Positions 1-64,000 of a stretch of 64,000 nucleotides of DNA are shown piece after piece. The DNA is from Octopus bimaculoides. Its lineage: Eukaryota. A program made the position numbers and the translations under genes. Every line of letters starts with the position of its first letter. Within the stretch, counting starts at the first letter, position 1. The notes beneath the pieces are model-generated. The model made no database searches. It had not been told where the DNA came from and saw nothing but the letters and a program-made list of their open reading frames with translations. The stretch is from positions 2,923,234-2,987,233 of the forward strand of contig NC_068987.1 in assembly GCF_001194135.2 (NCBI RefSeq), in the 5' to 3' direction.

Positions 1-450
1 CAGGCTATTCTTATTCTAGCAGCTACACTTTCAGCGCACCCACCCCCACTACTAACTTGGTCGCCCAGATAGCGGAAGCTATCGACTACCTCTAGTTTTT
101 CACCCTGGAATGAGATAGAAGTTGTTTCCTGTTTGTTTGCAGTCTTTATTGCACCTGAACATCTGCCACAAACAAAAACTAACTTGCTAGTTAACCTGCC
201 TTTGATGTTGCTGCACCTCTTATGTGTCCATAGCTTGCACCGGGTACATCTTATAGAGTTACTACCTACTCCTTTTCTACATACTGAGCAGGGCCATCTA
301 CCTGAAGGGGTTTGTGTTTTATCTACCTTCCTACTTATTAGGATTTTGGTTTTAGCTAGGTTGACTATATATATATATGTATATGTATATGTATGTATGT
401 ATGTATGTATATTTATAATAATATATATATATATACATACATACATACAT

Positions 451-838
451 GGAGTGGTTGTGTGGTAAGTACATTGCTTACCAACCACATGGTTCAGGGT
501 TCAGTCCCACTGTGTGGCACTTTGGGCAAGTGTCTTCTACTTTAGCCTCGGGCCAGCCAAAGCCTTGTGAGTGGATCTGGTAGACAGAAACTGAAAGAAG
601 CCTGTTGTATATATGTATATATATGTGTATATGTTTGTCCCTCCAACATCGCTTGACAACCGATGCTGGTGTGTTTACGTGCCCATAACTTAGCAGTTCG
701 ACAAAAGAGACCGATAGAATAAGTACTAGGCTTACAAAGTATAAGTCCTGGGGGCGATTTGCTTGACTACAGGTGGTGCTCCAGCATGGCCGCAATCAAA
801 TGACTGAAACAAGTAAAAGAATAAAAGAATAAAAGAAT
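451..838 (+). mobile_element. tRNA-derived SINE family A (CORE-like centre), full-length copy; many further copies, e.g. 6625-6800, 11050-11335, 15705-16045, 18890-19265, 47415-47578, 48484-48860, 52160-52340, 56165-56520, 62445-62640
   Basis: A-box-like TGTGTGGTAAG, B-box-like GGTTCAGTCCC, central TTTGGGCAAGTGTCTTCTAC, (TA/TG)n spacer and AAAAGAAT tandem tail; recurs on both strands. Confidence 0.85.
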
Positions 839-1124
839 ACATACATACATACATACTTATGTATGTATGTATGTATGTATATAATAATATGTTTTTCTTA
901 AGGACACACCATTTCAGAGCCTTTGAGGGCGAGATACACCTACACATAACCACATACTCCTCTCATTTATATAGAAGATATACTGGCCACACTTTTTCTT
1001 TAGTTGGGTTGTATTCTACATGTTTTGGTTAAGGCCCTCTAAAATATCACTGACATTACCTTTCCCCTTCTTCTCTCCCATTTCTCCTCCACTACCCCCC
1101 CCCCTTCAAAACTGTAAAAATTAT

Positions 1125-1273
1125 ACATTATTTACATTATTTACATTTGACTGATATTCATCCTCATCTTGTTTGTTGTAAACACAACGTCTCAGCTGAT
1201 ATACCCTCCAGCCTTCATCAGGTGTCTTGGGGAAATTTCGAACCTGAGTTCTCATTCCTAAGGTATTTTTCGA

Positions 1274-1314
<41 letters not shown>

Positions 1315-1399
1315 TCACTGCCTGGAATTGAATTCGGAATCTTGGGGTTAGTAGCCCGCGCTCTTAACCACTACGCCATATGCTTACGGACATATGGCG
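1125..1399 (-). mobile_element. SINE family C (tRNA head, (AAT)n, Penelope-like tail with hammerhead-like motif); 15-bp TSD
   Basis: The minus strand has TAGTGGTTAAG and ATTCAATTCC boxes. The direct repeat AACTGTAAAAATTAT occurs at 1110-1124 and 1400-1414. Other copies: 16365-16592, 34365-34610, 44555-44818, and a tail only at 31654-31705. Confidence 0.85.
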
Positions 1400-1897
1400 A
1401 ACTGTAAAAATTATGTCAAAACTAACCTCGTTGTGCTAGTGCCATGTAACAAGCAGTGTCCATTCTACAGAATGGTTGGTGTTAGGAAGGGCATCCAGCT
1501 GTAAAAACCCTGCCAAAACAGACACAGTAGCCTGGGGTAGTTTTTCTGCCTGGCTGGCTCCTGTCAGATAGATAGATAGATGTGTGTATATATATATATA
1601 TATATAGTTGATTGTTATATAAAGTGTGTGGCTTCAGAAGAGGATTACTTCAAAGGAGACAAAATGCTGAATTGATATGTGCTTTAGTTTTCCTTTTTAT
1701 AACACTAATCCCGATAGTCTTTGATCAGATCCTGAATATGCCATGGAAACCGAGTAATCAGACTTATGGGTCCTGAAGCTTGAGAAACAAATTGAAATTC
1801 TATGAAGCAGAGGCCATTAAAGTAAAAGAGACAGGGGTTGGGGTGTGTTGCTGAGGAATTTAGTGACCCCGTTTTCGATTAGGATCTAAGACAAGTT

Positions 1898-2512
1898 TGG
1901 GCCACATAAGACATGGGTCACCATCAGGTGGGCCACATGAGACATGGGTCACCATCAGGTGGGCCACATAAGACATGGGTCACCACCAGGTGAGCCACAT
2001 GAGACATGGGTCACCATCAACTGGGCCAAATGAGATGTGTCAACATCAGGTGATGCACATGAGACATGGATCACCATCAGGTGGGCCACATGAGACATGG
2101 ATCACCATAAGGTGGGCCACATGAGACATGTGTCACCATCAGGTGGTACACATGAGATACGGGTCACCATCAGATGGTACACATGAGACACGGGTCACCA
2201 TCAGGTGCGCCACATGAGACATGGGTCACCATCAGGTGCGCCACATGAAACATGGATCACCATAAGGTGGGCCACATGAGACATGTGTCACCATCAGGTG
2301 ATGCACATGAGACATGGATCACCATCAGGTGGGCCACATGAGACATGGATCACCATCAGGGGGACCAAATGAGACATGGGTCACCATCAGGTGGGCCACA
2401 TGAGACATGGGTCACAATTAGGTGGGCCACATGAGACAAGGATCACCATCAGGTGGACCAAATGAGACATGGGTCACCATCAGGTGGGCCACATGAGACA
2501 TAGGTCACAAGG
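1898..2512. repeat. 31-bp minisatellite, about 20 copies (GGTGGGCCACATGAGACATGGGTCACCATCA)
   Basis: The 31-nt period is read directly (e.g. CCATCAG at 1921 and 1952); variant blocks recur. Confidence 0.95.
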
Positions 2513-2932
2513 TTGTTTTCCATCAAGCATACCATTCAGAAAGTGCCAAATCTTCTATCTTTTGTCTTTCACTTGCTTCAGTCCTGTGGCTGTGGCCATG
2601 CTGAGGCACCACCTTGAAGAAGTTTTTGTTGAATGAATCAAGCCCTTTTTTTTTAAAGCCTGTACTTATTTCATTGATTGTTTTTGCTGAAATGCAAAGT
2701 TATGGGGATGTAAACACACCAACACCAGTTACCAAGCTGCAGTGAGGGACAAACACTGACACAAAGACACACACACAAAGACACACACGCGAAGGGCATC
2801 CAGCTGTAGAAACTCTGCCAAATTTAGATTGGAGCCTGGTGTTGCCATCCGGTTTCACCAATCCTCAGTCAAATCGTCCAACCCATGCTAGCATGGAAAG
2901 CGGACGTTAAACGATGATGATGATGATGATGA

Positions 2933-2970
<38 letters not shown>

Positions 2971-3717
2971 TTTCCATCTACCAAATCCTCTCACAAGGTT
3001 CTGGTTGGCCTGAGGCTATAGTAGAAGACACTTGTCCAAGGTACCTTGCAATGGGACTGAACCCAGAACCATGTGGTTGGGAAGCAAACTGCTTACCACA
3101 CAGCCATGGCTGCACTTACATAGGCTACAGTATGCCCATGGTCGACCCAAGATGTCTATGTACTTGAAACAGTACCAACTGAGATGTCAGAGCAACACAC
3201 CATTGAGGCTCTCAGTTAAACTTTGAATCAGTTTAACAGATGTCTGTGTGTCCTAATGAACCAATTTTCTTACAAGGTCTCACCACTTTTGGCTCTGCCA
3301 TCATTCTACACAAACATTTTTATTACATTAACCTTTAATCAGCCACTAAAACTATCAATCTTCAATCATTTTATTCCCATTTTTAAAATAGATTTAACTT
3401 TATCAAGGCCTTGCATTACTATCACTGATTTTCCCTTCTCCCAATCAACATATCTCCTCTCATTATCTCTCAGCCTCATTCTCTGATCTGAATTTCTAAT
3501 TAATTACCATATAAATACTAATTGTTGTTTATAATTTAAATGTCAAATTATTTTTGGAATGTTCGTTGTATTACTCACCGAATCACTTCAAAATTGCTGC
3601 AACAATTTTGCAAATATTTTAACCCAATTCTGATCCAACAAACTGCAAATCTATTTCTTTCTGAATAAAACACTAAATTTACCTTTAAAACTGAAAACTT
3701 ACATAAACCCTGAAACC

Positions 3718-3754
<37 letters not shown>

Positions 3755-4343
3755 NNNNNNNNNNNNNNNNNNNNNNNNNNNNNNNNNNNNNNNNNNNNNN
3801 NNNNNNNNNNNNNNNNNNNNNNNNNNNNNNNNATATATGTTTATACATACATATGTCTATGTATAAATGTACATGTACACACATTTATACATGTATGTAT
3901 AAACTGTATACATGTTTATACACACAGACATGTATGTATAAATAAGCAAACAGATACATTGATAAAAATCTGAAATAACGTTGTCCCCCCCTTCTCTCTC
4001 TCCCTCCTCCTCTCTCTTCCTTCTCATGCCTCTTTCTCTCTCTCTTCCCTCCCTCCCTCTCTCTCTTTCCACAGTTGTTCATCGTTCTACATGATCTCAT
4101 GAGCTTCCTACAAATATCCATTGCCATCATGTTATCATGTTTATATAATGTTATTACATGTGAGTGTGTGTGTGTTTGTGTATGTATATATATTTATATA
4201 TATTTACACATATATGTAAATATATATATATAGATATATATACACGTATAATGTATACACATAACACATATATGATATATACAAATACCTATGCTTATAT
4301 ATACATATACATATATACATATATATATGTATATATATGTATA

Positions 4344-4421
<78 letters not shown>

Positions 4422-4551
4422 AATGGTGTCTGTTTCTTTCCACTTTTGTTTGCTCTCTAACAATTTGTCTTTTTCTCCCCTAAGATTCGCATAACTTGTG
4501 CCACCTCAGGGCATTCGTTATACACAATGAGTGAGTAGACATTTCTTTTTT

Positions 4552-4584
<33 letters not shown>

Positions 4585-4796
4585 CTATTTCTTCTTCTCC
4601 TTCTACTTCTTCTTCTCCTTCTTCTTTTATCACAGTCATTTCACCTGTTGTTTTTATTTTGTTCTTGTCTTGAAAAACAAACCAAATGCCCACCCGTTTC
4701 AATGTTCCACTGAAAAATGTTGCTGATGATGATGATGCTACTTCTGCTGCTACTGATGCATTCATTTTTGGCTGCTCTTTCATCGCCTTATTATTA

Positions 4797-4851
<55 letters not shown>

Positions 4852-7800
4852 CACTATTATTGCGTTTATTATCGTTTCTTTTATTTGTTTGGTTGATATT
4901 TGTTTTTTTTTTGAACATCTGACACAAAAGCTGTTGATTCTAGATTCTCAGACAATTCGTTGCACCCCCTCCCCCATATATTTCTTACCACCATTTCTTA
5001 AATCGCATAATTTTGTCCAGCTGTTTTTATTCGAAAGAACTATATTTCTTTGGCACATCTCTAGTCTGTAATTCATTTACCTCAAGCCACCTAATTTACC
5101 ATTTTACAATTCTTCAACATTTTGTTTTTGTTTTAGTTTGCACCTAATTTTTCTGATAGTGCCCCACTTCTCCTGAGTCTATGAACTTAATGAGTTTCTC
5201 ACCTCCAGTTTTTATTTCCACTAAAAGACTTCTTATTCAGTTTCTTCACAGCTAAGCGCTATTCTTTATTTGCTTTTTTTAGGATTTTCAGTGAATTTTA
5301 TATGATTTTGCGGCTGTTTTCAAGCTATTTCTTCGTTTTGACTTAAACTCTGTTATTCTCATCTGTTTTGTGCTTAAAATATGTCATTACATATAGAATT
5401 TCATTTTAAAAATAATTGTGTTAAGCAAAAATAATCCTTTGGTTGGTGATATTAACTTTGTTTAAATAAATTGTTTTGAAATATGTGTGAAGGCTTTGGT
5501 GTGTTTTTAAAAACAGCCAACAGTAAATACAAGTTCGGAAGTTTGGCTGTCAATTTCATGAAATTAACTTGTAAAAAGTGAAGTAATTGTAATTGCTGGT
5601 GTGATAATTATAAAAAAGATTGATATAATGTTATTAAAATGAAGTAAAATGGTATTAATTTGATGTTTGTGAAAATATAAAACAAAATAATTTTAAAACA
5701 TTTTAAGTAAAATCATTAAAAAAAAATAGTGCTGTAGTAATTATGAAAAGATGTAATAATAATAATTTTCAGTTGTGATTTGTTTTAAATGAGGTGATAA
5801 ATGGCAAAATATAATTTTGTCAATTAATTTTTTAAAAAACAAAAATTGAGGAAATATAAAGACAAGAAAATGAAAAGTGATGATTATTACACAAACACAC
5901 AGACACACCCATTTGCACACATACATATATACACACAAACCTACACACACACATATACACATACATCCACACATACAAACATACATGCATTCACACAGAC
6001 ACATATCCATGCACACATAACCCATTCACACACATCCAGACACATACCTACACACACACACACACACACACACATGAGTCAGAAACCCTTTCTCAATCGT
6101 ATTTCTAATAAAATTCATTTTCTATGTTTTTTTTTAATTAGTTTTGAAAATAATTAAGAGTTTTACTGCACCCCGCTATTTATTCATGTATTATATGCAA
6201 ACCTTATTATGGCCAATAAAAGGCAAAAGATAAATAAATAAATAAAATATATCCAGTATATAATCTGTATTGACTGCACATTAGTATTGTGATGTGCAGA
6301 AAAAATAAGTTTTAGCTAGATTTATTATAATTGCTGTATAAATACATTGAAGAAGTTCTTACGTACAAAATGAAACAAAGCAGAAATTTGAAAGTGACCT
6401 TTAAACTTTCTCAGTGTCAGATGTGGATTTTAGACAATCGGTTGTTATCATTGAATAAGTATTCAATGTTGGTTACTGAAAACTATCTTCATTTCTAACT
6501 GACTCAGAGCTACAAAACAACCAATAATAATGAAACCTCTGAACGAATAGAGAAATAGCAGAATCAAGAAAAAAGAATTATCAACATGCACACACACACA
6601 CATGCATGCAAGCATACACACACACACAACACATGGCAGGCTTCTTTCAGTTTCCGTTTCCCAAATCCACTGACAAGGCTTTGGTTGGCTCGAGGCTATA
6701 GTAGAAGAGACCTTGCCCGAGGTACCACACAGTGGGACTGAACACAGAACCATGTGGTTGAGAAGCAAGCTTCTTACCACACAGCCACTCCTGCACTTAT
6801 AGAGAGAAGACTATTAAAGCTCACTTGAAGGATGCTTGAGGGCCACATACGGCCCTCGGAACAATAGTTGAGAACTGCTCCTCTAAACACCAAACTATGC
6901 CAGGTTTGATAGTTCTTCTAACCTTACTGGTACCAAAAGCATACCAGCTATATACTAGGGTCCATTGCATTTATTCAACACTTGGCTCTCTACCATTTCT
7001 GATTTCAATCAAGTTTTTGGTATTTATGATACGAGTAGTCTTGAAATATCTTTGTCTGAATTCTTCTCCAATATTCCATTGTGAAAGAATAATGAACGAA
7101 TAATAATGTTGATCGCATCTCTATGTCTGTAGAATCTGTTCCAAGAGTCAATGGGAGCCATTATTTGCAGTGCTCCATGGTTCTAAATGAATCTGTTATG
7201 GCAACATGAATAATACATGAAGTAGTCCAGTTATGGCATTCACTCTGGAACTATGACATTCCTTTCAATGTAATTTTATAAAAGAGTTTCCTTTCAATGA
7301 AATAACAAACAATATTAATCATCATCGCCATCACCATGATAGTGGTCATTGCTTCCACCACCATCATCATCATTATCATCACCACCATCACCACTGCTAT
7401 CACCATTATCATTTTCATCATCACCACTGCCACCACCACCACCACCATCATCATCATCACCACCACCCCACCACACCACCCTCCTCTCCAACATCGCCAC
7501 TACCACCGTTATCATTATAACCACCACCACCACTACCATCACCCTCATGTATTGTTATCATTGATCTAACATCTGAACTGTAGTTAGGTAAGGGGCCCCC
7601 TAATACAAACTCCCAACCCCCTACCCTGCACCAGTGACCACGATGCTGTGTCCCATCATCTTTAAGTCCAAACAATCTCAGTTCAAACCTGACCCTAGCA
7701 TTCTAAGGCCCTCCCCTCCTTCTACAAAAGATTAACCCCCACCAAAATCTTTCCTCAAACCTCTTCATAATCTGATTGGTTTCAGAACCAACTGGAAAAA

Positions 7801-8857
7801 ACCCAGTTCTAACTGGACAATTCCCCTTTTGTCATTGACTCCATAATTTCTCAAGATCTCCCATGTTTTTAGGGGTGGGAGTCACCTAGTGCAGTAAATA
7901 CTGGCTGGACAGGGTCACCCCACCCGTCCCACCTTTGTTTCCCACTCTCCCAAACCTGGTGGTAATTGTTGGCAACACTCAAAAACGAAGGGAGATAACT
8001 TAGACAACTGACTTCCTTGTTTGAGGGGCAAAAATCTGATTCACATTGAGGCCAAGCAACAGCATTAGACAAGTTTCTGCCTTGTGTAACCTTATCAGCT
8101 AGCCATGATTTACTGATGCTTGATTCTATTAATGGACACAAGAATAATAGAGAGAAAGTGGCNNNNNNNNNNGGGGGGGTACACAGTGACCAGCAATTGG
8201 CTGAGTGCTCCACAGACATGCACACCCTTAATGCAGTTCACAGGGGGACTCACCGTGACATGGCTGGCCCCCTTTTAATTACAAGTACATCTCATTTTTG
8301 CCAGCTGAGTGGACTGGAGAAATATAAAATGAAATGTCTTGCTCAAGGGCACAATCCACTGCCAGGAATCGAACTCACGGCTTTATGATTGTGGGCCCCA
8401 AAACCCCTAACCACTAAGCTATGCCCCTGGTATTTGCCAGGGGCGTAGTACAGTAGAGGAGCCTACGAATGTATTATTTCGTGATGTCTGGTCAAGTAAA
8501 AAGTAGACAGAGTGTTATTTAAGGGTGTAGAATCGAAATGAAGGGTGTATATTGTGGTGTGTTTACAGTGTTATTATTTAAATAAACAATCTCTTGATGT
8601 TTAAAGGTCAGCTGATCTCTTCCTGTTGACTTCCTGTTCTTGACAGTCCCACCCCCTTCTTCCACCCTTACACTGCAACTCCCACCCGTCACCCCACTAC
8701 CCCCCACTCTAACCCCTATCTGCCATTCTCAATGATATCTTAACTCAGTCCCATAATTATTGCTGCTAATTACTAACTCTCACCTTCAAGATATCATTCC
8801 CTCATTTTCTCTTATTTTTCTTTATTCAAAGACCAACAACTTGAATAGATTAACTAC

Positions 8858-8906
<49 letters not shown>

Positions 8907-9063
8907 GGTGNNNNNNNNNNGGTGGTGGTGGTGGTGGTGGTGGTGGTGTTGTTGCTGTTGCTTTTGTTGCTGATATTATTTCTGCTGCCATTGTTGTTGC
9001 TACCATTGTTGGTGGTTCTGTTATTGTTTGTATACATACATACATACATACATACATACATAC

Positions 9064-9300
9064 AGACCAGGTTTATACCTGTAATTATTGGGGCCCTAGG
9101 ATATGTAACACACTGCCTAAATACCAATCCTGAGAAATTAGGTTTCTCAAAACCAGAAAGGAGAAAGCTAATTCGAAGACTACAGATCCAATCTATCGGT
9201 GGAACTGTAAAAATCTGTAAAACTTTCCAGAAGTTTATCATTTACATATATATATCAGCATGTCTAGACATGCAAGTATATGCAGGAAAAGACATACATA
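9064..9300 (+). mobile_element. 3' end of a distinct RLE-type LINE between (TACA)n tracts
   Basis: FIPVIIGALGYVTHCL...IQSIGGTVKICKTFQKF; P-V/I-I-I-G-A-L-G is the RLE C-terminal motif. Confidence 0.6.
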
Positions 9301-9705
9301 CATACATTCATACTCGGTTGTTGATGTTGAAATTCCAGTGAAGGAGCCTTGGATCTGGGTTAGAAACCGGTTCTTTCTCTATTGGCAAGAAATCTTGAAA
9401 TAAAACTGAAGAATGGCATAACATACACTATTCCCAGTGACACATTGTGTTCTTGAGCAAGGCACTTTATTTCATTTTGCTCTAGTCCACTCAGCTGGCA
9501 AAAATGAGTAGTACCTGTAATTCAATGAGGGCCAGCCTTGTCATATTCTGTGTGATGCTGAATCTTCTTGGGAATTACATTAAGTGTATGCATGTCTGTG
9601 GAGTACTCAGCCACTGGCACATTAACTTCAGGAGGAGGCTGTTCCATTGATAGATCAACTGAGGTCCTTGTTACCATAACCGATGGGGAGTCACTTTAAT
9701 ACATT

Positions 9706-11020
9706 TACAGGATGTGGAGGTTTTTTCGAGAAATCGGTATTTTTGAGTTATAACTGCTTTTAAGTTAATTTTATGTCATTTATGTTTCAGAAAATAATAA
9801 TGGCAGACACTCAGCTTACTCAAGAAATGAAGAGACTTGCCATAATTGTGGCCTTAAAGGCTGAGCACAGCAATTTAGAAATAGCTCAGTTTTTAGAAGT
9901 TACCAGATCCATCATCTGCAAAGTCTGCAAGGAGTTAGAAGCCTCAGATGGAAAGGTATCACCAGTATCAAAACTCAAAATGCCTTACCAATGCTCTGAT
10001 ACCCTCAGAACATTCAAATTTGTTCATCAAGTTCAGCAAATCATTGACAGAAATGAAAAAAAGTCCATGAGATCGATTGCAAAAGATGTCCATGTGTCAG
10101 AAGGGAGAATCAGAAATGTTATCTATGAAAGGCATCTGGCACAAGTCTTACGTGATGAGGAGAGGTCGATTGATGTCAGGAAAAGGAAACAAACAGGAAA
10201 ATTGTTTGATGAGATCTAAAAAGTTATTAAACAAAGTTAAAAGTGAAGAAGAACATGATACGACTTGTTTTTTCTCAGATGAGAAAAACTTTGACCAGGA
10301 CCAGAAGATTAACAGAAAAAAATGACAAATGGTTATGTTCAGATCCTCCTGAAATTCCAAACAGTCATGCACACAAATTTCTTGAAATTGTCGTTTGGAG
10401 TCATTATTGATGAAGGACACGTTTTGCCTCCTCACTTCTTTCCCCAAGGTCTTAGAGTTAACACTGCTGCTTACATTGAGGTCCTGGAAACAGTGGTCAA
10501 GCCCTGGATAAACAGAGTGTGCAATGGAAAGCTGTGCATGTTTCAGCCAGATTCTGTACCATCACAGAAGGCTCGAGCAACCCAAGAATGGATGGCTGAC
10601 AATTTTCATGACCACCCCTAACATTTGGCCTCCAAACTTATCAGATCTCAGTCCGCTGGACTAATATGTCCGAAATGCTGAAGAAGAGGTCAATGAGCAT
10701 CCGCATAACTCTAAGGATCGTTTGAAAGCTGCCGTAGTGAAAATAATGTCTGATATGAACCAGAACCATTTAATTCAGGCGTGAAGACAATTCAGGCGTG
10801 AAGACAATTCAGGCGTGAAGACAATTCAGACCTTGCACAGAAGCAGCTAGTGATGCTCCACCGATTATAAAGAAGACAATCAAGTTTATATGTACACATT
10901 TTTTTTTTTCAATCAATAAAGTTGTTCTCTGTTATTATATCATTATTATTCGATGTCGTTCTCTCTTATCATATGTATTACATTCTAAAAAAACAAATTT
11001 GTTTTTAAATACCTTATGCA
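9706..11020 (+). mobile_element. Decayed Tc1/mariner DNA transposon, DD37D (maT)-type transposase pseudogene
   Basis: Frameshifted segments from ATG 9800 give an HTH region, FFSDEKNF, LPPHFFPQGLRVNTAAYIEVL, FQPDSVPSQ and PNIWPPNLSDLSPLD. The D2-D3 spacing is 37 if a 5-nt deletion after HDH is assumed. The 5' end is TA-CAGGATG; the right TIR is not clearly recognisable. An internal 17-bp unit is repeated three times at 10772-10822. Confidence 0.88.
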
Positions 11021-12861
11021 CGCTCTCTCTCTCTCTCTGTGTGTGTGTATTTTTTTGGTTTTTTTTCTTTTACTTGTTTCAGTCATTTTGACTGCGGCCA
11101 TGCTGAAGCACCACCTTTAGTCGAACAAATCGACCCAGGACTTATTCTTTGCAAACCTAGTACTTATTCTATCGGTCTTTGTTGCCAAACTGCTAAGTTA
11201 CAGGGATGTAAACACACTAACATTGGTTTTCAAGTGATGTTGGGGGGACAAACACAGATACACAAACACACACACACATATATATATGCATATACATATA
11301 TACGACAGGCTTCTTTCAGTTCCTGTCTACCACATCCACTCCGGATAACACAATATATATACACATATAAAGAGAGAGACAGACAGACAGACTGTGTGTG
11401 TGTGTGTGTGTGTACATTTGTGTTTCCATGTCCTGACATAGCATGATAGCTGTAAATGAGTGCCACTGTCAAACAAGCAGTGTCGTATGTATCCAGTATA
11501 CTGCAAAGACATTACGTTGCTTGGAAACAGGTGATGGTAGTTAAAAGGCACAGCATCCGGCCATAGAAAACCTACTTCAATAAACTGTCTGAACCCTTCA
11601 TGTTTGGAAAGAATGGAGTTAAAACGATGACAGTAATGATGTATTTACAGAATCATTATCATCATCATCATCATCATCATTTAGCGTCTGTTTTCCATGC
11701 TGGCATGGGTTGGGCGGTTTGACTGAGGACTGGCAAGCCAGGAGACCACAGCAGGCGCCACTCTGATCTGGCCAAGTTTCTACAGCTGGATGCCCTTCCT
11801 AACACCAACTACTCCAAGAGTGTAGCGGGTGCTTTTTACGTGCCACCAACACAGGAGCCAGTCAGGCGCCACTGGAATCGGCCATGCTCAAATGGTGCTT
11901 TTTACATTCTACTGGCACAGGTTCCAGTTAGGCGACACTGGAAATGTACTATAAAATATATCTACAGAATATTATCTGTTAGTCTATGTATAGACACACA
12001 CACACACACATACACATATATATACTTTGTTTGTACACACAACAACTTTTTGGTATTGGCAAAAAATCTATAGAGAAATTCTGCAGTATGGTACAGCATT
12101 ACAACCAAACGGAGCCAATGCACCATTAATATAGTAATAGAACCAGCTGCCAACAATGTGTTATATAAATTGGTTTATCTGATTGGCTGAAGACTTTAGG
12201 AATCGTGAGTTTATCGTTGTGGTTCCTCAGACGGTTCAAGAGGGGACTCACTCCCTAAACGATCTCCTTTTCTCTCTATAAGCATGTTGTTTTTATAAAC
12301 CAAGGTGTTTACCACGTCTGTTTACACAAACAGGATAGGCCAGTGGTTCCCATCCTTTTCACTACTGATGACCCCTTTTATTTAAATGAGCTTTCCCATG
12401 GAGTCCTTTTAACATGCTTACCCTTATGTGTGTGTATATATATATAATTCCATGTTATACATGTATGTATATTGTTATAATTGTTTCTTTTTTAAAAAAT
12501 AAGTGTGTGTTGTGCATGTTTGTGTGTATGTGTGCGTGTGTCTTGTGCACGTTTGCATGTGTGTGTGTGTGTGTGTAAGCCCTGAGCAGCTTGTTGATGT
12601 GTTTTTGATGTTATTAGAACTTCTTGTTCTCCATGAGCAACACCTCTGCCACCACAACACAACCAATACCAACAACCAAAAAAGACCACCACCAACAACA
12701 ACAACAACAACAACCTCAACGATCCCACCACCACCACCACCCCCTCCACCATACAGCTCCAATTTACCATAAGACAAAATTATGTATAATTTTCTGACTC
12801 AGCCTGGTCCTTTGCCAATATTTGACACAAATGTTTTACTTTGACCCACAATATATATACA

Positions 12862-12911
<50 letters not shown>

Positions 12912-12959
12912 GTATATATATATATACATATATGTATGTATGTATACATATCTATAAAT

Positions 12960-12995
<36 letters not shown>

Positions 12996-13356
12996 TCTCT
13001 CTCCCTCTCTCTCTTTCTGTTAGTGGCAGCTGGTACATTTAGCTTTAGGGCTGTACTTTCACACAGAAACATACTCAATAGCAAATATCTAACGTCATAC
13101 ACACACACACACACATACACAAAATATGTGTGTGTGTGAGAGTGTGTGAGTGTGTGTGTGTGTGTGTGTGTTCGAGTAATTGCTGAATTTTTCTTAATTA
13201 CATATTGTATGGTGAGAGTTTCTAGAAGACAAGAATAAGATAAAGAATTTGTGGCCGTCTTTCTCATATTCCTCGTTGATTCCAACTTATGTCAGTCAGT
13301 GAATTTAGGATTCGTCTGTTTTTTTATTAACGAAGGAAATAGCTTGATATTGAGAC

Positions 13357-13386
13357 ATGAAACCATCACCAAACAAAGACAAAGAG
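13357..13386 (+). CDS. Candidate first coding exon (MKPSPNKDKE) of the TRP channel gene
   Basis: ATG at 13357 has an in-frame TGA at 13351 just upstream. Ten codons follow, then a strong phase-0 donor GAG|GTAAGC at 13387 that matches the phase-0 acceptor at 24017. A T-rich tract plus AG at 13334-13335 lies upstream. No homology support. Confidence 0.4.
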
Positions 13387-13392
13387 GTAAGC

Positions 13393-13433
<41 letters not shown>

Positions 13434-13810
13434 ACACACACACACACATACACAGTCTATTATTTTGCATTGCTCATGTGACGTATCCTTTTTCACTGTC
13501 TGCTTTCCATCTTGTGCAATAATTCTCTTTCTTTTTGTCATCTTTTTCTGGTAAAAGTAATTATATCTTGTTCCCTGCAAAATATAGGTCAAGAGTTCAA
13601 ATTCTGTTAGATTTTATATTCCCTAATTTATAAATAAGACCTTTGTTCCTGCCATCCTGTGAATGAAGTGGAAATGTAAGCCACGGACAGATGGGATGAT
13701 CCCAACTTGGTTGAAGTTAGGTATTCTATATTATTGATGTTAGTTTGCTCATTATTTGTAGGTTTTAAAGTTAAAGTGTTTTAAGATTATATACATATAT
13801 ATATATATAT

Positions 13811-14595
13811 ATGGCAGAGTTCAAAGAGCTTCTAGCTTTGTTGGTAACTAAGGGCCTCTCCTTCAGAGTGAAAGATAGATTGTATGATGCCTGTGTATGT
13901 GCAGCTGTGCTACATGTCAGTAAAATGTGGGCTTTGATTATTGAGGACCTGTGAAGGCTTGAAAGAAAAGAAGCTAGCAAGCTCTGCTGGATGGGTGATG
14001 TCAGCATGCACACATGACAGAGTGTAAATGATTTAAGAGGAAAACTGGGTGTAAGAGGTATCAAATGTTGAATGCAAGAGAGAAGACTGTGCTGGTTTGG
14101 TCATGTGATGTGTATGGATGAGGATAGCTGTGTAAAGAAGTGCTGAGCTCTAATTATGGGGGGACCTGTGGAAGACATGGGACCTAGGAAGAGATGGGAC
14201 AAAGTGGAGAGAAAGGAGGATCTTTGGATGCTGGGTTTCACTGAGGAAATGACAAGGGTCAGGGAGATGGGGTGATCTGCTGTGTTTGATAAGATATGTC
14301 AAGCTAAGTAAAATCTTGCACACATGTGGGCTTGTCCAGTCAGGTGCCACTTAAAAAACACCCATGCTGGTGGCACATAAAAAGGCAACCATGTTGGTGG
14401 CACGTAAAAGGCACCTGGGATACTTTGTAAAGTGGCTGGCATTAGGAAGGGCATCCAAACATAGAAACCTTGCGTCAGTATACAGCTGGAGTCTGGACAG
14501 CTCCCTGCTAGCCAGCTCCATATCAAACCATCCAACCCATGCCAGCATGGAAAACAGGTGTTAAACAACGACGATAATGATGATGATGATGATGA
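13811..14595 (+). mobile_element. 5'-truncated RTE-clade LINE (decayed ORF end, 3' UTR, (GAT)n tail)
   Basis: Decayed translation RLYDACV...RLERKEASKLCWM...QERRLCWFGHV...PRKRWDKV, followed by the CAACCCATGCCAGCATGGAAAAC 3' motif and (GAT)n. Confidence 0.85.
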
Positions 14596-14898
14596 TAACA
14601 TATATATATCAAAATGAGGAGTTATTGATAAAGGATTATCAATCTGGGTAAAATAATTCTCAAGCTATCTGTTAATACAAATACACCAGACTAAGAAAAG
14701 GTTTTCAGATTGGTATAGAACCCCAGGTAATCCCAAGGCAAGGTCCAAAGTTGAAGTCCCTCACCAGTCAATTTTGTAAATCCATGGTTAATCCCCCGGT
14801 TAATCTGCTACCTTTTACACAGAGTGATATACAAGAAAAGGCATAAATAATAGGCTTTCCATATTTAGTTATTAGTGCTTCACAGTCTTATGGCTGTT

Positions 14899-14942
<44 letters not shown>

Positions 14943-16429
14943 ATGGCCATCCACGTGTGACCAAAGAAGACCATTGCTGACCTTCGGGAACATTATGCGC
15001 TCTAGGATTAACTTATATTTTGCATTTGTGGCTCCATTGGTACATTTTGGGTACATTTCTAAACACACCTAAAATGGATATCAGAAACAGCTGTAAGTCT
15101 ACAATGCACAAGTAAACAAATGTGTTAAATGCTGCAACACCTGGATGTTAATTTATCTACTGAAAGGTGACATTCCAGTCTGATGACACTCTGAGAGTCA
15201 CATTTGACAATCCATATCCATAGATCATTGCCTATTTTTTCTGGGTATCCCCTTTTCCTGCCATTTTCAGATCAGCCAGAACCAGATCAATTGTATAAAT
15301 ATTTTCCCAGCAGAGTAAGTGAAATTGCTGTGTAATATATCTCGTAGCGGATTACTAACAATTTTGTAACCTGCTTTGTCTCTTTTATCACATTACTACA
15401 ATATCTCTGTGGAAGTCAAATGGCATCAATATTATCATATCTCAGATTTGTTTGTTAACAACATTATCACATCTTTGGGGAAGTCACCAGGCATTATCAA
15501 TGCCTTAACAGTATTATCTGTATAGAAGTCAAGAGGTGTTTGTCAACATTGTCCTATCTCCTTGGTCTATACCAGTATAACCAACACCCTTGATATCTAG
15601 GAACCCCATTCAGACGTCACAAAGCTTTCGAGACTGCACAAATATTTTGGTTTCTTTAAGAGAGGCGTCAGGTGTGTTAAAGATGGGTTTTTATCTTAAA
15701 CATAGGTGTGGCTGTGTGGTAAGAAGTTTGCTTCCCAATCACATGGTTTTCGGTTCAGTCCCACTACGGAGCACCATAGCCTTGAGCCAACCAAAGCCTT
15801 GTGAGTGGATCTGGAAAGCAGAAAGATACCCGTCGTTTGTGTGTGTGTGTGTGTGGTTGTCCCCCACTACTACTTGACAACCAGTGTTGGTGTGTTTACA
15901 TCCCTGTTACTCAGCAGTTCAGCAGAAGAGACTGAGGGAATAAGTACAAGGCTTAAAAAAAATAAGTACTGGGGATTGATTCGTTTGACTGAAATGCTTC
16001 AAGGCACTGCTCCAGCATGGCCACGGTCAAATGACTGAAACAAAACAAAAAATAAGATACAAGTGTGTGTTTGTGTGTTTGTGTGTTTGTGTGTTTGTGT
16101 GTGTGAATTCATTTGTACTGATGCATGCAACTTGGTTAGAGTGTATATGCGTTAGTGTTTCATGCATGTGGTGATGTTTAAATGTGTATCAACGTCTGTG
16201 TGTGTGTAATGGTATGCTCAGAAATGTGAGGAGTAAAGCTTCTTCTGACTTTTTGCTCGTTTCTCCAATTAGTCTAATCAATGTAATTTATATTCAGATT
16301 CAGTTTTTGTTGGAAACTGTAAGTGTTGAGAAAACCTACAACGTCACTGATAATACAATCCTACATTTAAGAGATAAGAAATTATATACATTATTTACAT
16401 TTGAGGGATATTTGTTCTCCTCTGTTGTT

Positions 16430-16475
16430 AACACAACGTTTCGGCTGATATACATTCCAACCTTCATCAGGTGTC
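16430..16475 (-). ncRNA. Minimal type-I hammerhead-ribozyme-like motif in the SINE C tail
   Basis: Minus strand: GACAC-CTGATGA-A-GGTTG(GAATGTATAT)CAGCC-GAAAC-GTT-GTGTT. It has an intact CUGAUGA/GAAA core, a 5-bp stem II, a 5-bp stem I, and a palindromic ACGT stem III possible only in a dimer. Activity is untested. Confidence 0.5.
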
Positions 16476-17189
16476 TTGGGGAAATTTCGAACCTGGGTTT
16501 CTCATTCCTAAGGTATTTTTCAATGTTGTTGTTGTTATTATTATTCAGGTCACTGCCTGGAATCGAGCTCGAAATCTTGGGGTTAGTAGCCTATTCAACA
16601 TAGGTTTTTTTTTCTTTAATTTGGTGAGGACAGGAATCCTTCGTCTATGGTGTATGTATGATACTATAGAGGCAATGGTGAAATAAAGTTGATGATTTTC
16701 TGTCAAGTATACTTCTAATTATTTTTGCCTTCATCTGTCATTGTAGGATTAATTGGTTTTATAATTTGTTTCTGTAGGANNNNNNNNNNNNNNNNNNNNN
16801 NNNNNNNNNNNNNNNNNNNNNNNNNNNNNNNNNNNNNNNNNNNNNNNNNNNNNNNNNNNNNNNNNNNNNNNNNNNNNNNNNNNNNNNNNNNNNNNNNNNN
16901 NNNNNNNNNNNNNNNNNNNNNNNNNNNNNNNNNNNNNNNNNNNNNNNNNNNNNNNNNNNNNNNNNNNNNNNNNNNNNNNNNNNNNNNNNNNNNNNNNNNN
17001 NNNNNNNNNNNNNNNNNNNNNNNNNNNNNNNNNNNNNNNNNNNNNNNNNNNNNNNNNNNNNNNNNNNNNNNNNNNNNNNNNNNNNNNNNNNNNNNNNNNN
17101 NNNNNNNNNNNNNNNNNNNNNNNNNNNNNNNNNNNNNNNNNNNNNNNNNNNNNNNNNNNNNNNNNNNNNNNNNNNNNNNNNNNNNNNNN

Positions 17190-17237
<48 letters not shown>

Positions 17238-17817
17238 CAGGCTTCTTGTGTGTGTGTGTGTGTGTGTGTGCTTGTATTGATATCGCATGATAGTTGGAAG
17301 CAAGTGTCACTGTTATACAAGTGGTGTCATTCATTTCCAGTATTCCATAAGAAACATGTCTGGTCTTGGCTAAGTTCTACTTTGTTTGAAAACGAGTGAG
17401 AGTTTGTGACAGGAACAGCATCTGATCATAGAAAAATTTGCCTGAATAAACTCCATCCAACCCATGCAAGCATGGAAAAGTGGATGTTAAAACGATGATA
17501 ATGATGATGATGATGAAGGGAGCTAAATCTTTCTATGATAGTAAAAACCCTGCAGTATATGTACAGCAGAAACATGAAATATTATTTGCAGAAAAAGACT
17601 TGCATTAATAAATATTCAGAATGAATTTCAGCATGTAAACACAAAGTATATAAAACATTTAGATATCTCATTCATACAATATCTGCAAACAGTTAATGTC
17701 TGTACCAAAAATATATCAATTCCAGTCTTATTTGATTTCATTTAATTTTCACCTTCAAAAATCCTTAGAAAATTTATTGTCCACACAGAAATAAGCAGTT
17801 CTTTGTCTCTGTCTCTC

Positions 17818-17859
<42 letters not shown>

Positions 17860-17865
17860 ATTCAT

Positions 17866-18342
17866 TTTCACACATAACCTAGGACTCAATACAGAGACCT
17901 ACATCAAGTGACTGGAGGAGGCAGTGCTGTCCTGGGTCAAGAGGATGGCTGCTGGAAGACCCTATGTCTGGCAACAGGACTCTGCACCATGCCACACAAG
18001 CAAGAGAACCCAGTCATGACTGTCAGACAATTTCTGCAACCACACCGCCCCCAACATCTGGCCACCCAACTCTCCAGACTGCAACCCACTTGAATTGAAA
18101 GCAAGGATTATGGTAGCATTCACCAACTTAAACAAGGAGACCATCCAGAAGAATTGCAGGAGATTCCAAAGTCGTCTGGAGACTGTAGTTGAAGCCAACG
18201 GCGATTTAATTGAATAAATTTACTCTTTAGTATTTCAAGATATTTTTATATAATTTTGGTAAATATATCCGTTAAAATGAGATGTCAGTGTTATCTTCAT
18301 TTTTGCATAATTTAGACGACAGCTCATTCACCACACCCTGTA
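17866..18342 (+). mobile_element. 3' half of a second DD37D mariner-like transposon (internally deleted)
   Basis: Translation YVWQQDSAPCHTSKRTQS*LSDNFCNHTAPNIWPPNSPDCNPLE has 37 residues between the second D and the third catalytic position (decayed to E here). It continues CRRFQSRLETVVEANGDLIE* and ends CACCCTG-TA, the reverse complement of a TA-CAGGGTG TIR. Confidence 0.88.
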
Positions 18343-19558
18343 CATACATATATATTTATGTAATCATGATCAAACTTGTTTTATTCAAATCCATCAGTTA
18401 TAACAAGATTCACTTTTTACCAATTACCCTTCGTTAATTAACATAATATGATGGCAAGACAATTAAGAAGTAATCAATTATTAATGATCAATAAGTCATT
18501 AATTATATCATGTGACCTTATTACAAATAACAAGGAACACTTTCTGCTGTAGACAAGGGTGGATTATAAAAATAATTTTCTCTCTCTAGCTATTACTGCT
18601 GGGTGGAGGTATTAGTTGTTAGTGTTGGTAATGGTGGTAGTAGTGTTAGGAACTGTTGACGGTGGTGGTGGTGTTAATAACTGTGGTGGGGGTGACGGGT
18701 GGAGTTAATGTCAGGTAGCAGACCGAAATAAATACTGCTGTCTTTTCCCCTTCGCCTTCCCCTCAGGTCTTGTGTGGTTCGTAAATTACATATTTAAAAA
18801 AATATTTACAAATATAACATCATCCATTTGGTTGAGGGCCATATTTGAACCTGGTACCCTTGATTTTGCACTGTTGTGTCTACAGTGTTTGATTGGTTGT
18901 TTTCTTTTTTTTTACTGTAGCACCACCTTGAAGAGTCTAGTCAAACAAATTGACCCCAAAACATACTTCAAAGTTTGGAGCTTTTTCTGCCAGTCTCTTT
19001 TGCTGTGACACTAAGTTATGGGGATGTAAACAAACCAACACTACTTGTCAAGCAATGGTGGGAGATGACAACCACAAACACAAAGACACACACACACACA
19101 CACACATCGATGGGCTTCCACACAGTTTCCGTTCACCAAATTCACTGACAAGGCTTTGGGTTGTCCTGAAGCCAAAATAGAAGACCCTTGCCCAAAGTGT
19201 CCTTCAGTGAGACTGAACCTGAAACCACATGATTGAAAGGTGAGCTTCTTGACCACACAGCGCCATGCTTGTACCCTGGGTTCTATTGAAGCACAAAGTT
19301 TCTGGCTTGACTATTGTAGAATCGCAGGTTCAAATCCCACTAAATCCATTAGACTTAAGCTCTTCCTAAGTGAAGGCGTTTTTGAGAATGTCTAAACGAA
19401 AATTTTTTAATCAATATCAATTCATTAATTTTGTAATTAACATCAATTGGCACAGCTTTGCTATGTGGTGAGCAGTTTGATTCTCAACCACAAAGTTCCA
19501 GACAAGTACCATTATAAGCAAGTGTCTTCTACTATTGCCCCAAGCGGACCAAAGCCTT

Positions 19559-19790
19559 GATGCTATCCGTTCTCTTCAGCTATCTAATACTTTCCTGATT
19601 ATTCTGGCTGTGCCAAAGAAGCAAACCTTTTGCAACAGTTCTACTGGGTACTCTATTCCAATTTCCTTTATTTTCCTCTTGATGCCTTCTGATACTGTTC
19701 TCAAGGACCCAACAATATTTGGCACTATCTTCACCTTCATTTTCCATAGCAGGTCTATTTCATACTTAAGACGGTTCTACATAACTATTT
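19559..19790 (-). mobile_element. Decayed 3' end of an RLE-type LINE
   Basis: Minus strand reads LKYEIDLLWKMKVKIVPNIVGSLRTVS...LLQKVCFFGTARIIRKVLDS*. Confidence 0.65.
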
Positions 19791-22092
19791 TTTGTGCCTT
19801 CTCTTTTGCCTAGCTGCTGCTATTATTGGCCAGTTTATTAAGAATTTAATTGTTGAAGTTAAAGGTTGATTACAGAAAACACTGTATCTGTCATAACAGA
19901 TATGACGTCAATACATGTCAGTATTTCAAACTGGAAAAGACAGTAAAGTGACTTTACAGACCCATCAAACCCCCTCTATGAAATTAACCCCCAAAGAATA
20001 AATACTTTTTTGATTTGGCTGTGTTTTTGTTTCTGGTATTAAGAATAACCTTAACCATTTCCTTGGAAATGTTAGACATGACGTTAGCATTTATTTGTAT
20101 TGTGTTTTCTTTTTTTATAGAAATATGACAGATTTTATTGAGAAAATTGTGACAGTAATAAACCTCACACATACACAACCTTGCCTAACACAAACACACA
20201 CACACCTCCTTCACACTTACACAAACACTCACACACACATAAAACTTTGCCCCACACACACACACACACTTTGTTGTTTACTTTCACACTCCACCCTTCA
20301 ACCATTGTTATGTCTAAACAATCTCCCCCCCCCCCCNNNNNNNNNNNNNNNNNNNNNNNNNNNNNNNNNNNNNNNNNNNNNNNNNNNNNNNNNNNNNNNN
20401 NNNNNNNNNNNNNNNNNNNNNNNNNNNNNNNNNNNNNNNNNNNNNNNNNNNNNNNNNNNNNNNNNNNNNNNNNNNNNNNNNNNNNNNNNNCCCGCCACCA
20501 TAACCCTGTTTCACCCACTCCACAGCTATTTTCCCATGTCACATGCAATGACTGAAGCTAACAAACCCAACTGCAGTCAACAGGATCCTCAGTTCAAATC
20601 ATACAACTGTCACATTGTTTTTTATTTTTGTCTTTTTGTCAGAAGAAAGGAGTTTTCATGACCTTTACATTTCAACAGAGATTGATGGTCTGTTGCAATC
20701 AGGTGCTTTTCCTGTCACCAACTCTTATCTGTCTTTTAAATATTTTTTTTTTCTAGAAGTCTTTGAAAAGGTAGAGGAATTGAAATGATTGTCACCAAAC
20801 AATACCTAAATCTCTCTCAAATCACACTTTATCATTTTTTTAAAAAGCAGTACTCAATGGTTGATGTAGATCCGCATAAATTAAATCTGAAAATATGTGG
20901 AAAGGTCATGGCTAGAGCTTCTTTGATTGTAATTCTGCTGTATCAAAACTGAGAGAAGTTAGACAACAAGAACACCAGTTCCAAGAAATAAATGAGCCAT
21001 TGACTGAAAGCCATCACAGTTCCTTCCTGTTTGATTATTTTTATTATTTTTTATTATTTTTGTTCCTTTTCTTAAGAAGGAGGTCAGCTTCTATTTCCAG
21101 AATGTTTATTTTCTGTTTTGGCAGGAACTGTTTTGCTGATTAAGAGGAATTATTTTATAGATTTACTGAGTGTACAGATGTGTAATAGTGTGCTTGCGTG
21201 TGTGTGTGTGTGTGTGTGTACAGGTGTGCAGTAGTATGATTGTGTGTAGAGTAAGTGTACGTATGTGTGTACAGATGTGAGTCAGTAAGTGTACATTAAT
21301 ATGGCTACTATGCATCATCATCATCATCATCTTATGTCTGATTTTTGGTAAAGCCAAGAATTAGATGTGGTTTTTTTGGCACAGAATCTCACTATTTGGT
21401 ACAGTCCTTCATCTTTTCCTTCATGATATTCAAGCTCCTAAGATCATCTTTCATAACTTTTTCCTCATGCCTTATTTGGTCTTTCTCTTCTACAAATTCA
21501 CTCCACTTGGATCAATCCGCTCAAATTCCAGAAGAATTTGTATTTGTGTTCCTCACTCATAAAGATCCTAGTTGAGGTTCCCCTCCATCTTACTAATTGC
21601 ACACAGTACACATCTGCTTATTTTCACTTCAGGATCTCTATCTCTCCCAGTTTACTTTTCACTATGCCAACTTCAATAATGGTAACTCTGAAGTTTTGCA
21701 CCTGAGAGAGAAGGAGAGGGAGAGAGAAAGAGATAGAAATACAGACAGACAGAAGAAGGGGTTGTTTCTAGTTGAATTTAGGTTTATTTTCTTTCTGCCT
21801 GTGAAGAGAAGAGGAATGCTCTAATTAATTCTCTAATTAATTGTTTATAATCAAGGGTTTTGCCACAGAGCCAGATGTATCTACTTGGTTACCCGATAAC
21901 TATGTATTACACTCACATGGTAAATAGTCGGCTGCTGGAGAGTCCAATATCATAGCTTTGGGGGTGGTGCCACATCTCTTCATGATGCTGCAAAAGGTGA
22001 TCAGAGTGGCACGATACTGCTAAGAGTGCTCATTGTAGTAGAAGAAATGTCTGTGGGAAGATGGGTTGTCAATCGGTATTGGGGGCATAAAG

Positions 22093-22151
<59 letters not shown>

Positions 22152-22450
22152 NNNNNNNNNNNNNNNNNNNNNNNNNNNNNNNNNNNNNNNNNNNNNNNNN
22201 NNNNNNNNNNNNNNNNNNNNNNNNNNNNNNNNNNNNNNNNNNNNNNNNNNNNNNNNNNNNNNNNNNNNNNNNNNNNNNNNNNNNNNNNNNNNNNNNNNNN
22301 NNNNNNNNNNNNNNNNNNNNNNNNNNNNNNNNNNNNNNNNNNNNNNNNNNNNNNNNNNNNNNNNNCATCATACTTTAACGTCCATTTTCTATGCTGGTAT
22401 ATATATATATAGATATATATATAGATATATATATATATATATACATATAG

Positions 22451-22483
<33 letters not shown>

Positions 22484-22584
22484 TAGATAGATAGATAGAT
22501 AGGTGATGGACAGACAGACAGATATGTGTATAATACTTACAGAAGTGACTGCTTGCACATAATGTGGATATTTTAATATAGCTA

Positions 22585-22628
<44 letters not shown>

Positions 22629-24016
22629 ACATACACACACCCTGTCTGTATCACAGTGTGTGTATGTAGTGGTATGTAGTAGTAGTAGTTGTAGTTGTAG
22701 TAGTAGTAGTAGTTGTAGTAGTAGCAACAGCAGCAGCAGCAACTAGAATATAGAATCTCTTTAGTCTGAGACCGTTGTTGGCATTTGGTCAGTGTAGATT
22801 TTGTCCAGTTGCCAATATGGCACCAACAATACAAGAAGAAGCCACTTGGTATTTTTGGTCATCAGTGTAAATCAGAATAGTCATATATCTCAGGTGAATT
22901 ACGACTAAAGATTCACTGAACACAATCTGTTCTTCTTTATTTTTAGAATGTTGATGGTTACAAGGACTGATGGATATATTTTAAGGTCTAGATAGAAATA
23001 CACAGTGTGTGTGTGTGTGTATGTCAATGTGTGTGAGTATGTATGTATGAGTACGTGTATGTATGTGTGTGTGTCTGTGTATATGTGTATATATGTATGT
23101 GTTTGACTCTGTCTTAGTGATACGGTGTTGTATGTGTGTGTGTGCACACATGCTAAGTACCTCCATCTTCCCCTCAAACACCCCACCACCACCACTACCA
23201 ACTCTAGACACTAGCGCCATCTCTCTTCTCTGGTGTTAACTCTTTCAGCATAGATTCACTTGTCATTTATGAATACTAACTAGACAGACCTTTTGGCCCC
23301 TAAATTACCTAAGGTCAGGCTGCCTTCCCTACTAACTGTCCCCACTTTTCCTTTAGATTATTTTAATAAAAGAAAGAAAAGTGAGGCCTCCATAGTCAAT
23401 ATCCATATTAACCCTTCACCTCACTCTCAAATGTAATGCTTCATTTTATTCAGCATTTTGAGTTAATCCTGCTTGTGTGTGTGTGTGTGTGTGTGCACGT
23501 GTGTGTGTGTGTGCGTGTGTGTGTGTGCGTGCACTCTTGCCTAGACATTGTCCATGCAAGCAAAGTTGTTTGTTTCTGATCTTCCACATGAACATGTCTG
23601 GCCAGGGGGAAATATTACCTTACTTGGAAACAGGTGAGTGTTAGTGACTGGAAGGGCATCCAGCCACAAAAAAGCCTACCTCAACAAGTTCTGTGCAAGC
23701 ATGGAAAAGTTAACTGATGATGATGATGATGATGATGATTGTTTATATTCCAGGTTTAGAACAAGTAAATTGTCTCCCTGTGTGTTGTAACAAGGGATTT
23801 AAAAAGTTTGGTAACAAGAAGGGCAGTTGGCCAAAGACTTCTGCTTCAGAAAATTCATCTAACTCATGCTAACATGGGAAATTGGATGTAAAATGATGAT
23901 GAAGAAGAAGTTGATTTTCATTTCAAAATTTCATCTCAGTTCTTGTATTAACAGTAATTATAAACATTCTTTTAATTCTTGCTATTTACCATTTCCTCTG
24001 TTTTTTTTTTTTGCAG

Positions 24017-24415
24017 AATCGTAATGACCAGTACCGGCCAATCGACATGTACAACGATAACCGTAGCTACACTGATTACGAAGACAGTATATATCCTGAC
24101 CGCAATCAGTTTTTTCTGGATGGTGAAAGCGTCAACCAGTCTGTTGTATCGTCTCTGCGTGGTATTAGCCGAGATAGCTTCTGTATGTCTACTGCACACA
24201 TAGCTGAAGACCCCCTGGAACTTCTGGAGTGTGGGGGAATTAACGATGAAGAACAAGAATCATATTATCCTGAAGTGGAACCCGTCCAGCGCACTGTTGA
24301 TTCAGCAGGTGCCGTGTCTGTTGACACACAGGACAGTGGACTTTTTAAAGACTCTCCACTTCCTTGTGGAAATATACAATTTTGGTCCGAGTCTATGGAC
24401 CCAACAGATTTCCAA
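24017..24415 (+). CDS. TRP channel exon: acidic N-terminal region ending in the G-x-I-x-F motif (NRNDQY...[17 protein letters not shown])
   Basis: Acceptor (T)n-GCAG at 24016, 399 nt open, donor GTAAGT at 24416; phase 0-0. Confidence 0.85.
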
Positions 24416-27208
24416 GTAAGTTTTTCTTTTTCCTTTTTCTTTTTTTGTTAAGTGACTATTAAATTTATTGAATTCTTGAATCTATTGAATTCTTCATAAA
24501 TCATATATTTTTCAACAAGAAAAATGTCTGGAAAGTATTGCTCCAGGACCTGTATGCCAAGACAAGCCTCCCCCATAAGCTAATTTTTATCCCTAAAAAC
24601 CTTTTCTTCTAAATATGTGCTGCTGAGGTTGTGATGCACCTGTTGTGCCTGTGTGTGTTTTCTGCTGTTTAAAATGGTATCTAGAGTGTTGTATGTACCA
24701 GCTGTGCTCCAACAAATTAACTGGCATTCCATCGGTTACGACAACAAAAGTTCTAGTCGTACCGATCAATGGAATTGGCTGCTCCTGAAAATAATGTGCA
24801 GATGGCTGAGTATTCCACAGATATGTGTGCCCTTAACGTAGTTGTCAGAGAGATTCAGCATGACACAGAATATGACAAGTCTGGTTTTTTGAAATACAGG
24901 TACCATTCATTTTTTGCCAGCTGAGTGGACTGGAGCAGCATGAAATAAAGTATCTTGCTCAAGAACACAATGTGCCACTCGGAATTGAACTCACAACCTC
25001 ACAATTACAAGGCAAATACCCTAACCACTAAGCTACGCACTGAATTCAACCAATGATCTTGATGCTCTTGTTAGAGTAACGGGAATAACAACTGTGTCTC
25101 TTGCTCTGCCCCACACTAAGAAATATAAAGATTAACCTGGCTTCAACATGGCCTTGTCGCAAGAGCTTCTCTCCTTTTCCTCTCAAATCGTAATCTTCTT
25201 GCAGATTGCCATATAAGGCAGAAGAGCAATGGTAGTCAGATGTGCCAAAAACCAGTCCAAAAATAGTTTCTTTTAAATCGTTAATTGGTGTGTGACAAGG
25301 TAAGAATCGGAATCTAGTGTTGTGGAATAATTATGCTTGGGAATATGGAAGGTGTAGAAGTAGGGATTTGAAAACAGTATCCATTTATAATAAAAGCATA
25401 TCTTGAGGTGTTACACCTAAGGGTTTCATTTAGGGGTCATTTGCAGCCCTTTTCTTATAAGTCAGCCCTGATTTTGTTGGCCCTTCATCAAACATGTGAT
25501 CATCCTGTTTTAATATATTATTAACAATCTCTCTATTAAAAGACAGTAAGGTATGACTCGGGTGGTTTGATTGCTATTTCTAGCACATCAAGCATAGAAA
25601 CTCACTAGTTGGTTCCTAACACTCTGAGAGCAGGTACCAAAGATTTGATTAGTTCAGCAGAATGGCAAAATAAACAGAACGAGATATTTCTTTGAAGTTC
25701 TTCCAAGTACCCAAGTTATTTTTGGCAGCTGGTATGTCCGATATTTGCTCTTAGTTAACTAGTAACACCGATTTAGTGAATGTGAAGTTGTTGGTACAAT
25801 CTGAAACTGGTTCACAAATGTCAAGTTATAAACGAAGCAAGAGAGAGAGTGTTAACATTTAATAATTAGCTAATTAATTAGTGAAAATATTGAGTTTAGA
25901 TGGCTAATTTGAAATGTCAGGTGGAGAAGCAACAATTAAAAGGAGATAAACGAGCTGCTAAATCTATATTGGAAGACAAAATCGGTCGCGTGTATTAAAA
26001 GAAATCATTGATAAACCATTAAATAAAAATATATTGAATAAAGTGGAGGTGCAATGGCCCAGTAGTTAGTGCAGCAGACTCATGGTCATAGGATTGTGGT
26101 TTCGATTCCCAGACCGGGTGTTGTGAGTGTTTATTGAGCGAAAACACCTAAAGCTCCACGAGTCTCTGGCATGGGGTGGTGGTGAACCCTGCTCTACTCT
26201 TTCTCTCACCCTTTCTTCCTGTTTCTGTTGTGCCTGTAATTCAAAGAGGTCAGCCTTGTCACATTCTGTGTCATGCTGAATCTCCCCATGTCTGTGGAGT
26301 GCTCAGCCACTTTCACATTAATTTCACAAGCAGGCTGTTCCATTGATTGGACCAACTGGAACCCTTATCGTTGTAACTGATGGAGTGCCATGATGACAAT
26401 TGAATAAGAATGTTAAATATTTTAATTCTGTTGGTTTAAGTCTTTTATTGTCTTCAATATTTCTTCACATCAAAGAAGCAAGCTGGTAGAATCATAACTG
26501 CACTGGGGAAAATGTTTAGTGGAAATTCTTCTAACTTTATGTTCTGAGTTCAAATTCCACCAAGGTCGACTTTGCTTTTCATCCTTTCAAGGTCGATAAA
26601 TTAAGTACCAGTTGCATACTGGGGTCAATCTAATCGACTGGTCCCCTCCCCCAAAATTTCAGGCTTTGTGCTTAGAGCAGAAAAGTATATTTAAAAGATG
26701 TTTAACCTGAGTGTATAATACTTGTGTATATTTGTTGATTAATTATATACAGAGAGCCCTGTGTAAACATATATTTGTGTGACTGGATGCTTGTTAAGTA
26801 CACAACATGGGTTCGTAATGTATTTGTTTAGCGAATGAAACAAAGCTATTAATAAACTTGGTTGTGAATGTAAACATATGTTTGTGTGAAAGGACGTTGC
26901 TAAAGTGAAGTCTTGTGACGAGTTGCTTGTGTCACACCCAACAAACAACATGGAGTTGTTTGTAAATATAGGTTTCTCTTTCATGTTTTGTTCGTTTCAG
27001 TCATTGGACTTCAGCCATGCTGGGGCAACGCCTTACAGGATTTTAGTTGAATGAATTAATTAACCTCAGGACTTGATTTTTTTTTTTTTTTCAAGACCCT
27101 GGTACTTAATCTATTGATCTCTGTTGCTGAACTGCTGAGTTATAGGAATGTAAGTACACCAATACTGGTTGTCAAGTAGTGGCAGGTGGGGAGCGGGGGA
27201 CACACAGA

Positions 27209-27249
<41 letters not shown>

Positions 27250-30200
27250 GTGTGTTTGTCTTTGTGTCTCTCCAACACTACCACCTCTGCTTGACAACTG
27301 GTACTGGTGGGTTAACATGTCCATAACTTAGCAGTTTGGCAAAAGAGACTGATAAAATAAGTACCAGTTTTCAACAAAAAATAACAAGTACTCAGGTTGA
27401 TTCAATCAGGTGTTTCTTTCAATTAATTCTAAATATAACAAAGAATTTAGTAAAATAACTTAGTTAATAATTAAGCTAGTGTTAGGAACATAAATTGTGA
27501 CGAAGATTTGGTGGGAGATTTTAATTCAGAACTTATGAAAACAAGACATTTGTACTCAGAGCCAGAGGCAGTTTCAGCAGGGTTGGTCACGAAAGGGTTA
27601 ATAACTGAAACAGGTAAAAAGAAGGGGCAAAGAAGGTAATTTAAAGATTTATATACATCAAGGTGCTATGACAACCATGTGGTTGCCATGACAACCATGT
27701 GGTTGCTATGCAAGCTTCTTAGGCACACAGCCATGATTGCACAAGTAGAATTTGATAAAATTTACTTTATTTTGAAGGGGGTCAAAGTTTTTGTGCGATT
27801 TTAAGGTTTTTGTTTCAGAGATTTTTTTTCTGTAGTTTGCACTTTTTAGAAAACCCTTTTTTATGTTAAAATGGCACAGTGTCGGGTTACAAAGGTGTTC
27901 CAGTTTATCTGCCCATGAAATTAATGTGCAAGTGGCCGAGTGCTCCAAAGACATGCATGCCCTTAATGTAGTCCATGGAGAGATTCAGAGCGACACAGAA
28001 TGTGACGAGGATGGCCTCTTTGAATTACTGGTATAATTCGTTACTGCTAGCTGAGAGCAGCATGAAATAAAGTATCTTGCTGAAGGCGAAAACATGCTAC
28101 CCGGAATTGAACTCACGACCATACAATTGTGAGCCGAATATTCTAACCACCTACCCCTACGCCTTCACCCTTTTTCATGTATGTCATTGATGAAAGAAAT
28201 TCTCTTATTGTCCCAGGGTAGGTACATGCAGGGTATGCTACCCACATTTAGAAATAGCAATAATATGAATAATCCGGGTTGAAAAATCTTGCCACAGTCT
28301 TCTGAAATGAAATGTTTTCACAATAAATCAATGGCTGCACTAGATTTTAACCTAATTCCCAAGCCTCTTGATGAATGCAGAGTGAAGTACTGCAGCACAA
28401 TGTCTCCCTTCATTCTGACAGCAACCACTCACTTGACTGTATTGTTGCACCCTCACGCTTACACACACGCACACACGTTGGCATAAACACACACGCTCGC
28501 ATACACACACACACACACACTCACATACATGTACACACACACTCACACACACACACATATGCTCACATATATACACACACACACTCACACACACGCACAC
28601 GTTCACACACATGCTCACATATACGCACACACTTACACTCACACAAGCACACAAACAAACACACACACACGCACACGTACTCACACACTCACACACCCAG
28701 GCACATATTCACATACATCCCCTCGACACATGCACGCATACGCTCACATACACACATGCAGATACACACACTCACACACATATTCACATCTTCGTTCTCA
28801 TGCACACACATCCACACACACACACATACTCACACACATACTTACACACACACACATTCAATCGCACACACGCACTCAGACATATATTCACTCACACGTG
28901 CACACATTCACCCACACAAACACACACACGCATACTTATGCACACACCCACACACCCCACACACATACACACGTGTACACTTGCCCTTATCTTCTTCNNN
29001 NNNNNNNNNNNNNNNNNNNNNNNNNNNNNNNNNNNNNNNNNNNNNNNNNNNNNNNNNNNNNNNNNNNNNNNNNNNNNNNNNNNNNNNNNNNNNNNNNNNN
29101 NNNNNNNNNNNNNNNNNNNNNNNNNNNNNNNNNNNNNNNNNNNNNNNNNNNNNNNNNNNNNNNNNNNNNNNNNNNNNNNNNNNNNNNNNNNNNNNNNNNN
29201 NNNNNNNNNNNNNNNNNNNNNNNNNNNNNNNNNNNNNNNNNNNNNNNNNNNNNNNNNNNNNNNNNNNNNNNNNNNNNNNNNNNNNNNNNNNNNNNNNNNN
29301 NNNNNNNNNNNNNNNNNNNNNNNNNNNNNNNNNNNNNNNNNNNNNNNNNNNNNNNNNNNNNNNNNNNNNNNNNNNNNNNNNNNNNNNNNNNNNNNNNNNN
29401 NNNNNNNNNNNNNNNNNNNNNNNNNNNNNNNNNNNNNNNNNNNNNNNNNNNNNNNNNNNNNNNNNNNNNNNNNNNNNNNNNNNNNNNNNNNNNNNNNNNN
29501 NNNNNNNNNNNNNNNNNNNNNNNNNNNNNNNNNNNNNNNNNNNNNNNNNNNNNNNNNNNNNNNNNNNNNNNNNNNNNNNNNNNNNNNNNNNNNNNNNNNN
29601 NNNNNNNNNNNNNNNNNNNNNNNNNNNNNNNNNNNNNNNNNNNNNNNNNNNNNNNNNNNNNNNNNNNNNNNNNNNNNNNNNNNNNNNNNNNNNNNNNNNN
29701 NNNNNNNNNNNNNNNNNNNNNNNNNNNNNNNNNNNNNNNNNNNNNNNNNNNNNNNNNNTGGATGCCCTTCCTAACGCCAACCACTCAGAGAGTGTAGTGG
29801 GTGCTTTTACGTGTCACCCGCACGAAAACGGCCACGCTCGAAATGGTGTCTTTTATGTGCCACCCGCACAAGCCAGTCTAGGGGCACTGGCAACGATCTC
29901 ACTCGAAAATCCTACGGGAGCCAGTCAGGCGGTACTGGCAACGGCCACGCTCAAAATGGTGCATCTCATGTGCCACCCGCACAAGAGCCAGTCCAGGGGC
30001 ACTGGCAACGATCTTACTTGGCTTGCCGAGTCTTCTCACGCACAGCACATTTCCAAAGGTCTAGGAGTGGCTTGTTGTAAGAAGTTTGCTTCTCAAACAA
30101 TTTTAATGAATCTACTTTGTTGTTGCTGCTGCTGCTGTTGTTGTTGTCGTTGTTGTTTTTGCTTAGCCTCAGGTCAGACTTGATCTTGCAGCTTCTCACT

Positions 30201-33200
30201 CACAGGGCTTCGACCATTTAAGAGAGAGTATGTCTTGCCCAGAGGTTTCCAACCCTTTTCTAATATCCAGGTCAGATCCAAAACCTGAATTTTTTTTTGA
30301 GGGGTGGGGTAGGGCTCCAAACTCCAGAAAAGGTAAAACACAATCAATTAAAGACAAATTGATTATATTTACAGAGGGATGACTGTTGGGGGCCAATGGA
30401 AGGATGCTTGAGGGCCACATGAGGCCACTGGAGCCACACCTGAGAACTGCTGATCTTTAAAACATAGCGAGCTGGATCTAGAATGGGCAGGTGTGTAGCT
30501 TAGTGGTTAGGGTGTTGCACTTCCAATTGCAAGACCATGGTTTCAGTTCCCAGACTGGGCAGTGTGTTGTGTTCTTAAGCCAGACATCTCCTGTTGTTTC
30601 AGTCCACTCGGCTGTAAATGAGGAACCCTGTCTCAGATTGGCATCCCATTCAGGGCCAACGTTGGGATTCGAGTCTCTTTTATGCCATGGAAATCTGGGT
30701 GACCATCGTTATGAAAGAATAATGTCCAGAGGCTGGACACGATGATGATATGTCCAGAACCACATTATTTAAGGTGTCCTTCATTTTTCAGTCAAGAAGG
30801 TGTGATTTAAAATAAGATTTGGTTGCTATGTCTAGCAGGTTGAGCAACCAGCCACAGGGGTTCTCTCATCTCTTGCAATTATAAGTAATTAGTGGTAATT
30901 ATTTTTAGTTCAGAGACNNNNNNNNNNNNNNNNNNNNNNNNNNNNNNNNNNNNNNNNNNNNNNNNNNNNNNNNNNNNNNNNNNNNNNNNNNNNNNNNNNN
31001 NNNNNNNNNNNNNNNNNNNNNNNNNNNNNNNNNNNNNNNNNNNNNNNNNNNNNNNNNNNNNNNNNNNNNNNNNNNNNNNNNNNNNNNNNNNNNNNNNNNN
31101 NNNNNNNNNNNNNNNNNNNNNNCTGCACCCTCCCACACACACCTCTGAATTGATGTCAGTGTATGTTTACGTAATTTACAGATGGTGATGGGAGTCTAAG
31201 GATAGATTCAGAGCTGGTGTCAACAGGTTCAATTCCTACCTAAGTGTTTAGTCAGCCATCTGAATAAATGTGTGGTGATTCTTCGGGAATGGTACGTTGG
31301 ACAAGACACAAGAAGGGTCAGAAGCAATAGAGGCAGGCTCTGGGGTTAGCGGATTCAGCTTACGATCGTAAGGTCGTGAGTTCAACGCCCGGTGACGTGT
31401 TGTCTCCAGTCCACTCAGCTGGCAAAAATGAGTGGTACCTGTATTTCAAAGGGGCCGGCCTTGTCACACTCTGTGTCACGCTGAATCTCCCTGAGAACTA
31501 CGTTAAGGGTGCACGTGTCTGTGGAGTACTCAGCCACTTGCATGTTAATCTCACGAGCAAGCTGTTCCATCAATCAGATCAACTAGAACACTTGTCATCG
31601 TAACTGACAGAGTACCAGTAACTGACAGAGTACTAGTAACTGACAGAGTACCATCAAATGTAAATAATGTACACAATTCCTCCTCTCTTAAATATAGAAC
31701 TGTATGACAGAGACTGTTTCTGGTGGGTGATGAGGTGACAGAAATGATGGTGGGGCTTGGGACTTTGTTAAATATACTACTTTAGGAAATCTGTAATACA
31801 ACAGTGAACTGTTAATTCTGTGGTACAGTAGTGAACTGTTAATTGTATGCCACTACAGTGAGCTGTTAACTATGTAGTACAACAGTGAACTATTCATTGT
31901 GAGATAGAGAAAGTGTTAATTGCGAGGTAAACTGAGTTAACAAGTCAGTTTACCTCGTCAATGAACTGTTAGTTGTGTTTCTTAATAGATTCCTTCTTTT
32001 ACTTTCAGTCCAAGAAGCATTATGTTTGTGTCCCAACCGATACTTCTGTGGAAGATCTGGCAGATTTTATGGGCCTTTTCTGGCGGATGCGCAGTCCTAA
32101 AATTGTGCTCTCAGTTGTCTCAGGAATCAAGCATTTTAAAGGCTGGAAAAACCCCAAACTCAAAGAACAATTTCAAAAGGGAATTATCAAAGTAAGTAAA
32201 TTTATGTTGTAGAACTTTTTTCTGAGTAAGCGAGTTGTCGAGGGACAGGTCCCACGATTTTTGCAGTCATCTCACCCTGGTGAGTTTGATATGACTGGTG
32301 TCCAGCCTGAAAATCTGTTGGTCACTGAAAAAGAAAAAAAACATGGATAGAGAGGGAACCAAGGTTTGATGTGAAAGATATAGAGTGAACTGTACTAAAG
32401 ATGTATAAGACCAGGTCAGGGTGTTAAACAGGGTGGTGTGTTATATCTACCACTTATGTATGCAGAAGATGGCTTCTGTGAATATCACTATTTCATTAGG
32501 GTTATAGTAAGTCCATTTGCATTTGGTTGACCTTCATATTTCTCACTGCTAAAACATCAGACAGACATGGAACTTGTTGTCAGCTGATCAGACTGTGATC
32601 TGTCTGGAAACTATGCAATTATTTAAGCCAAGAATCCATTTTTATCCAGTTGTTAGTAGAACTGAGAGAATCAAACTGTTGTATTTCTGTAGTTACATTT
32701 GTATTGGCACAGAAGAGATGGAAAGCAAAAATCAACTCAGATGGGATTTGAACTCATATTCTGATGCAGCTAAGCAAAAAAATCCTGTTGGCTCAACATA
32801 CAAATTGTTCTGCCAAATCTTTGTTGTTGGTTTAGACAACATTACCAAAAATAAGTAAAGATTATTCTCCAAAGTGGTTCAGTGATAAAAGTGGTGGAAT
32901 GGGAGATGGTGTGCATTGACATTTTGTTCTGATCTTTTGTAGTTCAGGGTAAATTTGTGGGTGTGAAGGAGGGGGGAATGGATGAAGGGATAAACATTTT
33001 GAGAGTTAAGGGAATACAATTTGGGGTTAGATAATGTTGGGAGGTGTGTAAGAATTGGTGATAATGGGGTTCTGGGAGAGATAATGGGTTTAAGCGGAGT
33101 TAGTGAACAGGGATGAGAACCAATGGGAATGAGATCATTTTAGTGAGGGTAAATGGTTTATGAGTGGCTTATCAAAGGGATGACAGTTTTTTGAAGAACT

Positions 33201-35608
33201 TACAGAACGTCAGTGTGTGTGTGTGTGTGTGCATGCATGTGTGTGTATGTGTTTAGTGGGGAAACTGCTCCAAATATGCAAATATATTCCATGGTAGGGA
33301 AAACTTGTATCATATAAAGGGTCTGAAAGGGATTATGGGTAAAATGATTTCAGGCCCTGAAAAAGAAATGATATATAAATGGTGGTCATGATAGGTTGTC
33401 TTACATTGTATGGTCCATTGTATACTGTGTGGTAGAGAGTATGGTAGTACACTGTTTGGAGTATGGTACATTTAATGGGATATCATACATTGTATGAAGT
33501 GGTGCACATTGTGTGATGTGTCGTATACTGTAATGAGTGTCTTATATTGCATGGAGTGTGGTATATTGTTTGAGGTATCATATGCTGTATGGACTATCAC
33601 ACATTGGAGTATCAATCATTGTATGGAGTATGGTATATTGTATGGCACATAGTATGGAGTGTTGTATAGCTTACATTGAGGTGTTTGATATTTTTGAATA
33701 GTAAAAGTATAGAATGGTGGTTCTGTTTTACAAGAATAATCTGTGTTTTGGTTGAATGAGACAAAGATATGAAGCCATGGAATTCATGAACATCTGCTGA
33801 GAAGTTTTATTGTTATAGGTTGAGGAGGGGGGTGTATAGAAGAGGAAAGGGGAATTTCAGTGCGCTGCCTCTTCTAATACAAACAAACTGAGTGATGAGG
33901 AAATGTATGTTATCTCTGCAGCTAAATTAAGGTAAATCTCTCTGAATGATTATAAGATTATAACAGAATGTGTATTTATGGTAGATTTACAATATTTATA
34001 CCTGCACATTGTTTCAGGTGTTTTCATGTATGATCAGCATCAAGTGTCTTGCTCATCGAGGAATGTTGACAGCCAAAGCAGATGTTTCATGAAACACATA
34101 TGAGCATCAACAAAAGCGGTGGGAGCTGGCAGAAACATTAGCACGCCATGCGAAATGCTTAGCGGTATTTCATCTGTCTTTATGTTCTGAGTTCAAATTC
34201 CACCGAGATCAACTTTGCCTTTCATCCTTTAGGAGTCGATAAATTACATGCTAACAGCGCAGTGCTCCAACATGGCTGCAGCTCTGAGCTGAAACTACAA
34301 AAAGAAAACAAAAAATTCAAAGGCAGAACATTAAAATTGAGAAATAGTTGTACAATATCCAGTATTATGGTTCTATATTTAAGAGATGCGGAATTATTTA
34401 TATTATTTACATTATTTACATTTGAGGGATATTTGTCCTCATCTTGTTTGTTGTTAACACAATGTTTCAGCTGATATACCCTCCAGCCTTCATCAGGTTC
34501 GAAATTTCTGCAAGACACCTGATGAAGGTTGGAGGGTATATCAGCTGAAACGTGTTAACAACAAACAAGATGAGGACAAATATCCCTCAAATGTAAATAA
34601 TGTAAATAATATCCAGCATTGTTGTAGATGCTGTGTTGCTTAGTGAACTGGTTTATTTATGATCCATGTTCTGCATGAAGAAGATGAGAATCAAATGAGA
34701 ACACCCATCACCTGAAAAGAACAAAAGAATATCTATAGCGCTTTGACTAAATTCCAGAATACACCCCGTAAAAGTTATTTGAATAATTTGGATATTAAAA
34801 ATCTTTGATCAATATTTATGAAACAATGTATAGCATATCAAAAGTAAGATTTAATTAACCGTAACCAAGAATAAATCACTCTATCTTATTTATCTTGTTG
34901 TAAAATGGATGAACATCAAAACTTTTCCTTGAAAATAGATTCTTTATGATAATTCTGATGAAAGCAATATTTTTAAAATCTTCAAAGAAAATCTTTGAGA
35001 AACCAATTCTGTTGTTGTTGTTCTCATGTTTCCTTTTTTTTTTTTCTTTCTCTACCCCCCCACACCACACCACCACCAATTCCAGGCTGCAAACACTACA
35101 GAACTTTGGATAATAACAAATGGCGTTGATGGTGGTATTGCCAAGACAATTGGTGATGCCATTCATGAAGAGAAAATCCACAGAATTAGTAACCGTGTCC
35201 AACAGGCATATGCATCAATTCATGCAGAACAATGCCATCGTTTACCCAAACTAACTGTGATTGGAATAATGCCAAAACATTGTATTTCCTATGAGAGTTC
35301 CTTTGATGGTTTGGTAAGAAGTCTTTTGAAATTCCCTTTTTGCTTAATTTCTTTTCTCATTTATCTTTTACTTGTTTCAGTCATTAGACTGTGGCCATGC
35401 TTGGGCACCACCTTGGAGGAATTTTAGTCAAACTAACCAACCCCAGCATTTGGAGTGGTTGGAGTTTGGAAGGGCATCCAGTTGTAGAAACACTGCCAGA
35501 TCAGATTGGAGCCTGGTGCAGCTGCTGGCTCTCCAGACCTCAGTCAAACCGTCCAACCCATGCCAGCATGGAAAACAGACGTTAAACGATGATGATGATG
35601 ATGACATA

Positions 35609-35647
<39 letters not shown>

Positions 35648-38600
35648 TATAAAATACATGCTCGAGATGCCACACAGTGAGACTGAACCTGGAATCATGT
35701 GGTTGGGAAGCAAACTTCTTACCACACAGCCATGCGTGCACCTAAGTTTGTTAATTTTTAATTAGTGAGAGGTCAATAGTGATGACCTCTGTAGATCTTC
35801 CTTGAACTTGTAGAGGTTCAATACCTGCAGCAGAAACAGACGGAAGGCTGATGTTAAGTTTTCTGTTTATTACAGTGATAGAGATTGTAGTTCTGTTCTT
35901 AAAGATAGTTGTTTAAACCGGCCATGCTGTAGCACAATCTAGATGAGTGTGAGTTGGCAAAACTGGGAGGGAGGGCCATGGTAGGGCAGTATTTGGATTA
36001 GACCTCTTTGGCTTCTTGGTTCAATTCTTACCATTGTTAATGTTTGCATCCTTCGGAAGTCTAATCAATCATGCCATGACCAAAACTTGGCTTAGTGGTT
36101 AGGGTGTTGGACTCATGATTGCAAGATTGTGATTTCAATTCCCAGACCGGGCAATGTGTTGTGTCCTTGAGCAAGACACTTTATTTCACATTGCTCCAGT
36201 CCACTCAGCTGGCAAAAATCCTGCAACTGACCAGTGTCTCATCCAGGGAGGAATATATATAAGCCAGAGAAACCAAGAAACCAGCCCTAGGCTCCTTCCA
36301 GAGTAATGTGGACTAACCATAACCAAAGCTAAAGAAATTCCAATCTCTGCCCCTCAGAAAACCACACTGAGGGTGGAAACCAAAATATCAATTGACCGTT
36401 TGCTTCTCCATTAGCATTTCTCACTTTTCAAAGAAATTCTCTCCTCTCCAAAACATTTCTTTTTCCTTCCAGTATGATGGCCCAATTGTGATAAAGAATG
36501 AAGGTCACAAACCAAATTCCGACTGTTATGACCTGAATCCAGACCATACTCATCTAATTCTTGTGGAAGACGAAGTTGGAGAAAGGTCAATATTCACTCA
36601 TTTTCGTTGTTTGTTAGAATACAGATTAGGGTCAGAACTAGGACGACCTCATCGCTTCAAGAGATTCTTCAGTAATGGTAAGTACCTAACATATGTTTCT
36701 GTGGCATTTTATTACTTCCTAGTGTTTCCTTCAAGGCCAACTTTGTCTTTCGGTGGGGGGGGGGGGNNNNNNNNNNNNNNNAAAACTTGTCCTGGGGCTG
36801 CTTCTGGTGTTCTTGCTGATTATCGTTGGGATAAATTTTTTTCTCCCTCCGACATTCTGCTTTTAACACACGTCCATGAAAGATATTACCTCAGGACAAA
36901 TAATGCAATAACTGGCCTACTGACCGTGTGTATACATTTAGTATGATACATAGATGGCTATTTTAAAGAAATAATTTTCCAATTGCATACACCAGATTTT
37001 TATTCTGTGTTAATGTTTCTACTTTCAGAATCGTTTGAAATGGAAATGCAAACAGAAACACCTGCGGCTTCAGTTCCCGTCGTTGGTTTATTAGTTCAAG
37101 GAGGACCAAAAAGTATCGATCATATTCTCTTCTTCTTGAAAAACAAGATGCCTGTGTTAGTGCTGAAAGGAATCGGTGGAGCGGCAGATCTTGTGGCTTA
37201 TACCTACGAAGAATTGCAGGAAAGGTAACATTTTTATTAAAACACTACAAACATTATGATGGACTGTTATACATATATATGTATGTGCACACACACACAC
37301 CACACATACACCACACACACACACACATGCATGCACATCCACATACACACATGCATGCACATACACACACACCACACACACATGCATGCATGCATGCACA
37401 CACATACATACACACCACACACAGACACATGCACACTCCTGTAGGTTGGAGGTGAGGTGGGGTATAGTGGCGGTGGGGGTAGAGGTGGTTAGGATGAGAA
37501 ATGGTGAGGCAATTTTAAATTTCGTGGCCAATGCAGTGTTGCATAACTGGCATGTAAAAAGCACCCTTTGAACTTTGGGCCTCACACTGGCAGGTGACAA
37601 GTGACTGAGACCTTTGGCAATATATCGTGTTTGAGATGACCTGTCAAGGCAAGTGATATCATAGTCATGGCCAACGCTGGTGTTACGTAAATGGCACCCA
37701 TGCAGGTGGCATGTAAAAAGCACCCGCTACACTCTCGGAGTGGTTGGCCTTAGGAAGGGCATCCAGCTGTAGAAACTCTGCCAGATCAGATTGGAACCTG
37801 GTGCAGCTCCCTTGTTTACCAGTTTTCAGTCAAACCGTCCAACCCATGCCAGCATGGAAAACGGATGTTAAATGATGATGATGATGATGATGGTGTGTGT
37901 GTATCAAAGTTGGGTGTGGCAAATTTTATATTAATTCTTCAGATTGTGGTGGATCGACACACAGAGAGGGAGAGTTCATTGTCACCATTTGACATGTGTT
38001 GCCCATGCTCTTGTGTGGATTAGATGCTTCAAGAGGAACCGGCAAGCTACAGTACTGTGCTATGCTCTAGTGCTGACTTTGGTACTGTTTCTATAGGTGG
38101 ATGCCCTTCCTAATGCCAACCACTTGATAGAGTGTGCACTGAGTGCATTTTATGTGGCACCAGCACCAGTGAGGACACCAAGTAAGTTGCAAGATAAGAG
38201 CCCTTAACTGAGAGCAGTGTTGTAGTAGTAGTAGTAGTAGTAGTCAAGGAAGTGGCTCTTTGCCAGGGGATAAGAGGTTAAGGCATGATAACGAGACAAG
38301 AACACGTGTCTTACTGTAAGGACAATACTTGGTTCCTCCAGATGGAAAGAAACAAAGATAATGGTGAAGACGTACCAGGCAGGACCCTCAGTCTTTTTAT
38401 TCAAAGTGGTAGTGGTGGTGGCAGTGAGGATGTCAGCGGTGGTGGTGGTGGAGTCACATTACACAGACAGCCATATCTTTGTGTTGTATAATGTAAAAGT
38501 TTATATCATGGAAGTATTTAAAGTCAATTTGTTTGCGTTCCATTCACAGAAGTGACCAGGACTTTACCGATAATTCCTTGAAACCAGAACTGATTAAAAG

Positions 38601-38844
38601 AATTTCAAAAACATTCCCCGATGACTTCAAAGAGAACGATATTGCCAGAAATGCATTTCGTGACAAGATTTTAGAATGTGTCAAATATTCTCAAGAGGTT
38701 GGTAAGTTAGGCATAAATTGTTGCAAAGATAACCAAATTCACTTTAGCATTACTTGTCACTAATTACTGTCTCTAATGAGTTTACTAATTAGTTGTATAA
38801 TGATAACAATAGCAATAATATTAATAATAATAAATATTATTGTA

Positions 38845-38876
<32 letters not shown>

Positions 38877-39953
38877 TGTTGTTGCAAGCAACAAGTATGG
38901 ACTTGACAGAGCAAAAAATTGGTATGACCACAAACCCGAAGGCATCATCGAAAATGATAATGCAAAGATCCTATGGGATTTTATGATTCAGTGCGACCAT
39001 GAGACAGAAAATATGAAGCCAGACATAGTCTTAATTGAGAAAGAAAGCAAACTATGCTGGATCATAGATATAGCATGTCCAGCTGACAACAAGGTATGCG
39101 ATAAGGAAGAAAGAAAGTCGAGAGATATGACAAGTTAGCTTGGGAGGTTAAGCAGTTGTGGTCGATGAAAAAGGTGGTAGTAGTACCAATAACTGTCGGA
39201 GCCCTGGGAACAGTGAGCAAATATCTCGAGAAGTACGTGGAACAAATAGGGGCTGCAATAAGGGTGGAGCACTTGCTGAAAACAGCACTGCTTGGAACTG
39301 CTCGAATACTCCAGAAGGTGCTTGAAAAATAAGAGGTGTTACCTTAGTTCACTGGTAGTGAACAGCTGACACTGTAGTACATCTCCAGTGTTAGAAGCTG
39401 TGCAAAGGCAATAAATAATAATGATAATAATAGTGTGTGGAAGACGAAGACCACAATTATTCAGGTGGTAACTGGTGTAGTTGGCACCTAAGAGACTAAA
39501 AGAAATTGGAATTAAGACTTGCATTGTCGACTGGCAGAAAAGTACCATTCTATGTTCTGTAAGAATCCTAAGGAAGATTCTTGTGATTTGAGGAGACTTG
39601 TTGTCACCAAACCTCAAAATGAAATACCTGTAAACTAAATTTGCATGCAATAGCTTAATAATAATGGTGATGATGATGATAATAGTAACTGTTTCTACTA
39701 TAGGCACAAGGCCTGAAATTTGAGGGGAGGGGTTTAGTCAATTACATCACCCCAGTGTTGAACTGGCACCTATTTTAACAGCCCCGAAAGGATGAATGGC
39801 AAGACGGCTTCAGAGGAATTTGATTTCAGAATGTAAAGCTGGGCGAAATGCCAATAAGCATTTTGCCTGGTGTGCTAATGATTCTGCCAGCTCACTGCCT
39901 TAATAATAATAATAATACTAATAACAATAGTAATAATAATAATAATAATAATG

Positions 39954-40010
<57 letters not shown>

Positions 40011-41534
40011 TTTTTGATGTTCATTCATTTATACTTTTATTTTTTTTCATGCTAGCATAGGTTAGAGGAATATATTATTACTTCAGTAGATTTCTAGCTT
40101 GGTTGAGTTAGGGTATTCTATAATCCTGTTCATTTGACTATTTCTCAAATTGTGTTCAAGTACAACCAAAAGTACCACTAAGCATTTTTTTTGAGACGTT
40201 CAATATTAAAGAACAAAAACATTTTAAGGCTACTCTCTTATACGTTTGATGTACTAGCTTCATTTAAAATTTGCTAGTAACCTATTTTTTGCATGTTGTT
40301 TATGTTCTGAATCTATTTTTGTGTCATTCTAACTTCTTCACGTGTGTGACACCTGATATACATAATTTTCTCTATTAACTAATTGTTTAATTTTCAAAGA
40401 AAACTGAATCACAATTCATTTCTATTCTTTTCATTTTCTTTGTTATTTTCTTCAGACAAGATTTCATTATCATTAAGAAGAAAGTTTTTCTTCTCTCAAG
40501 TTTTTGTTGTTTTACGTTAAGTTTTCTTTGTCAGTAATTTGTTTTCTTTCACATTTTCACAGAGTATTTGGGAATTTTCATCTGAAATTATTATTTCTTA
40601 CCCATTACACAATAGTTATAGAGTGGGATAAAGGTCCATAGCTTAGTGGTTAGGATATTCAGGTCAGAATTGTAAGGTTGTGATTTCAATTCCTGGTGGC
40701 ACATTAGATCCTTGGGTTAAACACTTTATTTCTCAGCTGGAAAAAATGAGTTGTACCTGTAATTCAAAGGGGTCACTCTTGTCACATTCTGTGTCATACT
40801 GAATCTCTGTGAAAACTATGCTAAGAGTATATGTGTCTGTGGAGTACTCAACCACTTGCATGTTAATTACGTGAGCAAGCTCTTATGTTGATCAGATCAA
40901 CTAGAACACTCAGAGTCGTAGTGCCAGTTTCTCCTACACTGCAACACAAAGTCACTCTCTACATCATGGCCCATGTCTCTAAATGTGATTCTTGTGTTTC
41001 TTTGACCCAAGGGGACTAACACACAAATAGACAGTCAGATCTTAGTCTGACAATTTCATCCTGGGTTTCTGTTCGGTTTTGAAATTTAAAAGAAAAGAAA
41101 ACACTGCTGTAGTTTTCGCTTCTTTCACTTCGGATGGTTTCTTTTAAATGTCCTGGCGATCTTGTTGCCCTGCTTTACATGAGGAGAAATTTCAGGGAGA
41201 ATATCAGAGTGAGATAAGGGAAAATGGGCATAATATTGTCAAAAAGAGAGAGAACAATGGGGTAACATTTGCATAACACTGGGGTAAAATTAGGGCAACA
41301 TAGTAGAGTACGATGTGCAATATTGTTCTATTGCTGTTCCATATTTTAACCAATGACCTTTGTTCTATATGTTTGCCCTCTCCATTAAACTTTAACCTTT
41401 AATCTCTCTGTCCCTAGGGCGAACAAACATTCCTTACCTTTGTCAACACAAAAGGATGGGATTCCAACCTGAAAGACCTTGATAAATATATTCTGAAGGC
41501 TTTATTCCGATGTAAGTACACAGCTTCTTATGAG

Positions 41535-41577
<43 letters not shown>

Positions 41578-42380
41578 GAGTGTCTATGTTGTCATCATCA
41601 AGATCATCATCATCACCACTGTCTTCATCACAACTAACTTCTATACACTCTTACTTCCACCATCACCACCTCCCCCGGCACTGTCACCCCCACCACTACC
41701 ACCATCATTTCCACTATAGCTAAAGTGGTGGGCAATGTCCCTCCAATTAATAATACACACAGAGACAGCTGGTGTTTTGATGTATTTTCTGTTAATTTCT
41801 ATTGATTGTTTTTCCCTTTCTAATTACTGTTATAATTTTATTAATTCCCATTTTACTAATGGCTCAAAGGTGCAGACATGGTTGTGTGGTTAAGAAGTTT
41901 GCATTTTACAACCCTGTGGTTCTCGGTTCGATCCCACTGCAAGGCACCTTGGGCAAGTGTCTTCTAAAGTAGAAGGCATTTGCCCAAAGTGCCATGCAGT
42001 GGGACTGAACCCGGAGCCATATGGTTGGGAAGTGAACTCGTTACAACAAAGCCACGCCTGTGCCTATTTTATAATTATTATGTTTTTAATCATTGTTTTT
42101 TTGTCTTTCCTTTGTTGAAGCTAAAATTCTTTCTGGGTCGCAATGGAGGGAACAGTTATACAAAGATTTGCAGCTGACCTTGGACTGGAATCGACCTGAT
42201 CTGGCTTGCTCGGAAATATTCCAAAGAGAAGAATTTGGCAAATTAAAAGTAACAACAATTAGTTTTATTTAATCTTGGAATTATTGCTGTGGCATTTCAC
42301 TTATTATCTGTGTGTGTGTGTGTATGCATATATGGTGCTTTATAAAATAAATACATTACACTATATGTTTGTATTGAGTG

Positions 42381-42457
<77 letters not shown>

Positions 42458-43459
42458 AGATCGTTGCCAGTGCCCCTGGACTGGTTCTTGTGCGGGNNNN
42501 NNNNNNNNNNNNNNNNNNNNNNNNNNNNNNNNNNNNNNNNNNNNNNNNNNNNNNNNNNNNNNNNNNNNNNNNNNNNNNNNNNNNNNNNNNNNNNNNNNNN
42601 NNNNNNNNNNNNNNNNNNNNNNNNNNNNNNNNNNNNNNNNNNNNNNNNNNNNNNNNNNNNNNNNNNNNNNNNNNNNNNNNNNNNNNNNNNNNNNNNNNNN
42701 NNNNNNNNNNNNNNNNNNNNNNNNNNNNNNNNNNNNNNNNNNNNNNNNNNNNNNNNNNNNNNNNNNNNNNNNNNNNNNNNNNNNNNNNNNNNNNNNNNNN
42801 NNNNNNNNNNNNNNNNNNNNNNNNNNNNNNNNNNNNNNNNNNNNNNNNNNNNNNNNNNNNNNNNNNNNNNNNNNNNNNNNNNNNNNNNNNNNNNNNNNNN
42901 NNNNNNNNNNNNNNNNNNNNNNNNNNNNNNNNNNNNNNNNNNNNNNNNNNNNNNNNNNNNNNNNNNNNNNNNNNNNNNNNNNNNNNNNNNNNNNNNNNNN
43001 NNNNNNNNNNNNNNNNNNNNNNNNNNNNNNNNNNNNNNNNNNNNNNNNNNNNNNNNNNNNNNNNNNNNNNNNNNNNNNNNNNNNNNNNNNNNNNNNNNNN
43101 NNNNNNNNNNNNNNNNNNNNNNNNNNNNNNNNNNNNNNNNNNNNNNNNNNNNNNNNNNNNNNNNNNNNNNNNNNNNNNNNNNNNNNNNNNNNNNNNNNNN
43201 NNNNNNNNNNNNNNNNNNNNNNNNNNNNNNNNNNNNNNNNNNNNNNNNNNNNNNNNNNNNNNNNNNNNNNNNNNNNNNNNNNNNNNNNNNNNNNNNNNNN
43301 NNNNNNNNNNNNNNNNNNNNNNNNNNNNNNNNNNNNNNNNNNNNNNNNNNNNNNNNNNNNNNNNNNNNNNNNNNNNNNNNNNNNNNNNNNNNNNNNNNNN
43401 NNNNNNNNNNNNNNNNNNNNNNNNNNNNNNNNNNNNNNNNNNNNNNNNNNNNNNNNNNN

Positions 43460-43530
<71 letters not shown>

Positions 43531-45547
43531 TATATTGTATATATATTTTTTATATTTATTAAACATAATTTTATGAAATATTTCAGATCGATAAAAACCT
43601 CTTTGATCAGTCACTGCAGAGAAAAGACCGTGAAGATTTTGTAGAACTTTTTCTCGATCAGAACTTCCAAGTTCATAAATTCTTGAATCATAAAAAACTG
43701 AAGCTTCTCTTTGAAAAAGCTGAAGAACGAGAATTCTTCTACACAACCTGCTTAGAAGGTGCTCTGGGCAAGAATTTCGTAAGTATGAAATATTTTTCAC
43801 CTTTTCTCATATAACTTGGTATATCATAATTTCTTATCTTACCTGCACCTGGGTAAGGTACACAACTCTACTTGCCTCAGTCCTGTTGGCTGACAACAGA
43901 AACCCTTTGTACTTAAAGGAAAGATGTACGTTTTCCAAATTTATGCAGAAATAATAAATATGCATGAATGTAAGGTGTTATTGCTGTCTTCACAATTTCT
44001 CCATTATTTCAACAAGGGTGACAGAAAAGGGAACATTACTGGGAGGGTGGCCATTGGAAGTGGGTAAATCTAAAGAAATTGGTGTTATGCCTGGAATAAG
44101 CAGTCTCCAGAGAACGGCTCCATCAAATAAGGGTCAGTCAAAGAACCCTAATTCTAGCCATGCAAAGGTTACATTGGAAAATGTTGCCTTAGATATACTA
44201 TGCCAGAAAAAAGCAAGACAAGATGGTCATGGCTGGCGTACCTTTGATCAGTGATCCACCCAAGGAGGACTGGCCTGGGGTTAAACAACAACAACATTCA
44301 CCAAACAAAAATATTTTATTGTTTAACTTATGTTTTTTTTTTGTGGTTTTGTTTTGTCCAGCAATCAAGGGATCAGCCTTTGGCTGCCAACTTCTTGGAC
44401 ACAGATTTGAATCGTCTCATTTACAAACTGTGTGGAATCAAAGACTTTGTCCAGCCCTGCGAACTCTCCATGAACTCCCTAGGCTTGTATGTCCTGGACC
44501 CTGTTGTTGCTGAAAGAAAGGTTCGCATTTCTTCATTCTTTTATAATAATGTTGTTCTATATTTAAGAGATGAGGAATTATGGACATTATTTACATTTGA
44601 CGGATATTTGTCGTCATCTTGTTTGTTGTTAACACAATGTTTCAGCTGATATACCCTCCAGCCTTCATAAGGAATGAAGAAACCAGGAACCTTAGGAATG
44701 AGAACCCAGGTTCAAAATTTCCCCAAGACACCTGATGAAGGCTGAAGAGTATACCAGCCGAACCGTTGTGTTAACAACAAACAAGATGAGGACAACTATC
44801 CATCAACTCTAAATAATGTTTATAATAATGTTGTTTCACATTTTTTGTATGTTGTTTGCAGTATTGTTTATTATAGTGAACATAAGACACCTTGGAGAAA
44901 ACCAACAAAACTGCAAATGGCGGCTGCAGAAAAGGGGAGATAACTTGAAGATATTAGGAATTAATGTCACAAAATTAATTTTGTCTTGCTTTGAGGATAA
45001 GATCAGTGTTAGCCGCCAAGGGAGACGACAATAGATATGTTCCTGTCTTATTGGACCTTATCAACAAAGTGTAGCCAAAACTTAGGTCTGCTTGATCAGT
45101 TGACAAAGGTTCTTATTTATAGAAGAGAATTTATGTCAGCCTGTTGACTAGCAGACTGGTGTACACCAGCACACGCACACACGAATAAATGATACCACAG
45201 TACACAGTAATATGTATATATACATCGCTCCTGCATGTATAAAATGTAATAATGGAGTCATGCACACACACATATTCACACTGCTATGTAAAAACCACCG
45301 TTGTATGTTTGTGATGAACTAAATGGCTTGTTAATACTCTCTCTCTATTACAGGCCATCAACTGTCTCATAGTCTGGGCTGTCCTTATGAATCGTAATAA
45401 ATTAGCCAAGCTGTTATGGGGAAGATCGGATGATCCAATCCCTATTGCTCTTATCTGCAGTGACATCTACAAACGAATGGCTACCTTTTCTATGGAACTC
45501 TACCAACGCTGTGAGATGGAACAGAATGCCAGGTCAGGAATTTTTTT

Positions 45548-45580
<33 letters not shown>

Positions 45581-45799
45581 TTATCTATCCATATATATGT
45601 GTGTGTGTGTGACCGTGTGTGTATCGTTGACGATTTTCTTTCTCCATCTTCCCATCTTTGGACTTTTTCTATATTTCTGATGAAGAGCTCCGCTCAAAAC
45701 ATGAAAACCTCTTTCTTTCCTTTCCTGAGCATCCGATAACACAGTACTTATTCCAAGTCCTCACGTTGTTGTTTTTTCTTGCTTGTTTATATTTGCATT

Positions 45800-45833
<34 letters not shown>

Positions 45834-47373
45834 NNNNNNNNNNNNNNNNNNNNNNNNNNNNNNNNNNNNNNNNNNNNNNNNNNNNNNNNNNNNNNNNNNN
45901 NNNNNNNNNNNNNNNNNNNNNNNNNNNNNNNNNNNNNNNNNNNNNNNNNNNNNNNNNNNNNNNNNNNNNNNNNNNNNNNNNNNNNNNNNNNNNNNNNNNN
46001 NNNNNNNNNNNNNNNNNNNNNNNNNNNNNNNNNNNNNNNNNNNNNNNNNNNNNNNNNNNNNNNNNNNNNNNNNNNNNNNNNNNNNNNNNNNNNNNNNNNN
46101 NNNNNNNNNNNNNNNNNNNNNNNNNNNNNNNNNNNNNNNNNNNNNNNNNNNNNNNNNNNNNNNNNNNNNNNNNNNNNNNNNNNNNNNNNNNNNNNNNNNN
46201 NNNNNNNNNNNNNNNNNNNNNNNNNNNNNNNNNNNNNNNNNNNNNNNNNNNNNNNNNNNNNNNNNNNNNNNNNNNNNNNNNNGCCATGACGAAGGGAAAT
46301 AGCCCTGAAACTCGAGTCGCCTTTATATATTTATATATATTTATATATATATATTTATATATTTGATCCTTTATATTGAACACTCAATATTTCATCTACA
46401 TTCAATACTTTATTTCATGGTGCCATCCATTTTTACTTTATTTTATTTTATATTATATATTGTATATTATATTATATATTGTATATTCCATATTCTATAC
46501 CCCACATTGGTTCTGCAGGAATATAAATAAAACATAAAAAACAGACAGTGTTGGAACTCTTTTAAACAAAATAATATATATATACAGACATATACACATA
46601 CATACATATGTACATAAATATATATGTATATAGGCTATATTAAATCCCTGACCGAGATATAAACAGCAGCAGTACGGAACCGTAACATATAATTGCCAAC
46701 TAAGTGTGGCGTCCTAGCACTGTCCTGTATAGGACGCCACACTTGGTTGGCAATTATATATTTATGTGTGTGTGTTTGTGTGTGTGTGTGTGAAGGCACA
46801 TGGCTCAGTGGTTACAGTGTTGGGCTCACAATCATGTGGTAGTGAGTTCGATTCGTGTTGTGTTCTTGAGCAAGACACTTTATTTCACATTGCCCAGTTC
46901 ACTCAGCTGTAGAAATGCGTTGTGACGTCACTGGTACCACAAGCTGTATCAGCTTTTATTGGTGGCAACATTGATGGCATGTTGGATGGTGGAGGCTGGT
47001 ATGCATGGGCGACTGCTGGTCTTCCATAAACAAACTTGCCCGGACTTGTATATCGGAGGGGAATTTACTAGGTGCAATCCTATGGTCATTTATGACTAAA
47101 GGGGGTCTTTGCCCTTTACCCTTTATATATACATATAAAGTAACTGGTCCCCATCCCAGTGGCACGTAAAAAGTACTATTTGAACGTGATCAATGCCAGG
47201 GGCCCCTGACTGGCTCCTGTGCCAGTGGTGTGTAAAAAGCATCCACTACACTCCAACTGTAGAAACTTTGCCAGATCAGATTGGAGCCTGGTGCAGCCAC
47301 TGGCTCTCCAGACCTCAGTCAAACCGTCCAACCCATGCCAGCATGGAAAACGGACGTTAAACGATGATGATGA

Positions 47374-47414
<41 letters not shown>

Positions 47415-48116
47415 ACAGCCGTTTTTCAGTTTCCGTCTATCAAATCCATTGACAAGGCTTTGGTTGGCCTGAGGCTATAGTAGAAGACACTTGCCCAAGG
47501 TGCCATGCAGTGGGACTGAACCCAGGACCATTTGATTGGTAAGCAAGCTACTTACCACACAGCCACTCCTGCGCCTGCAGTTGAGATTTTCAGTATTATA
47601 TATAATCAAACCTCCACATCAACAATAGCATCAACAACATTGGAAAGTTTAAAATGAAATGATACAAATTAATGACACAATGTGTGAGTGTGAAGGGGGG
47701 GGGGACAAATAGTCTTCTTAGGCAAACAGCAATGCCAGTACCTGTGTTTATGCATACATATATGTGTGTGTGTGTGTATTTACATATGTACGCAGACAGA
47801 GACACACATATAACATTGGATTTTTTTCTCTTCCCGTTTTTAATATAATACTAACAGCTACTTCTACTACTATTACTACAATAGAAGACATGAGTGGACT
47901 GCAGCCACAACTGACCTACATTATCAAGTGGACTGTTTTGAAATATTGAAACATAAAGTAAACATCTGAACACACCTTATCACTTAGTGTTTGTATGGGT
48001 CGGGAGCAGTGTGTATCTGTGTGTGTGTGATTGTGTGTGCATGTATATGAATATATATGCATGTGTGTGTGTGTGTGTGTATTTGTATGTATGTATGTAT
48101 GCGTGTTTAGCCAATG

Positions 48117-48159
<43 letters not shown>

Positions 48160-48871
48160 CACCAACATGCACACACACACACATATATATATACGTGTGT
48201 ATATATGTGTGTGTGTGTGTGTGTATACAAAAACAAGAATGGCTGTGTGGTAAGGCGGCGAGCTTGCAGAAACGTTAGCACACCAGGTGAAATGCTTGGC
48301 AGTATTTTGTCTGCTGCTATGTTCTGAGTTCAAATTCCGCCGAGGTAGACTTTGCCTTTCATCCTTTTGGGGTCGATTAAATAAGTACCAGTTACGCACT
48401 GGGGTCAATATAATCGACTCAATCCGTTTGTCTATCCTTGTTTGTCCCCTTTGTGTGTAGCCCCTTGTGGGCAGTAATGAAATAAGAAGCTTGCTTCCCA
48501 ACCATATGGTTCTGGATTCAGTCCCACTGCATGGCACCTTGGACAAGTGACTTTTACTATTGCCTTCGGCTGACCAAAGCTTCGTGGGTGGGTCTGACTG
48601 ATAGAAACTGAAAGAAGACCATCATATATATATATATGTATGTATGTATGTATGTATTTATGTGTGTTTGTGTCTGAGTTTGCCTGCCTCCATCACTTGA
48701 CAACCAATGTTGGTGTATTTACATCCCCATAACTTAGCAGTTTGGCAACAAAGACCAATAAAATAAGTACTAAGCTTACAAAGAATAAGTCCTGGGGTCA
48801 ATTTAAACTAAAACCTTTTAAGGCAATGCTCCAGTATGGCCACAGTCAAATAACAAAAAAAAAAAATAAAA

Positions 48872-48907
<36 letters not shown>

Positions 48908-51900
48908 ACGGCACTCCATCGTTTATGATAACAAGGGTTCCAGTTGATCCAATCAACAGAACAGCCTGCTCATGAAATTAATGTGCAAGTGGTTGAGCAC
49001 TCCACAGACACGTGTACCCTTAACATAGTTCTCAGGGAGATTCAGTGTGACACAGAATATGACAAAGCTGGCCCCTTTGAATTACAGGCACAACAGAAAC
49101 AGGAAGTAAGAGTGAGAGAAAGTTGTGGTGAAAGAGTACAGCAGGGTTTGCCACCATCCCCTGCTGGAGCCTCATGGAACTTCAGGTGTTTTTGCTCAAT
49201 AAACACTCACAACGCCTAGTCTTGGAATGAAAACCGTGAGTCCACTACCCTAACCACTGGGCCATTGCGCCTCCGACCATAAGGGTAGTTTATTAGAGTA
49301 TATACCAAACATTGTTCTGTATTACATGTCATCATCATCATTCTACATCCGCTTTCAATGCTATCATGGCTTGGTTGAGTCATCATAGTCCAAGAATTGG
49401 AAATTGGTGCTCTCCTAGATGAACCAAAGAACAATGTCCTACATGTGAATTCTCTATTTGGCAAGGTCTCTGTGATTGGAGGCCCTCTCTAACACCAAGC
49501 TCTTTGCCAAGTACACTGGGTAATATTTTATCATATTACCATTAGTCAAGAGGTTGCTTTGTACCTTGAAAGCATTAAGGGTCTGCACCACTTCTTGTAA
49601 TCTCCATTCCTTCAAGGCAAATGTGACCAGTAGAGTGACAAGAAGAGAGAGTATGCATGTGATTGGCAGGGACTGGATGGGCAGGAATTGGGAAGGAATG
49701 AGAGTGTGATAGGAGTGGGAATAATGGAAGAAATACAGTGATAGGCAACAAAATGCTGGTTGTTGATAAGAAAAATGAATAGAAAAAATATCACTAGGGC
49801 ATGATAGGGTAGCAGTGAATGTGTGANNNNNNNNNNNNNNNNNNNNNNNNNNNNNNNNNNNNNNNNNNNNNNNNNNNNNNNNNNNNNNNNNNNNNNNNNN
49901 NNNNNNNNNNNNNNNNNNNNNNNNNNNNNNNNNNNNNNNNNNNNNNNNNNNNNNNNNNNNNNNNNNNNNNNNNNNNNNNNNNNNNNNNNNNNNNNNNNNN
50001 NNNNNNNNNNNNNNNNNNNNNNNNNNNNNNNNNNNNNNNNNNNNNNNNNNNNNNNNNNNNNNNNNNNNNNNNNNNNNNNNNNNNNNNNNNNNNNNNNNNN
50101 NNNNNNNNNNNNNNNNNNNNNNNNNNNNNNNNNNNNNNNNNNNNNNNNNNNNNNNNNNNNNNNNNNNNNNNNNNNNNNNNNNNNNNNNNNNNNNNNNNNN
50201 NNNNNNNNNNNNNNNNNNNNNNNNNNNNNNNNNNNNNNNNNNNNNNNNNNNNNNNNNNNNNNNNNNNNNNNNNNNNNNNNNNNNNNNNNNNNNNNNNNNN
50301 NNNNNNNNNNNNNNNNNNNNNNNNNNNNNNNNNNNNNNNNNNNNNNNNNNNNNNNNNNNNNNNNNNNNNNNNNNNNCCTGACTGGCTCCTGTAGGATTTT
50401 CGAGCGAGATCGTTGCCAGTGCCCCTGGACTGGCTTGTGCGGGTGGCACATAAAAGACACCATTTCGAGCGTGGCCGTTTTCGTGCGGGTGACACGTAAA
50501 AGCACCCACTACACTCTCTGAGTGGTTGGCGTTAGGAAGGGCATCCAGCTGTAGAAACTCTGCCAAATCAGACTGGAGCCTGGTGTTGCCATCCGGTTTC
50601 ACCAGTCCTCAGTCAAATCGTCCAACCCATGCTAGCATGGAAAGCGGACGTTAAACGATGATGATGATGATGATGATGAATCAAATATAGAGACGTGTAT
50701 CAGGTTCGCTCCAACTGTATCAACTGTATTCTTTGATGACCCTCAAAAAACATTTGAAACCCTGCCCTGTTGAAATTACCAAATTTATCTTTATTTTTCT
50801 TTGTTTAGTGAGTTTGGTAAAATGGCTCTTGGCACTTTAGACATCAGCTTCCGAGACTCCAGTGCTCAGGCCTACAGCATGCTCAGTCGACCATTACCAG
50901 ACTTTAATAATAAAACAGCAATTGAAATCGCACATGACTCTGGTTACCTCCATTTTATTGCTCATCCTTGTTGTCAGAAGTGGTTAACCAAGAAACTATT
51001 TGGATCAATCCAAGTTAAAGAACTCGACTGGGGAGTATTCAGACTTCCTTATTGGTTCAAGGTTTGTTCTTATTTATTTTCTTATTTGAAATCTTCATTG
51101 CATTTTTGCCAAGTTTTTTCCTGAATTTAAGTATTGATGACAAAAATCTCACCTGAAAATGGATGTAAGTATAGCTATGTAAATCAGAAGTTTGCCAAAC
51201 AAACTCCCCTATCTACCTATTGCTCAGCACGCCCTTCTCCTTCATCTTATCACCCATAACATCCCTCTTCTCATCTCCCCACCACCCATGCTGATCACAC
51301 CAGCTTCATTGCTCTGTGGTGTGGCTGGAAGTAAAAGAGGGGCACTGCAGTCCTCCTCTCTTGACGATTGCAGTCATAGAAACTCACAGTTTTATTTCAC
51401 AGAAATTATCAATGGTTGATTTTTAATATTGATTTACCTCCAAATATGTCTGCAGTTGTCTTGCCTTTGGCCAGAATAAAAATCTTCGCTAACACCTCAC
51501 CCCCACCCCACCCCCAATCATCATCACCACCACCACCATCATCACCATCATCACTATCACCACCACCACCATCATCACCATCACCACTGTCATCTCCTGT
51601 TCTTTATTCTGTTCTTTGTTATATTTCCAGATTCTGGCCAGTGTATTTCTGGTGCTACCAATGTATATCTGGATTGCCTTTGTACCAAGTTGTACCAACC
51701 AAAGCAAGTTAAAAGTAGATATTTATCTCAGAGGTAAATCAATATTTTATATTTCTCTGAACTGTAAGAATCATTAGAACGCCAGGCAAAATGCTTAACG
51801 GTATTTTTGTCTGTCTTTACATTCTGTGTTCAAATTCCACCGAGGTCGACTTTGCCTTTCATCCTTTCAGGGTCGATAAATTAAGTACCAGTTGCGTTCT

Positions 51901-52404
51901 AGGGATCAATCTAATTGACTGGCCCCCTCCCCCAAAATTTCAGGCCTTGTGCCTAGAATAGAAAAGAAGCTTTTCTATTTCTCCCTTGTCTTCAAATAAA
52001 ATTATTTTAAGGCAGATCTAAATAACAACAGAACACTTCATGAAGAGTGTCACTCAGTACTTTGAGTGTCACTCAATGCTTTGAATAAAGTCAAGAGTGT
52101 CATTCAGTGCTTTGAATAAGGTCAAACTCATTGATCTCATTTTTTAATATTATGAATTCTTTTATTCTTTTACTTGTTTCAGTCATTTGACTGTGACCAT
52201 GCTGGAGCACCGCTTTTAGTCGAACAAATCGACCCCAGGACTTATTCTTTGTAAGTCCGGTACTTATTCTATCAGTCTCTTTTTGCCGAACCATTAAGAA
52301 ATGTGAACGTAAACACACCAACATTGGCTGTCAAGCGATGGTGGGGGACAAACACAGACACACAAATACATACATACATATATATATACACATATACGAC
52401 ATAT

Positions 52405-52446
<42 letters not shown>

Positions 52447-55400
52447 CCTCTTATTCATTTATATGTTTCAACTTTGAGGCTGATTTACGCTTTCGCCACC
52501 ACAACCCCATTTAGGCTTAGCAGCCCTTCCTGTTTGTTTTCACTGTTCTGTGTGTGTTACCAATTTTGACCCTCCACAAAAACCCAAATTTTATTTAATT
52601 TGCTTTGGGGGAGCAGCAACTGTTTTATCGAAAGCGTATATTGTTGTTAAATGCTTGAAATACGAGAGTAGAAAAACAGCCAACAACTGGTGAAGGGTTG
52701 TTCTTTATATTGTTTGTTATGTTTTCCATTTGTGTCTTTCGTTGTTCGAAAGAATAGTTCATGTTCCATGTACTCATGCTTCGTACTTTTTTGTTGTACA
52801 TGTTTCGTAACGTCCTGTGCCAACATACGCATATAAATATACATATAGATGTAAGTATGTACATATACATANNNNNNNNNNNNNNNNNNNNNNNNNNNNN
52901 NNNNNNNNNNNNNNNNNNNNNNNNNNNNNNNNNNNNNNNNNNNNNNNNNNNNNNNNNNNNNNNNNNNNNNNNNNNNNNNNNNNNNNNNNNNNNNNNNNNN
53001 NNNNNNNNNNNNNNNNNNNNNNNNNNNNNNNNNNNNNNNNNNNNNNNNNNNNNNNNNNNNNNNNNNNNNNNNNNNNNNNNNNNNNNNNNNNNNNNNNNNN
53101 NNNNNNNNNNNNNNNNNNNNNNNNNNNNNNNNNNNNNNNNNNNNNNNNNNNNNNNNNNNNNNNNNNNNNNNNNNNNNNNNNNNNNNNNNNNNNNNNNNNN
53201 NNNNNNNNNNNNNNNNNNNNNNNNNNNNNNNNNNNNNNNNNNNNNNNNNNNNNNNNNNNNNNNNNNNNNNNNNNNNNNNNNNNNNNNNNNNNNNNNNNNN
53301 NNNNNNNNNNNNNNNNNNNNNNNNNNNNNNNNNNNNNNNNNNNNNNNNNNNNNNNNNNNNNNNNNNNNNNNNNNNNNNNNNNNNNNNNNNNNNNNNNNNN
53401 NNNNNNNNNNNNNNNNNNNNNNNNNNNNNNNNNNNNNNNNNNNNNNNNNNNNNNNNCCTACCCAGTCCTTAATGTTTCCTATTGTTCCTAAACGGTTCTC
53501 TTTGACATTCCATATTCAAACGCTTCCAGACAACTGCAATGTTATGTCAGTTGAGGTTCGCTTAGTTTGACCAAAGGTCAGACAACTGTGAGGTGCTTGC
53601 GTTATGAAGTGTGATGTTGTCTGGCAGAGAGAAAAGGTTATCAGATGATTTGCAAAGATTGAGAAATAAAAGAGGCAACCAGGCTCCATTGGATGTGCAA
53701 AGTCAGTAAGAAGCCTAAAGATGAAATGGTGAAATCTGATCCCAGAACGTTGAGCCCCACAAAAGGAGGCGTCAGGGGTCGGTGACGAATGGCAACATGC
53801 AATATTATAGAAGACCAACCCCAGCTCTCATCTAAACCACACTGAAATGGTGTTAATGGTGGAGACTGGGAAGTATATAAATATATATCTCAACCCCTAA
53901 TCTTGCTCTGTTAATTCTACTTCTTCCACCTGCCCCCTCCACTTCCTGATACCTTAATCACCTCTCTACCTTCTCTCTATCTCTCACCCTTTTTTATAGC
54001 CACTGCCACACTTTCTGTAGGGTTTATATGGAACTTGTCCAAGCTTCTTGTCTCACTGACTCTCACCCACTCTCCACTCACTGGGCCATGCCACCTACGT
54101 AACAAAGGACAACACTGGACATGCCTCTACCCACAACCCTCTTCTCATAACACCCAAGCATCACCCTTTTTAGGCTAACAATCAATATCTCTTACCTTCC
54201 CCTTTCTCGCTCTCTTATCTGACTGCTCAGTCTCTACTACCATACACTTGTTCCCTTCAACCACATATTTAGATTTTTTTCTCCATTTATTTCCAGAATG
54301 GGAAACGGTCCGTAGGTGCCAGGTTGAGAACAGCTTTGAGAAGGAAACGCAAATTGAAATTGCCATTTTGGAGGCAGATTTATCTGTTGTGGAATTCCCC
54401 AATCACCAAATTTTGGATGACTCAGGTAAATATTCTTTCTGTCTCTTAGAGCTTTTAATGTAATTCATTCTCCACATTTTTGGTTATAGTAGAAGACACT
54501 TGCCCAAGGTGCCACACAGTGGGACTGAACCTGGAACCTTGTGGTGGGTAAGCAAGCTACTTACCCCACAGCCATATCATTTATAAAAGTTTTAAGCAGA
54601 ATGGTCAGCTTTCTGGACAAAAGACCACCAAGCATTTTGTCCAACTTTATGTTCTGAGTTCAATTTCTACTGTTGTCAGCTTTGCCTTTCATCCTTTCTG
54701 GAATCGATGTAACTGACCAGTCCTCTCCCCCAAAACTTCAGGCCCTGTACCTACTGTAGATAGGATTATTTATAAAAAAATCTTTCACTGGTGTCAGACA
54801 ACTATAAAATACTATTTTATTTTATGATACGATTTTATGATATAACTAACTAAACTATGATAAGTCATATGACAATGACATAGGTTTGTGTAAACATGTG
54901 ATGTAGATTTGAAACCTGTGTGTCACTCAAGAAAACAGAGTTGAACCACAGAAGATCTTGGTTTAAATAACAAACTGGTATATGTCAAGTACCCTAATAG
55001 AAATGGCCCATTTGGAACGGTATTCCTTGCAATATTTCAAAGACTTTCCCTTTTCATTTGCAGGTGTTTTACTTCATCTACCTCGGTATCTTTAGTTTGG
55101 CTGTGCTGTGGCCCACCTGTGGAAATATATTGCTAGACCTTATTGTTTGGTTATGGACGCTGGTTATAGTCACAGAAATTGCTCGACGAACATATATAAA
55201 ACATCAGGTATCTACTCTCTCTCTCACTCTCTTTTACGCATGCACACAAACACACACACACACGTTCACGTACACATGCACACACCATCATATGCCATGT
55301 ATACATATATACATCATTTATATCATTATTATAAATCTATATACAAGGTGGTGCTGAAAAGTTCCTGGCTTTCGGTAAAAGAAATACCCCTTATTTTTCG

Positions 55401-55845
55401 AGCACCATCCGGAGTATTCGAGCAGTTCCAAGCAGTCTTGTTTTCTGCAAGTGCTCCACCCTTATTGCAGCCCCTATTTGTTCCATGTACTTCTCAAGAT
55501 TTTTACTCACTGTTCCCAGGGCTCAGACAATTATTGGTACTACTACCATCTTTTTCAGCGACCACAACTGCTTGACTTCCCAAGCTAACCTGTCATATCT
55601 ATCGACTTTTCTCTCTTCCTTATCGCATACCTTGTTGTCAGCTGAGCATGCTATATCTATGATCCAGCATAGTTTGCTTTCTTTCTTAATTAACACTGTC
55701 TGGTTTCCTATTCTCTATCTCATGGTCGCACTGAATCATAAAATCCCACAGGATTTTTGCATTTCTATTTTCAGCGATGCCTTCAGGTTTGTGATCATAC
55801 CAATTTTTTGCTCTGTCAAGTCCATACTTGTTGCTTGCAACAACA

Positions 55846-55878
<33 letters not shown>

Positions 55879-57072
55879 GTTGTTGTTGTTATTATAATAT
55901 TTTTTTTTCCCCATTCAGAAATACAAAGCATTATCATTACTTGGACACTGTGTGGAGATTATCTTAATATTGGTGTTCTTAATACTCTACCTGATTTTGC
56001 GGATTATTCCAAACTGGGTGAATTTCTCCGATTTTATCACAGCGAAGATTGTCATGGCTATTGGTTTGATTTATTTTTTCTATCGTCTGCTTGGTGTATA
56101 CCTGCCTATTAGTCCAACGCTCGGACCGAATTTAGTACGTATTGTCAGAATGGTAAGTTCTAGCTTTTATCTTTTACTTGTTTCATTCATTAGACTGCGA
56201 CCATGCTGGGGCACCATCTTGAAGAATTTTAGTCAAACTAATTAACCCTAGTGCTCATTGTTTTTTTAAAGCCTGGTACTTACTCTATCAGTCTCTTTTG
56301 CCGAACCACTAGGTTATGGGGATGTAAGCACATCAACATTGTCAAATAGTGGTAGGGGACAAAAACAGACGGACAAAACACTCACACGCACCAAATCCAC
56401 TCACAAGGCTTTCTTCAGCCTGGGGCTATAAGTAGAAGATACTTGCCCAAGGTGGCACACAGTGAAACTGAACCTGGAACTGAACTATGTGGTTGGGAAG
56501 CAAGCTTCTTACCACACAGCCACTTTATACTTTTGAAGTCTATTGGTCAATTTAGCTAAACCGTTAAGTTATGGGGATGTAAACAACCCAACAACAGTTG
56601 TCAAACTGTGTGGGATGGGGTGAAGAATACAGACACAAAGACACTCAAACATAGACATAATTATATGACAGGCTTCCACACAGTTTCCATCTACTAAATC
56701 AGCTCAGAAAGTATTGGTCAGCCTAGGGCTGATATATATTAGATCATCCCATAAATAATGCAGGTTTTTTTGCAATTGCATGAACTAAAAGTTGGAGGGA
56801 GATGGATTAAACTACCTGCATCAACTTGCTATAAAAGCTGTTAGTAATTTTACCTTGTACTTATTCTTAGTGCAAGTTTTTGAAGAGTGCAGTTCGATTT
56901 TAACAGTTATTTTTTCAAAGCTATAATGGAAGTGACAAAGGGGCATATTTGGCATATTTTGCTGTATGAGTTCAATTATTTTTTCAGATATATAATACTG
57001 TACCAAGGACTTTCTATTTCTAATTCTACTTACTTGCATATACTATTATTGTTATTATTATCATTATTGTTA

Positions 57073-57142
<70 letters not shown>

Positions 57143-57198
57143 CATTATTATTATTGAGTGGGAGAGCAGTGCATGCCATCAAAGTGACACTGGGGTTG

Positions 57199-57253
<55 letters not shown>

Positions 57254-60200
57254 CATTATTATCATTATTCATGTATCAACATATATCGCACATCACACTT
57301 GTAAGTTTGTTTTTTAATTTATATTGTTACACATTGTTATATATTGTACATTTGTCAGTGTTACATTGATAAACCAACCAGGACCTTAGGGAGCTGGTTA
57401 GTTTTTTTCTCCATCTGTTGCCATTTAGGGGCTAATCTGGGATTTATTTAACCTAACGTGCCCCTCAATTTTTGCTTAAAAAGGCAGACAAGGGTTGTTT
57501 GTCCACTGGAAAAAAAACAGCCAAATTGTAAAAGTCAGTGACAGCAGCAACAACAACAACAACAACAGCCACAACAACAACAATAGAACACGTGAAATGT
57601 ATGGAAGTAAATTTCCATTGCTTCCAGTATTACCTTCACCATTGCAGGAACAACAAATGAAATCAATGACAACAAAAAAACAACACCAACAAGAACACTG
57701 CCTCCTCCACCACCACTGCCAATGGCAACAGCAAACTTCCTCCTCCTCACTTACCACCAATATTTTCTTTTAATCCTTTAGTCTTTTAATCTTTTAATCC
57801 TTAAACTGTTTGTCTTTTTTAGGTGAAGCATGATTTTGTGGCCTTCATCAGGATGTTCTTGATATTCCTCTTAGCTGGTGGTGTGACCACACAAGCCGTC
57901 CTCTACCCAAACTATCCTCTTGGCACCCAAATGTTAAAAAATGTCTTGACACGTCCACTCTTTGCCTTATTTTTAACACAAATTCAGGATTTAGATGGTA
58001 AATACCTTCTGCTTCTCTATTTCAATAATATATTCTGTCCTAGAAACATTAGCACGACGGGCAAAATGCTTAATGGTATTTCATCTGTCCTTACATTCTG
58101 AATTCAAATTCTGCTGAGGTCGACTTTGCTTTCCATCCTTTCGGGGTTGATAAATTAAGTACCAATTGTGTATTGGGATCGATCTAATTGACTGGTCGCC
58201 TTCCCAAAAATTTCGGGCCTTGTGCCTAGAGTAGAAAAAAATATTTCTTCTGTTTAAGGTGGTGAGCTGGCAGAAACATTATCACGCCGGGTAAAATGCT
58301 TAGCGGTATTTTGTCTGTCTTTACATTCTAAGTTCAAATTCCACCAAGGTCTGATTCACCAGTTCCTCTGATCCACCAGAATCTCTGTTCTCCAGTCCCT
58401 CTTGTTCACCAGTCCCTCTTGTTCACCAGTTCCTCTTGTTCACCAGCCCTTCTTGTTCACCAATGCCCCTTGTTCACCAGTCCCTCTTGTTCACCAATCC
58501 CTCTTGTTCACCAGCCCCTCTTGTTCACCAGCTCCTCATGCTCACCAGTTTCTCTTGTTCACCAGCTCCTCTTGTTCACCGGTCCCTCTTGTTCACCAGT
58601 TCCTCTTGTTCACCAGTTCCCCTTGTTCACCAGTCCCTCTTTGTTCACCAGTCCCTCTTGTTCACCAGACCCTCTTGTTCACCAGTTCCTCTTGTTCACC
58701 AGTTCCTATTGTTCACCAGTCCCTCCTGTTCACCAGTCCCTCTTGTTCACCAGTCGCTCTTGTTCACCAGTTCCTCTTGTTCACCAATCCCTCTTGTTCA
58801 CCAGTCCATCTTGTTCACCAGTTCCTCTTGTTCACCATCTCTTGTTGAACTGTCATAAAGTGTTATTTTGGGAATTTTATATCTGGAAAGCAAAAATGTC
58901 TCTCTAGGGCTCAGCTGTGATGCTTACTCAGCTATTCAGTGATTCAGTTTCATATCTGCTACAGAACCATCCGACTCTTGCCAGTATACAAGAACAAATG
59001 TTAACTGACAATGTTTATAATGTAACGATATGAAGTACACATTGATCAGGGATTCATTAAATGAAATGTGTATTAATTACATGAAATGTAACTACTTTAT
59101 ATTGATTGGTTCAATGTTAAATTTACCAAATGGAGACGTCCAACATAAGTGACACGACTGTCAATCCCATCTTTATCTCTAATGCCATAACTGTTTCTAT
59201 TTCCAGGTTTTAAAGACTGCACTCCTTTGTACAAAAATATTTCGCCAAGTTATTGCACTACAAGTAAGTAAAACATTGACTCTTTTGATACCAACCTGAC
59301 TGAAACTGCCTCTGGCTCTGTAGAACAAATGTCTTGTTTCCATAAGTTCTGAATTAAAATCTTCCACCAGACCTTAATCACAATTTATGTTCCTAACACT
59401 AGCTGAATGATAACTAAGTTATTTTACTAAATTCTTTATTATATTCAAAATTAATTGAAAGAAACACAGAGCTTCTCAAAAGAAATATGGTAATAAAAGG
59501 GTTAAATATTTCTAGTTAATAGTGTTTCTTAAAAGAATTGGATGGCAATTTTGGCAAAACAACTGAGAAAATATCTTGCTGCTGTAGTTACAGTTCTATA
59601 CATTCTGAGTTCAAATCTTGCCCATAGCAGCTTTAACATTTATTCTGCCATAAAATTTGCATCAGTAACAATTCAACTGAGAAAATAAAGTACCAGTGAA
59701 ATACTGGGGTCATTGATATCAGTTTAGTCCCTCCCCTCAAAATTTCTGGCCTTGTGCCTAAAAGCAAAGACCATTATTACAGAAGTGTGTGTGTAAGTAA
59801 ATACATATAGATGTTCCACACTTATAGACACCCATGTTTGCGTACATACATATGCACATGCACACACACACACACACACACTCACACTAATTCATGCATT
59901 GTATATACTCACACATAAATTATTCTATGACTTTAAAACTCTTTTATATTCCATTTCAGGAAAAACATCTTCGCCATTTGTTTCAGGTGAGAATACTTTT
60001 GTTTGTAAATTCAGGTGAAACATTTTATTTTCTTGTGGGATATTTTATCTTGTGTCATAATTAGATCTTCATTATCTTTTAGTATTGGTTTGCATTGATG
60101 AAGAGGGTGGGATTTGGATACCCTGCAGGATGAAGAGCAAGAGTCTTCAAAATCAATAGCCTTTCAAGTACATTGTGTGTGTGTGTGTATAAAATATTCT

Positions 60201-61505
60201 ATAATTATATGCATAATTATATTCAGGGGTCAGCTAAGTGCCTCACCACGTACTGAATTAGAAATACCATTTTTATGGTAGTTGAAAAGACATTAGCATC
60301 TATTTCTAATTCAGTACGTGGCAAGGTACTTAGCTGACCCCTGATTATAATTATGCATATAATTATAGAATATTTTGTATAATTCACCTAAAAAGGTTTT
60401 TTTAACGTACTGACTACTTGGTAAAATTATTAATTATTAATTAATTAATTGATTAATTTTACCCTATATTATTATATATGTATATAAGTATAGAAATGTG
60501 TCCGCATGAATGGTGGTGCACTTGCTTTTAATGATTCTGCAAAGAAAGAGGCTTGGAGATGCCATTATGAAAGACTGCTGGACGTGGAGAATGAACGAGA
60601 GGAGGAGAGTTTGCCAAACGTTGACCCAATTGAGGGACCAGCTACCCAAATCAACAGTACCCTGGTAGATAAAGCAATGAAGGACATGAAGACGGGGAAA
60701 GCCCCCGGCCCATCAGGAATCGCCGCTGAGATGCTTAAAATATCTGGCAGTGTGGGTTATGGTCTAGTCATCCCATATTGTAAATCAGGTTTTATGAAGG
60801 GGACAGGATTGGGGAGTGGGAAGTATGTTTAGTGCAAGAAACAGAAATGTGAAGTAGCGATGTAGTTTGGTTTGTTGTGGTCGAGTGTGAGAGGAATTTT
60901 CTTGTTAAGTTTGGGTGTCTGCTCAGCATTATGTTTGTTTTGTTTTTTTTCTCTATTCCAGATGCAGGAATTGCTGCTGTTGCTACATGTCCATATTCCA
61001 GTCTCGGGGGTTATATCGTTGTGTTGCAATATCTCATTATATGCAAGTTAATTCTTACGACAATTTTATTTGCAATGTTTGCGTAAGTAAATACAACCTT
61101 TAGTTTTATTGTGTTTGTGGTTGTGATTGTTGTTGTTGTATTGGGATCTGATGGGAACAGGAGGTGAGTAGGGGATGCAACATCATCATTCTCATCATCA
61201 TCATCATCATCATTATTATCATCATTATCACTAGTATTACTACAACCACCACCACCACCTCCATCATAACTGCTATTAAAGCCACTGCCACCATCTTCGC
61301 AGCCATTCAACAAAAACGCGTACAAATACCAAACGAAATGGTTCTTGACATTTTGTGATTTCATTGCTTCACACTATCAGCAATGCCTGGACCAGAATGG
61401 TTATCAGTTTGGAAACAAGCAGTCATAAAAATTAAATTGTCTGTAGAAATTTTGAAAAATCATCACCACCACCACCACCACCAGCACCACCACCACCATC
61501 ACCAC

Positions 61506-61556
<51 letters not shown>

Positions 61557-64000
61557 TTAGCATTCGTTTTCCATGCTGGCATGAGTTGAATGGTTTGTCA
61601 GGAGCTGTACCAAGTCCCATTGTCGGTTGTGGCATGGTTTCTACAGCTGGATGCCTTTCCTAACACCAACCATTTTACAGAGTGGCACTGGGTGTTTTTT
61701 TACGTGGTACCAGCAAGGGTGCTCTATATGTGACACCAACATGGGTCCCTTTTTTTGTGACACCAGCATGGGTGCTTTTTGTGTGGCACCAGCACGTAGT
61801 ATTAGAAATAAATAACAATTTGTTCTGATTCTCTAAAAGAAACTTTAATAATTTTTCAGATTAACAATTAGCAAAGTTGATAATGAAGCATCTTCCATAT
61901 GGAAATTTCAGCGCTATGCTTTAGTTGTTGACTTTGAAGAACGGCTCTGTTTCCCACCGCCTCTTACCTTCTTAAGTTATTTTGCAATGCTTATCCGGCT
62001 TATTTACCGCAAAATGAAGAAATGTAAAAGAAATTGTGAATTCTTCTGCAAATGTTGGAAGAAATCAGCTTTGGTACGTTACGTTTTCCATTTGCAAGTT
62101 TTACTAATCCTCTTTAACACTGATAATGCTAATGGTAATTAATTCTAATTCCTAATTAATATTTGATAATAATCACCCAAATTTATTAATGCTTAATTCA
62201 AACAACTGATTATAACTAATTAGTCATTCCATTTAATATTAATCACTGTTGTTAATTAACACTACTAATTAACATTTCTGAATATCTTTAAATTAATTAT
62301 GTTCACACACACACATCTTTGTGTATGTATGTATATATATATATATNNNNNNNNNNTATGTGTGTGTATATTTGTATATGTATATGTATATATATATGCG
62401 TGTATATATATATAGATAGATATATGTGTGTGTGTGTGTATCACTCTTTCACTCTTTTACTTGTTTTGGTCATTTGACTGCAGCCATGCTGGAACATCGC
62501 CTTTTAGTCGAACAAATCGAACCCATGACATATTCTTTGTAAGCCCTGTACTTATTCTATCAGTGTATTTTGACGAACCGCTAAGTTACGGGAATGTAAA
62601 CACACGAACATCGGGTGTTAAAGTGATGGCGAGGTTGGGCTGAGGGGTAAACTCAGACACAAACACACATACGTGAACACACACACATATATATTATGCA
62701 TAATAAAAAAGAATTTAATTAAGTACATCGTCTCTTTCTGATTGAGTCTTCAATCGATTACTTCAAAGAATTGACAGTCAGTTTTAAATTTGGTGCCGGT
62801 CTCTGTGGATAATGAATTCTCTTTGATAGTCTCTGGTTTTGAGATGAGTCGGTAGATTTATCCAGTTGAACATAAAATATACTATTCAACTTTCCTTCTT
62901 TTTTTTTTCTTTTTTTTTGTTGTTTTGTCTGATTTTAATCTATTCCCACCTCTCTTCTCACCTGAGGATTCCAGTTTGGACCTCAGTCTTCTGTTGACAG
63001 CCTAATTGCACCACTGACAAATTCTGATTAACCAATTATAATCACAGCTACTTCTATATTGAACTTTTGGTATTCCTGCTTTAAACGTTCATACAAGGCT
63101 GAAACCTGTGGAAGAGGGAAACCCAGAAAGACAATGGCAATATGCTGACCAATCTATAAAACTCCACCACAACATTTAATTCCTTGTAGTAAAGATTGTT
63201 TGCCAACATAACATGGCAGTCCTGGTTTAGGATGAATGTTGCTGTAACTTAGCCCCAGGAGACATTGTCTCCAGCTGGCTTTAGGACACGATCTGTGTCC
63301 TTATATTTTCGAACAAGGGAATCTAGCACCCCCACTCAGTCCTAAACCAGGACTGCCATGTTATGTTGGCAAATAATCTTTATTCCAAAGTACTGTTACT
63401 GAATATCTCTTGTTGTGAGATTTACAAATAGTACTTAATTCCTTGTTGTTCAAGTTTGGAATTATGGTCTCACTAGGTTTATCTTTTGTGATTCAAACCT
63501 CCAAAATTGATCCCAAAAAATCCTTCATTACTCGCAACTGATTTGTGATAAAATCAAACATTTTACTCAAACCACCCTTTTCCTATTCTGTGTGTCAAAC
63601 ATGATACACAGGACTTATTTCTCTGGTGTCCATATATCATATCGGATACACCTTCTCAGCTTCCTTTCAACCCCCAAATTAAATTGGGACTTATGAAAGG
63701 AAAGCTTTATATCGCTCGTGGCTAAAAGTCTAAAAACAAACATGGATGTCTAGGACAAGTTTATAAAAATGCTTTGGACAGGCAAAGGGTGAACCATGTT
63801 GTCTGGGTTTAACTCTTCTCCCTGGTCTCTGACTGCCTTTAGTGAAGCTCATTCTGCTTAGAAGTTTAGAATAAATCCTTGTTCTTGTCCTGTTCTTGTT
63901 GTTGATGTTAAACATGAAGGTTTCTCCATTTTTTTTTTCTCAGCCCGAAGCTTCTTCTTCGTCCCATCGAGCTAGTCAGCGTCTCAAAAGATCAGAAGAT
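24017..64000 (+). CDS. ced-11: TRPM-superfamily cation channel gene (TRPM/TRPS, CED-11-like); multi-exon, runs off the 3' end of the window
   Basis: The exon chain was assembled by hand with canonical AG/GT sites and consistent phases; the only junction needing an extra exon or a weaker donor is after 51733. It encodes SLOG motifs ([38 protein letters not shown]), [43 protein letters not shown], six TM segments, LGP at the S4-S5 linker and the TRP box WKFQRY. TRPM-superfamily membership is secure. The ced-11/TRPS assignment rests on recalled CED-11 motifs and needs phylogenetic confirmation. Confidence 0.9.
26045..26390 (+). mobile_element. SINE family D; related copies at about 8190-8420, 9430-9690, 24755-25040, 27890-28170, 31345-31653, 40640-40925, 48905-49275
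   Basis: tRNA-like head (GCAATGGCCCAGTAGTTAG...GTTTCGATTCCC) and a shared body CCTTGTCAC..TGTGTCA.GCTGAATCTCCC...GTCTGTGGAGTGCTCAGCCAC. Confidence 0.82.
28470..28990. repeat. Long degenerate (CA)n tract; the window also has many (TA)n, (TG)n, (CT)n, (TTA)n, (CAT)n, (CTT)n and (TACA)n microsatellites
   Basis: Directly visible; these tracts explain most low-complexity ORFs in the track. Confidence 0.95.
28998..29758. other. Assembly gap; other large gaps at 16780-17189, 42497-43459, 45834-46282, 49827-50376 and 52872-53456
   Basis: Runs of N. Confidence 1.
29759..30020 (-). mobile_element. Young RTE-LINE 3' UTR copy bordering an assembly gap
   Basis: Reverse complement of the 50377 copy; both give the [30 protein letters not shown] pseudo-ORF. 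Confidence 0.8.
31798..31905. repeat. 27-bp degenerate tandem repeat, 4 copies
   Basis: ACAACAGTGAACTGTTAATT-like units at 31798, 31825, 31852 and 31879. Confidence 0.75.
32009..32191 (+). CDS. TRP channel exon, SLOG domain start ([12 protein letters not shown]...[15 protein letters not shown]...GIIK)
   Basis: tttcag acceptor, GTAAGT donor, 183 nt, phase 0-0; TRPM MHR1 motifs. Confidence 0.95.
35086..35313 (+). CDS. TRP channel exon, SLOG ([25 protein letters not shown]...VIGIMP...FDGL)
   Basis: ttccag acceptor, GTAAGA donor, 228 nt, phase 0-0. Confidence 0.95.
36473..36677 (+). CDS. TRP channel exon, SLOG (YDGPIVIK...[13 protein letters not shown]...FRCLLEYRL)
   Basis: ttccag acceptor, GTAAGT donor, 205 nt, phase 0-1. 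Confidence 0.95.
37029..37224 (+). CDS. TRP channel exon, SLOG end ([14 protein letters not shown]...[17 protein letters not shown])
   Basis: tttcag acceptor, AG|GTAACA donor, 196 nt, phase 1-2. Confidence 0.95.
38550..38697 (+). CDS. TRP channel exon ([14 protein letters not shown]...[11 protein letters not shown])
   Basis: tcacag acceptor. The frame-preserving donor is GAG|GTTGGT at 38698; a competing GTAAGT lies 4 nt downstream. 148 nt, phase 2-0. Confidence 0.85.
38875..39410 (+). mobile_element. RLE-type non-LTR retrotransposon 3' fragment (R4/Dong-like) in an (AAT)n tract
   Basis: [15 protein letters not shown]...[11 protein letters not shown]...KPDIVLIEK...IIDIACP...PITVGALG...[10 protein letters not shown] is a PD-(D/E)xK restriction-like endonuclease end; the fragment is flanked by TAA repeats. 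Confidence 0.88.
39428..39660 (+). mobile_element. Decayed 3' end of another RLE-type LINE
   Basis: [17 protein letters not shown]...[14 protein letters not shown], flanked by (AAT)/(GAT) repeats. Confidence 0.6.
41418..41511 (+). CDS. TRP channel exon ([31 protein letters not shown])
   Basis: ccctag acceptor, GTAAGT donor, 94 nt, phase 0-1; resembles the TRPM D-x-x-I-L-x-A-L motif. Not listed in the ORF track. Confidence 0.92.
42121..42248 (+). CDS. TRP channel exon ([43 protein letters not shown])
   Basis: ttgaag acceptor, GTAACA donor, 128 nt, phase 1-0; matches the TRPM hallmark L-x-L-A-L-x-WNR-x-D-I-A-x-x-x-IF. Confidence 0.93.
43587..43778 (+). CDS. TRP channel exon ([42 protein letters not shown]...GKNF)
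   Basis: tttcag acceptor, GTAAGT donor, 192 nt, phase 0-0; corresponds to the TRPM DR-x-x-FV-x-L-L-x-x-x-G motif. Confidence 0.93.
44362..44520 (+). CDS. TRP channel exon ([25 protein letters not shown]...AERK)
   Basis: gtccag acceptor, AAG|GTTCGC donor, 159 nt, phase 0-0. Confidence 0.88.
45354..45532 (+). CDS. TRP channel exon, MHR4 ([39 protein letters not shown]...)
   Basis: ttacag acceptor, AG|GTCAGG donor, 179 nt, phase 0-2; TRPM WAVL-x-x-R motif. Confidence 0.95.
46687..46759. repeat. 30-bp near-perfect hairpin with a 13-nt loop
   Basis: ATATAATTGCCAACTAAGTGTGGCGTCCTA / TAGGACGCCACACTTGGTTGGCAATTATAT; the single mismatch is a G-U wobble on the plus strand. Confidence 0.9.
48253..48484 (+). 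mobile_element. SINE family B, nested in the head of a family A SINE; other copies at about 26500-26690, 34120-34250, 39715-39895, 51770-51968, 58045-58350, 59570-59770
   Basis: GGCGGCGAGC...GTTCTGAGTTCAAATTCC followed by the conserved block GACTTTGCCTTTCATCCTTT..GGGTCGAT, which resembles the recalled Meta-type SINE core. Confidence 0.8.
50377..50680 (+). mobile_element. Young RTE-LINE 3' UTR/tail copy bordering an assembly gap
   Basis: Near-identical to 29759-30020 (minus), 42453-42496 and 2791-2935; ends GGACGTTAAACGATGATGAT. Confidence 0.8.
50809..51061 (+). CDS. TRP channel exon, MHR4 ([11 protein letters not shown]...[17 protein letters not shown]...PYWFK)
   Basis: gtttag acceptor, AAG|GTTTGT donor, 253 nt, phase 2-0; FIAH-x-C-x-Q motif. 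Confidence 0.95.
51631..51733 (+). CDS. TRP channel exon, pre-S1 hydrophobic segment ([19 protein letters not shown]...KVDIYLR)
   Basis: ttccag acceptor and a strong AG|GTAAAT donor at 51734 (phase 1). A weaker phase-0 donor AAA|GTAGAT at 51715 is an alternative. Confidence 0.8.
53530..53555 (+). CDS. Candidate 26-nt microexon (D-NCNVMSVE) linking the phase-1 donor at 51734 to the phase-0 exon at 54297
   Basis: Pyrimidine-rich tract ending cttccag, 26 nt open, donor GAG|GTTCGC (the same hexamer as the donor at 44521). It was the only phase 1-0 AG/GT cassette I found in the sequenced part of this interval. The missing exon could instead lie in the N gap 52872-53456. Confidence 0.4.
53560..53810 (+). 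mobile_element. Highly decayed RTE LINE fragment
   Basis: RLHWMCKVS-like segment similar to the element at 13811. Confidence 0.45.
54297..54425 (+). CDS. TRP channel exon, pre-S1 ([43 protein letters not shown])
   Basis: ttccag acceptor, CAG|GTAAAT donor, 129 nt, phase 0-0. The homologous frame carries the S/A-P-I-T/V-K-F-W motif and differs from the frame in the ORF track (54248). Confidence 0.93.
55064..55207 (+). CDS. TRP channel exon, S1-S2 ([48 protein letters not shown])
   Basis: ttgcag acceptor, CAG|GTATCT donor, 144 nt, phase 0-0. Confidence 0.95.
55342..55385 (+). mobile_element. Mariner-type TIR remnant
   Basis: TA-CAAGGTGGTGCTGAAAAGTTCCTGGCTTT resembles a recalled mariner terminal repeat; no partner end is seen. 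Confidence 0.5.
55386..55847 (-). mobile_element. Second copy of the R4/Dong-like RLE fragment
   Basis: Same sequence family and same 5' junction as the 38875 copy; its 3' UTR is replaced by a mariner TIR remnant. Confidence 0.88.
55919..56152 (+). CDS. TRP channel exon, S3-S4 and S4-S5 linker (...[26 protein letters not shown])
   Basis: attcag acceptor, ATG|GTAAGT donor, 234 nt, phase 0-0. Confidence 0.95.
57823..57997 (+). CDS. TRP channel exon, S5, pore helix and filter ([12 protein letters not shown]...QAVLYP...[16 protein letters not shown])
   Basis: ttttag acceptor, G|GTAAAT donor, 175 nt, phase 0-1. Confidence 0.95.
58385..58845. repeat. 17-bp minisatellite, about 25 copies (TCTTGTTCACCAGTYCC)
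   Basis: Directly visible tandem array in the intron after the pore-helix exon. Confidence 0.95.
59207..59263 (+). CDS. TRP channel 57-nt outer-pore-loop exon ([19 protein letters not shown])
   Basis: ttccag acceptor, GTAAGT donor, phase 1-1, open frame with two Cys. Confidence 0.85.
59276..59505. mobile_element. piggyBac-type non-autonomous MITE; a second, partial copy in opposite orientation at 27410-27601
   Basis: Both copies end AAAGGGTTAA (GGG terminus plus TTAA target). The left end TTGACTCTTTTGATACC is a decayed TTAACCC terminus. Confidence 0.65.
59960..59986 (+). CDS. TRP channel 27-nt outer-pore-loop microexon (RKTSSPFVS)
   Basis: cttttatattccatttcag acceptor, CAG|GTGAGA donor, phase 1-1, open. 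It is not required for frame, so support comes from splice signals only. Confidence 0.65.
60188..60381. repeat. Foldback: about 79-bp inverted arms with a 34-nt spacer (MITE-like, TA ends)
   Basis: Arms 60188-60266 and 60301-60381 differ by about 4 substitutions plus a 2-nt terminal indel. Confidence 0.9.
60503..60790 (+). mobile_element. LINE (RTE-like) fragment upstream of the RT domain
   Basis: ORF 60506: [13 protein letters not shown]...[18 protein letters not shown]; KAPG-x-x-G-I-x-x-E-x-L-K is a non-LTR retrotransposon motif. Confidence 0.85.
60962..61082 (+). CDS. TRP channel exon, pore-loop end and S6 ([41 protein letters not shown])
   Basis: ttccag acceptor, GTAAGT donor, 121 nt, phase 1-2; the S6 end AMF is conserved. 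Confidence 0.95.
61860..62073 (+). CDS. TRP channel exon, TRP domain ([30 protein letters not shown]...CKCWKKSAL)
   Basis: tttcag acceptor, TTG|GTACGT donor, 214 nt, phase 2-0; TRP box WKFQR followed by PPP. Not listed in the ORF track. Confidence 0.96.
63190..63382. repeat. 43-bp inverted repeat enclosing two small hairpins
   Basis: Arms 63190-63232 and 63340-63382 differ at one position; internal hairpins GGAGACA-T-TGTCTCC and AGGACAC-GATCT-GTGTCCT. Confidence 0.9.
63944..64000 (+). CDS. TRP channel exon, C-terminal region, truncated by window end ([19 protein letters not shown])
   Basis: (T)n-ctcag acceptor, phase 0, open to the window end. Confidence 0.7.

What the first reader, a model, noticed from the sequence alone, without database searches (positions are those of the whole stretch)
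24017..64000. Probable TRPS (soromelastatin/CED-11) channel with a glycine-less, non-canonical pore filter
Seen: TRPM architecture, but the pore reads [17 protein letters not shown] where TRPMs have a Gly-containing filter (FGE, FGQ, YGE). S1-S2 reads [17 protein letters not shown] and the S4-S5 linker [18 protein letters not shown]. Recalled, not searched: C. elegans CED-11 has similar LPGCG...D...W.W and YIPLS..FGPMIVRV segments and also lacks the filter Gly. Established: TRPS is the sister family of TRPM, lost in vertebrates and insects, and CED-11 acts in apoptotic cell shrinkage. Inference: this is a cephalopod member of a family whose gating and selectivity are barely characterised, and it is easily mis-annotated as TRPM2/3-like.
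Basis: partly seen in the sequence, partly recalled or inferred. Interest (0 to 1): 0.75.

Follow-up and report, generated by a model that had tools for sequence, protein, structure and literature searches.

The report
Octopus TRPS channel gene, glycine-less pore
This is most of the Octopus bimaculoides gene for a TRPS (CED-11-like) ion channel, already published as TRPS though still labelled "TRPM2" by NCBI, and its glycine-less pore is real, shared by the whole family, and functionally unstudied.

Summary
All three quoted motifs are on the + strand at the stated places, and the protein has TRPM-type architecture.

The spliced model is 100% identical, wherever aligned, to O. bimaculoides XP_052825070.1. 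NCBI names that protein "TRPM member 2", but Morini et al. 2026 list this accession as TRPS. An octopus orthologue was TRPS bait in Himmel et al. 2020. The family assignment is therefore correct but already known.

The six N gaps flagged by the program are intronic and leave the frame intact. A seventh gap (52872-53456) probably hides a 92-nt linker exon, which both public gene models patch with artefacts.

About 30 TRPS-type proteins from seven animal lineages were read and none has the filter Gly. Every TRPM comparator has [F/Y]-G-[E/Q]. Two S6 changes go with it: the conserved Asn is Thr in every TRPS read, and the gate Ile is Phe/Tyr in all but one. Pfam Ion_trans does not recognise the TRPS membrane domain.

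No paper I could search states this explicitly. CED-11 itself could not be retrieved, transcript reads were unavailable, and conduction remains inferred.

The parts
13357..13386 (+). Alternative first coding exon (MKPSPNKDKE, the X2-type 5' end); ATG at 13357, donor GAG|gtaagc, phase 0, splices to E1
24017..24415 (+). E1, N-terminal region; starts at acceptor ttttttgcag|AAT. The internal Met at 24047 is the start of the shortest isoform
32009..32191 (+). E2, start of the SLOG/MHR1 domain
35086..35313 (+). E3, SLOG domain ([13 protein letters not shown]...)
36473..36677 (+). E4, SLOG domain; ends in phase 1
37029..37224 (+). E5, SLOG domain ([12 protein letters not shown]...)
38550..38697 (+). 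E6
41418..41511 (+). E7
42121..42248 (+). E8
43587..43778 (+). E9, TRPM2-like (MHR3/4) domain
44362..44520 (+). E10
45354..45532 (+). E11
50809..51061 (+). E12
51631..51733 (+). E13 (corrected end): ...[10 protein letters not shown] plus G, donor AGAG|gtaaat, phase 1
52872..53456 (.). N gap in intron 13 that most likely hides a 92-nt exon. In O. sinensis that exon encodes (E)EEIDEESGSDSSEDNRLPQSKSMLEKEFRR
54297..54425 (+). E14, pre-S1 segment
55064..55207 (+). E15, S1-S2 with the TRPS-invariant P-x-C-G and W
55919..56152 (+). E16, S3, S4 and the S4-S5 linker ([18 protein letters not shown])
57823..57997 (+). E17, S5, pore helix and filter; ends GAT G|gtaaat in phase 1
57970..57978 (+). Filter triplet F-L-T, aligned to TRPM [F/Y]-G-[E/Q]. 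Leu (57973-57975) takes the place of the Gly
59207..59263 (+). E17a, 57-nt micro-exon [19 protein letters not shown]. It carries the two conserved pore-loop Cys and an N-x-S site, and is the same size as the Tegillarca micro-exon
59960..59986 (+). E17b, 27-nt micro-exon R-KTSSPFVS-(D)
60962..61082 (+). E18, S6. Thr at 61060-61062 replaces the group-I TRP Asn and Phe at 61069-61071 replaces the TRPM gate Ile
61860..62073 (+). E19, TRP helix (IWKFQRY) and Cys-rich tail
63944..64000 (+). E20, [19 protein letters not shown], cut by the window end. The coiled coil and NUDT9H domain lie beyond

Best explanation
The window holds most of the Octopus bimaculoides TRPS (soromelastatin, CED-11-like) gene. 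At least 23 coding exons on the + strand run from 13357 to past 64000.

The protein has a SLOG/MHR N-terminus, S1-S6, a TRP helix and, beyond the window, a coiled coil and a NUDT9-homology domain.

Its pore differs from every TRPM at three pore-lining hallmark sites:
- the filter reads F-L-T where TRPMs read [F/Y]-G-[E/Q];
- the S6 Asn is Thr;
- the S6 gate Ile is Phe.

The first two changes hold in every TRPS-type protein read and the third in all but one, so this is an ancient, selected pore design, not a local defect.

Inferred, not shown: the protein forms a tetrameric cation channel. Its outer filter would be lined by Thr/Gln and backbone atoms beneath a conserved acidic D-L-D/E ring and a disulfide-braced, glycosylated loop. 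An aromatic hydrophobic gate would sit in S6. Opening would be driven from the cytosolic SLOG/NUDT9H domains by a nucleotide-type ligand. Selectivity and gating are expected to differ from TRPM2-like channels.
For: Identity:
- The model is 100% identical to XP_052825070.1 in all aligned columns, and that accession is listed as TRPS in Morini 2026 Table S1.
- The closest non-cephalopod relative is Pecten XP_033743506 at 58-60% identity, also listed as TRPS.
- A TRPS profile scores family members at 1457-2125 bits, against 377 bits for the Salpingoeca TRPM2-like protein.

Pore:
- Gly aligns to Leu against nvTRPM2, TRPM3 and TRPM5 structures.
- No filter Gly in about 30 TRPS-type proteins from molluscs, chelicerates, a millipede, a priapulid, tardigrades, amphioxus and an acanthocephalan.
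- All TRPM comparators have [F/Y]-G-[E/Q] with LNLLIAMF.
- R1029 is invariant, and F1032, F1035 and the two loop Cys are at least 90% conserved across 19 TRPS.
- Filter and S6 are identical in all nine cephalopod sequences, including intron-free contigs of about 6 kb.
- Ion_trans hits mollusc TRPMs but not octopus TRPS.
- Tegillarca shares the exon structure around the pore.

Conduction, indirect only: a drug-evoked inward current in Brugia muscle is reported to involve CED-11 (PMC9734116).
Against: - Splicing rests on orthologue proteins and mRNA-like contigs from a related cephalopod.
- No nematode CED-11 sequence was retrieved, so the family's founding member was not checked for the pore signature.
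- I could not compute my own tree because the script machine was lost. Clade membership rests on published trees plus similarity.
- There is no structure, no tetramer model and no recording for any TRPS. Loss of three pore hallmarks could equally mean a poorly conducting or non-conducting pore.
- One exon is missing from the assembly, so the locus is not fully readable.
Confidence: 0.88

Rival explanations
1. It is a true beta-TRPM (TRPM2-like) channel, as NCBI names it, that has merely diverged fast.
For: NCBI names it TRPM member 2. It shares the SLOG, TRPM2-like and NUDT9H domains. The best solved-structure hit is Nematostella TRPM2.
Against: Identity is 32-60% to published TRPS members and at most about 27% to TRPMs. 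The accession sits in the TRPS clade of a published ML and Bayesian tree. The pore signature separates the two groups with no intermediates. Himmel 2020 tested and rejected long-branch attraction for this clade.
Confidence: 0.03
2. The odd pore is an assembly or annotation artefact, or the gene is decaying.
For: The assembly is full of gaps. One exon is missing, and both public models contain artefacts at that spot.
Against: The pore exons lie in clean sequence with canonical splice sites. Filter and S6 are identical in three octopod species and in mRNA-like contigs from another cephalopod. The motif is conserved across phyla. The spliced reading frame is open throughout.
Confidence: 0.02
3. 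TRPS subunits do not conduct on their own. With the filter Gly, S6 Asn and gate Ile all replaced, they may act as sensors, scaffolds or modulatory subunits of other channels.
For: Three pore-lining hallmarks are changed family-wide. Pfam Ion_trans fails on TRPS. No recording of any TRPS was found in the literature searches. In Brugia, CED-11 is implicated only together with TRP-2 and GON-2.
Against: The pore helix, filter, acidic ring and disulfide loop are among the best conserved segments of the protein, which is not expected of a dead pore. A hydrophobic aromatic gate and an acidic outer ring are typical of working cation channels (established knowledge).
Confidence: 0.15

Closest known systems
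TRPS / soromelastatin family (C. elegans CED-11 and relatives; Himmel et al. 2020; Morini et al. 2026)
   Same: This exact protein (XP_052825070) and its octopus orthologue (XP_029638531) are listed as TRPS. It has SLOG plus NUDT9H and no ankyrin repeats or kinase domain. Its relatives occur in molluscs, chelicerates, myriapods, priapulids, tardigrades and amphioxus, with none found in vertebrates or insects. The two pore-loop Cys that Morini noted are present.
   Different: Nothing separates it from the family. The family-wide Gly-less filter with the S6 Thr and aromatic gate is not spelled out in the papers I could search. CED-11 itself was not compared here.
Beta-TRPM channels such as TRPM2 (Nematostella TRPM2, PDB 6co7; human TRPM2)
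   Same: Overall architecture: SLOG/MHR, S1-S6, TRP box 1 (WKFQRY), coiled coil and NUDT9H. The D-L-[D/E]-G motif after the filter resembles LDEIQG or LDDLEG. Both have a disulfide-bearing pore loop.
   Different: About 25-30% identity only. The filter is F-L-T instead of Y/F-G-E/Q and is one residue shorter. S6 reads LTTILFAMF instead of LLNLLIAMF. Ion_trans does not hit. NUDT9H catalytic residues are reported lost in TRPS (Morini 2026).
Group-I TRP fingerprint (Cabezas-Bratesco et al. 2022)
   Same: It keeps the pre-S1/TRP-helix Trp, the S4-S5 linker Gly (LGP) and the aromatic residues around the pore helix.
   Different: It lacks the filter Gly, which is 86.3% conserved across group-I TRPs, and the S6 Asn of the N-L-I-A fingerprint.

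Membership tests
TRPS (soromelastatin) | Groups with CED-11-like proteins as a clade sister to all TRPMs | tested here: met
   The accession XP_052825070 and its closest relatives XP_033743506 and XP_029638531 are listed in the TRPS clade of Morini 2026. Similarity is clearly separated: 32-60% to TRPS against 27% or less to TRPM, and 1457-2125 bits against 377 bits. I could not compute my own tree.
The CED-11 paper is not held.
TRPS (soromelastatin) | N-terminal SLOG/melastatin domain | tested here: met
   PF18139 at 1.4e-43 on the window model and 4.8e-40 on P0052.
TRPS (soromelastatin) | C-terminal NUDT9-homology domain retained | tested here: met
   Precomputed PF25969 (NUDT9_N) on P0052, and a conserved GRTG...WGPNH...NTDNAW C-terminus in the alignment. 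This part lies outside the window.
TRPS (soromelastatin) | No ankyrin repeats and no alpha-kinase domain | tested here: met
   The Pfam scan of full-length P0052 returns only the SLOG and TRPM2-like domains.
TRPS (soromelastatin) | [quoted passage not shown] | tested here: inconclusive
   Box 1 (IWKFQRY) is present. The downstream segment differs from TRPM5 in the alignment, but I did not compare it against family consensus logos.
TRPS (soromelastatin) | Taxon distribution: protostomes and amphioxus, absent from vertebrates and insects | tested here: met
   The TRPS-type hits are molluscs, chelicerates, myriapods, a priapulid, tardigrades, amphioxus and an acanthocephalan. None is a vertebrate or insect.
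TRPM (melastatin) | Selectivity filter [F/Y]-G-[E/Q] after the pore helix | tested here: not met
   F-L-T at the aligned position, with no Gly between the pore helix and DLDG.
TRPM (melastatin) | S6 motif L-N-L-L-I-A-M-F (Asn and gate Ile) | tested here: not met
   The window has LTTILFAMF: Thr for Asn and Phe for Ile.
TRPM (melastatin) | Membrane domain recognised by Pfam Ion_trans | tested here: not met
   No PF00520 hit on P0052 or P0051, but hits on the mollusc TRPMs P0101 and P0117. The same pattern holds in the precomputed annotations.

The most novel reading that the evidence does not exclude
TRPS channels have a selectivity filter and gate built differently from every other group-I TRP channel. 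There is no filter glycine, the filter is one residue shorter, Thr replaces the S6 Asn, and the gate is usually aromatic. This could give them ion selectivity or gating unlike any TRPM. The octopus protein would then be a tractable full-length representative for the first structure and recordings of the family.
Probability: 0.45. Interest if true: 0.6.

Novelty: already known. Interest (0 to 1): 0.38.

Why it matters
TRPS is the only animal TRP family for which I found no solved structure and no published recording, and its one studied member acts in apoptotic cell shrinkage.

Showing that the family-wide pore lacks three residues treated as near-universal in group-I TRP channels turns a vague "divergent TRPM-like protein" into specific tests. 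These are reversion mutants at the filter Leu, the S6 Thr and the S6 Phe, ion-substitution recordings, and a tetramer structure.

On the practical side, the locus shows that public octopus gene models for this channel are wrong in the pre-S1 linker because of an assembly gap. It also shows that database names and a recent cephalopod TRP survey still miss the family.

Tried and rejected
- **Direct E17-to-E18 splice.** It is in frame and gave a pore loop of only about 10 residues. Orthologues showed two micro-exons in between, so I rejected it.
- **A "decayed" micro-exon at 58908-58964.** It has an acceptor, a split Gly, 57 nt, and ends TCT GCT ACA G like Tegillarca. I built a story of a stop codon, a lost donor and an 8-nt duplication. 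It was a chance resemblance: the real exon is at 59207-59263.
- **Direct E13(51714)-to-E14 splice.** Also in frame, but wrong. E13 runs to 51733 and a 92-nt exon is missing.
- **tblastn for extra exons.** Searching the introns, upstream and downstream with 31 homologues found nothing. It missed both micro-exons, so that negative result was not informative.
- **My own tree.** The script machine was lost, so there is no ML or NJ tree and no motif tabulation by script.
- **Third homology search with a Mytilus TRPM.** It returned only a Mytilus expansion: no octopus or vertebrate TRPMs.
- **CED-11.** Not found by any search, and Driscoll 2017 is not held.
- **Structure prediction.** No eligible TRPS under 1200 aa has an intact S1-S6; P0018 lacks S1-S4. 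I skipped it.
- **Exon 0 (MDNNGSPKSWTKLAFL).** Not found in the window.

Full report
**Observation.** A rough join of the open stretches hits Pfam SLOG-in-TRPM at 1.4e-43 and the TRPM2-like domain at 1e-24. Its best solved-structure match is Nematostella TRPM2 at 2e-64, followed by TRPM3, 7, 5, 2, 8 and 4. The TRPM-type architecture is therefore real. In that alignment the TRPM filter PYWQMYGEL lies against PLFALFLTQ, so Gly aligns to Leu.

**Gene model and gaps.** I mapped exons by tblastn with oyster and scallop relatives and read every junction. The spliced frame is open. All six gaps named by the program fall in introns: 28998-29758 and 30918-31122 in intron 1, 36767-36781 in intron 4, 42497-43459 in intron 8, and 45834-46282 and 49827-50376 in intron 11. 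The frame runs across them.

My first model contained three errors, which cephalopod orthologues exposed once a profile search found them:
- Two micro-exons lie between the filter exon and the S6 exon. E17a (59207-59263, 57 nt) encodes [19 protein letters not shown], and E17b (59960-59986, 27 nt) encodes R-KTSSPFVS. Both have canonical sites and matching phase.
- E13 runs to 51733, giving VDIYLR plus G in phase 1.
- A 92-nt exon follows, which O. sinensis reads as EEEIDEESGSDSSEDNRLPQSKSMLEKEFRR. It is absent from the readable window. It most likely sits in the 585-N gap at 52872-53456, which the program's note did not list.

An alternative first exon (MKPSPNKDKE) is at 13357-13386. A second first exon (MDNNGSPKSW...) is not in the window. 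E20 starts at 63944 and is cut by the window end. The coiled coil and the NUDT9-homology domain lie beyond.

**Identity.** The corrected model is 100% identical, in all aligned columns, to P0052. [quoted passage not shown] Morini et al. 2026 (PMC13143021) list exactly this accession as TRPS in their Table S1. They also list XP_029638531.1, a member of the same 90% cluster, and Pecten XP_033743506, which is my P0002 at 58-60% identity. Himmel et al. 2020 (PMC7306681), who defined TRPS, used an Octopus vulgaris sequence as one of three TRPS baits and report two TRPS paralogues in molluscs. The family assignment is therefore right, and it is already in the literature.

My own data agree. Identity is 32-60% to TRPS-type proteins and at most about 27% to TRPMs. 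A TRPS profile gives 1457-2125 bits to full-length family members, against 377 bits for the Salpingoeca TRPM2-like protein. I could not compute a tree because the script machine was lost.

Besides the NCBI name, a 2026 genome-wide survey of cephalopod TRP channels has no TRPS column (PMC13402157).

**The pore.** The equivalence of TRPM Gly and TRPS Leu is seen in several alignments: HMMER against nvTRPM2 and TRPM3 and TRPM5, MAFFT with two Mytilus TRPMs, and BLASTP with Aplysia and Patiria TRPMs. It is anchored on one side by the pore helix (R-P-x-F-x-x-F) and on the other by a D-L-[D/E]-G motif that beta-type TRPMs share. The TRPS filter is one residue shorter, and no Gly lies between the anchors, so the conclusion does not depend on the exact register.

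None of the roughly 30 TRPS-type proteins I read has the Gly:

| Lineage | Filter |
|---|---|
| Molluscs | F-[L/F]-T |
| Spiders, horseshoe crabs, tick, priapulid | [F/Y]-[L/I]-[T/A] |
| Millipede | F-L-S |
| Tardigrades | F-[T/I]-[A/S] |
| Amphioxus | W-L-T |
| Acanthocephalan | F-L-T |
| Three unnamed divergent members | F-T-T, F-L-N, F-R-T |

Every TRPM-type comparator has [F/Y]-G-[E/Q].

Two further sites change with it. The S6 Asn of the group-I TRP fingerprint is Thr in every TRPS. The TRPM gate Ile is Phe or Tyr in all but one (Ala in P0150). In octopus the motif is LTTILFAMF, against LLNLLIAMF in TRPMs.

The region is under constraint. R1029 is invariant, and F1032, F1035 and both loop Cys are at least 90% conserved over 19 TRPS proteins. 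The filter and S6 are identical in nine cephalopod sequences from at least four species. These include O. sinensis isoforms X1-X3, which differ only at the 5' end, and intron-free contigs of about 6 kb that look like mRNA. No second copy of the pore exon exists in the window. Tegillarca has the same exon layout: a filter exon ending in phase 1, a 57-nt loop micro-exon, and an S6 exon starting ten codons before the Cys. Pfam Ion_trans recognises mollusc TRPMs but not octopus TRPS, and the same split appears in the precomputed annotations.

**Prior description.**
- Himmel 2020 never uses the words pore or selectivity filter.
- Cabezas-Bratesco 2022 report the filter Gly as 86.3% conserved and "highly conserved in all subtypes". 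They do not remark on TRPS in the passages shown.
- A search for ced-11 plus "selectivity filter" returns only Morini 2026.

So the Gly-less filter and its S6 partners seem not to be stated explicitly, although they are visible in published alignments.

**Mechanism.**
- *Shown:* the gene, its family, the domain order, and the conserved non-canonical residues.
- *Inferred:* it forms a tetrameric cation channel. Thr/Gln and backbone atoms would line the filter under an acidic D-L-D ring. A disulfide-braced, N-glycosylated loop would form the outer mouth. An aromatic residue would form the S6 gate. The cytosolic SLOG and NUDT9H domains would drive opening. NUDT9H catalytic residues are reported lost in TRPS.

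The main live rival is that TRPS conducts poorly or not at all on its own. The strong conservation of the pore argues against that but does not exclude it.

**Verdict.** The gene and its family are already known. The residual value is a sharper, family-wide description of an unusual pore, plus corrections to the locus and to public gene models. Untested here: CED-11 itself, octopus transcripts, my own tree, and any structure.

Noticed in passing
window 51715-54296 (intron 13 with gap 52872-53456): Public O. bimaculoides models are wrong here. XP_052825070 fills the missing linker exon with intron read-through ([33 protein letters not shown]), and A0A0L8G0K9 skips to an internal acceptor in E14. 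O. sinensis, Argonauta and the Logan contigs show the true acidic, Ser-rich exon.
   Followed up: yes
window 38764-39135 (intron 6): A transposon-like ORF ([31 protein letters not shown]...) is included as coding sequence in the UniProt model A0A0L8G0K9, but not in any other cephalopod orthologue.
   Followed up: partly
window 58908-58964: A 57-nt stretch with a good acceptor, a split Gly codon and a Tegillarca-like 3' end mimics the pore-loop micro-exon, but it carries an in-frame TGA and has no donor. It is a chance look-alike; the real exon is at 59207-59263.
   Followed up: yes
L001 16401-16689 (Tegillarca granosa TRPS locus): The 3' part of the filter exon (TTTGCCATGTTTCT.ACA.AGAT...) occurs three times within 290 bp. 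The third copy has a stop codon. This is either a local tandem duplication in the intron or an assembly artefact.
   Followed up: no
P0130 (Pomphorhynchus laevis KAI0978967.1): An acanthocephalan protein has the full TRPS-type pore (FLAMFLTEKADLE and LMTMLYAMF). Himmel 2020 found no spiralian TRPS outside molluscs, so the family may be wider in Spiralia than reported.
   Followed up: partly
window 58355-58837; 51761-51958; 58000-58330; 60494-60829; 9773-10219: The introns are full of repeats: a 17-bp tandem array of 28 copies, several copies of a SINE-like element (motif GKMLNG...FAFHPF), and a reverse-transcriptase-like ORF fragment. Upstream of E1 there is an ORF that I only guess, without any search, could be a Tc1/mariner-type transposase N-terminus. 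No nested gene was seen on either strand.
   Followed up: partly
PMC13402157 (cephalopod TRP survey, 2026): Its repertoire table lists TRPA, C, M, V, ML, P and N but not TRPS, although its introduction names the family. The octopus, Argonauta and Logan sequences here show that TRPS is present in cephalopods.
   Followed up: partly
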